Program-made: the position numbers and the translations under genes
DNA from: Mustelus asterias
Taxonomy: Eukaryota
Reading direction: 5' to 3'
Length of the DNA stretch: 63,845 nt
Assembly: GCF_964213995.1 (NCBI RefSeq)
Contig: NC_135808.1
Location: 22,568,001 to 22,631,845 of the forward strand
The notes under the pieces: generated by a model
Told to the model about the DNA's origin: nothing
Databases searched by the model: none
The model's input: the letters and a program-made list of their open reading frames with translations, nothing else
Part shown: one piece after another, positions 1-63,845 of the stretch
How the letters are laid out: each line of letters begins with the position of its first letter
Position numbering within the stretch: the stretch's first letter is position 1

Positions 1-3000
1 ACATTACTGACCCTCACACAGTGCAACATTCCTACATTACTGACCCTCACACAGTGCAACATTCCTACATTACTGACCCTGGCACAGTGCAACATTCCTA
101 CATTACTGACCCTCACACAGTGCAACATTCCTACATTACTGACCCTGGCACAGTGCAACATTCCTACATTACTGACCCTCACACAGTGCAACATTCCTAC
201 ATTACTGACCCTCACACAGTGCAACATTCCTACATTACTGACCCTGGCACAGTGCAGCATTCCTACATTACTGACCCTCACACAGTGCAACATTCCTACA
301 TTACTGACCGTCACACAGTGCAACATTCCTACATTACTGACCCTCACACAGTGCAACATTCCTACATTACTGACCCTGGCACAGTGCAGCATTCCTACAT
401 TACTGACCCTCACACAGTGCAACATTCCTACATTACTGACCCTGGCACAGTGAAACATTCCTACATTACTGACCCTCACACAGTGCAACATTCCTACATT
501 ACTGACCCTCACACAGTGCAACATTCCTACATTACTGACCCTGGCACAGTGAAACATTCCTACATTACTGACCCTCACACAGTGCAACATTCCTACATTA
601 CTGACCCTCACACAGTGCAGCATTCCTACATTACTGACCCTCACACAGTGCAACATTCCTACATTACTGACGCTGGCACAGTGAAACATTCCTACATTAC
701 TGACCCTCACACAGTGCAACATTCCAACATTACTGACCCTCACACAGTGCAACATTCCTACATTACTGACCCTCACACAGTGCAACATTCCTACATTACT
801 GACCCTGGCACAGTGCAACATTCCTACATTACTGACCCTGGCACAGTGCAACATTCCTACATTACTGACCCTCACACAGTGCAACATTCCTACATTACTG
901 ACCCTCACACAGTGCAACATTCCTACATTACTGACCCTGGCACAGTGCAGCATTCCTACATTACTGACCCTCACACAGTGCAACATTCCTACATTACTGA
1001 CCCTGGCACAGTGCAGCATTCCTACATTACTGACCCCCACACAGTGCAACATTCCTACATTACTGACCCTGGCACAGTGCAACATTCCTACATTACTGAC
1101 CCTGGCACAGTGCAACATTCCTACATTACTGACCCTCACACAGTGCAACATTCCTACATTACTGACCCTGGCACAGTGCAACATTCCTACATTACTGACC
1201 CTCACACAGTGCAGCATTCCTACATTACTGACCCTGGCACAGTGCAACATTCCTACATTACTGACCCTGGCACAGTGCAACATTCCTACATTACTGACCC
1301 TCACACAGTGCAACATTCCTACATTACTGACCCTCACACAGTGCAACATTCCTACATTACTGACCCTCACACAGTGCAACATTCCTACATTACTGACCCT
1401 GCACAGTGCAACATTCCTACATTACTGACCCTCACACAGTGCAACATTCCTACATTACTGACCCTCACACAGTGCAACATTCCTACATTACTGACCCTCA
1501 CACAGTGCAACATTCCTACATTACTGACCCTGGCACAGTGCAACATTCCTACATTACTGACCCTCACACAGTGCAGCATTCCTACATTACTGACCCTGGC
1601 ACAGTGCAACATTCCTACATTACTGACCCTGGCACAGTGCAACATTCCTACATTACTGACCCTCACACAGTGCAACATTCCTACATTACTGACCCTGGCA
1701 CAGTGCAACATTCCTACATTACTGACCCTGGCACAGTGCAACATTCCTACATTACTGACCCTGGCACAGTGCAACATTCCTACATTACTGACCCTCACAC
1801 AGTGCAACATTCCTACATTACTGACCCTGGCACAGTGCAACATTCCTACATTACTGACCCTGGCACAGTGCAACATTCCTACATTACTGACCCTCACACA
1901 GTGCAACATTCCTACATTACTGACCCTCACACAGTGCAACATTCCTACATTACTGACCCTCACACAGTGCAACATTCCTACATTACTGACCCTGGCACAG
2001 TGCAACATTCCTACATTACTGACCCTCACACAGTGCAACATTCCTACATTACTGACCCTCACACAGTGCAACATTCCTACATTACTGACCCTCACACAGT
2101 GCAACATTCCTACATTACTGACCCTGGCACAGTGCAACATTCCTACATTACTGACCCTCACACAGTGCAACATTCCTACATTACTGACCCTCACACAGTG
2201 CAACATTCCTACATTACTGACCCTCACACAGTGCAACATTCCTACATTACTGACCCTCACACAGTGCAACATTCCTACATTACTGACCCTCACACAGTGC
2301 AACATTCCTACATTACTGACCCTGGCACAGTGCAACATTCCTACATTACTGACCCTGGCACAGTGCAACATTCCTACATACTGACCCTCACACAGTGCAA
2401 CATTCCTACATTACTGACCCTCACACAGTGCAACATTCCTACATTACTGACCCTCACACAGTGCAACATTCCTACATTACTGACCCCCACACAGTGCAAC
2501 ATTCCTACATTACTGACCCTGGCACAGTGCAACATTCCTACATTACTGACCCTCACACAGTGCAACATTCCTACATTACTGACCCTGGCACAGTGCAACA
2601 TTCCTACATTACTGACCCTCACACAGTGCAACATTCCTACATTACTGACCCTGGCACAGTGCAACATTCCTACATTACTGACCCTGGCACAGTGCAACAT
2701 TCCTACATTACTGACCCTCACACAGTGCAACATTCCTACATTACTGACCCTCACACAGTGCAACATTCCTTCATTACTGACCCTGGCACAGTGCAACATT
2801 CCTACATTACTGACCCTCACACAGTGCAACATTCCTACATTACTGACCCTGGCACAGTGCAACATTCCTACATTACTGACCCTCACACAGTGCAACATTC
2901 CTACATTACTGAACCTCACACAATGCAACATTCCTACATTACTGACCCTCACACAGTGCAACATTCCTACATTACTGACCCTGGCACAGTGCAACATTCC

Positions 3001-6000
3001 TACATTACTGACCCTGGCACAGTGCAACATTCCTACATTACTGACCCTCACACAGTGCAACATTCCCTACATTACTGACCCTGGCACAGTGCAACATTCC
3101 TACATTACTGACCCTCACACAGTGCAACATTCCTACATTACTGACCCTCACACAGTGCAACATTCCTACATTACTGACCCTGGCACAGTGCAACATTCCT
3201 ACATTACTGACCCTCACACAGTGCAACATTCCTACATTACTGACCCTGGCACAGTGCAACATTCCTACATTACTGACCCTGGCACAGTGCAACATTCCTA
3301 CATTACTGACCCTGGCACAGTGCAACATTCCTACATTACTGACCCTCACACAGTGCAACATTCCTACATTACTGACCCCCACACAGTGCAACATTCCTAC
3401 ATTACTGACCCTCACACAGTGCAACATTCCTACATTACTGACCCTCACACAGTGCAACATTCCTACATTACTGACCCTCACACAGTGCAACATTCCTACA
3501 TTACTGACCCTCACACAGTGCAACATTCCTACATTACTGACCCTCACACAGTGCAACATTCCTACATTACTGACCCTCACACAGTGCAACATTCCTACAT
3601 TACTGACCCTGCACAGTGCAACATTCCTACATTACTGACCCTCACACAGTGCAACATTCCTACATTACTGACCCTCACACAGTGCAACATTCCTACATTA
3701 CTGACCCTCACACAGTGCAACATTCCTACATTACTGACCCTCACACAGTGCAACATTCCTACATTACTGACCCTCGCACAGTGCAACATTCCTACATTAC
3801 TGACCCTCACACAGTGCAACATTCCTACATTACTGACCCTCACACAGTGCAACATTCCTACATTACTGACCCTCACACAGTGCAACATTCCTACATTACT
3901 GACCCTCACACAGTGCAACATTCCTACATTACTGACCCTGGCACAGTGCAACATTCCTACATTACTGACCCTCACACAGTGCAGCATTCCTACATTACTG
4001 ACCCTGGCACAGTGCAACATTCCTACATTACTGACCTTGGCACAGTGCAACATTCCTACATTACTGACCCTCACACAGTGCAACATTCCTACATTACTGA
4101 CCCTGGCACAGTGCAACATTCCTACATTACTGACCCTGGCACAGTGCAACATTCCTACATTACTGACCCTGGCACAGTGCAACATTCCTACATTACTGAC
4201 CCTCACACAGTGCAACATTCCTACATTACTGACCCTGGCACAGTGCAACATTCCTACATTACTGACCCTGGCACAGTGCAACATTCCTACATTACTGACC
4301 CTCACACAGTGCAACATTCCTACATTACTGACCCTCACACAGTGCAACATTCCTACATTACTGACCCTCACACAGTGCAACATTCCTACATTACTGACCC
4401 TGGCACAGTGCAACATTCCTACATTACTGACCCTCACACAGTGCAACATTCCTACATTACTGACCCTCACACAGTGCAACATTCCTACATTACTGACCCT
4501 CACACAGTGCAACATTCCTACATTACTGACCCTGGCACAGTGCAACATTCCTACATTACTGACCCTCACACAGTGCAACATTCCTACATTACTGACCCTC
4601 ACACAGTGCAACATTCCTACATTACTGACCCTCACACAGTGCAACATTCCTACATTACTGACCCTCACACAGTGCAACATTCCTACATTACTGACCCTCA
4701 CACAGTGCAACATTCCTACATTACTGACCCTGGCACAGTGCAACATTCCTACATTACTGACCCTGGCACAGTGCAACATTCCTACATTACTGACCCTCAC
4801 ACAGTGCAACATTCCTACATTACTGACCCTCACACAGTGCAACATTCCTACATTACTGACCCTCACACAGTGCAACATTCCTACATTACTGACCCCCACA
4901 CAGTGCAACATTCCTACATTACTGACCCTGGCACAGTGCAACATTCCTACATTACTGACCCTCACACAGTGCAACATTCCTACATTACTGACCCTGGCAC
5001 AGTGCAACATTCCTACATTACTGACCCTCACACAGTGCAACATTCCTACATTACTGACCCTGGCACAGTGCAACATTCCTACATTACTGACCCTGGCACA
5101 GTGCAACATTCCTACATTACTGACCCTCACACAGTGCAACATTCCTACATTACTGACCCTCACACAGTGCAACATTCCTTCATTACTGACCCTGGCACAG
5201 TGCAACATTCCTACATTACTGACCCTCACACAGTGCAACATTCCTACATTACTGACCCTGGCACAGTGCAACATTCCTACATTACTGACCCTCACACAGT
5301 GCAACATTCCTACATTACTGAACCTCACACAATGCAACATTCCTACATTACTGACCCTCACACAGTGCAACATTCCTACATTACTGACCCTGGCACAGTG
5401 CAACATTCCTACATTACTGACCCTGGCACAGTGCAGCATTCCTACATTACTGACCCTCACACAGTGCAACATTCCTACATTACTGACCCTGGCACAGTGC
5501 AACATTCCTACATTACTGACCCTCACACAGTGCAACATTCCTACATTACTGACCCTCACACAGTGCAACATTCCTACATTACTGACCCTGGCACAGTGCA
5601 ACATTCCTACATTACTGACCCTGCACACAGTGCAACATTCCTACATTACTGACCCTGGCACAGTGCAACATTCCTACATTACTGACCCCTGGCACAGTGC
5701 AACATTCCTACATTACTGACCCTGGCACAGTGCAACATTCCTACATTACTGACCCTCACACAGTGCAACATTCCTACATTACTGACCCCCACACAGTGCA
5801 ACATTCCTACATTACTGACCCTCACACAGTGCAACATTCCTACATTACTGACCCTCACACAGTGCAACATTCCTACATTACTGACCCTCACACAGTGCAA
5901 CATTCCTACATTACTGACCCTCACACAGTGCAACATTCCTACATTACTGACCCTCACACAGTGCAACATTCCTACATTACTGACCCTCACACAGTGCAAC

Positions 6001-9000
6001 ATTCCTACATTACTGACCCTGGCACAGTGCAACATTCCTACATTACTGACCCTCACACAGTGCAACATTCCTACATTACTGACCCTCACACAGTGCAACA
6101 TTCCTACATTACTGACCCTCACACAGTGCAACATTCCTACATTACTGACCCTCACACAGTGCAACATTCCTACATTACTGACCCTCACACAGTGCAACAT
6201 TCCTACATTACTGACCCTCACACAGTGCAACATTCCTACATTACTGACCCTGGCACAGTGCAACATTCCTACATTACTGACCCTCACACAGTGCAACATT
6301 CCTACATTACTGACCCTCACACAGTGCAACATTCCTACATTACTGACCCTCACACAGTGCAACATTCCTACATTACTGACCCTCACACAGTGCAACATTC
6401 CTACATTACTGACCCTGGCACAGTGCAACATTCCTACATTACTGACCCTCACACAGTGCAACATTCCTACATTACTGACCCTCACACAGTGCAACATTCC
6501 TACATTACTGACCCTCACACAGTGCAACATTCCTACATTACTGACCCTGGCACAGTGCAACATTCCTACATTACTGACCCTCACACAGTGCAACATTCCT
6601 ACATTACTGACCCTCACACAGTGCAACATTCCTACATTACTGACCCTCACACAGTGCAGCATTCCTACATTACTGAACCTGGCACAGTGCAACATTCCTA
6701 CATTACTGACCCTGGCACAGTGCAACATTCCTACATTACTGACCCTCACACAGTGCAACATTCCTACATTACTGACCCTCACACAGTGCAACATTCCTAC
6801 ATTACTGACCCTCACACAGTGCAACATTCCTACATTACTGACCCTGCACAGTGCAACATTCCTACATTACTGACCCTGGCACAGTGCAACATTTCCTACA
6901 TTACTGACCCTCACACAGTGCAACATTCCTACATTACTGACCCTGGCACAGTGCAACATTCCTACATTACTGACCCTGGCACAGTGCAACATTCCTACAT
7001 TACTGACCCTGGCACAGTGCAACATTCCTACATTACTGACCCTCACACAGTGCAACATTCCTACATTACTGACCCTCACACAGTGCAACATTCCTACATT
7101 ACTGACCCTGGCACAGTGCAACATTCCTACATTACTGACCCTGGCACAGTGCAACATTCCTACATTACTGACCCTCACACAGTGCAACATTCCTACATTA
7201 CTGACCCTGGCACAGTGCAACATTCCTACATTACTGACCCTCACACAGTGCAACATTCCTACATTACTGACCCTCACACAGTGCAACATTCCTACATTAC
7301 TGACCCTGGCACAGTGCAACATTCCTACATTACTGACCCTTACACAGTGCAACATTCCTACATTACTGACCCTGGCACAGTGCAACATTCCTACATTACT
7401 GACCCTCACACAGTGCAGCATTCCTACATTACTGACCCTCACACAGTGCAACATTCCTACATTACTGACCCTGGCACAGTGCAACATTCCTACATTACTG
7501 ACCCTCACACAGTGCAACATTCCTACATTACTGACCCTGGCACAGTGCAACATTCCTACATTACTGACCCTCACACAGTGCAACATTCCTACATTACTGA
7601 CCCTCACACAGTGCAACATTCCTACATTACTGACCCTCACACAGTGCAACATTCCTACATTACTGACCCTGGCACAGTGCAACATTCCTACATTACTGAC
7701 CCTCACACAGTGCAACATTCCTACATTACTGACCCTCACACAGTGCAACATTCCTACATTACTGACCCTGGCACAGTGCAACATTCCTACATTACTGACC
7801 CTCACACAGTGCAACATTCCTACATTACTGACCCTCACACAGTGCAACATTCCTACATTACTGACCCTCACACAGTGCAACATTCCTACATTACTGACCC
7901 TGGCACAGTGCAACATTCCTACATTACTGACCCTCACACAGTGCAACATTCCTACATTACTGACCCTGGCACAGTGCAACATTCCTACATTACTGACCCT
8001 CACACAGTGCAACATTCCTACATTACTGACCCTGGCACAGTGCAACATTCCTACATTACTGACCCTCACACAGTGCAACATTCCTACATTACTGACCCTC
8101 ACACAGTGCAACATTCCTACATTACTGACCCTGGCACAGTGCAACATTCCTACATTACTGACCCTCACACAGTGCAACATTCCTACATTACTGACCCTGC
8201 ACACAGTGCAACATTCCTACATTACTGACCCTCACACAGTGCAACATTCCTACATTACTGACCCTGGCACAGTGCAACATTCCTACATTACTGACCCTCA
8301 CACAGTGCAACATTCCTACATTACTGACCCTCACACAGTGCAACATTCCTACATTACTGACCCTCACACAGTGCAACATTCCTACATTACTGACCCTGGC
8401 ACAGTGCAACATTCCTACATTACTGACCCTCACACTGTGCAACATTCCTACATTACTGACCCTCACACAGTGCAACATTCCTACATTACTGACCCTGGCA
8501 CAGTGCAACATTCCTACATTACTGACCCTCACACAGTGCAACATTCCTACATTACTGACCCTGGCACAGTGCAACATTCCTACATTACTGACCCTCACAC
8601 AGTGCAACATTCCTACATTACTGACCCTCACACAGTGCAACATTCCTACATTACTGACCCTGGCACAGTGCAACATTCCTACATTACTGACCCTCACACA
8701 GTGCAACATTCCTACATTACTGACCCTCACACAGTGCAACATTCCTACATTACTGACCCTCACACAGTGCAACATTCCTACATTACTGACCCTGGCACAG
8801 TGCAACATTCCTACATTACTGACCCTCACACAGTGCAACATTCCTACATTACTGACCCTGGCACAGTGCAACATTCCTACATTACTGACCCTCACACAGT
8901 GCAACATTCCTACATTACTGACCCTGGCACAGTGCAACATTCCTACATTACTGACCCTCACACAGTGCAACATTCCTACATTACTGACCCTCACACAGTG

Positions 9001-11567
9001 CAACATTCCTACATTACTGACCCTCACACAGTGCAACATTCCTACATTACTGACCCTGGCACAGTGCAACATTCCTACATTACTGACCCTCACACAGTGC
9101 AACATTCCTACATTACTGACCCTCACACAGTGCAACATTCCTACATTACTGACCCTCACACAGTGCAACATTCCTACATTACTGACCCTGGCACAGTGCA
9201 ACATTCCTACATTACTGACCCTCACACTGTGCAACATTCCTACATTACTGACCCTCACACAGTGCAACATTCCTACATTACTGACCCTGGCACAGTGAAA
9301 CATTCCTACATTACTGACCCTGGCACAGTGCAACATTCCTACATTACTGACCCTCACACAGTGCAACATTCCTACATTACTGACCCTCACACAGTGCAAC
9401 ATTCCTACATTACTGACCCTGGCACAGTGCAACATTCCTACATTACTGACCCTCACACAGTGCAACATTCCTACATTACTGACCCTCACACAGTGCAACA
9501 TTCCTACATTACTGACCCTGGCACAGTGCAGCATTCCTACATTACTGACCCTCACACAGTGCAACATTCCTACATTACTGACCCTCACACAGTGCAACAT
9601 TCCTACATTACTGACCCTCACACAGTGCAGCATTCCTACATTACTGACCCTCACACAGTGCAACATTCCTACATTACTGACCCTCACACAGTGCAACATT
9701 CCTACATTACTGACCCTCACACAGTGCAACATTCCTACATTACTGACCCTGGCACAGTGCAGCATTCCTACATTACTGACCCTCACACAGTGCAACATTC
9801 CTACATTACTGACCCTGGCACAGTGAAACATTCCTACATTACTGACCCTCACACAGTGCAACATTCCTACATTACTGACCCTCACACAGTGCAACATTCC
9901 TACATTACTGACCCTGGCACAGTGAAACATTCCTACATTACTGACCCTCACACAGTGCAACATTCCTACATTACTAACCCTCACACAGTGCAGCATTCCT
10001 ACATTACTGACCCTCACACAGTGCAACATTCCTACATTACTGACCCTGGCACAGTGAAACATTGCTACATTACTGACCCTCACACAGTGCAACATTCCAA
10101 CATTACTGACCCTCACACAGTGCAACATTCCTACATTACTGACCCTCACACAGTGCAGCATTCCTACATTACTGACCCTGGCACAGTGCAACATTCCTAC
10201 ATTACTGACCCTCACACAGTGCAACATTCCAACATTACTGACCCTCACACAGTGCAACATTCCTACATTACTGACCCTCACACAGTGCAGCATTCCTACA
10301 TTACTGACCCTCACACAGTGCAACATTCCTACATTACTGACCCTGGCACAGTGAAACATTCCTACATTACTGACCCTCACACAGTGCAACATTCCAACAT
10401 TACTGACCCTCACACAGTGCAACATTCCTACATTACTGACCCTCACACAGTGCAACATTCCTACATTACTGACCCTCACACAGTGCAACATTCCTACATT
10501 ACTGACCCTCACACAGTGCAACATTCCTACATTACTGACCCTCACACAGTGCAACATTCCTACATTACTGACCCTCACACAGTGCAACATTCCTACATTA
10601 CTGACCCTCACACAGTGCAACATTCCTACATTACTGACCCTGGCACAGTGCAACATTCCTACATTACTGACCCTGGCACAGTGAAACATTCCTACATTAC
10701 TGACCCTCACACAGTGCAACATTCCTACATTACTGACCCTCACACAGTGCAACATTCCTACATTACTGACCCTCACACAGTGCAACATTCCTACATTACT
10801 GACCCTGGCACAGTGCAACATTCCTACATTACTGACCCTGGCACAGTGAAACATTCCTACATTACTGACCCTCACACAGTGCAACATTCCTACATTACTG
10901 ACCCTCACACAGTGCAACATTCCTACATTACTGACCCTCACACAGTGCAACATTCCTACATTACTGACCCTCACAGTGCAGCATTCCTACATTACTGACC
11001 CTCACACAGTGCAGCATTCCTACATTACTGACCCTCACACAGTGCAACATTCCTACATTACTGACCCTCACACAGTGCAACATTCCTACATTACTGACCC
11101 TCACACAGTGCAGCATTCCTACATTACTGACCCTCACACAGTGCAACATTCCTACATTACTGACCCTCACACAGTGCAACATTCCTACATTACTGACCCT
11201 CACACAGTGCAACATTCCTACATTACTGACCCTCACACAGTGCAAATTCCTACATTACTGACCCTCACACAGTGCAACATTCCTACATTACTGACCCTCA
11301 CACAGTGCAACATTCCTACATTACTGACCCTCACACAGTGCAACATTCCTACATTACTGACCCTCACACAGTGCAACATTCCTACATTACTGACCCTCAC
11401 ACAGTGCAACATTCCTACATTACTGACCCTCACACAGTGCAGCATTCCTACATTACTGACCCTCACACAGTGCAACATTCCTACATTACTTGACCTTCAC
11501 ACAGTGCAACATTCCTACATTACTGACCCTCACACAGTGCAGCATTCCTACATTATGACCCTCACAC
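1..11567. repeat. 33-bp tandem satellite, about 350 units (ACATTACTGACCCT[CA/GG]CACAGTGCAACATTCCT), open at the window start and at the gap
   Basis: Directly visible 33-bp period (11-aa periodic pseudo-ORFs). Two major variants, CCTCACACAG and CCTGGCACAG. Confidence 0.99.
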
Positions 11568-11767
11568 NNNNNNNNNNNNNNNNNNNNNNNNNNNNNNNNN
11601 NNNNNNNNNNNNNNNNNNNNNNNNNNNNNNNNNNNNNNNNNNNNNNNNNNNNNNNNNNNNNNNNNNNNNNNNNNNNNNNNNNNNNNNNNNNNNNNNNNNN
11701 NNNNNNNNNNNNNNNNNNNNNNNNNNNNNNNNNNNNNNNNNNNNNNNNNNNNNNNNNNNNNNNNNNN
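11568..11767. other. Assembly gap (200 N)
   Basis: Run of N. The true length and the adjacency across it are unknown. Confidence 0.99.
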
Positions 11768-12285
11768 CCTGTGGGGGAGCACTTGAGCGGTCACGGGCAT
11801 TCAGCCTCTGATGTTCGGGTAAGCATTCTCCAAGGCGGCCTTCACGACACACGACAGCGCAGAGTCGCTGAGCAGAAACTGAGAGCCAAGTTCTGCACAC
11901 ATGAGGGCGGCCTAAACCGGGATGTTGGGTTTATGTCACACTATCAGTAACCCCCACAGCTTGCCTCCTGGACTTGCAGAATCTCACTGGTTGTCCTGTC
12001 TGGAGACAATACACATGTCTTTAACCTGTGCTTAATGCTCCCTCCACTCACATTGTCTGTATCTTTAAGACCTGGTTGGCTGTAGAGATTCGCATTCTAA
12101 TCAGTATTCTGTAACTTGATTTTGTGTCTCTGTATGCCCTGTTTGAGAGCAGATTTCCACTCTGACGAAGGAGCAGCGCTCCGAAAGCTAATGGCATTTG
12201 CTACCAAATAAACCTGTTGGACTTTAACCTGGTGTCGTTAAAACTCTTATTGTGTTTACCCCAGTCCAACGCTGGCATCTCCACA
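11768..12285 (+). mobile_element. Penelope-like element 3' end (GIY-YIG C-terminus plus terminal repeat), cut by the gap
   Basis: Near-identical to 29531-30053. Encodes PVGEHLSGHGH...GLNRDVGFMSHYQ*. Confidence 0.85.
12162..12186 (+). ncRNA. Minimal hammerhead ribozyme catalytic core in the Penelope terminal repeat
   Basis: CTGACGA-A-GGAGC-agc-GCTCC-GAAA gives the CUGANGA box, a stem II hairpin and the GAAA box. Confidence 0.6.
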
Positions 12286-12287
12286 TT

Positions 12288-12890
12288 ATTGTTGCAAGTA
12301 AACAGGGCCTTGGTGAGGCCACACCTCGAATATTGTGTGCAGTTTTGGTCTCCTTTTCTGAGGAAGGATGTTCTTGCTCTCGAGGGAGTGCAGCAAAAGT
12401 TTACCAGGCTGATTCCGGGGATGGCGGGACTGATGTATGAGAAGAGATTGACTAGGTTAGGATTGTTTTCGCTGGAGTTCAGACGAATGAGGGGGGATCT
12501 CATAGAGACTTATAAAATTCTAACAGGACTAGAAAGGGTAAATGCAGGGAGGATATTCCCAATGGTGGGGGAGTCCCAAACCAGGGATCACAGCCTGAGG
12601 ATTCAGGGTGGACCATTTAGGATTGAGGTGAGGAGACATTTCTTCACCCAAAGTGTGGTGAGCCTGTGGAATTCATTACCACAGGAAGTAGCTGATGCTA
12701 AAACATTGAATGTATTCAAGACGCAACTGGATAAAGCACTTGGCGAATGGGATCAAAGGTTATGGAGAAAAAGCAGGATTAGGCTATTGGATTGGATGAT
12801 CAGCATGATTGTAATGAATGGCGGAGCAGACTCGAAAGGTCAAATGGCCTCCTCCTGCTCCTATCTTCTATGTTTCTGTGTTTCTATGGA
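12288..12890 (+). mobile_element. CR1 LINE 3' fragment
   Basis: LVRPHLEYCVQFWSP...LFSLEFRRMRGDLIETYKIL, then a TTCTATGT-like tail. Confidence 0.9.
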
Positions 12891-13054
12891 CCAATTCTTC
12901 CTGTTTCAGCTTTGCAGGTCCAAAATGCAGACAGGTTACACTCAGATGAGGATTCTCTGGCAGCAGGTTGTGAACCAGACACAACTTGAGGCAAGGCAGA
13001 GAGAGAATCAGGTTGCGTTGCCTTCATTTTCCAACTTTTTGCCCAAAGAGACTC

Positions 13055-13350
13055 ATGGAATGCCTACAGAGCAGAAGAGGCCATTCAGCCCATTGAACCT
13101 GCACCAACAACAATCCCATCCAGGCCCTATTCCTGTAACCTCACATATATACCCTGTTAAACCCCCTGACATTAAGGGGCAATTTAGCATCACTAATCCA
13201 CCTAACCAGCACATCTTTGGACTGTGGGAGGAAACCAGAGAACCCAGAGGAAACCCATGCAGACACAATCAGTCACCCAAAGGTGGAATTGAATCTGGGT
13301 CCCTGGCACGGTGAGGGAGCAGTGCTGACCACTGTGCCATCATGGCACCC
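13055..13350 (-). mobile_element. tRNA-derived shark-type SINE (degenerate)
   Basis: The minus strand starts with the tRNA-like head TGGCACAGTGGTCAGCACTGCT. Homologous to 49940-50260 and 55727-56050. Confidence 0.7.
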
Positions 13351-14314
13351 CAATTCAATTCAAACCAGCAGTTTCAAAACTTAAAGTTTCTCCCTGCCGT
13401 GTGATTTCCAGAACACCACGAGACTTTGCTTTTCAGTTTTATTACCCAGCAATTAAAGTGAATCCAGTTCAAAACTAGCAAACAACTCTTCCTCAAGTAC
13501 CATACAGGTCAGGTGAAGGCAGGCTGGCTCCCTGTCCAAGGGGTATTTATGGCCCTCTTTTGAGAAAAAAACTCCAAGTCAGTATCAACTATCCGGACAA
13601 TGCAATATGTTTCCATGTTTTATGAAAGATATGCGTTTCCCAACACATTGAATTGTCCCAGTGTCATTCAGAAGTCCCTTATCTCCAATAATATTCCAGC
13701 AAATCTCCTCTGCACCCTCTCTAATACGTTGATATTCCTCCTAAAACACTATGACCAGAAGTGGGGTCAATTCTCCAGCTGGGATCTAATCAATATTTTA
13801 TCAATGTTCAGCGTGATCTCCTTGCTTTTGTACTCTGTGCCTCTATTTATAAAGCAATGGGGTCCAGATGCTTCTTTCACAGTCTCATCACACCTTCCTG
13901 CCAGCCTCATACTCACTCAGGTCTCTCTGTTCCTGCAATCCCTTTATAACTGTACCAATCAGTTTACATTACCTCTGTACATTCTTCTGCTCAAACTGCA
14001 TCACTTCAAATACTTCACTGGATTGTATATCAGCTGCCCTGTGTCTGCCCATTTCACCAACCTGTCTAATGGAACATTGATTGTGTCTGGATGGGAGACA
14101 AAGTGATGGAAGTGAAGCTTCAGTTTCACAGAGTCTTTGTTCAGAGCCTGTCTGGAGTAACTGTGTTCAGTTCTGGACACCGCACCTCAGGAAGGGGAGA
14201 TTGGTGTTGGAGAGGGTTCCGATCACCAGAATAATAAAAGGAGGTTAAATGAAAGAGGTTTTTATCCCCCAGAGTTTATCTGATTGGACAGTTCTCAATA
14301 TTGAGGCAGTTTCT

Positions 14315-14377
14315 CAACCTGTTTGTGTCTATTCTGCCGGAGACTGATGACTCACTGAATCTCTTTATTCTGATTGG
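14315..14377 (+). promoter_or_regulatory. MHC S-X-Y module of gene 1
   Basis: CAACCT (14315), 16 nt, CCGGAGACTGA-TGACTCA (X1/X2, 14337-14354), 15 nt, CTGATTGG (Y, 14370). About 140 bp upstream of the ATG. Confidence 0.75.
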
Positions 14378-14515
14378 TTTAAATCCTATTTTGTGTCCAA
14401 TCAGATTGAGGCTCAGTGTAAACAGGGAAAGACAGAAGGAGTGAGTTGAGAAAATGGCCTTTTGTTTGAAAAAGAGTTTCCTCCAAATGTTTCTCCCAAC
14501 ATGAGGGAAGCAGCA

Positions 14516-14907
14516 ATGATTGGACTGATAGAGCTGGTCCTTCTGTGTGGAGAGGTGTCTGCAGGTGAGTGATGGGGTGTGAGAGGGGCAATGCCAGGCT
14601 GGGTACTGGGGCATTAACCCTGGGTCAGTGAGTGATGGGGTGTGAGAGGGGCAAAGCCAGGCTGGGTACTGGGGCATTAACCCTGGGTCAGTGAGTGATG
14701 GGGTGTGAGAGGGGCAATGCCAGGCTGGGTACTGGGGCATTAACCCTGGGTCAGTGAGTGATGGGGTGTGAGAGGGGCAATGCCAGGCTGGGTACTGGGG
14801 CATTAACCCTGGGTCACTGAGTGATGGGGTGTGAGAGGGGCAATGTCAGGCTGGGTGGAGGCCTTGCTCTCGGTTTGGAATCAGTGTTTTGGGGTTCATG
14901 CCCTGAT

Positions 14908-14943
<36 letters not shown>

Positions 14944-17900
14944 GTGTTGGTGTTTTTAGGGTGTCTATCCTGAATTCTCTCTCTCTCTATTCCAGGCTCT
15001 CACTCTCTCCGGTATTTCTTCACGGGAATGACTCCGATCCCGGGTTTCCCGGAGTTTGTGGCTGTCGGTTCTGTGGACGGTGTCCAGTTTGTTTTGTACG
15101 ACAGCGATCGGAGGGAGCTGATCCCCCGGGAGCAGTGGATGGTGGAGAGCGAGGGTCGGGCAGCCTGGGAGCGGAAGAAGGATCTCGCACAGGAGCAGGA
15201 GATGTACTCCAAACTTACTGTTCCACTGCTCATGACCCGCACCAACCAGACAGGAGGTGAGTGCTCACTCTCCCAGCACCCTGGATCCAGGTGGGAATGA
15301 GGAGAAACCCAGAGTGGATCAGGAACCGGGAGCCAGAGGCTGATTGGCTGCGATTGGAGATGTGACAAGAAATGTGATTGGCTGTGAATGTGTGGAGGGA
15401 TTGTTTCCAGGGAGGTCTGGCTCTGATTGGCTGTGTGTGAGGGGGGGGGGGGGGGGCAGAGTACTTGATGTTGATTGGCTGGTAGGATGAGATCGTCCAG
15501 TGAGACTAGTTCTGAGTGGCTGTGCAGGTGGGATCGCCCATTGGGACTGTCTCTGATTGGCTGTTTGTGTTTCTGATCCTTAGGGATCCATGTTTACCAG
15601 CTGATGACTGGCTGTGACCTGAGGGATGATGGGACCACGAGTGGATTCAACCAAAGGGGATGGGACGGAGATGATTTTATCAGCTTCGACAAGGATCACA
15701 TGATGTGGGTGACCCCGGTGCCCTGGGGAGAGATCACCAAAAACAAGTTGGACAGGAGCACAGTCGACATTCAGCGATGGAAACATTACCTGGAGGTGGA
15801 GTGTATCGAGTGGCTGAGGAAATACCTGGAGTACGGACAGAAAGAATTGAGAGTCTGTGAGTGAGGGGGGAGTGAGAGTTGGTGAGTGAGGGGGGGGAGT
15901 GAGAGTCGGTGAGTGAGGGGTGAGTGAAAGTCGGTGAGTGAGGGGGGGAGTGAGAGGCGGTGAGTGAGGGGGGAGTGAGAGTCGGTGAGTGAGGGGGGAG
16001 TGAGAGTCGGTGAGGGAGGGAGGGAGCGAGAGTCGGTGAGTGAGGGGGGAGTGAGAGTCGGTGAGTGAGGGGAGTGAGAGTCGGTGAGTGAGGGGGGAGT
16101 GAGAGTCAGTGAGTGAGGGGGGAGTGAGAGTCGGTGAGTGAGGGGGGAGTGAGAGTCGGTGAGTGAGGGGGGAGTGAGAGTCGGTGAGTGAGGGGGGAGT
16201 GAGAGTCGGTGAGTGAGAGGGGAGTGAGAGTCGGTGAGTGAGGGGGGAGTGAGAGTCGGTGAGTGAGGGGGGAGTGAGAGTCGGTGAGTGAGGGGGGAGT
16301 GAGAGTCGGTGAGTGAGGGGGGAGTGAGAGTCGGGGAGTGAGAGTCGGTGAGTGAGGGGGGAGTGAGAGTCGGTGAGTGAGGGGGGAGTGAGAGTCGGTG
16401 AGTGAGGGGGGGTGAGAGTCGGTGAGTGAGGGGGGAGTGAGAGTCGGTGAGTGAGGGAGGAGTGAGAGTCGGGGAGTGAGAGTCGGTGAGTGAGGGGGGA
16501 GTGAGAGTCGGTGAGTGAGGGGGGAGTGAGAGTCGGTGAGTGAGGGGAGTGAGAGTCGGTGAGTGAGGGGGGAGTGAGAGTCGGTGAGTGAGGGGGGGTG
16601 AGAGTCGGTGAGTGAGGGGGGAGTGAGAGTCGGTGAGTGAGGGGGGAGTGAGAGTCGGTGAGTGAGGGGGGAGTGAGAGTCGGTGAGTGAGGGGGGAGTG
16701 AGAGTCGGTGAGTGAGAGTCGGTGAGTGAGAGTCGGTGAGTGAGGGGGGAGTGAGAGTCGGTGAGTGAGGGGAGTGAGAGTCGGTGAGTGAGGGGGGAGT
16801 GAGAGTCGGTGAGTGGGGGGGGGTGAGAGTCGGTGAGTGAGGGGGGAGTGAGAGTCGGTGAGTGAGGGGGAGTGAGAGTCGGTGAAGGGGGTGATGCCGG
16901 GACTCTTATCTCGAGGTTCCTGTACTGACTCCTCTTTCTTTCTCTCTCAGTTGCCCCCGTCGTGTCCTTTACCCGTCTGGGTGATTCTAACCGGCTGTCC
17001 TGTGCCGTCACCGGGTTTTACCCTCAAGCCATCGAGGTGAATGTGTGGAGAAACGGAGTGATGATTGATGAGACTCTGTCCAGTGGGATCTTACCCAATC
17101 ACGACAGCTCCTACCAGATCCGGAAATGGGTCGAGTTTGATCCAGAGGACCAGGCCGAGTATTCCTGTCGGGTGGAACACAGCGGGATGAAGGAGACACT
17201 GGTGGTGATTTACGGTAAGACTGTTTCTCACTGTTAGAGAGGACCCAGCCTCAGACCAGGATCACAGGAGGGAGGGTCAGTGCTGAGCTGTCAACCCAGG
17301 ATATATAGAGAGGGAAATAAATCTTATTCAATGCGTTATATATCATGGTTCCACAGTGCAACGTGATACAGCGTATCATTGGATATTGGGATCGCACTGG
17401 ACCTGGTGTAACATTGGACACAAGAGTAGGTCTGGGCCTGGTGTATTCTGGGATATTACAGTATGGTGGGGCCCAGTGAACCCTGGGATATTGCAGTAGT
17501 ACAGACCGTGGTATATCCTGAGATACTCTCGTAGGACACATCCCAGTGAACCCTGGGATATTGCAGTGGTACAGACCGTGGTGTATCCTGAGATATTCTC
17601 GTAGGACAAAAACCAGTGTATCCTGGGATGTTGCAGTGTGTCAGGGTCTGGTGTATCCTGGGATATTACAGGAGGTTGGGCACCGTGGAATATCAGAGGA
17701 TGGAGAGAGCCTGGTGTATCCAAGAAACAATGCTTTTCACTGTGTACCAATACATGTGACAATAATAAATCACATCAAATATTACAGTAGGACTGGACCC
17801 AGTGCATCCTGGAAGTTTGCTTCAGTCAGATTAAGATCAGTATTCAGAGAAATAATGGAATTCCTTCTATTGGAGACAATTCATGAAAATCTAGAATCAA

Positions 17901-20457
17901 ATACTATAACAATGAATATTCAGCATGGATTTTGAAATGGAAAATCTTGTTTTACTCCAATTAGTGGATTTTTTGAGGATGTAACAAAGGGAATAGACAA
18001 TGGTAATGTAATAGATATAATATCATATAATTTTTTTAATGTAATAGAAAAGGGGGTTCGTGATGGACTGATTGACAAGGTGAAAGCATGTGGAGTTAGG
18101 GGATGAGTGACAGAATGGATCACTCACTGACTTTGGGACAGAAAACAGAGAGTGTGAGTAAAGGGTGTTTCAGAGTTACAGAAAGTGTTCCACAAGGATC
18201 AGTGCTGGGATCACCGCTGTTCACAAGTTACACTCCATAACTTGGATATTGGAATCAAAAATACCATTTCTTAATTTGCAGATAACATCAAATTGGGAGA
18301 ATTATTTGATTTTGAGGAGAACTGGAATAAATTAATAGGACATGAATAAACTTGAACAAATAGTTGGTAAATAAAGTTCAGCACAGTTAAACGTGAGGTA
18401 TTTTTCAGTTAACGATGAATAGGGAGGGTTGAGGAACAAAGGGATCTTGATGTACAAATACACCAATCAGTAAACATAGAGTTACAGGTTAGACAATAAA
18501 CAAAATACAATCGAAAACCAGGTTTGATTTCTCCAGGGATAGAATTGTAAAGTAGTGACTTTATTGCTAAACCTGTATCAAACCTTGGTTAGACCACATT
18601 TAAAGACCGTGTGCAGTTCCGGTCACCATTTCATAAAAAGGATATAGAGTCAGGGGAGAGAGTGTAGAGAAGATTTACAGAGATGATTCCAGAAATGAGT
18701 GGGTGGACATCTCAGGAAAGGATTGACCGGCTGGGTCTCTGCTCTCGGGAAAACAGAAGGCTGAGGGTTGACCGAATCGAGGATTTAAAATTAGGAAAGT
18801 TTTTTTTATAGGCCAGACACATCGAGAGTGTTCCTCTTGTGGGAAGAGCATATCCAGTGGCCATCAATACAAGAAACCCAATGGGGAATTCATGAGAAAC
18901 CTCTTCACCCAAAGAGTGATGAGAATGTGGAGCTCGCTGCCACAGGGGGTGGCTGAACTGAACAGTATAGTTTAAGGGGAGGATAGACAAGCAAATGAGG
19001 GAAAGGGGAATAGAGTTAAAATGGTTGAATTAGATGAGGAATGATGGGAGAAGGCTCAAGTGGAACATAAATACCAGTATCAACTAGATGGGCCGGAAGG
19101 CCATTTTCTATGTTGTATATCCTGTGTTTCCTGATTCACTCTCACTCTGATTCTCTCTCACATTTCTCTTTCTTTCACTCTGATTCACTCTTTCATTCTG
19201 TCTCTCTGATCTTTCTCTGTCTCTCATTCTCTCTCTTCCTCACTCTTAGTTGCTCATCCTCTCTCTCATTCTCTCCCACTCGCTCACATTCTATTTCTCT
19301 CTGAGTCTCACTGTTCCCTCTCCCTGATTCACTCAGTCTCTCACATTCTGTCTCTCTGATTCTCACTTTTTTCTCTCCCTGACTCACTCAGTCTCTCTGA
19401 TTCTCTCTCTCTAACAGAACCAAAGTCTCGCTCCCAGGTTGCTGTTACTGTCGGGATTGTGGTCGGGGTCCTCGTGCTCATCGCTCTCATCATTGTGGCT
19501 GTCGTCATCTACAACAAGAAAGGTAGGAATTGGAGGGAAAAGAGCGGTGGGTGAACTGTAGTGGATCCAGGCAGTCCGGGAGGCTGGAATTGATTCGTGC
19601 CATGACTAGCTTTTCGAATCATTTCATAACGATGGATGTCAGAGCCACCGGATGACAGCTCACTGGGGGCAGGGATTCTGGGAGAGTATTCCAGGGTGGC
19701 GGTGGCTCAGGCTGTGGATCTCAGATTGGTGTGGGGGCGGGGATGGGGGGCTGGTGGTTGTACAGAGTGGGTGGAAGAGCTGCAGGTTTGGGATAGGGAT
19801 GGTAAGGGGCTCATGATAAAGGATGAGTGTCTGAGAATTGTGGGAAGGGCCTCAAATTGGGTGAGGAGTTCAGGGTATCAGTGAGGGCTCAGCTAAGAGT
19901 GAGGGTCTAGGGACAGGACGGGAGTGATGGTCCAGGGTCAGGGTGGGAGTGAGGGTCTTGTGTCAGGATGGGAGTGAGGGTCTCTGGTTGTGGTGGGAGT
20001 GAGGGTTCAGAATTGTGTTGTTGGGGCTCAGTGCGAGTGAGAGTTCCAGCCTCTGTCTCTGATTTTCTCTCAGTCTCGTCACTCACTGAGCATTCCATGT
20101 TTTACAGGGAGAGGGAAGAGCAACTACAATCCTGCAAATAGTAAGCTGATCATCAAACATTGTCCCTGTGCAACTGTGTACATCATTGTTCATTCTGTTT
20201 CAACGTTAGTTTGTGTGTGTGTGTGTGCGTGCATCGTGCGTTTCTGTGTGGGTGTGTGGGCTTCTGTGTGTCGCCGTTAGTATGGGTGTGTGAGAACCTC
20301 TTTCTCTGTGTCTCTCTGTCTCTCTCATTCTCTCTTTATCATATTCACAGTCTCTGCCTCTGTCTCTCTGATGTTGAACAATGTTTTAACACCTCTTCTT
20401 CCTTTAACAGCTTCTGATGATGGGGATTCCTCATCCAGATCCTCCACAAGTACCTGA
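14516..20457 (+). CDS. MHC class I heavy chain gene 1 (nonclassical-like), 7 exons, 343 aa
   Basis: Exons 14516-14564 (leader MIGLIELVLLCGEVSA), 14996-15256 (a1), 15584-15856 (a2), 16951-17214 (a3), 19418-19522 (TM), 20108-20140, 20411-20457. All introns are GT-AG phase 1, total 1032 nt with no internal stop. An in-frame upstream ATG lies at 14501. Confidence 0.93.
14565..14856 (+). repeat. 63-bp minisatellite (about 4.5 units) starting at the exon 1 donor
   Basis: GTGAGTGATGGGG... recurs at 14565, 14628, 14691 and 14754. Confidence 0.9.
14996..15256 (+). CDS. Gene 1 exon 2, alpha1 domain
   Basis: GSHSLRYFFTGMTPIPGFPEFVAVGSVDG...LMTRTNQTGG, with the NQT glycosylation site. Confidence 0.93.
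15584..15856 (+). CDS. Gene 1 exon 3, alpha2 domain
   Basis: IHVYQLMTGCDL...WDGDDFISFD...YLEVECIEWLRKYLEYG, with the canonical Cys pair. Confidence 0.93.
15857..16890 (+). repeat. 25-bp G-rich minisatellite (GTGAGTGAGGGGGGAGTGAGAGTCG), about 40 units, in gene 1 intron 3
   Basis: Visible period. The unit spans the exon 3 end and the donor. Confidence 0.95.
16951..17214 (+). CDS. Gene 1 exon 4, alpha3 C1-set Ig domain
   Basis: LSCAVTGFYPQAIEVNVW...PNHDSSYQ...YSCRVEHSG. Confidence 0.93.
17380..17830 (+). repeat. Degenerate ~35-bp minisatellite in intron 4
   Basis: Recurrent CCTGGGATATTGCAGT motif. A shorter version is at about 34545-34920. Confidence 0.6.
17850..19110 (+). mobile_element. Old degenerate CR1 LINE relic in intron 4 (paralogous copies at ~34950-36205 and ~61900-62870)
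   Basis: Decayed QHGF, QGSVLG, FADN and LVRPHL motifs. Confidence 0.65.
19418..19522 (+). CDS. Gene 1 exon 5, connecting peptide and transmembrane
   Basis: EPKSRSQVAVTVGIVVGVLVLIALIIVAVVIYNKK. Preceded by a long CT-rich tract. Confidence 0.9.
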
Positions 20458-20888
20458 GGTATGAACTGTGTTGATAAATATTGGGAGCTGATCCTTCTAA
20501 CTGGGATATTCCCGCTGGATTTAGCTGTACAATCTGGTGGGTGGGCTGTGAGCTCAGTGTCTGTCTCTCGCTCTATAGTCACTAAAGAGCAGCTCATCCA
20601 ATCCAACACTGAGCTTTGAGACTGGCCTTCTGGAGACGGCTGTTCCTGTACAGTCTGAGGGTGGAGACATTGTGGGTGTTGAGGTGTCGAGACATCCGGA
20701 AACATCTCACCCTGGACAGCCTCCTCTGAGCTGCTCAATTTCCTGAAGGAATTTGTAACTCCCAGACTTTTCCCTGAAGTTGGTCACTGAGCTGTGCCGC
20801 TCCCACAGGTTTTTATTTTAGTCGTGTTTTGTGATGAGTCTGATCATTAGCTGGATGTTTGGGGCGTGGAGTAGAGTTTAGGAGTTAA

Positions 20889-21820
20889 GCTGGTGATTGG
20901 TGGTCTGATGGGTTTCGCTGGTGTTTTGTATTCTATTGGGTTTTGCTGGTGTTTGGGGCTCTGATGGGTTTAGCTGGTGTTTGGGGTCCTGATGGGTTTA
21001 GCTGGTGTTTGGGGATCTGATGGGTTTTGCTGGTGTTTGGGGGTCTGATGGGTTTTGCTGGTGTTTGGGGCTCCGATGGGTTTTGCTGGTGTTTGGGGCT
21101 CTGATATGTTTTGCTGGTGTTTGGGGGTCTGATGGGTTTAACTGGTGTCAGGGAGTCTGATGGGTTTAGCTGGTGTTTGGGGCTCTGATGGGTGTAGCTG
21201 GTGTTTGGGTTTCTGCTGGGTTATCTGGTGTTTGGAGGTCTGATGGATTGAGCTGGTGTTTGGGGCTCTGATGGGTTAGCTGATGCTTGGGGTCTGATGG
21301 GTTTTGCTGGTGTTTGGGGGTCTGATGGGTTTTGCTGGTGTTTGGGGTCTGATGGGATTTGCTGGTGTTTGGGGCTCTGATGGGTTGAGCTGGTGTTTGG
21401 GGCTCTGATGGGTTCAGCTGGTGTTTGGGGCTCTGATGGGTTTCGCTCGTGTTTGGGGCTCTAATGGGTTTTGCTGGTGTTTGAGGGTCCGATGGGTTTC
21501 GCTGGTGTTTGGGGATCTGATGGGTTTTGTTGGTGTTTGGGGCTCTGATGGGTTTAGCTGGTGTTTGGACGTCTGATGGGTTTTGCTGGTGTTTGGGGCT
21601 CTGATGGGTTTAGCTGGTGATTGGTGCTCTGATGGTTTAGCTGGTGTTTGGGGCTCTGATGGGTTTAACTGGTGTTTAGGGCTCTTGTGGGTTTTGCTGG
21701 TGTTTGGGGCTCCGAAGGGTGTTGCTGGTGTTAGGGGCTTTTGTGGGTTTAGCTGCTGTTTGGGGCTCTGATGGGTTTCGCTGGTGTTTCGGGGGTCTGA
21801 TGGGTTTTGCTGGTGTTTGT
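20889..21820 (+). repeat. 28-bp G/T-rich minisatellite (GCTGGTGTTTGGGGCTCTGATGGGTTTA) downstream of gene 1
   Basis: Period 28 (20945, 20973, 21001, 21029). Resumes at 22736-22815 after a CR1 insertion. Confidence 0.92.
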
Positions 21821-21823
21821 GGT

Positions 21824-22735
21824 CATAGAGTCATAGAGGTTTATAGCATGGAAACAGGCCCTTCGACCCAACTTGTCCATGCCGCCCTTATATGTTTTTA
21901 AAAACCCCTAAACTAATCCCAATTGCTCGCATTTGGCCCATATCCCTCTATACCCATCGTACCCATGTAACTATCTAAATGCTTTTGAAAAGATAAAATT
22001 GTACCTGCCTCTACTACTACCTCTGGCAGCTTGTTCCAGACACTCACTATCCTCTGTGTGAAAAAATTGCGCCTCTGGACAGTTTTGCATCTCTCCCCTC
22101 TCACCTTAAACCTATGCCCTCTAGTTTTAGACTCCCCGACCTTTGGGAAAAGATATTGACTATCTACCTTGTCTATGCCCCTCATTATTTTATAGACCTC
22201 TAGAAGGTCACCCCTTAGCCTCCTACACTCCAGAGAAAAAGTCCCAGTCTATTCAGCCTCTCCTCAAAACTCAATCCATCAAGTCCCGGTACCATCCTAG
22301 TAAATCTTTTCTGCACTCTTTCTAGTTTAATAATATCCTTTCTATATTAGGGTCGACAGAATTGCACACAGCATTCCAAGTGTGGCCTTACCAATTCCGT
22401 GTACAACTTCAACAAGACGTCCCAACTCCTGTATTCAATGTTCTGACCAATGAAACCAAGCATGCCGAATGCCTTCTTCACCACTCTGTCCACCTGTGAC
22501 TCCACTTTCAAGGAGTTATGAACATGCACTCCGAGATCTCTTTGTTCTGTAACTCTCCCCAACGCCCGACCATTAACTGAGTAACTCCTGCCCTGGTTCA
22601 ATCTACCAAAATGCATTACCTCGCATTTGTCGAAATGAAACTCCATCTGCCATTCGCCGGCCCACTGGCCCAATTGATCAAGATCCCGCTGCAATTGGAG
22701 ATAACCTTCCTCACTGTCCACCATGCCACAAATCT
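21824..22735 (-). mobile_element. CR1 LINE 3' fragment inserted in the 28-bp array
   Basis: Minus-strand ORFs WQMEFHFDKCEVMHFG and TRGHRFKVRG. Paralog at 40892-41808. Confidence 0.9.
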
Positions 22736-23520
22736 GGGTCTGATGGGTTTTGCTAGTGTTTGGGGTCTGCTGGGTTTAGCTGGTGTTTGGAGGTCTGATG
22801 GGATTTGCTGGTGGTGTGTGGTTGGAATGTTGAAGGAAATAATATTTATGATTGAGAGCGAGGCCATTCAGCCCATCATATCCCTTCCTGTTCATGAAGA
22901 ACTCTCCTGCTTAATATCACCTCCTGTACTCGATCTGTAGCTCTGTCGATCACAGCTCTTCAACTCGACGTCCAAGAATGGATTCAATGTGGTGAGAGTT
23001 TCTGCGTCTACCATCCTTTCAGACAGTGCTTCAGCTGTCGTCTATCTGGTGTTGTTACAATTCTAGCAAAACCATTCTGCTGTCTGTCTCAACTGATGAA
23101 AGAAAAGCATGTTATGTACCTTCTTTACCATGTAATTAACCTGTCCTGAAAACTTTCCCAATCTGTGGACATGCACTCCTGGATCCCTCTGATCCTCCAC
23201 ATTACTCATTATCCTCCCATTTACTGGGGAATCCCTTTGCCTTGTTCATCCTCCCGAAATCCATCACCTCTCACTGCTCCAGATTGAATTCCATTTTCCA
23301 ATGCTTTTCCCAACTGCTCAGGCCATCTCTATCTTCCTGCAATCTGAAGCTTTCCTCTTCACTGACACCCACACAGATAATATTTGTACCTCTGTAAACT
23401 CTTTATCATTCCCGCTGCATTTGAATCTAAATGATTCACATGAACTACAAAAAGTGAGGGTGTGAGTGCTGGGTCCTGTGGAACCCCCACTGGTAACAAG
23501 AAGTCTTGTTTAGGTCTGAG

Positions 23521-23630
23521 AAGTCTCTCAACATCAGGTTAAAATCCAATTCGGAATCACGAGCTTTCGGAGAACTGCTCCTTCGTCAGATGAGTGATGG
23601 TCAGTCCAACGCCGGCATCTCCACATCATG
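23521..23630. mobile_element. Tiny Penelope terminal-repeat remnant with an inverted hammerhead core
   Basis: Minus strand CTGACGAAGGAGCAGTTCTCCGAAAGC (23562-23590) abuts the plus-strand terminal CAGTCCAACGCCGGCATCTCCACAT. Paralog at 42592-42701. Confidence 0.6.
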
Positions 23631-26600
23631 GGCATCATTCTAGTCGCAATCAACCCCTTACCCCTTTGCTTCCTGCCACTGAGCTAATTTGGGGTCTGAT
23701 TTGTCCATGTCTCTTGGATCTCGATGAGTTTTACATTTCTGACCAGCCTGCCATGTGGGACCTTGTCCAAAGCATTATTAAAATGCATGTTGACCTTGTC
23801 CACCTCACTGCCCTCATCAACCCTCCTTCTCACCTCTTCCAAATTTTCAGTCAGAAAGCTTGAGATGAGCTCCCCTTAAATCCACGCTAACTTCCCTCGA
23901 CTAATCTGTGCCTTTCTCGATGAAGGTTTGTACCGTTCCTCATAATTGGTTCCAACAATGTTCCCACTGCCGAAGTTACACTAACTGGTGTATAATTACT
24001 CAGATTGTCCCTTCTCTTTTCAATCCATGGTGTAATGTTGGCAGTCATTTAATCTTCTTCCACACTCCTGTAGCCCGGGAGGAATGATTCTGATGATCAG
24101 AGCCTCTGCAATTCCCTCCTTTGCTTCTTTTAACCCGGTGATTTACCATCTTTCAAAGTTATAAAATCCCTGAATACATCATCTCTTACAGTGTTTATCT
24201 GATGCAGTAATTCACACACTTCTTCTTTAACTGCAATGTCAGCATTGCTCCCTGTTTCCCAAAGACAGTGGCAATGTATTTATTCACAACCTCAACACAT
24301 TCTCCCTCCTCTCTCACAGACTATCTTATTGGTGTCCACCAGGCCTTACTCTTTCCTTATCCTTTTCTCTTCAGGTACTTAAAGAACATCCTTGGAGGTT
24401 CCTTGATTTTTCTTGCCAGTATTTTGTCGTGCCCCCTCTCCTTTCCCAGTATTCCTCTCTCAGTATCTCTTCCAGGTTTCTGCATTGTTAGGCGTGAGGG
24501 GTCTGATGGATTTTGCTGCTGGTTTTTGTGGGGGTCTGATGGGTTTTGTTGGGTGTGTTCCAGCTCTGCTGGCTTTGCCTCAGTTTTTCTTTCTCATCCC
24601 CAGTGCCCTCCAGTGCATTCCAGGGTTTGTAATCTAGGAACACCAGTTCCCAAGAACAGCAGCGGGAGAGGATGAGAGAATGAGGGAAGATGTGATTTCA
24701 TCAAGGTGACAGCGACCGACTGATTCAAGCTCCACATATGTGATTCTGTTTAAATGGAACTGTGATGATGGTTTGGAAGTAATTGCTATATCTGGAGCTG
24801 CACTTTCTGAGCTATTCTGATCTGAGCTGCTTATTCTGCACAGACACTAGAGGGCGATCTTATGAAAAATATTCTCTGTCCAGAAAGAGCATGAAAATGG
24901 GAGAGTTTCTGATCCGTGTTTCAGGCGTATCCAAATCTACAATCTTATGCACTTGTTTCTCACCCTTGTAGGGGGAGGGGGCAGGTCTTAAATAACCAGA
25001 ATGCTGCCTGAAAGCAGCAGAGGACACCATTGCGCATCTGCAGGTCCCTCTGCTCTGAGCTGCAGAGAGACCTGTCACTCAGCCTCTGCTGCTTTCACCA
25101 GACCTCCATGGCCGAAACACGGACTCCCCAGCTGCCACGGCGGTCCGTGGCCTAATGCAACCCCTGATGGTCGGACCAATTGACCCCGTGACACCCTACA
25201 TGTCCGGACAGACCAAACCGCGCCTCTGGGACAGATTGAACCCCGTGACCCCCCTCCCCCTAATTCGGACCGACTTTCCCTGTCCATCCCACCACCGATC
25301 GCAATGCAGTAGCCCCCGCTACTTCTCTCACTGATGGCAAATACTCAGTGGCAGTAGCCCCCCCACACCCCAAATTGCAAATGCATAGCGTGCAGCGCCC
25401 CGCCCCCATCACCACAGGTTGGTCCCACCCCAGTAGAGCCCCCCTCCAAATAATCAGGCTCCACACCCTTCCCACTCCCACTGCCTGGTGCGCACTTCGA
25501 AGATACCAGGCTGGCACTGCCCGCAAGGCACTCCCCCCAACCTCTCGGGGTGGCTTCAATGGCTTCTGGATCCACGAGCGAGGCATCGGGTCTGGTCCCT
25601 GTTGTGATTCTCGCTGGAGTGAACCTCTCCCGTGAGGCCACAGAGACGAGAGCCCAGATGATTGCGCCGCGGGCTCGCTCATTTTGTTCAAAACAGGTTT
25701 TAAATGTAGTCAAGTATTTTATTCAGCCTCGCGCCGCAATGTGTGAGAAATCGGGTGCGAATCTCATCTGTATTGAACTCATGAATTCCAATATCTTCTG
25801 CCCTTTCCTGATTTTTTCTCTTCATGTCTGTTATTCATTGGTGAGTGTGTTTGTGTCACATCTCCCATTCCCAAGCACTCTGTCTGGGGAAATAACAAAC
25901 ATTATTGAAATATCAGAGCTTTTGTATCAAACTGTCATCTGCAACTCCAAATGTCAGATCGCGGTAAATTTCGAATTCTTGTCACTGTTGGAAATATTGT
26001 TACACTTTGCAGTATTGGACACAATTGTTACCTGTATGTGTGTGTGTGTGTTATTAAAACAACAGAAAAGGTTTATTCTGCTCGGAGCTGAATGGGTTAA
26101 TTCTAAATTAAAACACATTTGGTGAAGGAATTCACTGTCACCGCGATTTCAGAAAGTGACTGGATTACAATGTTCTCAGAGTAATGGCGGTTTCAGCAGA
26201 ACAAAGATATTTCTTCATCTCTTGTGGATTCACCAATTCAAACTGGATACTTCCGAATAAAAACCTTGGAGCAAAATGGATTAGAAGATAAAGTCCCAAT
26301 TGTTCCCCAGGGTTGTTTTTAAATGGAGATTTTAAAAACAAGAATAATCCATGAACAATCACCTTCAATTCATTCCTGAATTTGAAATTACACCATTAAA
26401 GCTTAAAAAAAATGACCCCACTCTGACAGATGTGAATTTGTATCTGGATTAGAGATCCCACATGTTTCACCCATTTCAACAGAGTTTCATTGTAACGGCA
26501 ACAAGCTCCCAGTTTAAAAACTTTTAAACTGTTCTCCCCCTTTAGACCTCACCATTTTGAGGAAAACACAGAGTTGGAGCTGGTCTGAAGGAACAGCAAC

Positions 26601-26697
26601 ACAGAGCATTCACACAGCCTTTTCTCATTCACTAACAGGAAGTTTACACACACACATCTGTCCACACAATTCTTTCTCACATCACTTCAAGTTTCAC

Positions 26698-27580
26698 ATT
26701 TGGAGGAAAATGTAACTGGATTGATTAGTCAGTTTGCGGACGACACAAAGGTTGGTGGATTTGCGGACAGCGATGAGGACCATCAGAGGATGCAGCAAGA
26801 TGTAGATCAGTTGGAGACTTGGGTGGAGAGATGGCAGGTGAAGTTTAATCCAGACAAATGTGAAGCAATGCATTTTGGAAGGTCTAATACAGATAGGAAA
26901 TATACAGTAAATGGCAGAACCCTTCAGAGTATTGATAGCAAAGGGATCTGGGTGTACAGGTACACAGGTCACTGAAAGTGGCAATGCAGGTGGAGAAGGT
27001 AGTCAAGGCGGCATATGGCATGCTTACCTTAATTGGCTCTTGGAATATCGTGTTCCATTCTGGTCGCCACACTACCAGAAGGATGTGGAGACTTTGGAGA
27101 GAGTACAGAAAATATTTACCAGGATGTTGCCTGGTATGGAGGGCATTAGCTATGGGGAGAGGTTGGAGAAATTTGGTTTGTTCTCACTGGAGCGACGGAG
27201 GTTGAGGGGAGGCCTGATAGAAGTCGACAAGATTATGAGGGGCACGGACAGAGTGGATAGTCAGAAGTTTTTTCCCAGGGTGGAAGAGTCAATTACTAGG
27301 GGGCACAGGTTTAAGGTGCGAGGGGCAAGGTTTAAAGGAGATGTACAAGGCAGATTTTTTTTAAAAACAAAGAGTAGTGGGTGCCTGGAATTCGTGGCCG
27401 GGGGGAGGGAGTGGAAGCGGGTATGGCAGTGACTTTTAAGGGGCATCTTGACAAGTACATGAATAGGATGGGAATAGAGGGATATGTTTCCCGGAAGAGT
27501 AGGGGGTTTTAGTTAAGTTAGGCAGCATGGTTGGTGCAGGCTTGGAGGGCCGAAGGGCCTGTTCCTGTGCTGTAATTTTT
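26698..27580 (+). mobile_element. CR1 LINE 3' fragment unique to unit 1
   Basis: FADDTKVGG...KCEAMHFG...TRGHRFKVRG. Absent at the paralogous site near 48268. Confidence 0.9.
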
Positions 27581-28248
27581 TTGGCATATATTCCTATTCT
27601 CATGAAAGAGCATCTTATCCAAACTGAAAGTTGGCCAAGGCCGGAATTGAACCCGCGTCCCTGGTACTGTGAGGCAGCAGCGCTAACCACTGTGCCAGCG
27701 TGTCACCCACTTGGACACAGGTTGCTTCACATCCTTTAGATCTGTGCACAGAACGGAGACATATTCATAAAGTAAAAGGAACAGTTGTTTGTTTACAAAT
27801 CAGGATATCTCTGAACATAAACAACCCGGTTGTTCACACAGTATTTTAAACTTTACTGTGAGTTTCTTTAATTGCTTTTTTCTAACCTGCTTCTGATATT
27901 CCACCAACCAGACATCAACAGCCCATTTCTGAAAAGCAGCGAGATCCATTTCTTCATCCTGATTCAATAATCTAATCTTTGGCCTCACATCTCCGTGATC
28001 TCTCACTATTTGTTTCTTCCCGTCGATTTTCTCCCAAACATTCCAATTTCCCTACTCTGATCCAAGCATCCAATCACCAAATACTGTTTCTTTGTGCACC
28101 ATTTGACCTTTCAATTTAACTCTGCTCGATCAACTGTCCACTTTCTCAAATCACTTCCTTCCTGAACAAACACTAACTTCTCAAACAAGGCTCGGCAAGC
28201 TGAGACCTATTTTTATCGTGATTGCTTCAATGGTACAAGGTTTAATAT

Positions 28249-28450
28249 AAGTACAGGACACAGCTCACACACTGAGAGGGACAGTATCAGTACAGGACAC
28301 AGCTCACACACTGAGAGGGACAGTATCAGAACAGGACACAGCTCACACACTGAGAGGGACAGTATCAGTAATGGACACAGCTCACACACTGAGAGGGACA
28401 GTATCAGTAAAGCACAGCGCTCACACACTGAGAGGGATGCTATCAGTGCA
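28249..28450 (+). repeat. 39-bp minisatellite, about 5 units (CAGTACAGGACACAGCTCACACACTGAGAGGGACAGTAT)
   Basis: Visible period, with a 13-aa periodic pseudo-ORF on the minus strand. Confidence 0.9.
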
Positions 28451-28459
28451 GAACTGTGA

Positions 28460-28802
28460 CCGGGATGCAGAATGATCTGGACAGGTTGAGTGAGTGGGCA
28501 AATTGATGGCCGATGCAGTATAATTTGCATAAATGTGAGGTTATTCACTTTGGAAGCAAAAAAAAGGCAGATTACTATCTGAATGGTGTAAATTGGGAGA
28601 AGGGAGTGTGCAGTAGGACTTGGGTGTCCTTGTGCATCAGTCACTGAAGGTAGGCACGCAGGTGCAGCAGGCGGTAAAGAAGGCAAATGGCATGTTCGCC
28701 TTCACTGCGAGAGGTTTTGAGTGCAGGGGCAAGGATGTGTTGTTGCAATTAAACAGGGCCTTGGTGAGGCCACACCTAGGGTATTGTGTGCAGTTTTGGT
28801 CT
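28460..28802 (+). mobile_element. CR1 fragment, 5' part, interrupted by the Penelope element
   Basis: QVQQAVKKANGM...LNRALVRPHLGYCVQFWS. Continues at 30056. Confidence 0.8.
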
Positions 28803-28820
28803 TTGTTTACTTGCAACAAT

Positions 28821-30053
28821 GATGTGGAGATGCCGACGTTGGACAGGGGTAAACACAGTCAGAATTTTAACAACACCAGGTGAAGGTCCAACAGGTTTAT
28901 TTGATGGCAAATGCCATTAGCTTTTAGGTGTCTGTTGCGATCCTCCTCCAGACGCTGAAAGATGCCCTCATAAGAACAGGATATGGCGCTCGACTCATTG
29001 ATCAACATTTCCGACGCGCCACAGCGAAAAACCGCACCGACCTCCTCAGAAGACAAACACGCGACACGGTGGACAGAATACCCTTCGTCGTCCAGTACTT
29101 TCCCGGAGCGGAGAAGCTACGGCATCTCCTCCGGAGCATTCAACATGTCATTGATGAAGATGAACATCTCGCCAAGGCGATCCCCACACCCCCACTTCTT
29201 GCCTTCAAACAACCGCACAACCTCAAACAGATCATTGTCCGCAGCAAACTACCCAGCCTTCAGGAGAACAGTGACCATGACACCACACAACCCTGCCACA
29301 GCAACCTCTGCAAGACGTGCCGGATCATCGACACGGATGCCATCATCTCACGTGAGAACACCATCCACCAGGTACACGGTACATACTCTTGCAACTTGGC
29401 CAACGTTGTCTACCTGATACGCTGCAGGAAAGGATGTCCTGAGGCATGGTACATTGGAGAAACCATGCAGGCGCTACGACAACGGATGAATGAACACCGC
29501 TTGACAATCACCAGGCAAGACTGTTGTCTTCCTGTTGGGGAGCACTTCAGCGGTCACGGGCATTCAGCCTCTGATGTTCGGGTAAGCATTCTCCAAGGCG
29601 GCCTTCACGACACACGACAGCGCAGAGTCGCTGAGCAGAAACTGAGAGCCAAGTTCCGCACACATGAGGACGGCCTAAACCGGGATGTTGGGTTTATGTC
29701 ACACTATCAGTAACCCCCACAGCTTGCCTCCTGGACTTGCAGAATCTCACTGGTTGTCCTGTCTGGAGACAATACACATCTCTTTAACCTGTGCTTAATG
29801 CTCCCTCCACTCACATTGTCTGTATCTTTAAGACCTGGTTGGCTGTAGAGATTCGCATTCTAATCAGTATTCTGTAACTTGATTTTGTGTCTCTGTATGC
29901 CCTGTTTGAGAGCAGATTTCCACTCCATCTGACGAAGGAGCAGCGCTCCGAAAGCTAATGGCATTTGCTACCAAATAAACATGTTGGACTTTAACCTGGT
30001 GTCGTTAAAACTCTTATTGTGTTTACCCCAGTCCAACGCCGGCATCTCCACAT
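28821..30053 (+). mobile_element. 5'-truncated Penelope-like retroelement with a GIY-YIG endonuclease ORF remnant (28928-29713) and an inverted terminal repeat
   Basis: VVYLIRC..CPEAWYIGET..LRQRMNEH GIY-YIG motif preceded by a Cys/His linker. 28821-28924 is the reverse complement of 29951-30053. Confidence 0.88.
29929..29953 (+). ncRNA. Minimal hammerhead ribozyme core in the Penelope terminal repeat
   Basis: CTGACGAAGGAGCAGCGCTCCGAAA. Confidence 0.6.
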
Positions 30054-30055
30054 TA

Positions 30056-30757
30056 TTGTTGCAAGTAAACAGGGCCTTGGTGAGGCCACACCTCGAATAT
30101 TGTGTGCAGTTTTGGTCTCCTTTTCTGAGGAAGGATGTTCTTGCTCTCGAGGGAGTGCAGCAAAAGTTTACCAGGCTGATTCCGGGGATGGCGGGACTGA
30201 TGTATGAGAAGAGATTGACTAGGTTAGGATTGTTTTCGCTGGAGTTCAGACGAATGAGGGGGGATCTCATAGAGACGTATAAAATTCTAACAGGACTAGA
30301 AAGGGTAAGTGCAGGGAGGATATTCCCAATGGAGTTCGCTGGAGTTCAGACGAATGAGGGGGGATCTCATAGAGACTTATAAAATTCTAACAGGACTAGA
30401 AAGGGTAAGTGCAGGGAGGATATTCCCAATGGTGGGGGAGTCCCAAACCAGGGATCACAGCCTGAGGATTCAGGGTGCATCATTTAGGATGGAGGTGAGG
30501 AGACATTTCTTCACCCAAAGTGTGGTGAGCCTGTGGAATTCATTACCACAGGAAGTAGCTGATGCCAAAACATTGAATGTATTCAAGAGGCAACTGGATA
30601 AAGCACTTGGGGCGAATGGGATCAAAGGTTATGGAGAAAAAGCAGGATTCGGCTATTGAATTGGATGATCAGCATGATTGTAATGAATGGCGGAGCAGAC
30701 TCGAAAGGTCAAATGGCCTCCTCCTGCTCCTATCTTCTATGTTTCTGTGTTTCTATG
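30056..30757 (+). mobile_element. CR1 LINE 3' fragment with an internal 100-bp tandem duplication
   Basis: Paralog of 12288-12890. 30235-30332 is repeated at 30335-30432. Confidence 0.88.
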
Positions 30758-30924
30758 GACCAATTCTTCCTGTTTCAGTCTTGCAGGTCCAAAATGCAGA
30801 GAGGTTACACTCAGATGAGGATTCTCTGGCAGCAGGTTGTGAACCAGACACAACTTGAGGCAAGGCAGAGAGAGAATCAGGTTGCGTTGCCTTCATTTTC
30901 CAACTTTTTGCCCAGAGAGACTCG

Positions 30925-31219
30925 TGGAATGGCTACAGTGCAGAAGAGGCCATTCAGCCCATTGAACCTGCACCAACAACAATCCCATCCAGGCCCTATT
31001 CCTGTCACCCAACATATATACCCTGTTAAACCCCCTGACATTAAGGGGCAATTTAGCATCGCTAATCCACCTAACCAGCACATCTTTGGACTGTGGGAGG
31101 AAACCAGAGAACCCAGAGGAAACCCATGCAGACACAATCAGTCACCCAAAGGTGGAATTGAGTCTGGGTCCCTGGCACGGTGAGGGAGCAGTGCTGACCG
31201 CTGTGCCATCATGGCACCC
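30925..31219 (-). mobile_element. tRNA-derived SINE (paralog of 13055-13350)
   Basis: Near-identical to the unit 1 copy. Confidence 0.7.
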
Positions 31220-32180
31220 CAATTCAATTCAAACCAGCAGTTTCAAAACTTAAAGTTTCTCCCTGCCGTGTGATTTCCAGAACACCACGAGACTTTGCTT
31301 TTCAGTTTTATTACCCAGCAATTAAAGTGAATCCAGTTCAAAACTAGCAAACAACTCTTCCTCAAGTACCATACAGGTCAGGTGAAGGCAGGCTGGCTCT
31401 CAGTCCAAGGAGTATTTATGGCCCTCTTTTGAGAAAAAAACTCCAAGTCAGTATCAACTATCCGGACAGTGCAATATGTTTCCATGTTTTATGAAAGATA
31501 TGCGTTTCCCAACACATTGAATTGTCCCAGTGTCATTCAGAAGTCCCTTATCTCCAATAATATTCCAGCAAATCTCCTCTGCACCCTCTCTAATACGTTG
31601 ATATTCCTCCTAAAACAGTATGACCAGAGGTGGGGTCAATTCTCCAGCTGGGATCTAATCAATATTTTATCAATGTTCAGCGTGACCTCCTTGCTTTTGT
31701 ACTCTGTGCCTCTATTTATAAAGCAATGGGGTCCAGATGCTTCTTTCACAGTCTCATCACACCTTCCTGCCAGCCTCATACTCACTCAGGTCTCTCTGTT
31801 CCTGCAATCCCTTTATAACTGTACCATTCAGTTTACATTACCTCTGTACATTCTTCTGTTCAAACTGCATCACTTCAAATACCTCACTGGATTGTATTTC
31901 ACCTGCCCTGTGTCTGCCCATTTCACCAACCTGTCTAATGGAACATTGATTGTGTCTGGATGGGAGACAAAGTGATGGAAGTGAAGCTTCAGTTTCACAG
32001 AGTCTTTGTTCAGAGCCTGTCTGGAGTAACTGTGTTCAGTTCTGGACACCGCACCTCAGGAAGGGGAGATTGGTCTTGGAGAGGGTTCTGATCACCAGAA
32101 TAATAAAAGGAGGTTAAATGAAAGGGGTTTTTTTCCCACAGAGTTTATCTGATTGGACAGTTCTCATTGAGGCAGTTTCT

Positions 32181-32243
32181 CAACCTGTTTGTGTCTATTC
32201 TGCCGGAGACTGATGACTCACTGAATCTCTTTATTCTGATTGG
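32181..32243 (+). promoter_or_regulatory. MHC S-X-Y module of gene 2
   Basis: Identical to the gene 1 module: CAACCT, CCGGAGACTGATGACTCA, CTGATTGG. Confidence 0.75.
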
Positions 32244-32380
32244 TTTAAATCCTATTTTGTGTCCAATCAGATTGAGGCTCAGTGTCAACAGGGAAAGACA
32301 GAAGGAGTGAGTTGAGAAGATCACCTTTCTTTGAAAAAGAGTTTCCTCCAAATGTTTCCCCCAACATGAGGGAAGCAGCA

Positions 32381-35300
32381 ATGATTGGACTGATAGAGCT
32401 GGTCCTTCTGTGTGGAGAGGTGTCTGCAGGTGAGTGATGGGGTGTGAGAGGGGCAATGCCAGGCTGGGTAATGGGGCATTAACCCTGGGTCAGTGAGTGA
32501 TGGGATGTGAGAGGGGCAATGCCAGGCTGGGTACTGGGGCGTTAACCCTGGGTCAGTGAGTGATGGGGTGTGAGAGAGGCAATGCCAGGCTGGGTGGAGG
32601 TCTTGCTCTCGGTTTGGAATCAGTGTTTGGGGTTCATGCCCTGATCTCTGTGTGTGTGTGTGTGTGTGTGAGGGTGTTGGTGTTTTTAGGGTGTCTATCC
32701 TGAATTCTCTCTCTCTCTATTTCAGGCTCTCACTCTCTCCGGTATTTCTTCACGGGAATGACTCCGATCCCGGGTTTCCCGGAGTTTGTGGTTGTCGGTT
32801 CTGTGGACGGTGTCCAGTTTGTTGTGTACGACAGCGATCGGAGGGAGCTGATCCCCCGGGAGCAGTGGATGGTGGAGAGCGAGGGTCGGGCAGCCTGGGA
32901 GCGGAAGAAGATCTTCGCACAGGAGCGGGCGATGCGTTTCAAACGTGCATTTCCACTGCTCATGTCCGACACCAACCAGACAGGAGGTGAGTGCTCACTC
33001 TCCCAGCACCAGGGGATCCAGGTGGGAATGAGGAGAAACCCAGAGTGGATCAGGAACCGAGAGCCAGAGGCTGATTGGCTGCGATTGGAGATGTGACAGG
33101 AAATGTGATTGGCTGTGAATGTGTGGGAGGATTGTTTCCAGGGAGGCTGCCTCTGATTGGCTGTGTGTGAGTGGAGGAGGTGGGGGGTGGGGGGGCGAGG
33201 GGCGGGAGCAGTTGACGGTGATTGGCTGTTAGGATGAGATTGCCCAGTGAGACTGGTTCTGATTGGCTGTTTGTGTTTCTGATCCACAGGGATCCATGTC
33301 TGCCAGATAGTGACTGGCTGTGACCTGAGCGATGATGGGACCATGAGTGGATTCAGCCAGTACGGGTGGGATGGACATGATGTTCTCAGCTTCGACAAGG
33401 ATCACATGGTGTGGGTGACCCCGGTCACATGGGGGAAGAGCATCAAAAACTGGTGCAACCGGCAGACTGGCAACATTCAGCAATGGAAACATTACCTGGA
33501 GGTGGAGTGTATCGAGTGGCTGAGAAAATACCTGGAGTATGGACAGAGAGAATTGAGAGTCTGTGAGTGAGGGGGGAGTGAGAGTCGGTGAGTGAGGGGG
33601 GAGTGAGAGTCGGTGAGTGAGGGGGGGAGTGAGAGTCGGTGAGTGAGGGGGGAGTGAGAGTCGGTGAGTGAGGGGGGAGTGAGTGAGAGGGGAGTGAGAG
33701 TCGGTGAGTGAGGGGGGAGTGAGAGTCGGTGAGTGAGGGGGGGAGCGAGTGTGGGGAGAGCGAGTGTGGGGGGGGTGAGTGTGAGCGAGGGTGGGGGGAG
33801 CGAGTGTGGGTGAGGGTGGGGGGAGCGAGTGTGGGCGAGTGTGGGGGGAGCGGGTGTGGGCGAGGGTGGCGGGCGGGTGTGGGCAAGGGTGGGGGGAGCG
33901 GGTGGGGGCGAGGGTGGGGGGGCGAGGGTGGGGGGAGCGAGAGTCGGTGAGTGAGGGGGGATTGAGAGTCGGTGAGTGAGGGGGGAGTGAGAGTCGGTGA
34001 GTGAGGGGGGAGTGAGAGTCGGTGAGTGAGGGGGGAGTGAGAGTTGGTGAAGGGGGTGATGCCGGGACTCTTATCTCGAGGTTCCTGTACTGACTCCTCT
34101 TTCTTTCTCTCTCAGTTGGCCCCGTCGTGTCCTTTACCCGTCTGGGTGATTCTAACCGGCTGTCCTGTGCCGTCACCGGGTTTTACCCTCAACCCATCGA
34201 GGTGAATCTGTGGAGAAACAGAGTGGTGATTGATGAGACTCTGTCCAGTGGGATCTTACCCAATCACGACAGCACCTACCAGATCCGGAAATGGGTAGAG
34301 TTTGATCCAGAGGACCAGGCCGAATATTCCTGTCGGGTGGAACACAGCGGGATGAAGGAGACACTGGTGGTGATTTACGGTAAGACTGTTTCTCACTGTT
34401 AGAGAGGACCCAGCCTCAGACCAGGATCACAGGAGTGAGGGTCAGTGCTGAGCTGTCAACCCAGGATATCGAGAGAGGGAAATAAATATTATTCAATGCG
34501 TTATATATCATGGTTCCACAGTGCAACATGATACAGCGGATCATTGGATATTGGGATCGCACTGGGCCTGGTGTAACATTGGACACGAGTGTCGGTCTGG
34601 GCCTGGGGTATTCTGGGATATTGCAGTATAGTGGGGCCCAGTGAATCCTGGGATGTTGCAGTAGTTCAGAACATGGTATATCCTGAGATACTCTCGTAGG
34701 ACACATCCCAGTGTATCCTGGGATATTGCAGCCTGTCAGGGCCTGGTGAATCCTGGGATATTACAGGAGGTTGGGCACCGTGGAATATCAGAGGATGGAG
34801 AGAGCCTGGTGTTTCCAAGAAACAATGCTTTTCACTGTGTACCAATACATGTGACAATAATAAATCATATCAAATATTACAGTAGGACAGGACCCAGTGC
34901 ATCCTGGAAGTTTACTTCAGTCAGATTAAGATCAGTATTCAGAGAAATAATGGAATTCCTTCTATTGGAGACAATTCATGAAAATCTAGAATCAAATACA
35001 ATAACAATGAATATTCAGCATGGATTTTGAAATGGAAAATCTTGTTTTATTCCACTTAGTGAATTTTTTGAGGATGTAACAGAGGGAATAGACAATGGAA
35101 ATGTAATAGATATAATATCATATAATTTTTTTAATGTAATAGAAAAGGGGGTTCGTGATGGACTGATTGACAAGGTGAAAGCATGTGGAGTTAGGGGATG
35201 AGTGACAGAATGGATCACTCACTGACTTTGGGAGAGAAAGCAGAGAGTGTGAGTAAAGGGTGTTTCAGAGTTACAGAAAGTGTTCCACAAGGATCAGTGC

Positions 35301-37493
35301 TGGGATCACCGCTGTTCACAAGTTACACTCCATAACTTGGATATTGGAATCAAAAATACCATTTCTTAATTTGCAGATAACACCAAATTGGGGGAATTAT
35401 TTGATTTTGAGGAGAAGTGTATTAAATTAATAGGACATGAATAAACTTGAACAAATAGTTGGTGAATAAAGTTCAGCACAGATAAACGTGAAGTATTTTT
35501 CAGTTAATGATGAATAGGGAGGGTTGAGGAACAAAGGGATCTTGATGTACAAATACACCAATCAGTAAACATAGAGTTACAGGTTAGACAATAAACAAAA
35601 TACAATCGAAAACCAGGGTTGATTTCTCGAGGGATAGAATTGTAAAGTAGGGATTTTATTGCTAAACCTGCATCAAACCTTGGTTAGACCACATTTAAAG
35701 ACCGAGTGCAGTTCCGGTCACCATTTCATACAAAGGATATAGAGTCAGGGGAGAGAGTGTCGAGAAGATTTACAGAGATTATTCCAGAAATGAGTGGGTG
35801 GACATCTCAGGAAAGGATTCACCGGCTGGGTCTCTGCTCTCGGGAAAACAGAAGGCTGAGGGTTGATTTAATCGAGGATTTAAAATTAGGGAAGTTTTTT
35901 TTATAGAGCGGACACATCGAGAGTGTTCCTCTTGTGGGAAGAGCATATCCAGTGGCCATCAATACAAGAAACCCAATGGGGAATTCATGAGAAACCTCTT
36001 CACCCAAAGAGTGATGAGAATGTGGAGCTCGCTGCTACAGGGAGTGGCTGAACTGAACAGTATAGTTTAAGGGGAGGATAGACAAGCAAATGAGGGAGAG
36101 GGGAATAGAGTTAAAATGGTCGAATTAGATGAGGAATAATGGGAGGAGCCTCAGGTGGAACATTAACACCAGCATCAATAGATGGGCTGAAAGGCCATTT
36201 TCTATGTTGTATATCCTGTGTTTCCTGATTCACTCTCTCTCTGATTCACTCCCACATTTCTCTTTCTTTCTCTCTGATTCACTCTCTCATTCTGTCTCTC
36301 TGATCTTTCTCTGTCTCTCATTCTCTCTCTTCCTCACTCTTAGTTGCTCATCCTCTCTCTCATTCTCTCCCACTCGCTCACATTCTATTTCACTCTGATT
36401 CTCACTTTTCCCTCTCCCTGATTCACTCAGTCTCTCTGATTCTCTCTCTCTAACAGAACCAAAGTCTCGCTCCCAGGTTGCTGTTACTGTCGGGATTGTG
36501 GTCGGGGTCCTCGTGCTCATCGCTCTCATCATTGTGGCTGTCGTCATCTACAACAAGAAAGGTAGGAATTGGAGGGAAAAGAGCGGTGGGTGAACTGTAG
36601 TGGATCCAGGCAGTCCGGGAGGCTGGAATTGATTCGTGCCATGACTAGCCTTTCGAATCATTTCATAATGATGGATGTCAGAGCCACCGGATGACAGCTC
36701 ACTGGGGGCAGGGATTCTGGGAGAGTATTCCAGGGTGGCGGTGGCTCAGGCTGTGGGTCTCAGGTTGGTGTGGGGGTGGGGAGGGGGTGGGTGGGCGGGT
36801 GGAAGAGTTGCAGGGGTTGGGATAGGGACAGTAAGGGGCTCATGATAAAGGGGGAGTGTCTGAGAATTGTGGGAAGGGCCACAAATTGGATGAGGACTTC
36901 AGCGTATCAGTGAGGGCTCAGGTAACAGTGAGGGTCTAGGGACAGGAACCGGAGTGTGGGTCCAGGGTCAGCGTGTGAGTGAGGGTCCAGGGTCAGGGTG
37001 GGAGTGAGGGTCTCTGGTTGTGGTGGGAGTGAGGGTTCAGAGTTGTGTTGTAGGGGCTCAGTGCGAGTGAGAGTTCCAGCCTCTGTCTCTGATTTTCTCT
37101 CAGTCTCGTCTCTCACTGAGCATTCCATGTTTTACAGGGAGAGGGAAGAGCAACTACAATCCTGCAAATAGTAAGCTGATCATCAAACATTGTCCCTGTG
37201 CAACTGTGTACATGATTGTTCATTCTGTTTCAAATATAGTGTGTGCGTGTGCGTGTGCGTGCATCGTGCGTTTCTGTGTGGGTGTGTGGGCTTCTGTGTG
37301 TCGCCGTTAGTATGGGTGTGTGAGAACCTCTTTCTCTGTGTCTGTCTGTCTATGTCTCTCTCATTCTCTCATTATCATATCCACAGTCTCTGCCTCTGTC
37401 TCTCTGATGTTGAACAATGTTTTAACACCTCTTCTTCCTTTAACAGCTTCTGATGATGGGGATTCCTCATCCAGATCCTCCACAAGTACCTGA
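32381..37493 (+). CDS. MHC class I heavy chain gene 2 (nonclassical-like), 7 exons, 343 aa
   Basis: Exons 32381-32429, 32726-32986, 33290-33562, 34116-34379, 36457-36561, 37138-37170, 37447-37493. GT-AG introns, the same exon lengths as gene 1, open frame ending ...SSRSSTST*. Confidence 0.93.
32726..32986 (+). CDS. Gene 2 exon 2, alpha1 domain
   Basis: GSHSLRYFFTG...AWERKKIFAQERAMRFKRAFPLLMSDTNQTGG. Confidence 0.92.
33290..33562 (+). CDS. Gene 2 exon 3, alpha2 domain
   Basis: IHVCQIVTGCDL...WGKSIKNWCNRQ...YLEVECIEWLRKY. Confidence 0.92.
33563..34055 (+). repeat. 25-bp donor-containing minisatellite in gene 2 intron 3 (short, with a degenerate central block)
   Basis: Same unit as 15857-16890. 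Confidence 0.9.
34116..34379 (+). CDS. Gene 2 exon 4, alpha3 domain
   Basis: LSCAVTGFYPQPIEVNLW...YSCRVEHSG. Confidence 0.92.
36457..36561 (+). CDS. Gene 2 exon 5, transmembrane
   Basis: Identical to the gene 1 TM exon. Confidence 0.9.
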
Positions 37494-37924
37494 GGTATGA
37501 ACTGTGTTGATAAATATTGGGAGCTGATCCTTCTAACTGGGATATTCCCGCTGGATTTAGCTGTACAATCTGGTGGGTGGGCTGTGAGCTCAGTGTCTGT
37601 CTCTCACTCTATAGTCACTAAAGAGCAGCTCATCCAATCCAACACTGAGCTTTGAGACTGGCCTTCTGGAGACGGCTGTTCCTGTACAGTCTGAGGGTGG
37701 AGACATTGTGTGTTTTAACCTGTAGAGACATCCGGAAACATCTCACCCTGGACAGCCTCCTCTGAGCTGCTCAATTTCCTGAAGGAATTTGTAACTCCCA
37801 GACTTTTCCCTGAAGTTGGTCACTGAGCTGTGCCGCTCCCACAGGTTTTTATTTTAGTCGTGTTTTGTGATTTGTCTGATCATTAGCTGGATGTTTGGGG
37901 TGTACAGTAGAGTTTAGGAGTTAA

Positions 37925-38372
37925 GCTGGTGATTGGTGGTCTGATGGGTTTAGCTGGTGTTTGGTGCTCTATTGGGTTTAGCTGGTGTTTGCGGCTCTGA
38001 TGAGTTTAACTGATGTTAAGGAGTCTGATGGGTTTAGCTGGTGTTTGGGGATCTGATGGGTTTAGCTGGTGTTTGGGGGTCTGATGAGTTTAACTGATGT
38101 TAAGGAGTCTGATGGGTTTAGCTGGTGTTTGGGGATCTGATGGGTTTAGCTGGTGTTTGGGGGTCTGATGGCTTTAACTGATGTTAAGGAGTCTGATGGG
38201 TTTAGCTGGTGTTTGGGGATCTGATGGGTTTAGCTGGTGTTTGGGGGTCTGATGGGTTTAACTGATGTTAAGGAGTCTGATGGGTTTTGCTGGTGTTTGG
38301 GTATCTGATGGGTTTTGCTGGTGTTTGGGGATCTGATGGATTTTGCTGGTGTTTGGGGGTCTGATGGGTTTT
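37925..38372 (+). repeat. 28-bp minisatellite downstream of gene 2 (continues at 40461-40890 and 41808-41890)
   Basis: Same unit as 20889-21820, split by two CR1 insertions. Confidence 0.9.
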
Positions 38373-40460
38373 AAGAAGAAAGAATAAAGAGCAATACAGC
38401 ACAGGAACAGGCCCTTCGGCCCTCCAAGCCCGTGCCGCTCCCTGGTCCAAACTCGACCATTCTTTTCTATCCCTCCATTCCCACTCCGTTCATATGGCTA
38501 TCTAGATAAGTCTTAAACATTCCCAGTGTGTCCGCCTCCACCACCTTGCCTGGCAGCGCATTCCAGGCCCCCACCACCCTCTGTGTAAAATATGTCCTTC
38601 TGATATCTGTGTTAAACATCCCCCCCTGCCTTCACCTTGAACCTATAACCCCTCGTGAACGTCACCACCGACCTGGGGAAAAGCTTCCCACCGTTCACCC
38701 TATCTATGCCTTTCATAATTTTATACACCTCTATTAAGTCTCCCCTCATCCTCCGTCTTTCCAGGGAGAACAACCCCAGTTTACCCAATCTCTCCTCATA
38801 ACTAAGCCCCTCCATACCAGGCAACATCCTGGTAAACCTCCTCTGCAGGCTCTCCAAAGCCTCCACGTCCTTCTGGTAGTGTAGTGTGGCGACCAGAACG
38901 GGACGCAGTATTCCAAATGTGGCCGAACCAACGTTCTATACATCTGCAACATCAGACGCCAACTTTTATACTCTATGCCCCGTCCTATAAAGGCAAGCAT
39001 GCCATATGCCTTCTTCACCACCTTCTCCACCTGTGACGTCACCTTCAAGGATCTGTGGACTTGCACACCCAGGTCCCTCTGCGTATCTACACCCTTTATG
39101 GTTCTGCCATTTATCGTATAGCTCCTCCCTACATTATTTCTACCAAAATGCGTCACTTCGCATTCATCAGGATTGAACTCCATCTGCCATTTCTTGGCCC
39201 AAATTTCCAGCCTATCTATATCCTTCTGTTGCTTCTGACAATGCTCCTCACTATCTGCAAGTCCTGCCAACTTTGTGTCGTCCGCAAACTTACTGATCAC
39301 CCCAGTTACACCTTCTTCCAGATCGTTCTCTAAATCACAAACAGCAGAGGTCCCAATACAGAGCCCTGCCGAACACCACTAGTCACAGGCCTCCAGCCAG
39401 AAAAAGACCCTTCCACTACCACCCTCTGTCTTCTGTGACCAAGCCAGTTCTCCACCCATCTAGCCACCGCCCCCTTTATCCCATGAGATCCAACCTTTTT
39501 CACCAGCCTATCATGAGGGATTTTTTTAAACGCTTTACTAAAGTCCATATAGACCACATCCACGGCCCTTCCCTCGTCAACCATTCTGGTCACTCCTTCA
39601 AAAAACTCCACCAGGTTAGTGAGGCATGACCTCCCTCTCACAAAACCATGCTGACTATCATTAATGAGTTTATTCCTTTCTAAATGCGCATACATACTAT
39701 CTCTAAGAATCTTCTCCAACAACTTCCCCACCACGGACGTCAAGCTCACCGGCCTATAGTTACCCGAGTTATCCTTCCTACCCTTCTTAAATAATGGGAC
39801 CACATTAGCTATCCTCCAATCCTCTGGGACCTCACCTGCGTCCAGTGACGAGACAAAGATTTTCGTCAGAGGCCCAGCGATTTCATCTCTTGTCTCCCTG
39901 AGCAGCCTTGGATAGATTCCATCAGGCCCTGGGGATTTGTTTGTCTTTATATTCTCCAACAAACCTCACACTTCCTCCCTTATAATGGAGATTTTCTCTA
40001 ACGGTTCAACATTCCGCTCCGAGACACTCCCAGTCAACACATCCCTCTCCTTTGTGAATACCGACGCAAAGTATTCATTTAGGATCTCCCCTACTTCTTT
40101 GGGCTCCAAGCATAATTCCCCACTTTTGTCCCTGAGAGGTCCGATTTTTTTCCTGACAACCCTTTTGTTCCTAACGTATGAATAAAATGCCTTGGGATTC
40201 TCCTTAATCCTGTCTGCCAAGGACATTTCGTGACCCCTTTTTGCCCTTATAATTCCCCGTTTGAGTTCTTTCCTACTTTCTTTGTACTCCTCCAGAGCTC
40301 CCTCCGTTTTTAGCTACCTGGACCTAACATACGCCTCTCTTTTCTTTTTGACCAGTCCCTCAATTTCCCTGGTTATCCACGGTTCTCGAATCCTACCCTT
40401 CCTATCCTTTTTTACAGGCACATGCCTGTCCTGTAGCCCTAACAACTGTTCCTTAAAAGA
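38373..40460 (-). mobile_element. 5'-truncated CR1 LINE with frameshifts, unique to unit 2
   Basis: Minus-strand RT ORFs KSPGPDG, NYRPVSLTS, YMDFSKAF, QGSVLGP and FADDTK. Absent from the unit 1 array. Confidence 0.92.
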
Positions 40461-40891
40461 CTGGTGTTTGGGGCTCCGATGGGTTTTGCTGGTGTTTGGG
40501 GGTCAGATGGATTTTGCTGGTGTTTGGGGTCTGATGGGATTGGCTGGTGTTTGGGGCTCTGATGGTTTTTGCTGGTGTTTGGAATTATGATGGGTTTAAC
40601 TGGTGTTTGGGGCTCTGATGGGTTCAGCGGGTGTTTGGGGCTCTGATGGGTTTAGCTGGTGTTTGGGGCTCTGATGGGTTTAGCTGGTGTTTGGGGATCT
40701 GATGGGTTTTGCTGGTGTTTGGGGCTGTGATGGGTTTAGCTGGTGTTTGGGGCTCTGATGGGTTTAGCTGGTGTTTGGGGGTCTGATGGGTTTTGCTGGT
40801 GTTTGGGGCTCTTGTGCGTTTAGCTGGTGTTTTGGGGGTTTGATGGGTTTTGCTGGTGTTTGGGGGTCTGATGGGTTTTGCTGGTGTTTGT

Positions 40892-41808
40892 GGTCACAGA
40901 GTCATAGAGGTTTACAGCATGGAAACAGGCCCTTCGGTCCAACTTGTCCATGCAGCCCTTATATTTTTTTAAACACCCCGAAACTAATCCCAATTGCCCG
41001 CATTTGGCCCATATCCCTCTATGCGCATCGTACCCATGTAACTATCTAAATGCTTTTTAAAAGATAAAATTGCACCCGCCTCTACTACTATCTCTGGCAG
41101 CTTGTTCCAGACACTCCCTATCCTCTGTGTGAAAAAATTGCACCTCCTGGACACTTTTATATCTCTCCCCTCTCACCTTAAACCTATGCCCTCGAGTTTT
41201 AGACTCCCCGACATTTGGGAAAAGATATTGCCTCTCTACCTTGTCTATGCCCCTCATTATTTTATAGACCTCTATAAGGTCACCCCTTAGCCTCCTACAC
41301 TCCAGAGAAAAAAGTCCCAGTCTATTCAGCCCCTCCTCATAACTCAATCCATCAAGTCCCGGTACCATCCTAGTAAATCTTTTCGGCACTCTTTCTAGTT
41401 TAATAATATCCTTTCTATAATAGGGTCACCAGAATTGCATACAGCATTCCAAGTGTGGCCTTACCAATTCCTTGTACAACTTCAACAAGACGTCCCAACT
41501 CCGTATTCAATGTTCTGACCAATGAAACCAAGCATGCCGAACGCCTTCTTCACCACTCTGTCCACCTGTGACTCCACTTTCAAGGAGCTATGAACATGTA
41601 CCCTAGATCTCTTTGTTCTGTAACTCTCCCCAATGCCCGACCATTAACTGAGTAACTGCTGCCCTGGTTCAATCTACCAAAATGCATCACCTCGCAGTTG
41701 TCTAAATTAAACTCCATCTGCCATTTGTCAGCCCACTGGCCCAATTGATCAAGATCCCGCTGCAATTGGAGATAACCTTCCTCACTGTCCACCATGCCAC
41801 CAATCTTG
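40892..41808 (-). mobile_element. CR1 3' fragment (paralog of 21824-22735)
   Basis: Same sequence and position as in unit 1. Confidence 0.9.
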
Positions 41809-44800
41809 GTCTGATGGGTTTTGCTCGTGTTTGGGGTCTGCTGGGTTTAGCTGGTGTTTGGAGGTCTGATGGAATTTGCTGCTGGTGTGTGGTTGGAATA
41901 TTGAAGGATAGAATATTTATGACTGAGAGCGAGGCCATTCAGCCCATCATATCCCATCCTGTTCATGAAGAACTCTCCTGCTTAATCTCACCTCCTGTAC
42001 TCGATCTGTAGCTCTGTCGATCACAGCTCTTCATATCGACGTCCAAGAATTGATTCAATGTGGTGAGAGTTTCTGCCTCTACCATCCTTTCAGACAGTGC
42101 TTCAGCTGTCGTCTGTCTGGTGTTGTTACAATTCTAGCAAAGCCATTCTGCTGTCTGTCTCAACTGATGAAAGAAAAGCATGTTATGTACCTTCTTTACC
42201 ATGTAATTAACATGTCCTGAAAACTTTCCCAATCTGTGGACATGCACTCCTGGATCCCTCTGTTCCTCCACATTACTCATTATCCTCCCAGTTATTAGGG
42301 ATTCCCTTTGCCTTGTTCATCCTCCCGAAATCCATCACGCCTCACTGCTCCGGACTGAATTCCATTTTCCAATGTTCTTCCCAACTGCCCAGGCCATCTC
42401 TATCTTCCTGCAATCTGAAGCTTTCCTCTTCACTGACACCCACACAGATAATATTTGTACCTCTGTAAACTTCTTTATCATTCCTGCTGCATTTGAATCT
42501 AAATGATTCACATGAACTACAAAAAGTGAGGGTGTGAGTGCTGGGTTCTGTGGAACCCCCACTGGTAACAAGAAGTCTTGTTTAGGTCTGAGAAGTCTCA
42601 CAACATCAGGTTAACATCCAATTCGGAATCACGAGCTTTCGGAGAACTGCTCCTTCGTCAGATGAGTGATGGTCAGTCCAACGCCGGCATCTCCACATCA
42701 TGGACATCATTCTAGTCGCAATCAACCCCTTACCCCTTTGCTTCCTGCCACTGAGCTAATTTGGGGTCTGATTTGTCAATGTCTCTTGGATCTCGATGAG
42801 TTTTACATTTCTGACCAGCCTGCCATGTGGGACCTTGTCCAAAGCATTATTAAAATGCATGTTGACCTTGTCCACCTCACTGCCCTCATCAACCCTCCTT
42901 CTCACCTCTTCCACATTTTCAGTCAGAAAGCTTGAGATGAGCTCCCCTTAAATCCACGCTAACTTTCCTCGACTAATCTGTGCCTTTCTCAATGAAGGTT
43001 TGTACCGTTCCTCATAATTGGTTCCAACAATGTTCCCACTGCCGAAGTTACACTAACTGGTGTATAATTACTCAGATTGCCCCTTCTCTTTTCAATCCAT
43101 GGTATAATGTTGGCAGTCATTTAATCTTCTTCCACACTCCTGCAGCCCGGGAGGAATGATTCTGATGATCAGAGCCTCTGCAATTCCCTCCTTTGCTTCT
43201 TTTAACCCGGTGATTTACCATCTTTCAAAGTTATAAAATCCCTGAATACATCATCTCTTACAATGTTTATCTGATGCAGTAATTCACACACTTCTTCTTT
43301 AAGTGCAATGTCAGCATTGCTCCCTGTTTCCCAAAGACAGTGGCAATGTATTTATTCACAACCTCAACACGTTCTCCCTCCTCTCTCACAGACTATCTTA
43401 TTGGTCTCCACCAGGCCTTACTCTTTCCTTATCCTTTTCTCTTCAGGGACTGATAGAACATCCTTGGAGGTTCCTTGATTTTTCTTGCCAGTATTTTGTC
43501 GTGCCCCCTCTCCTTTCCCAGTATTCCTCTCTCAGTATCTCTTCCAGGTTTCTGCATTATTAGACGTGAGGGGTCTGATGGATTTTGCTGCTGTTTTTTG
43601 TGGAGGTCTGATGGGTTTTGTTGGGTGTGTTCCAGCTCTGCTGGCTTTGCCTCAGTTTTTCTTTCTCATCCCCAGTGCCCTCCAGTGCATTCCAGGGTTT
43701 GTAATCCAGGAACACCAGTTCCCAAGAACAGCAGCAGGAGAGGATGAGAGAATGAGGGAAGATGTGATTTCATCAAGGTGACAGCGACCGACTGATTCAA
43801 GCTCCACATTTGTGATTCCGTTTAAATGGAACTGTGATGATGGTTTGGAAGTAATTGCTATATCTGGAGCTGCACTTTCTGAGCTATTCCGATCTGAGCT
43901 GTTTATTCTGCACAGACACAAGAGGGCGATCTTATGAAAAAAAATTCTCTGTCCAGAAAGAGCATGAAAGCGGGAGAGTTTCTGACCCGTCTTTCAGGCG
44001 AATCCAAATCTACGATCTTATGCACTTGTTTCTCACCCTTGTAGGGGGGAGGGGGCAGGTCTTAAATAACCAGAATGCTGCCTGAAAGCAGCAGAGGACA
44101 CCATTGCGCATGTGCAGGTCCCTCTGCTCTGAGCGACAGAGAGACCTGTCACTCAGCCTCTGCTGCTTTCACCAGACCTCCATAGCCTAAACACGGACCT
44201 CCCCAGCTGCCTAATGCAACCCTTGATGGTCGGACCAATTGACCCCGCGACACCCTACATGCCCGGACAGACAAAACCGCGCCTCTGGGACAGATTGAAC
44301 CCCGTGACCCCCCCCCCCCCCCCAATTCGGACCAACTTTCCCTGTCCATCCCACCACCGATCGCAATGCAGTAGCCCCCGCTACTTCTCTCACTGATGGC
44401 AAATACTTAGTGGCAGTAGCCCCCCCACACCCCAAATTGCAAATGCATAGCGTGCAGCGCCCCGCCCCCCCCCGCCCCCATCACAGGTTGGTCCCACCCC
44501 AGTAGAGCCCCCCTCCAAATAATCAGGCTCCACACCCTTCCCACTCCCACTGTCTGGTGGGCACTTCCAAGATACCAGGCTGGCACAGTCCGCAAGGCAC
44601 TCCCCCCAACCTCTCGGGGTGGCTTCAATGGCATCTGGATCCACGAGCGAGGCATCAGGTCTGGTCCCTGTTGTGATTCTCGCTGGAGTGAACCTCTCCC
44701 GTGAGGCCACAGAGACGAGAGCCCAGATGATTGCGCCGCGGGCTCGCTCATTTTGTTCATAACAGGTTTTAAATGTACTCAAGTATTTGATTCAGCCTCG

Positions 44801-45305
44801 CGCCGCAATTTGTGAGAAATCGGGTGCGAATCTCATATGTATTGAACTCATGAATTCCAATATCTTCTGCCCTTTCCTGATTTTTTCTTTTAATGTCTGT
44901 TATTCATTAGTGAGTGTGTTCATGTCACATCCCCTCTTCCCAAGCACTCTGTCTGGGGAAATAACAAACATCATTGAAATATCAGAGCCTTTGTATCAAA
45001 CTGTCACCGCGATCTGACATTTGGAGCTGCAGATAAGTTTCCAATTCTTGTCACTGTTGGAAATATAGTTACACTTTGCAGTATTGGACACAATTGTTAC
45101 CTGTGTGTGTGTGTTTTATTAAAACAACAGAAAAGGTTTATTCTGCTTGGAGCTGAATGGGTTAATTCTAAATTAGAACACGTTCGGTGAAGAAATTCAT
45201 TGTCACCGCGATTTTAAAAAGAGACTGGGTTCCAATATTCTCAGAGTAATGGCGGTTTCAGCAGAACAAAGATATTTCTTCATGTCTTGTGGATTCACCA
45301 TTTCA

Positions 45306-47803
45306 TAGAACATAGAACATATAGAACATAGAACATAGAACATAGAACATAGAACATAGAACATAGAACATAGAACATAGAAAGCCACAGCACAAACAGG
45401 CCCTTCGGCCCACAGGTTGCGCCGATCACATCCCCACCTCTAGGCCTATCTATAGCCCTCAATCCCATTAAATCCCATGTACTCATCCAGAAGTCTCTTA
45501 AAAGACCCCAACGAGTTTGCCTCCACCAACACCGACGTCAGCCGATTCCACTCACCCACCACCCTCTGAGTGAAAAACTTACCCCTGACATCTCCTCTGT
45601 ACCTACCCCCCAGCACCTTAAACCTGTGTCCTCTCGTAGCAACCATTTCAGCCCTTGGAAATAGCCTCTGAGAGTCTACCCTATCCAGACCTCTCAACAT
45701 CTTGTAAACCTCTATCAGGTCACCTCTCATCCTTCGTCTCTCCAGGGAGAAGAGACCAAGCTCCCTCAACCTATCCTCATAAGGCATGCCCCCCAATCCA
45801 GGCAACATCCTTGTAAATCTCCTCTGCACCCTTTCAATGGCTTCAACATCTTTCCTGTAATGAGGTGACCAGAACTGCGCGCAGTACTCCAAGTGGGGTC
45901 TAACCAGGGTCCTATAAAGCTGCAGGATTATCTCCCGACTCCTAAACTCAATCCCTCGATTAATGAAGGCTAGTACGCCGTACGCCTTCTTGACCGCATC
46001 CTCCACCTGCGAGGCCGATTTAAGAGTCCTATGGACCCGGACCCCAAGGTCCTTCTGATCCTCTACACTGCTAAGAATGGTACCCTTCATATTATATTGC
46101 TGCTTCATCCCATTGGATCTGCCAAAATGGATCACCACACACTTATCCGGGTTGAAGTCCATCTGCCACTTCTCCGCCCAGTCTTGCATTCTATCTATGT
46201 CTCGCTGCAACTTCTGACATCCCTCCAAACTATCCACAACACCACCTACCTTGGTGTCGTCAGCAAACTTACCAACCCATCCCTCCACTTCCTCATCCAG
46301 GTCATTTATGAAAATGACAAACAGCAAGGGTCCCAGAACAGATCCCTGGGGCACTCCACTGGTCACTGACCGCCATGCAGAGAAAGACCCCTCCACAGCC
46401 ACTCTCTGCCTTCTGCAGGCAAGCCAGTTCTGGATCCACAAGGCAACAGCCCCTTGGATCCCATGCCCTCTCACTTTCTCAAGAAGTCTTGCATGGGGGA
46501 CCTTATCGAACGCCTTGCTGAAGTCCATATAGACCACATCCACCGCTCTTCCTTCGTCAATGTGTTTGGTCACATTTTCAAAGAACTCAACCAGGCTCGT
46601 AAGGCACGACCTGCCCTTGACAAAGCCGTGCTGACTACTTTTGATCATACTAAACTTCTCTAGATGATCATAAATCCTGTCTCTCAGGATCCTCTCCATC
46701 AACTTACCAACCACTGAGGTTAGACTCACCGGTCGGTAATTTCCCGGGCTGTCCCTGTTCCCTTTCTTGAATATAGGGACCACATCTGCAATCCTCCAAT
46801 CCTCCGGAACCTCTCCCGTCTCCATCGACGATGCAAAGATCATCGCCAAAGGCTCCGCAATCTCCTCCCTCGCCTCCCACAGTAACCTGGGGTACATCCC
46901 ATCCGGTCCCGGCGACTTACCAACCTTGATGCCATTCAATAGTTCCAACACATCCTCTTTCTTTATGTCCACATGCTCGATCCTTTCTGTCCACCGCAAA
47001 CCAGCAGTACAACCACCCAGATCCCTTTCCACCGTGAATACCGAGGTAAAGTATTCATTAAGCAGCTCCGCCATTTCTAACGGTTCCGCACAAACTTTTC
47101 CCCCTTCACCTTTTAAGGGTCCTATGCCTTCACATCTCATCCTTTTACTCTTGACATATTTGTAGAAAGCCTTGGGGTTCTCCTTAATCTTACCCGCCAA
47201 GGCCTTCTCATGACCCCTTCTCGCTCTCCTAATTTCCTTCTTAAGCTCCTTCCTACATCCCGTATACTCCTCTAAATCCTTAACACCTCCTAGCTCTCTG
47301 AACCTTCTGTACGCCTCTCTTTTCTTATTCACCAGGTTCATCACAACCTTCGTGCACCACGGTTCCCGTACCCTACCAACACCCCCCTGTCTCATCGGAA
47401 CGTTGTCATGCAGAGCTCCAGACAAACATTCCTTGAAAATCCTCCACTTTCCTTCGGTACTTTTCCCCAAGAATGCCTCCTTCCAATTTACCCGTCTAAT
47501 TTCCTCCCTGATGACACTGTATTTCCCTTTACTCCAGAGAAACACTTTCCTAGCCTGCCTGATCCTATCTCTTTCCAATGCTATCGTGAAGGAGATAGAA
47601 TTATGATCGCTATCCCCAAGATGCTCACCCACCGAGAGATCCTCCACCTGTCCAGGTTCATTAGCCAGCACCAGATCAAGTACAGCCTCTCCTCTAGTAG
47701 GCTTATCCACATACTGTGTCAGGAAACTCTCCTGGACACACCTAACAAACTCCTCTCCATCCAAACCCCTAGCCCTAGGGATATTCCAATCTATGTTTGG
47801 GAA
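45306..47803 (-). mobile_element. Young 5'-truncated CR1 LINE with an uninterrupted 772-aa ORF2 remnant (endonuclease C-terminus plus RT)
   Basis: ORF 45446-47764 with SDH, NYRPVSL, YMDFSKAFD, PQGSVLGP and FADD. (TTCTATG)n tail. ATTTCA at 45300-45305 and 47804-47809 is the probable TSD. Confidence 0.95.
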
Positions 47804-49939
47804 ATTTCAAACTGGATACTTCCGAATAAAAACCTTGGAGAAAAATGGATTAGAAGATAACGTGCCAAATGTTCCCCAGGGTGATTTTTATGAAGATTTT
47901 AAACACAAGAATAATCCATGAGCAATCGCCTTAAATTCAGCTCCTGAATTTGAAGTTACACCATCAAAGCTTAAAAAAAACGACCCCACTCTGACAGATG
48001 TGAATTTGTATCTGGATTAGAAATCCCGCATGTTTCACCCGTTTCAACAGAGTTTCATTGTAGCGGCAACAAGCTCCCAGTTTAAAAACTTTTAAACTGT
48101 TCTCCCCCTTTAGACCTAACCATTTTCAGGAAAAAACATCAGAGTTGGAGCTGGTCTGAAGGAACAGCAATGCAGAGCATTCACACAGCCTTTCCTCATT
48201 CACTGACAGGGAGTTTACACGCACACATCTGTACACACAATTCTTTCTCACATCACTTCAAGTTTCACTCTGGATCTTTTCAACATTAAAAACGTGTCTT
48301 TAAAAAGGGGGTAAAATAAATTCCATCACATCTTCTTTCTTCACTCATGTCTGTTGTTGAAATTAAGGGAAAACCGCGTTTCACAAATAACAGAAAAGGA
48401 AACATTGAAGATTGTTACATTGAAACAACAGAGGGCGGAATTTCCAACAGACTGTGTTTCAATTCCAAAACTTATACAAACATCTTCAACTTGAAAATTA
48501 TCATACAATGGGCTAAATAGCCTCTGTCAACACCAGAACAATTCTGTAACTCCAAATGTCAAGGTGAGATAGTTAGCTTCACGAATGTTAGAGATGGCCA
48601 TTGTCTGGCACTTGTGGGTGTGAATGTAATCTTCCACATATCAGCCAAAGCCTGAATTTTGTTCACCTCTTGCATCACATAGAATCCACAGAATTCCTAC
48701 AGTGCAGAAGGAGGCCATTTAGCTCATCACCTCCATGTTGATTCTCCAAAAGTCCATCTTATCCAAACTGACAGTTAGCTAAGGCTGTAATCGAATCTGG
48801 GTCCTTGGTGCTGTGAGGCAGCAGCGCTAACTACTGTGCCACCGTGTCACCCACATGGACACAGGTTGTTTCACATCCTTTAGATCTGTGCACAGAATGG
48901 AGGAATATTCATAAAGTAAAAGGAACAGTTGTTTGTTTACAAGTCAGAATATCTCTGACCATAAACAACCCAGTTGTTCACACAGTATTTTAAACTTTGT
49001 GAGTTTCTTTAATTTCTTTTTTCTCATCTGCTTCTGATATTCCACCAACCAGACATCAACAGCCCATTTCTGAGAAGCAGCGAGATCCATTTCTTCATCC
49101 TGATTCAATAATCTAATCTTTGGTCTCACATCTCCGTGATCTCTCACTATTCGTTTCTTCCTGTCGACTTTCTCCCAAACATTCCAATTTCCCGACTCTG
49201 ATCCAAGCATCAAATCTCTAAATACTGTTTCTTTGTGCACCATTTTACCTTTCAATTTAACTCTGCCCGATCAACTCTTCACTTTTTCAAATCAATTCAT
49301 TCCCGAACAAACATAGTAACCTTTCAAACAGGACTGGACAGCCTGCTCACCTTTTCCTCATAAAACAAATCCCAATCATTCCAAATAAACATTCTCTGTA
49401 CATCTGCCAGAAAAACACTGACACAAATTACAGGTGTGGTGTTAACAATGGTGTGGACATTTGTCACAAGGCTGATTTATTCTGTTCTGTAATCCCTTTA
49501 CAATAAAGACCAAAGTACCATTTGCTTTCCTGGTTGTGCACATTGCTGCCTCACAGCACCAGGGACCCGGGTCCAATCCGGGTTTGCATGACTCTATGTG
49601 GAGTTTGCACATTCTCCCTCTATGATTCTACCTGGAGGAGTTTCTGTGTTCCTTGTAGAGTACATACAAGTGTCTCATTTTCAAAGAAGTGTTCTACTTT
49701 TCCATCCTTGCTCGCAAAGTTGAATAGCCCCCACAGCTGTGTCCTCTGCCACATACAAGCAGTTTGAGTGCTTTCCAACTGTGTGAAACAGGAAGCCACA
49801 TTTCAACTCAAAGACACAGTCATTATGCCATGTGCATTCACTGTACCCACAGACAAAACTGTTTGACTTCATTTCACCTGAATTAATAAGTAAATACATG
49901 TGCCCTGGTGTCAGAAATACCCTGACACAGAATCAGTTA

Positions 49940-50260
49940 TGGGCAGCACGATGGCAAGTGGTTAGCACTGCTGCCTCATTGCACAAGGGCCCCGGATTCA
50001 ATGCCGGCTTCGGGTCACTGTCTGTGCGGAGTTTGCATGTTCTCCCCGTATCTGCGTGTATTTCCTCCGGGTGCTCCGGTTTCCTCCCACAGTCTGAAAG
50101 ACGTGCTGCTCAGGTGCATTGGCCATGCTAAATTCTCCCTCAGTGTACCCGAACATGCACCGCAGTGTGGCAACTAGGGGATTTTCACTGTAACTTCATT
50201 GCAGTGTTAATGTAAGCGTACTTGTGACTAATAAATAACTTTAAAATAAACTTTAAAAAA
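49940..50260 (+). mobile_element. tRNA-derived SINE
   Basis: A-box-like TGGCAAGTGGTTAG, B-box-like GGATTCAATGCC, AT-rich TAAACTT tail. Confidence 0.8.
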
Positions 50261-50639
50261 CATTTCAAATCTGCAGATATTTCAACAGATCAGAGAGGCT
50301 GAGTGTGAGATTAATACTGTGCTTGTCTCCGAAACAATATCACAAAGAGATGAGACTGCCTCTTCGATAGAACTTTTTTAGGTAAGAAACAGCCTTTACA
50401 AGGTTTCCTGGAACCAATACTTTGTTTGATAATCTGTGCCTCACAGCCAAGACTCACTCTGACTCTGTCTCTCACTCTGCCCTCTCTTTATTTCTCCCTT
50501 GCGCGGTGGAGCAAAGTGGGACACTCTCAGTGAAGGCTGGACTCGCTTCAATGTACAGGTCTACTGGCAGGCTGGTTTAGCAAAGTGACATCCGTACGGA
50601 CCAGTAGGAATGCGCAGAAGGCCATATTGTGTTGGCAGG

Positions 50640-51151
50640 AGACACAGTGTGGCCCCCACATCCACCCACATTACACTCCATCTGCCACCTTGCAGCCCAT
50701 TTGATTAACTTCTCCACATCACTTTGCAGCTCTCTCCATGTCCTCCATACAGTTTGCGTTTCATAGAAACAGAGAGAAGAGAAACAGGAGTAGGACATTC
50801 GGCCCTTCAATCCTGCTCTGCCATTCATTATTATCATGGCTGATCTTCCAACTTAATAGCCTGATCCAGTCTCCCCCATTGATCCCCTTCACCCCTCCTT
50901 CTTGAAAATAAACAATGTTTTGGCCTCAATTGCTTGTTGTGGTAATGAATTCCACAGGCTTACCGCTATCTGGGTGAAGATATTTCTCTTCATCTCAGTC
51001 CTCAATGGTTTACCCTTTATCTTTAGAGGACAACCCATGGTTCTGGACTCCCCCACCATCCTTCCTGCACCTGCTCTGTCTCTTTCTGTTACAATTTTAT
51101 AGGTTTCTATGAGATGCCCCTCATTCTTCTCAACTCCAGCAAATACAAGCC
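50640..51151 (-). mobile_element. Degenerate CR1 fragments
   Basis: HLIETYKIV...VSLWNSLPQ and KWAARWQMECNV remnants. Confidence 0.7.
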
Positions 51152-51976
51152 TGTTATGGTTGAGGTCAGAAACTAGAAAGGGTTTTATGGAGCTCGCCTG
51201 GATCATAAGTTTTGCATCATCAATTTGGCTCGGAATAACATGATAGGCTTCCCTTCAGATATGATTCAAATGATCCACTAGGGAGCTTTTATCAAACAAA
51301 GTTTATTTAAGAATATAGTTAATCTGTACAGTCAGAAAAGTAGCAAGAACTCTTATCAATTACAAACAAGAAACAAAACAACCACTATAATGTATAATCC
51401 TCAACAAATATATCTAATGTGTTCCAATCAAACCAATCCCGTAGACAAAATACCCTGTTCACGGGGTTAACACAGCACAGTCTAATGCTCATGTGATACT
51501 GGACTTGAGTCCTTTGGATGAAGTCTGCAGTTCCCTGGATAGACTCAGAACAGTTTGGAGTCTGAACAGCTTCCACAAACACCAGGGACTCTCGGCAAGC
51601 CACCAACAGCACATTTCTCCCCTTCAGAATTTCCAAAACCAGGGAGAGAGAGAGAGAGAGACTTTCAGCTTGCTGCCCCTTCTGAAACTCAACTCTAACT
51701 GCAGCCAAACAGAAAATGAAACCTTAAACTCACTGATAGAAAAACTGTCCAAAAACACATGACCATCCTCCTAGCAATGCAGGGTCACAAAACAACCCAG
51801 AGTTAAAATAGACAGATCCCATTTAAACAATTGAAGTAGCACTAAAAGGACATCTCCAATCAAACCAGCAGCAAATGACATTACCTGAGGTTGTGAGCTG
51901 AGAAAATATTGAAGCTGTGAGAGTTGCAGAGATCATGATTTTTAAAAAACTTTCTCAAAAGTACACTGACGTCACA
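51152..51976. mobile_element. Possible solo LTR interrupting a CR1 relic
   Basis: TGTTA...TCACA termini, and CR1-like sequence resumes after it. No convincing TSD. Confidence 0.35.
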
Positions 51977-52563
51977 ATCCCAACCAACTCAATCTCTCCT
52001 TATTTCCTATCTTTGTAGCTGCTCCAAATTTAGATCCATCACATTCTGTCTCTTCATCTGAGTCACACATAAAGATTGTAAATGACTGATTTTCCCAGCA
52101 CTGATCTCGTGACACTCCACTCGTCACAGTCGGCCAACTTGTAAATGCCCCATTTATGCCAAATCAATGTTTCCTGTCCATGAGCCAATCCTCTATTAAT
52201 GCAAATACATTGCCCTCAACTCCTGGTCTTGGAGGGGGTGCAGTTCTGATCACCAGAATAATAAAAGGAGGTGAAATAAAAGGGGTTTTTATTCCCCAGC
52301 TTTTAGAATGTTGATGGGTGATCTGATCGATCTGTTTAGAATGCTAAAATAATTCAGCAGTGTGGAATCCACATCCAGTCTCTCCACAATAAAAAGTTAA
52401 CAATTGGAGCTTTTCAATCTCAGAGTGACAGATTTTTATTGGGTAATGATATCTGAGGATATGGTTTATAGTCAGAAACTGGGGTCCAGATCTGCAGTGA
52501 TTTCACTGAATGGTTCGCTCAGACCTGCTGCTGTTCTTAATGTCCTTCCCTCTGTCACTGGAT

Positions 52564-52718
52564 CAAACTCCTTTCAGCTGATTCTACCCGGCAACTGATG
52601 ATGTCAGCAGCTGTCTTTACCTGATTGGACAGTTCTCAACATTGAGGCACTCTCTCACCCTGTTTGTGTCTACTCCGCCGGAGACTGATGACTCACTGAA
52701 TCTCTTTATTCTGATTGG
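52564..52718 (+). promoter_or_regulatory. Two tandem S-X-Y modules upstream of gene 3
   Basis: Distal: CAAACT, CCCGGCAACTGATGATGTCA, CTGATTGG (52621). Proximal: CACCCT, CCGGAGACTGATGACTCA, CTGATTGG (52711). Confidence 0.65.
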
Positions 52719-53662
52719 TTCAGTCCTATTTTGTGTCCAATCAGATTGAGGCTCAGTGTAAACAGGGAAAGACAGAAGGAGTGAGTTGAGCAAATGGCCT
52801 TTCTTTGAAAAAGAGTTTCCTCCAAATGTTTCCCCCAACATGAGGGAAGCAGCAATGATTGGACTGATAGAGCTGGTCCTTCTGTGTGGAGAGGTGTCTG
52901 CAGGTGAGTGATGGGGTGTGAGAGGGGCAATGCCAGGCTGGGTACTGGGGCATTAACCCTGGGTCAGTGAGTGATGGGGTGTGAGAGGGGCAATGCCAGG
53001 CTGGGTACTGGGACATTAACCCTGGGTCAGTGAGTGATGGGGTTTCAAAGGGGCAATGCCAGGCTGTGTGGAGGCCTTGCTCTCGGTTTGGAATCAGTGT
53101 TTTGGGGTTCATGCCCTGATCTCTGTGTGTGTGTGTGTGTGTGTGTGAGGGTGTTGGTGTTTTTAGGGTGTCTATCCTGAATTCTCTCTCTCTCTATTTC
53201 AGGCTCTCACTCTCTCCGGTATTTCCTCACGGGAATGACTCCGATCCCGGGTTTCCCGGAGTTTGTGGCTGTCGGTTATGTGGACGGTGTCCAGTTTGTT
53301 GTGTACGTCAGCGATCGGAGGGAGCTGATCCCCCGGGAGCAGTGGATGGTGGAGAGCGAGGGGCTCGAGTCCTGGGAACAGAAGAAGAAGCTCACACAGG
53401 AAGGGGAGCGATGTCTCAAAGATAATATTCAGACCCTCATGTATCGAACCAACCAGTCGGGAGGTGAGTCTTCAAACTCCCAGCACTCAGCCTCTTTCTC
53501 AGGATGCAGGGCGTATGGGTCAGAGTGGGAGAAACTGGGAGCGGATCAGGATCTGGGACTGGGGGCTGAGGTTGTGCATGAGCTCTGTCAGGTCTGTTGG
53601 TCAATTGAATCTGATTGTGTGTGTTTGGTGGTTTTCCCTCTAGTTGGATTGGGCCGGATTGG

Positions 53663-53694
<32 letters not shown>

Positions 53695-54071
53695 TGGCTG
53701 GACCTCCAGTGGGAACGGATCTGTTTGGGTGGGTTCATGGTGAGTGCAGCTTTTATTGGGACTGGCCCTGATTGGCAGGTTATCTTTCTAATCCACAGGG
53801 ATCCACATACACCAGCTGATGACTGGCTGTGACCTGAGTGATGATGGGAATACGACTGGATTCAACCAGTATGGGTGGGACGGACTAGATTTCATCAGTT
53901 TTGATAAGGATCTTCTGGTGTGGGTGACCCCCGTCCCTTGGGGAGAGATCATCAAACAAAAGTGGGAGGGCAGCACGGGCATTAACCAGCGATGGAAACG
54001 TTACCTGGAGGTGGAGTGTATCGAGTGGCTGAGGAAATATCTGGAGTACGGACAAAAATTACTGAGAGTCG

Positions 54072-55315
54072 GTGAGTGAGGGCGGGAGTGAGAGTCGGTG
54101 AGTGAGGGGGGAGTGAGAGTCGGTGAGTGAGGGGGGAGTGAGAGTCGGTGAGTGAGAGTCGGTGAGTGAGGGGGAAGTGAGAGTGAGGGAGGAGTGAGAG
54201 CCAGTGAGTGAGGGGGGAGTGAGAGTCGGTGAGTGAGGGGGGAGTGAGAGTCGGTGAGTGAGGGGGGACTGAGAGTCGGTGAGTGAGGGGGGACTGAGAG
54301 TCGGTGAGTGAGGGGGGACTGAGAGTCGGTGAGTGAGGGGGGAGTGAGAGTCGGTGAGTGAGGGGGGAGTGAGAGTCGGTGAGTGAGGGGGGAGTGAGAG
54401 ACGGTGAGTGAGGGGGGAGTGAGAGATGGTGAGTGAGGGGGGAGTGAGAGTCGGTGAGTGAGGAGGGGAGTGAGAGTCGGTGAGTGAGGGGGGGAGTGAG
54501 AGTCGGTGAGTGAGGGGAGTGAGAATCAGTGAGTGGTGGGGAGTGAGAGTCGGTGAGTGAGGGGGGAGTGAGAGTCGGTGAGTGAGGGGGGAGTGAGAGT
54601 CGGTGAGTGAGGGGGGAGTGAGAGTCGGTGAGTGAGGGGGGAGTGAGAGTCGGTGAGTGAGAGTCGGTGAGTGAGGGGGAAGTGAGAGTGAGGGAGGAGT
54701 GAGAGCCAGTGAGTGAGGGGGGAGTGAGAGTCGGTGAGTGAGGGGGGAGTGAGAGTCGGTGAGTGAGGGGGGACTGAGAGTCGGTGAGTGAGGGGGGACT
54801 GAGAGTCGGTGAGTGAGGGGGGACTGAGAGTCGGTGAGTGAGGGGGGAGTGAGAGTCGGTGAGTGAGGGGGGAGTGAGAGTCGGTGAGTGAGGGGGGAGT
54901 GAGAGACGGTGAGTGAGGGGGGAGTGAGAGATGGTGAGTGAGGGGGGAGTGAGAGTCGGTGAGTGAGGAGGGGAGTGAGAGTCGGTGAGTGAGGGGGGGA
55001 GTGAGAGTCGGTGAGTGAGGGGAGTGAGAATCAGTGAGTGGTGGGGAGTGAGAGTCGGTGAGTGAGGGGGGAGTGAGAGTCGGTGAGTGAGGGGGGAGTG
55101 AGAGTCGGTGAGTGAGGAGGGAGTGAGAGTCGGTGAGTGAGGAGGGAGTGAGAGTCGGTGAGTAAGGGGGGAGTGAGAGTCGGTGAGTGAGGGGGGAGTG
55201 AGAGACGGTGAGTGAGGGGGGAGTGAGAGTCGGTGAGTGAGGGGGGAGTGAGAGTCGGTGAGTGAGGGGGGAGTGAGAGTCGGTGAGTGAGGGGGGAGTG
55301 AGAGTCGGTGAAGGG
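54072..55315 (+). repeat. 25-bp donor-containing minisatellite in gene 3 intron 3 (about 50 units, with a ~505-bp internal duplication)
   Basis: Variant blocks at 54171/54676 and 54521/55026. Confidence 0.93.
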
Positions 55316-55726
55316 GGTGATGCCGGGACTCTCTATCTCGAGGTTCCTGTACTGACTCCTCTTTCTTTCTCTCTCAGTTGCCCCCGTCGTGTCCTTTACC
55401 CGTCTGGGTGATTCTAACCGGCTGTCCTGTGCCGTCACTGGGTTTTACCCTCAAGCCATCGAGGTGAATCTGTGGAGAGATGGAGTGATGATTGCTGAGA
55501 CTCTGTTTAGTGGGATTTTACCCAATGAAGACAGCACCTCCAGATCTGAAAATGGATCGAGTTTGATCCAGAGGACCAGGCCGACTATTCCTGTCGGGTG
55601 GAACACAGCGGGATGAAGGAGACACTGGTGGTGATTTACGGTAAGACTGTTTCTCACTGTTAGAGAGGACCCAGCCTCAGACCAGGATCACAGGAGTGAG
55701 GGTCAGTGCTGAGCTGTCAGCTGAGG

Positions 55727-56050
55727 ACAGGGCTGTGAGGCCCAGTGATTAGCGCTGCTGCCTCACAGCGCCAGGGATCCGGGTTCAATTCCAGCCCCGG
55801 GTCGCTGTCTGTGTGGAGTTTGCACATTCTCCCCGTGCCTGCATGGGTTTCCTCTCGGTTCTCCGGTTCCTCTCGCAGTCCAAAGATGTGCAGGTTCGGT
55901 AGAGTGGCCATGCTAAATTGCCTGTTAGTGTCAGGGGGATTAGCAGGGTAAACACATGGGTCACGTGGATAGAGCCTGGGTGGGATTGTTGTTGGTGCAG
56001 GCTCGATGGGCTGAATGGCATCTTTCTTTCTGTACTGAATGGATTCTATA
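55727..56050 (+). mobile_element. tRNA-derived SINE in gene 3 intron 4
   Basis: CAGTGATTAGCGCTGCTGCCTCACAGCGCCAGGGATCCGGGTTCAATTCC head. Confidence 0.8.
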
Positions 56051-56790
56051 TTTCTCTGATTCTCTGACAGCCTGAGGCCCAGGACACAGAGCGAGGGAAA
56101 GATATATTAATCTTCAATACATTATATACCATGGTGCTACCATTCGGGGACAGGAATTGGGATTACTGGGATTTTACTGTGCCACAGGCCCCATTGTCTC
56201 CTGAGATATTATCGTACGAATGGGCCCAGTTTATCCTGGGATATTACAATATGGCAGGACCCAGTGAATCCTGTGTTACAGGCGGTGGGGGGTTGTCAGT
56301 ATAAACTGCCCTGATTTCCCCCCTCACGACTCGTCCACTAACAGTAAGTTTTTAAAAAAATTCTGAGCTCCCTCTTTATAAATGGTGGCATCTTTTCCCC
56401 AACCCATAAATTTGGAGTGTTCCTATTCTCTGTGAATAACTTGCACAGTAAACCTGAGGTAAGATGAAAATACACACATGAGAAAAGTTTCACAACATTG
56501 ACCCCTCTGCACTCACACAGTGAACGGGGAAGGAAGAGGGTTCAGGGCCCGATCACAATAAAAAAAATGCGAGGGTTTTACATGTGTCCAGAATGAGCAG
56601 TCTAATGGAAGGTTTCTTTCAAGGGGAGGTTGATGGATTATAGGGTGGTCCACCTGCAGTGACTTTAACAAGGCCCACGATGTGGACCTCTTAGAATACT
56701 CGCTCCCAAATTAAGCCAGTAATGGATTGTCCAATCAGGGAGCCCTGTATGTGTACATAATGTGGAGTGTCAGCGTTACTCGCACTCTGG

Positions 56791-57078
56791 GTTTAAAGTT
56801 TGAAGTTTATTTATTAGTGGTACAAGGAGGCTTACATTAACACTGCAATGAAGTTACTGTGAAAATCTCCTGGTCACCACATTCCGGCACCTGTTCGGGT
56901 ATCCTGAGGGAGAATTTAGCATTACTAATGCACCTAACCAGCACAACCTTTGGACTGTGGGAGGAAACCCACACAGACACGGGGAGAATGTGCAAACTCC
57001 ACACAGACAGTGACCCAAGCGGTAATTGAACCCAGGTCCCTGGTGCTGTTAGGCAGCAGTGCTAACCACTGTGCCACC
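56791..57078 (-). mobile_element. tRNA-derived SINE
   Basis: Minus-strand TGGCACAGTGGTTAGCACTGCTGCC head. The tail matches 49940-50260. Confidence 0.8.
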
Positions 57079-57124
57079 AGTATGAGGAAGTACCTGTCTG
57101 AGAGTTGCTTACTTTGTTGCTTAC

Positions 57125-58303
57125 TCTTGCCTTTGACAAGGTACTGCATGGTAGGTTATTGCTTAAGGTTAAATCTCACGGGATCTGGGGTGAGGTATCT
57201 AAATGGATACAAAATTGGCTTCTTGACAGAAGCCAGAGTGTGGTTGTAGAGAATTGTTTTTCAAACTGGAGGCCTGTGACCAGCGGTGTGCCTCAGGGAT
57301 CAGTGCTGTGTCCACTGTTATTTGTCACTTATATTAATGATTTGGATGAGAATAGAGGAGGCATGGTTAGTGAGTTTGCAGATGACATGAAGATTGGTGG
57401 CATAGTGGACAGTGAAGAAAGTTATCTCCAATTGCAACGGGATCTTGATCAATTGGGCCAGTGGGCTGACGAATGGCAGATGGAGTTTAATTTAGACAAA
57501 TGCAAGGTGATGCATTTTGGTAGATTGAACCAGGGCAGGACTTACTCAGTTAATGGTAGGGCATTGGGGAGAGTTACAGAATAAAGAGATCTCGGGGTAC
57601 ATGTTCATAGCTCCTTGAAAGTGGAGTCACAGGTGGACAGAGTGGTGAAGGAGGCATTCGGCATGCTTGGTTTCATCGGTCAGAACATTGAATACAGGAG
57701 TTGGAATGTCTTGTTGAAGTTGTACAAGACATTGGTAAGGCCACACTTGGAATACTGTCTGCAATTCTGGTCACCCTATTATAGAAAGGATATTATTAAA
57801 TTAGAAAGCGTGCAGAAAAGATTTACTAGGATGCTACTGGAACTTGATGGATTGAGTTATAAGGAGAGTTTGGATAGACTGGGATTTTTTTCTCTGGAGC
57901 GTCGGAGGCTGAGGGGTGATCTTATAGAGGTCTATAAAATAATGAGGGGCACAGATCAGCTCGATAGTCAATACCTTTTCCCAGAGGTAGGGGAGTCTAA
58001 AACTAGAGGGCATAGGTTTAAGGTGAGAGGGGAGAGATACAAAAGTGTCCAGAGAGGCAATTTTTTCTCACAGAGGGTGGTGAGTGTCTGGAACAAGCTG
58101 CCAGAGGTAGTATAGAGGCGGGTACAATTTTGTCTTTTAAAAAGCATTCAGATAGTTACATAGGTACGATGGGTATAGAGGGATATGGGCCAAATGCGGG
58201 CAATTGGGATTAGCTTCGGGGTTTAAAAAAAAAAATGGGCGGCATGGACAAGTTGGGCCGAAGGGCCTGTTTCCATGCTGTAAAGCTCTATGACTCTATG
58301 ACG
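57125..58303 (+). mobile_element. CR1 LINE 3' fragment (same subfamily as 21824-22735)
   Basis: AFDKV...PQGSVL...FADD...LVRPHLEY, with a (CTATGACT)-like tail. Confidence 0.9.
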
Positions 58304-58419
58304 CTATGTTAATGAATCTAAATTTGGTGAAGGGACACCAGCCTTGTGGGAGTTATTTCAGAGACGAACATGATGGAACTTGTAAAATTTGGCCTAAGTT
58401 GGGGTCAGCCATTCTTCTG

Positions 58420-61255
58420 CATCATTCCTTTGTTTGGAAAACTAGTCTCGTTCAACCCTGCTGTCGAGAACTGGGCCCAAGGTGTGGATCACATGCATTA
58501 TTTTTTTCGGGCAAATGACATTATGGCAGATGAAAAACAAAGGGTGCTGTGAATGCTGTGGTGCTTGAGCGTTTGCTGTCATTCGGAGTTAAACTTTCCC
58601 TGAGGCCCCAGATACTAAAACCTTTCAAGAATTGCCTGAGGTCGTTGGAGAATGCTACAACCCCAAGCCACCTCTAATTTTGAAACAGTATTGTTTATAC
58701 TAAACAATCTGTTATGGGATTCGTAACTAGGTTAAGACAACTGGCGAAAGCATGTGAATTTATTTTAACTCTTAACAAGATGCTTAGAGACTGTCTGGTG
58801 TGCGGTATTAATAATGTGACTGTTCAAAAATGCCTATTAGCTGAAGCACAAGTGGACTTCAAACAGGTGCTACAGCAGGTTTTACCATTGGAAAATGCTG
58901 CATGTGGAGCATATGAGTTGCAAGCCATCCCGAAGTGGACACCCGCGCCAGTCCGACTGAGTTCAGGGACCACTATTTGAGAGCAGGCAATTACATAGCC
59001 TCCCTCAGGAAGTATCCAGATACACATAACTCCAGGTCTGCACAAAGCAAAGCCAAACTTCGACCAAACAGTCACAAGTCCTACCTGATAGCAACAGCAA
59101 AGGAGTCCTACAGGACTGAGATTTAGTAAAGCAACTTGTAGTCCGGTATCCAGGAGTGTTCACACCCTGGGAAGATCCACCTACATCTGATTTAGTGCAA
59201 TTAAATTGCATATCGATGTCCAAATCAGATCAAATCAAGATTAACGTATGGTTAAGTGGACATCTGGTACTAATGGAAGTTGATATCGATGCGGCAGTAT
59301 CAGTGTTCAGAGAATCAGCGTTCCATAAAATTCACTATGGACTCTAGCGCTTATTGTTACTGAAGACCTCAGCAAGATAGGGAACCTGTATCGGGGAACC
59401 TTTCTGAATTTTGAGTGGAACCCCTGACCCTGTCTCCTATGAAAAGCAGCTGGTTCAGTTACCAATGATTGTAGTGAGGGCATGGGGAAGCCTAATGGTG
59501 TGAAATTGGTTGCAAGAGATCCACCTTGGCTCAACATCTTCAGCCAGAGAATGGCTGCCTTAGTGAAGTCCTGCCGAAGTACGCTAAAGCTTTCCTTGAA
59601 GGTCTTGGGACTATCAAAGGAGCCAAGGCGACCTTACCTGTTGACGAGGAAGTGATTCCACAATTTTGCAAGGCCCGCCCAGCGCCATTTGACTTACGAG
59701 TAAAAGTTGAAGCAGAAATCCAAAGACTGGAACGTGAAGGGATCATCAAACCAGTCCAATTTGTGGAATGGGCAGCACCAGTCTTACCAATTTTGAAGCC
59801 AGGTGGATCATTCCATCTTTGCGGGGATCCGAAACAAACGGGAAACTGTTTCTTGCAGCTGGTTGGAAGGATGACTCTTGTTTGTGAAACTTGACATGAA
59901 TCACGCTTACTTACAATTACAACTAGATGACGATTCCCAGAGATATTCAGCAATTCATACTCAGAAGGGCCCTGAGCGATCCACTTGTCTGCCATTTGGG
60001 GTATAGTCACCCTGTTCAACCTTCCAGCGAACGATGGAGAACATTTTGCAAAGCCTCCCTCAGGTTGCTATATATCTGGATGAAGTCCTCTGAACTGGTA
60101 AAAAAAAAGAAACACTTAAAGAACCTTGAGGAAGTTCTCAGTCAATTTTTCAAGGCAGGTGTACGCCTACGAAGGGAACAAATGTGTAATCCAGGTTCCC
60201 CCAAGAGAAAGCTCCATCTCAATAGCAAAGGTACAAAGAAGAAAGAAGTTCCAGGCAGAAGAATCAACAGAGAAAGCCCAAATATTCCGGAAGACACAAA
60301 AACTTTGTTAATAAGTGGGAATTGTATTCACCTGAACAGCATTCCATTTGAATCATTTTATTCAGGTTGTTAATAGTTTAGTTAACTTGTTCACTGTCAA
60401 TTCGATAAATAAGTTGTTCCTTGTTGATTTTTGAGAGTGTCAGGGAGTTATTTTGATTGAACCAGTAAAAGTTGCTGAAGAGCAGATTGTACCACTTCAC
60501 ACTCACTTTTACAGATTATGGCGAGTTGCTCCTCTTTGAGTGGTGAGGCCTTAGTTCTCAGAGGGGGGATCAACCTCGGCTTCATAACAATAACCTATTT
60601 GGGAAATTAAGCCCATTCGTGCCTCCATCCTGGCTCCATTACACCAACTACTAAAAAAAGATCAGCCTTGAGAGTCGTCTTCCAGTCAATCCTTGGCTTT
60701 CAATAAAGTAAAGCAACAACTTTCCTCTTTTAATGTACTGGCGCATTATGATCCCAGGAAAGAACGACCACTGACCCGTGACACATCCTTGTATGGCTTC
60801 ATGACGGCTTTGGCACATAGGTGGCCAAACAGAGTGGAATTGCTTATGCTCCCAGGACCTTGACTATTGCAAAAAAGCCTATGTCGAAAAAGAAGGGTTG
60901 GCGGTGATATTAGGAGTGAAAAGGTTCCACCAGCGCCATTATGGGTAGAAATTTGTCATTAAGACACAGACCACAAGCCACTCCTCGGACTGTTTAAAGA
61001 GGACAAGGCAGTGTTGCCCATAACATCAGCCCAATCCAGCAGTGGGCTTTATTACTGACCGCCTACAATTACCAATTGGAACACTGTCCAGGAGGCCTTG
61101 AGCTGACTATCATTAGCAGATATCCGATCGGTGGTATCCCCAGTGGAAGAGTCTGTAATGACAATGATTTTTTTTGGAGACTTTCCCAGTGCCACTAAAT
61201 AAGATTTGACCGTGGACTAAAAAAGGCCCAGTCTTTGCTAAATTTAAAACATTCA
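58420..61255 (+). mobile_element. Degenerate Ty3/Gypsy LTR-retrotransposon internal region (gag-pro-RT-RNaseH relic)
   Basis: gag PLFGKL..F.P..ENW...YFFRANDI and LRDCLVCGIN, protease-like MEVDIDAAVSV, RT KARPAPF...EIQRLEREGIIKPV...WAAPV. Many stops. LTR-like sequence at ~56275-57124 is interrupted by a SINE and a CR1. Confidence 0.8.
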
Positions 61256-61449
61256 TTTGTGGGACATGGATGTTGCTGACTGGCCAGCATTTATTGCCCA
61301 CCCCTAGTTGTCCTTGTCCGGAGGGCATTTGAGAGTCAACCACATTGCTGTGGATCTGAAGTGACAAGTAGGCCAGACCAGGTAAGGACGGCAGATTTTT
61401 TTCCCTAAAGGACATTATTCAACCCAGATGATTTTTTTTTTGACAATTG

Positions 61450-61880
61450 ACAGTGATAGTGCCGGGGATTGTCAGAGGATACAACAGGATATCGATAGGT
61501 AGATTGGAGACTTGGGCACAAAAATGGGAGATGGAGTTTAATCTGGATTGATGTGAGGTGATGCATTTTGGAGGTTCAAATGTAGGTGTGAATTATACGT
61601 AAATAGCAGAACTCTTCGGTACATTAACATACAGAGGGATCTGGGTGTGCAGGTCCACAGTTACCTAAAAGTGGCAACACAAGTGGCCAAGGTGATTAAG
61701 AAATCATTTGGCATGCTTGCCTTTATCAGCTGGGGCATTGAGTCCAAGAGTTGGGAAATCATGTTGCAGCCATATAAAACCTTGATTAGGCCGTATTTGG
61801 AGTATTTTGTGCTGTTCTGGTCACCACCCTATCAGAAGGACGTAGAAGCTTTGGAGAGAGTGCAAGGAAGGTTCACCAGG
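61450..61880 (+). mobile_element. CR1 fragment
   Basis: QVHSYLKVATQV...LIRPYLEYFVLFWSP. Confidence 0.75.
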
Positions 61881-63845
61881 AGTGACAGAAGGTGGGAAAT
61901 GGTGTTCTGCAGTAATCAACGCTGGAATCACCACTGTTCACACTTTACACTCACTTATTTGGACATTGGAATCGAAACACAATTTCTCAATTTGCTAAGG
62001 TCACCAAATTGGGACGAATTATTCGATATGCTACAAAATAATAGAACATTAATAAACTTGTAGAATGGGCAAATAATTGGTGAATGGAGTTCAGCACAGA
62101 TAAACATGAGGTAGTTTTCTATTAGGGGTGAATAGAGAGGTCACTTATTACTTAGGAGGTGCCGGGCTGGATGGGGTTGAGGAACAAAGGGATTTCGGTT
62201 TACGTTAAACCAATCCGCAACAGATTAGGCAAAGCCATGAACAAAATAAATGGAAAATCAGTCTTTATTTCTAGAGGGATAGAATTGTAAAGCACGGAAG
62301 TTATTGCTAAACTGTTATCAAATCATGATTAGACCACATTTACAGACTGTGTGCAGTTCCAGTCACCATTTTACAGAAGGGTTTTTACTCACAGGAGAGG
62401 ACATAGAGAAGATTTACAGAGATGATTCAAGGAATGAGTGGGTGGACATCTCAGTGAAGGATTGACTGGCTGGGTCTCTGCTCTCAGGAAAACAGAGGGC
62501 TGAGGGTTGACCTAATCGAAGATTTAAAATTAGGAAAGGTTTTCATAGACTGGACACAGAAAGAGTGTTTCCTCTTGTGGGAAGAATGTAACTCGGGGTC
62601 ATCAATACAAGATGGTCACCAAGAAACACAATAGGGAATTCAAGAGAAACTTATTCACTCAAAGAGTGATGTGAATGTGGAGCTCGCTGCCACAGGGAGT
62701 GCTTGAAGTGAACAGTATAGTTTAAGGGGAATGAATGAGGAGGAAATATGTAGTTAAGATGGTCAGTTTCGATGAGGGAAGATGGGAGGAGGATCAAATG
62801 GAGCATAAACACCAGCATCAACTAGATGGGCCAAATGGCCAGGTTCTGAGTCAGGTATTCTATGTTTTCTGATTGTCTCTCTCGCTCTCTAATTCACTCT
62901 CTCTCCATCATTCTCAGGTTCTCTCTCCTCTCTTCCTCTCACATTCTCTCTCTCTCTCTGATTCTCACTTTTCCCTCTCCCTGATTCACTCAGTCTCTCT
63001 GATTCTCTCTCTCTAACAGAACCAAAGTCTCGCTCCCAGGTTGCTGTTACTGTCGGGATTGTGGTCGGGGTCCTCATGCTCATCGCTCTCATCATTATGG
63101 CTGTCGTCATCTACAACAAGAAAGGTAGGAATTGGAGGGAAAAGAGCAGCTCCTTACTGGGGGGAGGGATTGTGGGAGAGTATTCCAGGGTGGGGGGGCT
63201 CAGGCTGTGGGTCTCAGGTTGGTGTGGGGGTCACAGAGTGGATGGAAGAGCCCAGGGTTGGGATAGGGAGGATAAGGGGCTCATGATAAAAGGGAAGAGT
63301 CTGAGAATTGTGGGAAGGGTCTCAGATTGAATGACGAGTTTAGGGTATCAGTGAGGGTCCCGGGTCAGTGCGGGAGTGAGGGTCTTCAGTCAGTGTGGGA
63401 GTGAGGGTCTTCAGTCAGTGCGAGAGTGAGGGTCCCCGGTCAGAGGGGAGTGAGGGTCCTGGGTCAGAGGGGGGAGTGAGGGTCCTAGGTCAGAGGCGGA
63501 GTGAGGGTCCCGGCGAAAGAGGGGGAAGTGAGGGTCCCAGGTCAGAAGAGGAATGAGGGTCCCGGGTCACAGGGGGAGTGAGGGTCCCGGTTCACTGTGG
63601 GAGTGAGGGTCCTGGTCAGGGTGAGAGTGAGGATTTCAGAATTGTGTTGTCGGGGCTCAGTACGAGCGAGAGTTCCAGCCTCTGTCTCTGATTTTCTCTC
63701 AGTCTCGTCACTCACTGAGCATTCCATGTTTTACAGGGAGAGGGAAGAGTGACTACAATCCTGCAAATAGTAAGCTGATCATCAAATATCGTCTCTGCGT
63801 AACTGTGTGAATCACCATTGATTCTGTGTCATATAGTGTGTGTGT

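Follow-up and report, generated by a model that had tools for sequence, protein, structure and literature searches.

The window, a stretch of 63,845 nucleotides of Mustelus asterias (NC_135808.1), carries three MHC class I genes arranged head-to-tail on the + strand, with in-frame ATG codons at positions 14501, 32366 and 52840 (Table 1). The first of these lies five codons upstream of the start at 14516 given in a preliminary description of the locus, which also missed the last exon of genes 1 and 2 (20411–20457 and 37447–37493). Its reading of two intact genes and one broken gene was confirmed by splicing and translation. Introns are GT..AG throughout in all three genes, and the seven exons of genes 1 and 2 each splice into an open frame of 348 amino acids, that of gene 2 being the NCBI model P0014 letter for letter. 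Gene 3 carries two independent lesions in its alpha3 exon, a 1-base deletion and a TGA, and both are seen again in three further copies of the surrounding block. Sequencing error was rejected as the cause of this break, the two lesions being common to four copies. The last exon of gene 3 was looked for and not located. As described earlier, the genes share their leader and nearly all of their transmembrane region and tail: identity among genes 1–3 is 100% for the leader exons, 98–100% for the transmembrane (TM) exons and 94–100% for the first cytoplasmic exons. The window begins at a 200-N gap that follows satellite sequence.

Table 1. Class I gene features in the window (positions numbered from its first letter).
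Feature	Position	Strand
Gene 1 promoter module (X2-like TGACTCA, Y box ATTGG, CCAAT)	14348..14401	+
Gene 1 exon 1, leader	14501..14564	+
Gene 1 exon 2, alpha1 (S27, A59, R62, K63, R84)	14996..15256	+
Gene 1 exon 3, alpha2 (T99, T143, K146, L147, Y159, E163, W167, Y171)	15584..15856	+
Gene 1 exon 4, alpha3	16951..17214	+
Gene 1 exon 5, transmembrane	19418..19522	+
Gene 1 exon 6, cytoplasmic, with tyrosine motif	20108..20140	+
Gene 1 exon 7, tail end and stop codon	20411..20457	+
Gene 2 promoter module (X2-like, Y, CCAAT)	32214..32267	+
Gene 2 exon 1, leader	32366..32429	+
Gene 2 exon 2, alpha1 (S27, A59, K63, D84)	32726..32986	+
Gene 2 exon 3, alpha2 (C95, T99, I143, W146, C147)	33290..33562	+
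Gene 2 exon 4, alpha3	34116..34379	+
Gene 2 exon 5, transmembrane	36457..36561	+
Gene 2 exon 6, cytoplasmic	37138..37170	+
Gene 2 exon 7, with stop codon	37447..37493	+
Gene 3 promoter module (X2-like, Y, CCAAT)	52689..52741	+
Gene 3 (pseudogene) exon 1, leader	52840..52903	+
Gene 3 exon 2, alpha1 (S59, Q62, K63)	53203..53463	+
Gene 3 exon 3, alpha2 (T99, I143)	53799..54071	+
Gene 3 exon 4, alpha3; 1-base deletion near 55540, TGA 55547-55549	55378..55640	+
Gene 3 exon 5, transmembrane	63020..63124	+
Gene 3 exon 6, cytoplasmic	63737..63769	+

The promoter modules contain what we take to be X2-like and Y boxes followed by CCAAT, and an X-Y-CCAAT module with similar spacing is also found ahead of the class Ia region's UAA gene. 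A search of the 500 bases upstream of genes 1–3 and of that UAA gene with strict ISRE and kB patterns gave no match. Contigs of the presumed RNA runs X2 and X7, both from relatives, show intron 2 spliced at the exon 2/3 joint of gene 1; among the listed runs, no RNA run is on record for the window stretch itself. Judged from sequence and with moderate confidence, the intact members would be surface molecules paired with beta2m, their expression driven by the X-Y promoter module that UAA also has.

The window belongs to a class I cluster at 21.6–24.7 Mb of its chromosome (C8), located between two C4-like genes (exons at 20.30 and 21.07 Mb) and RXR (26.1 Mb); C4 and RXRB were named from domain matches, motifs and gene order, not by orthology trees. 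TAP-like and proteasome-beta matches are found at 41.1–43.3 Mb, approximately 16–19 Mb away, and the linkage to TAP/PSMB8 that had been suggested as a check is absent: genes 1–3 lack the tight linkage to TAP1/2 and PSMB8/9 of classical UAA, the nearest match being at 41.1 Mb. UBA has been described as a multicopy cluster with c4 and rxrb on its two sides and the class Ia region at a distance, and the supplement gives the same gene order in catshark (PMC10751288). The window cluster occupies this published UBA position. It sits on the C4 side of RXR and, judged from RXR, outside the UEA/UDA/UFA location (brd2/b2m to hsd17b8/rxrb), and a separate class I cluster at about 32–35 Mb of C8 bears the name UEA/UDA/UFA by synteny only.

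The domain-wise trees proposed in the preliminary description place genes 1–3 inside a 17-row alpha1+alpha2 clade (support 100/98) that also holds AAC60347 and AAC60348, from nurse and horn shark, together with white shark, catshark, sawfish and sawshark sequences. A larger tree of 106 rows contains a corresponding 59-row clade (SH-aLRT 97). AAC60347 and AAC60348 are presumably the founding UBA clones, from the paper cited for UBA (Bartl 1997); the clade references carry no UBA label, and the UBA name is reached via these two accessions, position and gene order. Sawfish P0130 clusters with LOC127585956 in the same clade as genes 1–3, and the rows examined in the PMC10751288 supplement, where genes bear the label MHC-Ib without lineage names, list LOC127585956 as MHC-Ib beside RGL-like and C4B-H. 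The clade is nested among UAA-type rows with weak basal support, and PMC12562908 presents UBA as an expanded family derived from UAA. Shark alpha3 groups with galeomorph UAA alpha3 (support 96); the alpha3 of sawfish is not a member of the group formed by shark UBA alpha3.

Groove residues were read against nurse shark UAA (6LUP), using HLA position numbers assigned from motifs rather than from an HLA alignment. Every residue of the earlier reading holds in this comparison: Y7, Y159, W167 and Y171 are kept in all three genes, position 59 is A, A and S in genes 1, 2 and 3, respectively, K63 is common to all, and gene 1 has L147, gene 2 D84/I143/W146/C147 and gene 3 I143. T99 is also present in all three, but position 99 does not stand as a strict anchor (C in 6LUP); Y99 is found in 22 of the 30 sequences outside the clade. 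Genes 1 and 2 do carry S27, but as a local variant (10/49 own copies), and one copy of gene 1 has Y27. The classical anchor set is incomplete in genes 1–3, with Y59 lost and further changes at 84/143/146/147. The nonclassical class Ib status and the remodelled groove ends proposed previously are supported. The combination D84/W146/C147/C95 makes gene 2 an extreme variant. Clade members from other species retain Y59 in 1 of 31 cases and carry K63 in 28, I143 in 24 and E163 in 28, against Y59 in 26/30, K63 in 0/30 and T143 in 28/30 sequences outside the clade; own-genome copies have K63 in 50/50, Y59 in 0/50 and W167 in 48/48. Across the sequences compared, three features (the missing Y59, K63, and T143I) characterise the lineage as a whole and not the window alone.

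The tandem birth-and-death expansion proposed from the window proved far larger than the three genes had indicated: 51 alpha1 loci lie within 3 Mb of this genome, as represented by a single haploid assembly, at least 12 of them broken. The window block recurs three more times at 98.0–99.9% identity, the four copies are all mutually different in a mosaic pattern, and only the window copy carries a 2.5-kb LINE insertion. After collapsing copies, 16–22 distinct groove types are left. Over 12 representatives, dS was 0.37 in the groove, 0.22 in non-groove positions and 0.06 in alpha3, with dN/dS of 0.72 (interval spanning 1), 0.39 and 0.42, respectively, as estimated by crude pairwise counting with the 90/92-codon alpha2 types left out. 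Positive selection on the groove was not shown for these 12 representatives (dN-dS interval −0.25 to 0.02), and groove diversity may reflect relaxed drift rather than selection, because the interval of the groove dN/dS spans 1. Alpha3 groups by species and one groove type groups across shark orders; the groove exons are old and alpha3 is homogenised. There are strong grounds for a model in which the cluster would grow by segmental duplication and lose members through mutation, gene conversion or unequal crossover would keep the leader, alpha3, TM and tail alike, and the older, differing alpha1/alpha2 exons would stay in place during this homogenisation, resulting in a panel of groove types upon one shared scaffold.

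The copy number could be mostly an assembly artefact (haplotype or false duplication) in a family decaying without function, as the near identity of the block copies, the gap behind satellite at the window start and the 12 broken loci of 51 might suggest. This is improbable, since four mosaic, mutually different copies exceed what two haplotypes can yield, the LINE insertion is confined to one copy, the groove types survive collapsing, and non-groove and alpha3 dN/dS indicate purifying selection. Far less credit can be given to the lineage-specific, undescribed class Ib family envisaged in the preliminary description. Of the cluster-associated rows, 27 do group together, mostly by species (support 82, with a long-branch row of horn shark among them), and the papers searched contained no description of this cluster, while accession searches found no paper and bioRxiv gave no match; the reading is nevertheless largely refuted because the genes fall in a clade spanning sharks and a ray, including cDNA-derived nurse and horn shark database entries, with the same substitutions and at the published UBA position. 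This is an outcome that the preliminary description had itself named as refuting. Classical UAA alleles, or UAA-like genes near the class Ia region, would account for the four conserved groove residues and for the UAA-type alpha3 start, tail and promoter module, but this explanation, scarcely credible, is refuted by the distance to TAP/PSMB, the groove signature and the rejection of a union with triakid UAA (p-AU 8e-5). Moreover, the UAA-type gene of this genome is found elsewhere (C8 41.59 Mb), and alpha3 is a mere 53–60% identical to UAA. The window genes very probably represent the elasmobranch nonclassical UBA lineage, an old UAA offshoot, in a recently amplified tandem cluster; this confidence applies to identity and evolutionary mode and does not extend to the ligand step.

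Structure prediction (pLDDT 83.7) gave 6LUP as the best match (Z 29.9, rmsd 1.5 over 266 residues). It replaced an initial, poor model (16 sequences, pLDDT 52). The fold search ranks MR1 chains level with peptide binders, both below 6LUP, and is blind to ligand class. Mean groove hydropathy over 35 inward positions was −0.14 to −0.52 in genes 1–3 and −0.02 to −0.87 in five UAA cDNA/structure references. A lipid-type groove was rejected for genes 1–3 on this UAA-like hydropathy, and lipid binding appears unlikely because the groove is no more hydrophobic than that of 6LUP. The window genes lack the strongly hydrophobic groove that we take to define UEA/UCA.

A ligand other than conventional 8–10-mer peptides, as suggested previously, is plausible, and peptide binding in a non-canonical register is the leading, though tentative, candidate. 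At the N-terminal end, where Y59 is gone, the invariant K63 would face E163 under W167, a contact placed from residue positions on the predicted fold, and would plug or re-charge the A pocket. The C-terminal end, with T143/K146/W147/R84 relaxed differently in each paralogue, would admit longer or overhanging peptides, and presentation would be to innate-like T cells or NK-type receptors. K63 might instead react, or pair by charge, with a small metabolite or a phosphorylated or N-modified ligand, leading to non-peptide or modified-peptide presentation, with MR1 and H2-M3 as analogies. Its fixation in own copies and in nearly all other-species members, while neighbouring groove positions vary, and the room freed by Y59 loss speak for such chemistry, which is doubtful given a polar, peptide-like groove that mostly keeps Y7, Y159, W167 and Y171 and a fold search that cannot tell MR1 from peptide binders. 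Similarly speculative is a wider scheme in which UBA would be a class Ib family of ancient origin, centred on a fixed K63 that, together with E163 and W167 and in the absence of Y59, captures a conserved end of a non-canonical kind on the ligand (for example an N-modified peptide or a small metabolite). Its 16–22 paralogous grooves would vary the rest, in an array far exceeding the numbers of loci listed for other sharks and with active exchange of groove exons onto the shared alpha3-TM-tail scaffold. No such K63-centred description was found in the literature search, which had the two primary lineage papers outside its scope.

The family is a known one, its proteins already automatically annotated, and not a new lineage; what is notable here is the scale of the 51-locus array and the pattern of old grooves on a homogenised scaffold. 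The array offers a clear example of concerted evolution operating alongside birth-and-death, in the oldest jawed-vertebrate group possessing an MHC. Shark class Ib lineages have been described as of unknown function (PMC10751288), and the fixed K63/E163/W167 end combined with a variable F-pocket end gives mutagenesis a precise point of entry to the UBA ligand.

Among known systems, UBA (PMC10751288, PMC12562908) is likewise multicopy, UAA-derived and located in the c4-rxrb interval of the MHC chromosome, and its nurse and horn shark representatives (AAC60347, AAC60348) have the same groove signature as the window genes. It differs in number, with 51 alpha1 loci here versus two MHC-Ib loci between c4 and rxrb in white shark and three in catshark listed in the PMC10751288 supplement, a comparison limited by annotated loci there that may each hide more than one gene. 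Classical UAA (6LUP; Triakis scyllium cDNAs) has the same exon layout, fold, Y7/Y159/W167/Y171, tail motif and promoter module, but keeps Y59, E/Q/N63, T143, K146 and W147, adjoins TAP/PSMB and is 44–57% identical to the window genes in alpha1. UEA/UDA/UFA are also nonclassical class I genes on the same chromosome, UEA being similarly expanded, but they form a separate cluster, and the tested member is only ~30% identical in alpha1 and alpha2. Xenopus XNC, human HLA-F and the rodent Q/T/M genes are likewise class Ia-derived tandem class Ib arrays with altered groove ends, a functional analogy and not orthology. Within this group, XNC4 is reported to bind long peptides (PMC12562908).

The window carries three class I heavy-chain genes (genes 1–3) in tandem on the + strand, spaced ~18 and ~20 kb apart, and their introns are all GT..AG. 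Seven exons yield a 348-aa product for gene 1 and for gene 2, the latter matching P0014 exactly, a Mustelus asterias protein named class I-like by NCBI. The alpha3 exon of gene 3 carries a 1-base deletion plus a separate TGA. Exon identity among the three is 93–100% in the leader, alpha3, transmembrane (TM) and tail exons, 84–93% in alpha1 and 78–85% in alpha2. Splicing and these identities bear out the preliminary description of three head-to-tail genes (two intact, one broken) with alike leader, TM and tail, and the groove substitutions that it named are all present when nurse shark UAA (structure 6LUP) is the reference row. HLA residue numbers on genes 1–3 follow our placement of known class I motifs. 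The C95/C147 pair of gene 2 is found again in related paralogues, with C147 in 11 of 48 copies in this genome. The repeats in introns 1 and 3 are possible candidate sites of exon exchange.

Coordinates of features in the window (bare positions) and on its contig, NC_135808.1 (C8, where the window spans 22568001–22631845)
Feature	Position	Observation
Start codons, genes 1, 2, 3	14501; 32366; 52840	
63-base repeat, intron 1, genes 1, 2, 3	14565–14856; 32430–32595; 52904–53066	Copy number differs
25-base minisatellite, intron 3, genes 1, 2, 3	15848–16885; 33554–34050; 54063–55311	Copy number differs
Gene 2 alpha2	33290–33562	Two additional cysteines, 95 and 147, at F-pocket end
33-base satellite	1–11768	~350 copies; abuts 200-N gap; runs on at least 10 kb upstream
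LINE insertion	45306–47803	2.5 kb; stop-free frame of 785 residues, minus strand
Further copies of the block	C8 ~22.99, 23.41, 24.61 Mb	98.0–99.9% identity, mosaic pattern
C4-like exons	C8 20.30, 21.07, 44.69 Mb	
Alpha1 cluster	C8 21.6–24.7 Mb	
Fourth groove type (L044)	C8 22648957	Just past window, same block
Fourth groove type, other loci	C8 21878467; 23055401; 23473859; 24362686; 24674033	
Groove type common to epaulette and zebra sharks (L050, L051)	C8 23745474; 24430166	On own species' homogenised alpha3
RXR ligand-binding domain	C8 26.1 Mb	
Solitary class I gene (L048)	C8 27975267	Outside both clusters; Y59 but S143 and S167; alpha3 not found in DNA fetched
TAP-like and proteasome-beta matches	C8 41.1–43.3 Mb	
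Class Ia region (L054, L055, L056)	C8 41.1–43.4 Mb	Six sites with TAP-like exons, four with proteasome-beta exons; three class I genes
Gene grouping with Triakis UAA cDNAs (L054)	C8 41594223	Alpha1 frameshift in assembly; NCBI model flagged low quality

The predicted structure of gene 2 (pLDDT 83.7) is a class I chain fold that matches 6LUP with Z 29.9 and rmsd 1.5 over 266 residues. Among the near-invariant columns are both disulfide cysteine pairs, the asparagine of the glycosylation site, and Q96, D119, D122, P235, D238 and Q242, which we take to be beta2m contact positions. An X2-Y-CCAAT promoter module resembling that of the UAA gene is kept in genes 1–3. Four runs from relatives, presumed to be RNA, have contigs that cover the exons mostly without intron; X2 and X7 show a join of 15254 to 15582 at GT..AG, and loose ends carry leader and alpha3 sequence. 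This shows that spliced family transcripts, not specific to genes 1–3, occur in relatives, the RNA status of the runs being guessed.

Three protein searches recovered relatives from many sharks and rays. The window genes lie inside a 59-row clade (SH-aLRT 97) of a quick 106-row alpha1+alpha2 tree and, in a more thorough tree of 38 selected rows whose bootstrap had not fully settled, inside a 17-row clade (support 100/98) that also holds AAC60347 (nurse shark), AAC60348 (horn shark), and white shark, catshark, carpet shark, sawshark and sawfish sequences. The two accessions presumably originate from Bartl 1997. A constraint uniting seven cluster genes with triakid UAA was rejected (p-AU 8e-5). 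The sawfish protein P0130 falls in one 90% cluster with LOC127585956, listed in a supplement as MHC-Ib adjoining RGL-like and C4B-H (PMC10751288). A paper that cites Bartl 1997 describes two shark Ib families as expanded, UBA being one of them and a derivative of UAA (PMC12562908). Genes 1–3 are members of this known UBA lineage, and the earlier suggestion of an undescribed one is not supported. In the sevengill shark, P0127, whose groove branches basally to the UBA clade, has an alpha3 domain identical to that of P0075, whose groove is UAA-type; this may be a sign of exon exchange between lineages.

Y59 is found in 1 of the 31 clade members that come from other species, K63 in 28, L66 in 29, T99 in 17, I143 in 24, K146 in 6, W147 in 23, E163 in 28 and W167 in all; the 30 rows outside the clade have Y59 in 26, K63 in none, T143 in 28, and K146 and W147 in all. 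The own genome has K63 in 50/50 copies, Y59 in 0/50, W167 in 48/48 and E or D163 in 47/48, with five or six states at positions 146 and 147. These counts indicate that the N-terminal end of the groove was altered once and then conserved, and that the C-terminal end varies between paralogues. The signature is therefore lineage-wide; K63, Y59 loss and I143 are common across the clade and are not specific to this species.

Because residues 62, 63, 7, 159 and 171 of HLA-B8 hold or gate the peptide N-terminus (PMC6901306), K63 with E163 and W167 would, once Y59 is gone, plug or re-charge the A pocket, and a relaxed F end would permit peptides to be seated in a non-canonical register. By this analogy we hold the combined reading tentatively, at slightly less than an even chance; its main rival, a metabolite or modified peptide as ligand, seems to us unlikely. 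A lipid ligand was set aside for genes 1–3, whose groove is insufficiently hydrophobic to suggest one. A fourth groove type, at L044 and five other loci, has K63 without Y7, R84, Y159 or Y171 and is strongly hydrophobic (mean hydropathy 1.2 versus about −0.1 to −0.5), which makes it a better lipid-binding candidate than genes 1–3.

From 11768 onward the window recurs three times on C8, the LINE insertion being confined to the window copy; the DNA retrieved for the other copies showed no 33-base satellite. The lesions of gene 3 are older than the block duplications. Across 12 representatives, dS is 0.37 and dN/dS 0.72 in groove codons; the remaining alpha1/alpha2 codons give 0.22 and 0.39, and alpha3 gives 0.06 and 0.42. 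These values do not establish positive selection on the groove. Alpha3 exons, an alignment of few columns, cluster according to species (support 84 for the 28 rows of this genome), and the groove type at 23.745 Mb joins carpet shark genes with support of 99–100. The scaffold was homogenised recently while the groove exons it carries are old, a pattern suggesting that gene conversion or exon exchange has probably acted in addition to birth-and-death. The L050/L051 groove type is, judged by sequence, a trans-order UBA sublineage.

An alpha1 search of the genome gave 70 matches out of 82 candidates, every one on C8; after merging, at least 51 loci lie in the cluster: 36 open through alpha1–alpha3 (four with the alpha3 frame taken from a separate analysis), 12 with a lesion and 3 without alpha3 in the DNA fetched. 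Locus counts are lower bounds, and the assembly may have over-counted some copies. The 46 loci with near-full alpha1+alpha2 comprise 16, 18 or 22 groove types at 95, 97 or 99% identity. The frameshift in L054 reflects either faulty sequencing or a null classical allele. For other sharks a single set of TAP, proteasome and class I genes is described, fewer than in the class Ia region of C8; this region may have been duplicated, or the excess may stem from the assembly. Literature searches returned no earlier description of the large array or of the fixed K63, although residue tables in the primary lineage papers may already list the signature. According to PMC10751288, multicopy UBA genes alone form a cluster between c4 and rxrb, apart from the class Ia region; the supplement places catshark C4B-H at 30.2, RGL-like at 30.6, three MHC-Ib loci at 32.1–32.4 and RXRB at 34.8 Mb, and two white shark MHC-Ib loci in the c4–rxrb interval. 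The large array and fixed K63 are useful additions, yet they extend a known kind.

What the first reader, a model, noticed from the sequence alone, without database searches (positions are those of the whole stretch)
15180..33500. Half-fixed, half-hypervariable groove: paralog divergence sits at the F-pocket end and is almost all non-synonymous
Between genes 1 and 2, the leader, TM and cytoplasmic exons are identical. The alpha1 exon has 13 differing codons, all amino-acid-changing, and 11 fall in one 20-residue helix stretch (DLAQEQEMYSKLTVPLLMTR vs IFAQERAMRFKRAFPLLMSD). Alpha2 has about 23 aa differences, clustered at 95-98, 114-124 and 141-155. The A-pocket end (EGRAAWERKK; WKHYLEVECIEWLRKYLEYG) is invariant. 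The helix also flips from mixed/acidic to strongly basic. Inference: diversifying selection or patchwork gene conversion among paralogs, as if the ligand has a constant part and a variable part, or a receptor or pathogen contacts one end only.
Basis: partly seen in the sequence, partly recalled or inferred. Interest (0 to 1): 0.75.

Follow-up and report, generated by a model that had tools for sequence, protein, structure and literature searches.

The report
Shark UBA groove: one pocket fixed
These are two copies of a known many-copy shark immune gene family (non-classical MHC class I, UBA) whose binding groove keeps one end nearly constant, with an unusual lysine, while the rest of the groove differs between copies, likely under selection, so each copy would hold a different ligand that is still unknown.

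Summary
Genes 1 and 2 are intact members of the shark non-classical class I lineage UBA, in a cluster of at least 55 copies. 'Almost all non-synonymous' fails for alpha2 (10 of 33 codons silent, dS 0.25 > dN 0.15). Across 27 distinct grooves, omega exceeds 1 at alpha1 sites (omega 2-3, weakened but kept under stricter models) and not in alpha2. The groove is not half-fixed: only pocket A is constrained (omega 0.38); pockets B to F all diversify (1.4-1.7). The identical leader, TM and tail most likely reflect gene conversion: alpha3 differs by 3.5% against 17-19% for alpha1/alpha2. Groove selection with alpha3 homogenisation is a known MHC pattern. The non-classical twist: C-terminal anchors 84/143/146/147, invariant in 30 Triakis class I sequences, vary here, while Tyr59 is lost and Lys63 is fixed (57 of 61 UBA-clade proteins, 1 of 75 outside). 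The ligand is unknown. The scan already noted this family and its constant stalk on other stretches of this genome.

The parts
14501..20457 (+). Gene 1, intact UBA-lineage class I heavy chain, 348 aa. Exons: leader 14501-14564, alpha1 14996-15256, alpha2 15584-15856, alpha3 16951-17214, TM 19418-19522, cytoplasmic 20108-20140 and 20411-20457
   Evidence: open frame, GT-AG borders
32366..37493 (+). Gene 2, intact, 348 aa. Exons: leader 32366-32429, alpha1 32726-32986, alpha2 33290-33562, alpha3 34116-34379, TM 36457-36561, cytoplasmic 37138-37170 and 37447-37493
   Evidence: matches database protein P0003 exon by exon; contigs of relatives join its exons at these borders
15181..15240 (+). Gene 1 hypervariable alpha1 helix block, mature 63-82 (HLA-equivalent 65-84); holds sites 65, 73, 76, 77, 80 with posterior above 0.95 for omega > 1
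32911..32970 (+). Gene 2 counterpart of the helix block; position 84 is Asp, not Arg; its nearest paralogs differ by 14 of 60 nt
15163..15177 (+). Gene 1 rebuilt A-pocket wall: Ala at HLA-equivalent 59 (15163-15165), Lys at 63 (15175-15177)
32893..32907 (+). Gene 2 Ala59 and Lys63 codons
15721..15777 (+). Gene 1 variable alpha2 helix block (HLA-equivalent 138-155); keeps Thr143 and Lys146, Trp147 replaced by Leu
33427..33483 (+). Gene 2 counterpart; Ile143, Trp146, Cys147: with Asp84, all four C-terminal anchors replaced
13001..15180 (+). Stretch near-identical to gene 2 (upstream 2.2%, intron 1 2.7%, alpha1 codons 2-62: 2 of 183 nt) that stops at the helix block; inferred conversion tract
16881..20857 (+). 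Homogenised chassis: end of intron 3, alpha3, TM, tail and 3' flank
52840..63769 (+). Gene 3, third paralog, with a 1-nt deletion in alpha3 near 55540; pseudogene or truncated product; left out of the selection tests

Best explanation
Genes 1 and 2 are two of at least 55 copies of the shark non-classical class I family UBA, in which alpha3, leader, TM and tail are nearly the same in the copies compared, likely through gene conversion, while the groove exons stay different and alpha1 groove residues are likely under diversifying selection, so that each copy would present a different set of ligands. Shown: copy number, family membership, 5-fold lower divergence in alpha3, and omega of 0.38 in pocket A against 1.4-1.7 in pockets B-F. 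Also shown: fixed Lys63 with loss of Tyr59, and variable C-terminal anchors. Inferred: conversion tracts are removed by selection when they enter the helix codons, leaving an island where silent and intronic sites also diverge. Inferred: ligands dock at the rebuilt A end (Tyr7, Lys63, Tyr159, Glu163, Trp167, Tyr171) through a shared feature and are not held by the classical C-terminal hydrogen bonds, so they may run out of the F end. I think peptide-like ligands with a shared N-terminal feature are the most likely.
For: Membership: a clade with SH-aLRT 99 holds all 23 cluster proteins and P0025 (quick tree); P0025 is AAC60347, labelled Gcirratum_UBA in the PMC10751288 supplement. Thioester complement genes lie at C8 20.26-21.05 Mb and an RXR-type hit at 26.06 Mb, as described for the UBA cluster. 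Homogenisation: mean p-distance alpha1 0.173, alpha2 0.186, alpha3 0.035 (maxima 0.35, 0.41, 0.07); rank correlation alpha1-alpha2 0.84, alpha1-alpha3 0.21, alpha2-alpha3 0.05; last 70 nt of intron 3 differ by 4.8%. Genes 1 and 2 are nearest neighbours in alpha1 codons 2-62 but not in codons 63-82 or alpha2; gene 1 is a significant mosaic (P 9.4e-6, Bonferroni limit 1.5e-5). Selection: alpha1 LRT 29.7; 10.6 and 18.3 with a separate tree per half-exon; 20.7 with multi-nucleotide changes, 11.4 with site-rate variation, 8.4 (P 0.015, omega about 2) with both; 0 of 19 neutral two-block recombination simulations reach 29.7. A-priori classes in alpha1: B 1.98, C/D/E 2.74, F 2.74, upward-facing 1.02, A 0.63, rest 0.38. 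Anchors: positions 84, 143, 146, 147 are invariant in 30 of 30 Triakis sequences but take 4, 2, 6 and 4 states in 23 cluster proteins; position 63 is Lys in 23 of 23 but E/N/Q in Triakis. Lys63 occurs in 57 of 61 proteins of the UBA clade defined without columns 59 and 63, Tyr59 in 0 of 61; Lys63 in 1 of 75 outside.
Against: Pairwise Nei-Gojobori omega for 37 groove codons is 1.14, not above 1 (bootstrap P 0.32), and 0.96 without the 6 most divergent copies. Alpha2 shows no class with omega above 1 in site models. The nominal test is too liberal here: 7 of 19 neutral simulations passed the 5% threshold, up to LRT 22.9, and the P of 0.015 is not corrected for recombination. PHI found no recombination within any exon (P 0.91, 0.66, 0.37). 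Pocket A is not invariant: Tyr7 19 of 23, Tyr159 18 of 23, Tyr171 20 of 23. 19 of 55 loci are broken or partial, so relaxed constraint contributes. The 61 clade rows include isoforms and close paralogs and are not independent. Nothing here shows a ligand, surface expression or the geometry of Lys63.
Confidence: 0.6

Rival explanations
1. The variation is driven by a receptor or pathogen protein that docks over the F end (KIR-like footprint), not by the bound ligand.
For: Upward-facing positions vary far more here than in Triakis (entropy 1.14 vs 0.20). Exposed sites 57, 65 and 76 have posterior of 0.94 or more. [quoted passage not shown]
Against: Upward-facing class omega is 1.02 (CI 0.74-1.42) in alpha1 and 0.63 in alpha2, whereas groove-facing classes reach 2-2.7. 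Floor sites 9 and 24 are selected too. No receptor was tested.
Confidence: 0.17
2. No positive selection: the groove exons are old lineages under relaxed constraint, and conversion elsewhere plus recombination produce an apparent omega above 1.
For: Pairwise groove omega 1.14, not significant; high dS in the helix block; alpha2 omega about 1; inflated null distribution; many pseudogenes.
Against: The alpha1 signal persists per half-exon and under multi-hit plus rate variation, and exceeds 19 of 19 nulls. Selected sites fall mostly on a-priori groove or helix positions. Non-groove omega is 0.33 and Lys63, Trp167, Glu166 are fixed. A sharp island within homogenised DNA itself needs selection against conversion (inference).
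Confidence: 0.18
3. Several copies are assembly duplicates or two haplotypes laid in tandem, so copy number and part of the pattern are artefacts.
For: The three-gene cassette occurs four times; gene 1 and its copy 410 kb away differ at 0 of 3321 nt; an N gap lies at 11568-11767.
Against: Tests used distinct sequences only (27 grooves; 16 groups more than 12 nt apart). Genes 1 and 2 are 18 kb apart on one gap-free stretch and differ by 60 nt in two exons.
Confidence: 0.05

Closest known systems
Elasmobranch MHC-Ib UBA lineage (nurse shark AAC60347; horn shark AAC60348; cluster described in PMC10751288; Bartl et al. 1997 cited in PMC12562908, not read)
   Same: Same clade, multicopy, separate cluster between thioester complement genes and an RXR-type gene, same Ala/Ser/Phe59, Lys63, Glu163 signature.
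   Different: Nothing that sets it apart as a family. Added here: copy count, pocket-wise omega and the anchor contrast with a classical set. Ligand and function remain unknown.
Classical shark UAA (PDB 6LUP; 30 Triakis scyllium class I proteins, taken as UAA alleles from recall of Okamura 1997)
   Same: Same fold (6LUP best hit: 54% identity, Foldseek E 2e-31); variation at 24, 70, 73, 77, 95, 97, 116, 152 (site-entropy rho 0.27).
   Different: UAA keeps all nine end anchors and a nearly constant upper surface; variation is allelic. Here it is between paralogs, C-terminal anchors and the upper surface vary, Tyr59 is lost and 63 is fixed as Lys.
Concerted evolution of mammalian class I (HLA-E/H2-Qa1, PMC1403747 abstract) and teleost U lineage (PMC4364491 passages)
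   Same: Alpha3 homogenised within a species while groove residues keep their own history.
   Different: In HLA-E/Qa1 the groove is conserved for one ligand; here it diversifies among dozens of copies.
Class Ib molecules with a rebuilt A pocket: H2-M3 (N-formyl peptides; listing of PMC2191989), HLA-F (blocked A pocket, PMC7590165 passages), MR1 (Lys43 Schiff base, recalled)
   Same: Altered A-end chemistry that fixes one ligand feature or redirects the N-terminus.
   Different: No orthology. The lysine is at 63, not at the MR1 position. Those are single or low-copy genes. The likeness is an analogy, untested.

Membership tests
MHC class I heavy chain | Leader, alpha1, alpha2, alpha3, TM, cytoplasmic exons; Cys pairs in alpha2 and alpha3; class I fold | tested here: met
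Elasmobranch UBA (class Ib) | Groups with reference nurse shark UBA AAC60347 | tested here: met
   SH-aLRT 99, quick tree; FastTree support 0.975; label from supplement
Elasmobranch UBA (class Ib) | Multicopy cluster apart from the class Ia region and from the UDA/UEA cluster | tested here: met
   55 loci at C8 21.6-24.75 Mb; other class I loci at 27.97, 32.3-32.6, 35.07 and 41.6-43.4 Mb; their lineage names were not tested one by one
Elasmobranch UBA (class Ib) | Flanked by c4 and rxrb | tested here: inconclusive
   Thioester-domain genes 0.6-1.3 Mb to one side, weak RXR AF-1 hit (E 9e-4, over cut-off) 1.3 Mb to the other; identity as C4 and RXRB not confirmed
Elasmobranch UBA (class Ib) | Low allelic polymorphism and restricted or low expression | not testable with these tools
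   One assembly; spliced contigs from four studies of related organisms show the family's exon joints, not tissue pattern
Classical class Ia (UAA) | Y7, Y59, R84, T143, K146, W147, Y159, Y171 conserved (PMC4364491) | tested here: not met
   Y59 0 of 23, R84 16, T143 7, K146 6, W147 7 of 23; gene 1 lacks Y59 and W147, gene 2 lacks five of eight
UEA/UCA/UDA class Ib lineages | Groups with these lineages | tested here: not met
   The cluster falls with the UBA reference and apart from the genome's other class I loci; no labelled UEA or UDA reference was in the tree
MR1-like or H2-M3-like ligand binders | Covalent or N-blocked ligand held in the A pocket | not testable with these tools
   No coordinates or ligand data; MR1 fold hits reflect the common class I fold

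The most novel reading that the evidence does not exclude
UBA is an ancient pattern-reading class I system: the Lys63 fixed across sharks and rays binds a shared chemical head (an N-blocked or acidic peptide end, or a carbonyl by Schiff base as in MR1), and dozens of positively selected paralogs read the variable tail through an unanchored F end, giving a germline-encoded repertoire for a microbial ligand class.
Probability: 0.15. Interest if true: 0.78.

Novelty: new member of a known kind. Interest (0 to 1): 0.33.

Why it matters
Shark class Ib lineages have no known function (PMC10751288). The genes and the general pattern are known kinds, so interest is modest. The useful result is a sharper test: positive selection among non-classical paralogs argues that UBA copies bind different ligands rather than decaying, and Lys63 plus the freed anchors 84/143/146/147 name the residues to mutate. 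If a shared head group were found, it would show an H2-M3- or MR1-like strategy in the oldest group with adaptive immunity.

Tried and rejected
Pairwise dN/dS alone gave no significant excess, so the claim rests on likelihood models that I coded myself (F3x4, branch lengths from IQ-TREE M0 rescaled by one factor, naive empirical Bayes posteriors); M0 reproduced IQ-TREE's likelihood within 0.1. PHI gave no intra-exon signal; triplet tests passed Bonferroni for 5, 1, 5 and 3 of 3360 triplets in alpha1, alpha2, alpha1+2 and alpha1-3, and rate differences along an exon can mimic these. 'Recent duplication followed by fast positive selection' was rejected for genes 1 and 2: silent and intronic divergence is high around alpha2 and each gene has closer relatives elsewhere. 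'F-pocket end only' was rejected (pocket B omega 1.68). The AlphaFold model (mean pLDDT 72) returned no coordinates, so spatial clustering was inferred from HLA-equivalent positions, not measured; no complex was folded. The careful tree did not finish and the alpha3 tree failed; FastTree was used instead, where this species' proteins form a clade in both alpha3 (0.815) and alpha1-2 (0.863), so that tree does not itself show incongruence. No RNA holder listed for this species' stretch. The two most relevant papers (PMC8454915, PMC7002201) are not held, so UBA residues, including Lys63, may already be described there or in Bartl 1997. Searches listed no selection analysis of UBA and no mention of Lys63 in it; this covers open-access text only, mostly by listing.
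Full report
What is there. The window (G000:C8:22568001-22631845) holds three MHC class I genes on the + strand. Genes 1 and 2 are intact, 348 codons each; gene 3 has a 1-nt deletion in alpha3 near 55540. Homologs are all shark class I proteins, the nearest labelled Mustelus asterias by the database. The best solved relative is nurse shark class I, 6LUP, by sequence and by fold. Contigs from four studies of related organisms (RNA status guessed by the tool) join leader-alpha1, alpha1-alpha2, alpha2-alpha3 and alpha3-TM at the predicted borders, so the family is spliced in relatives; this does not show expression of these two genes.

Check of the observation. Leader, TM and cytoplasmic exons are identical. 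Alpha1 has 13 differing codons, all amino-acid-changing, 11 in mature residues 63-82; dN 0.085, dS 0.050. Alpha2 has 33 differing codons, 23 amino-acid-changing and 10 silent; dN 0.148, dS 0.250. Alpha3 has 6 amino-acid and 2 silent changes. Non-coding divergence is 2.2% upstream, 2.7% in intron 1, 14.9% in intron 2, 11.8% in intron 3 (repeat-rich, alignment less sure), 4.2%, 6.3% and 3.7% in introns 4-6. In 60-nt windows the differences run 1, 0, 1, 2, 0, then 11 and 6 across the helix codons, then 3 and 2 at the start of intron 2. The counts are right, but the divergence is an island that includes silent and intronic sites.

Numbering. HLA-equivalent positions were assigned by recalled landmark offsets; the helices align without gaps to 6LUP. 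Pocket lists are from Table 1 and the text of PMC8589423 (passages), used. One search used slightly wider recalled lists. The upward-facing set is recalled.

The family. Own-genome searches and fetched stretches gave 55 loci with an alpha2 exon at C8 21.6-24.75 Mb, a lower bound, plus one orphan alpha3. 36 of 55 are intact in alpha1-alpha3 (34 plus 2 with a one-codon insertion; their leader and TM exons were not all checked, and two have a weak-looking GT donor after alpha1). The other 19 were dropped from all selection tests. The 36 give 27 distinct alpha1-alpha2 DNA sequences and 23 proteins. All 23 fall in one clade with P0025 (SH-aLRT 99, quick tree), which is AAC60347, labelled UBA in the PMC10751288 supplement. 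That paper places the multicopy UBA cluster between c4 and rxrb (section 9). Thioester complement genes and a weak RXR-type hit flank this cluster. PMC12562908 (passages) calls UBA an expanded family derived from UAA.

Why the flanks are identical. Over 351 pairs, alpha1 and alpha2 differ by 17.3% and 18.6%, alpha3 by 3.5% (maximum 7.3%), and alpha3 distances barely track groove distances (rho 0.21 and 0.05, against 0.84 between alpha1 and alpha2). Codon tree lengths are 4.27, 4.77 and 1.06. Purifying selection alone does not explain this, since alpha3 dS is 0.06 against 0.29 and 0.50. Genes 1 and 2 are nearest neighbours in alpha1 codons 2-62 (2 of 183 nt) but not beyond, and gene 1 is a significant mosaic with gene 2 as one parent type (P 9.4e-6). 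The window's gene 1 differs from its copy at 23.41 Mb by 10 nt in 3.3 kb, four of them in the groove exons and all four amino-acid-changing; two match gene 2, which fits a recent transfer. PHI within exons was not significant. Alpha3 homogenisation is known in mammals (PMC1403747 abstract) and teleosts (PMC4364491 passages).

Selection. Pairwise estimates are not decisive: 37 groove codons give omega 1.14 (P 0.32), non-groove codons 0.31, and the helix block has dS 0.66 above dN 0.38. Likelihood site models, in my own code, find a class with omega about 3 in alpha1 (24 distinct exons): M2a vs M1a LRT 29.7, posterior above 0.9 at positions 24, 57, 65, 67, 73, 76, 77, 80; M8 vs M8a 31.6. Alpha2 (26 exons) gives 0.14 and 0.78; alpha3 gives 3.1. 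With one tree per half-exon, alpha1 gives 10.6 and 18.3, alpha2 0.76 and 0. Allowing multi-nucleotide changes and site-rate variation together lowers alpha1 to 8.4 (P 0.015, omega about 2). Neutral simulations with two recombining blocks gave up to 22.9; 7 of 19 passed the nominal threshold and 0 of 19 reached 29.7. Selection on alpha1 is therefore likely but less strong than nominal P values suggest.

Which end is fixed. With a-priori classes over both exons, omega is 0.38 for pocket A (CI 0.28-0.63), 1.68 for B, 1.42 for C/D/E, 1.68 for F, 0.87 for upward-facing sites and 0.33 elsewhere; A vs F LRT 27.8 (intervals ignore recombination). As a control I used 30 of the 35 Triakis scyllium class I proteins in four clusters (their status as classical alleles is recalled, and all nine anchors are invariant in them). 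There, pocket A entropy is 0.37, F 0.66 and the upper surface 0.20; here 0.64, 1.73 and 1.14. A conserved A pocket is normal for class I (PMC8236899 passages). The departures are that Arg84, Thr143, Lys146 and Trp147 vary, that Tyr59 is absent in 23 of 23, and that position 63, variable in Triakis, is Lys in 23 of 23, beside Trp167 and Glu166 (23 of 23) and Glu/Asp163 (22 of 23). In a UBA clade defined without columns 59 and 63 (support 0.975), Lys63 occurs in 57 of 61 proteins from sharks and rays and Tyr59 in none; outside it Lys63 occurs in 1 of 75 (rows include isoforms).

How it most likely works. Shown: a large UBA cluster with a homogenised chassis and divergent grooves, constraint on pocket A, and release of the C-terminal anchors. 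Inferred: conversion spreads one chassis, perhaps keeping beta-2-microglobulin and co-receptor contacts uniform, while selection keeps it out of the helix codons. Inferred: position 63 normally helps hold the peptide's amino terminus with Tyr7 and Tyr59, so Lys63 without Tyr59 would disfavour a free amino group and suit an acidic or blocked head, or bridge to Glu163 and close the pocket as in HLA-F. Since Tyr84 and Lys146 close the F pocket, their replacement would let ligands extend. I put this account at 0.6, a receptor-driven one at 0.17, relaxed constraint at 0.18 and assembly artefact at 0.05.

Novelty. The family is named, gene 2's product is already in public databases, and groove selection with alpha3 homogenisation is a known pattern. 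Earlier notes of this scan reached the same family and the constant-stalk reading on other stretches (nothing near); I read them after forming my view. I found no selection analysis of UBA or mention of its Lys63 in the searches, but the two key papers were not held and Bartl 1997 was not read. Papers seen: PMC10751288 (passages, section 9, supplement hits), PMC12562908, PMC6523485, PMC2483932, PMC4364491, PMC8236899, PMC8589423, PMC7590165 (passages), PMC1403747 (abstract and outline), PMC2191989 (listing only). Verdict: observation partly confirmed, interpretation partly supported, new member of a known kind, interest 0.33.

Noticed in passing
window 1-11567 and 11568-11767: A 33-bp satellite of about 350 copies (95% matches) ends at a 200-N assembly gap just upstream of gene 1.
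   Followed up: no
window 15848-16885, 33554-34050, 54063-55311: Intron 3 is a 25-bp minisatellite built from the end of the alpha2 exon and its splice donor; it lies at the border between divergent groove exons and homogenised alpha3.
   Followed up: no
window 14565-14856, 32430-32595, 52904-53066: Intron 1 starts with a 63-bp repeat that repeats the leader exon's splice donor.
   Followed up: no
G000:C8 22.58, 22.99, 23.41 and 24.61 Mb: The three-gene cassette recurs four times; the gene 3 frameshift is in all four; gene 1 and its 22.99 Mb copy are identical over 3321 nt, so some copies may be very recent or assembly duplicates.
   Followed up: partly
window gene 2, alpha2 33290-33562: Two extra cysteines at F-pocket positions 95 and 147; each occurs in 5 of 23 cluster proteins.
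   Followed up: no
L083 and L084 (G000:C8 41.59 and 42.40 Mb): Two UAA-like genes share one alpha3; one has a frameshifted alpha1 in this assembly, the other a very divergent alpha1 without Tyr59.
   Followed up: no
L081 (G000:C8 35.07 Mb): A class I gene with the end anchors kept, resembling the sequence labelled UAA-2 in the PMC10751288 supplement; GC donor after alpha2.
   Followed up: no
P0071 (Heptranchias perlo): Carries both Tyr59 and Lys63 with Thr143/Lys146/Trp147 and sits next to the UBA clade with weak support; a possible intermediate state.
   Followed up: no
L041 and L044 (G000:C8 23.75 and 24.43 Mb): Groove exons only about 70% identical to the window genes, with a one-codon insertion in alpha2, on an alpha3 that is 97-98% identical.
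   Followed up: partly
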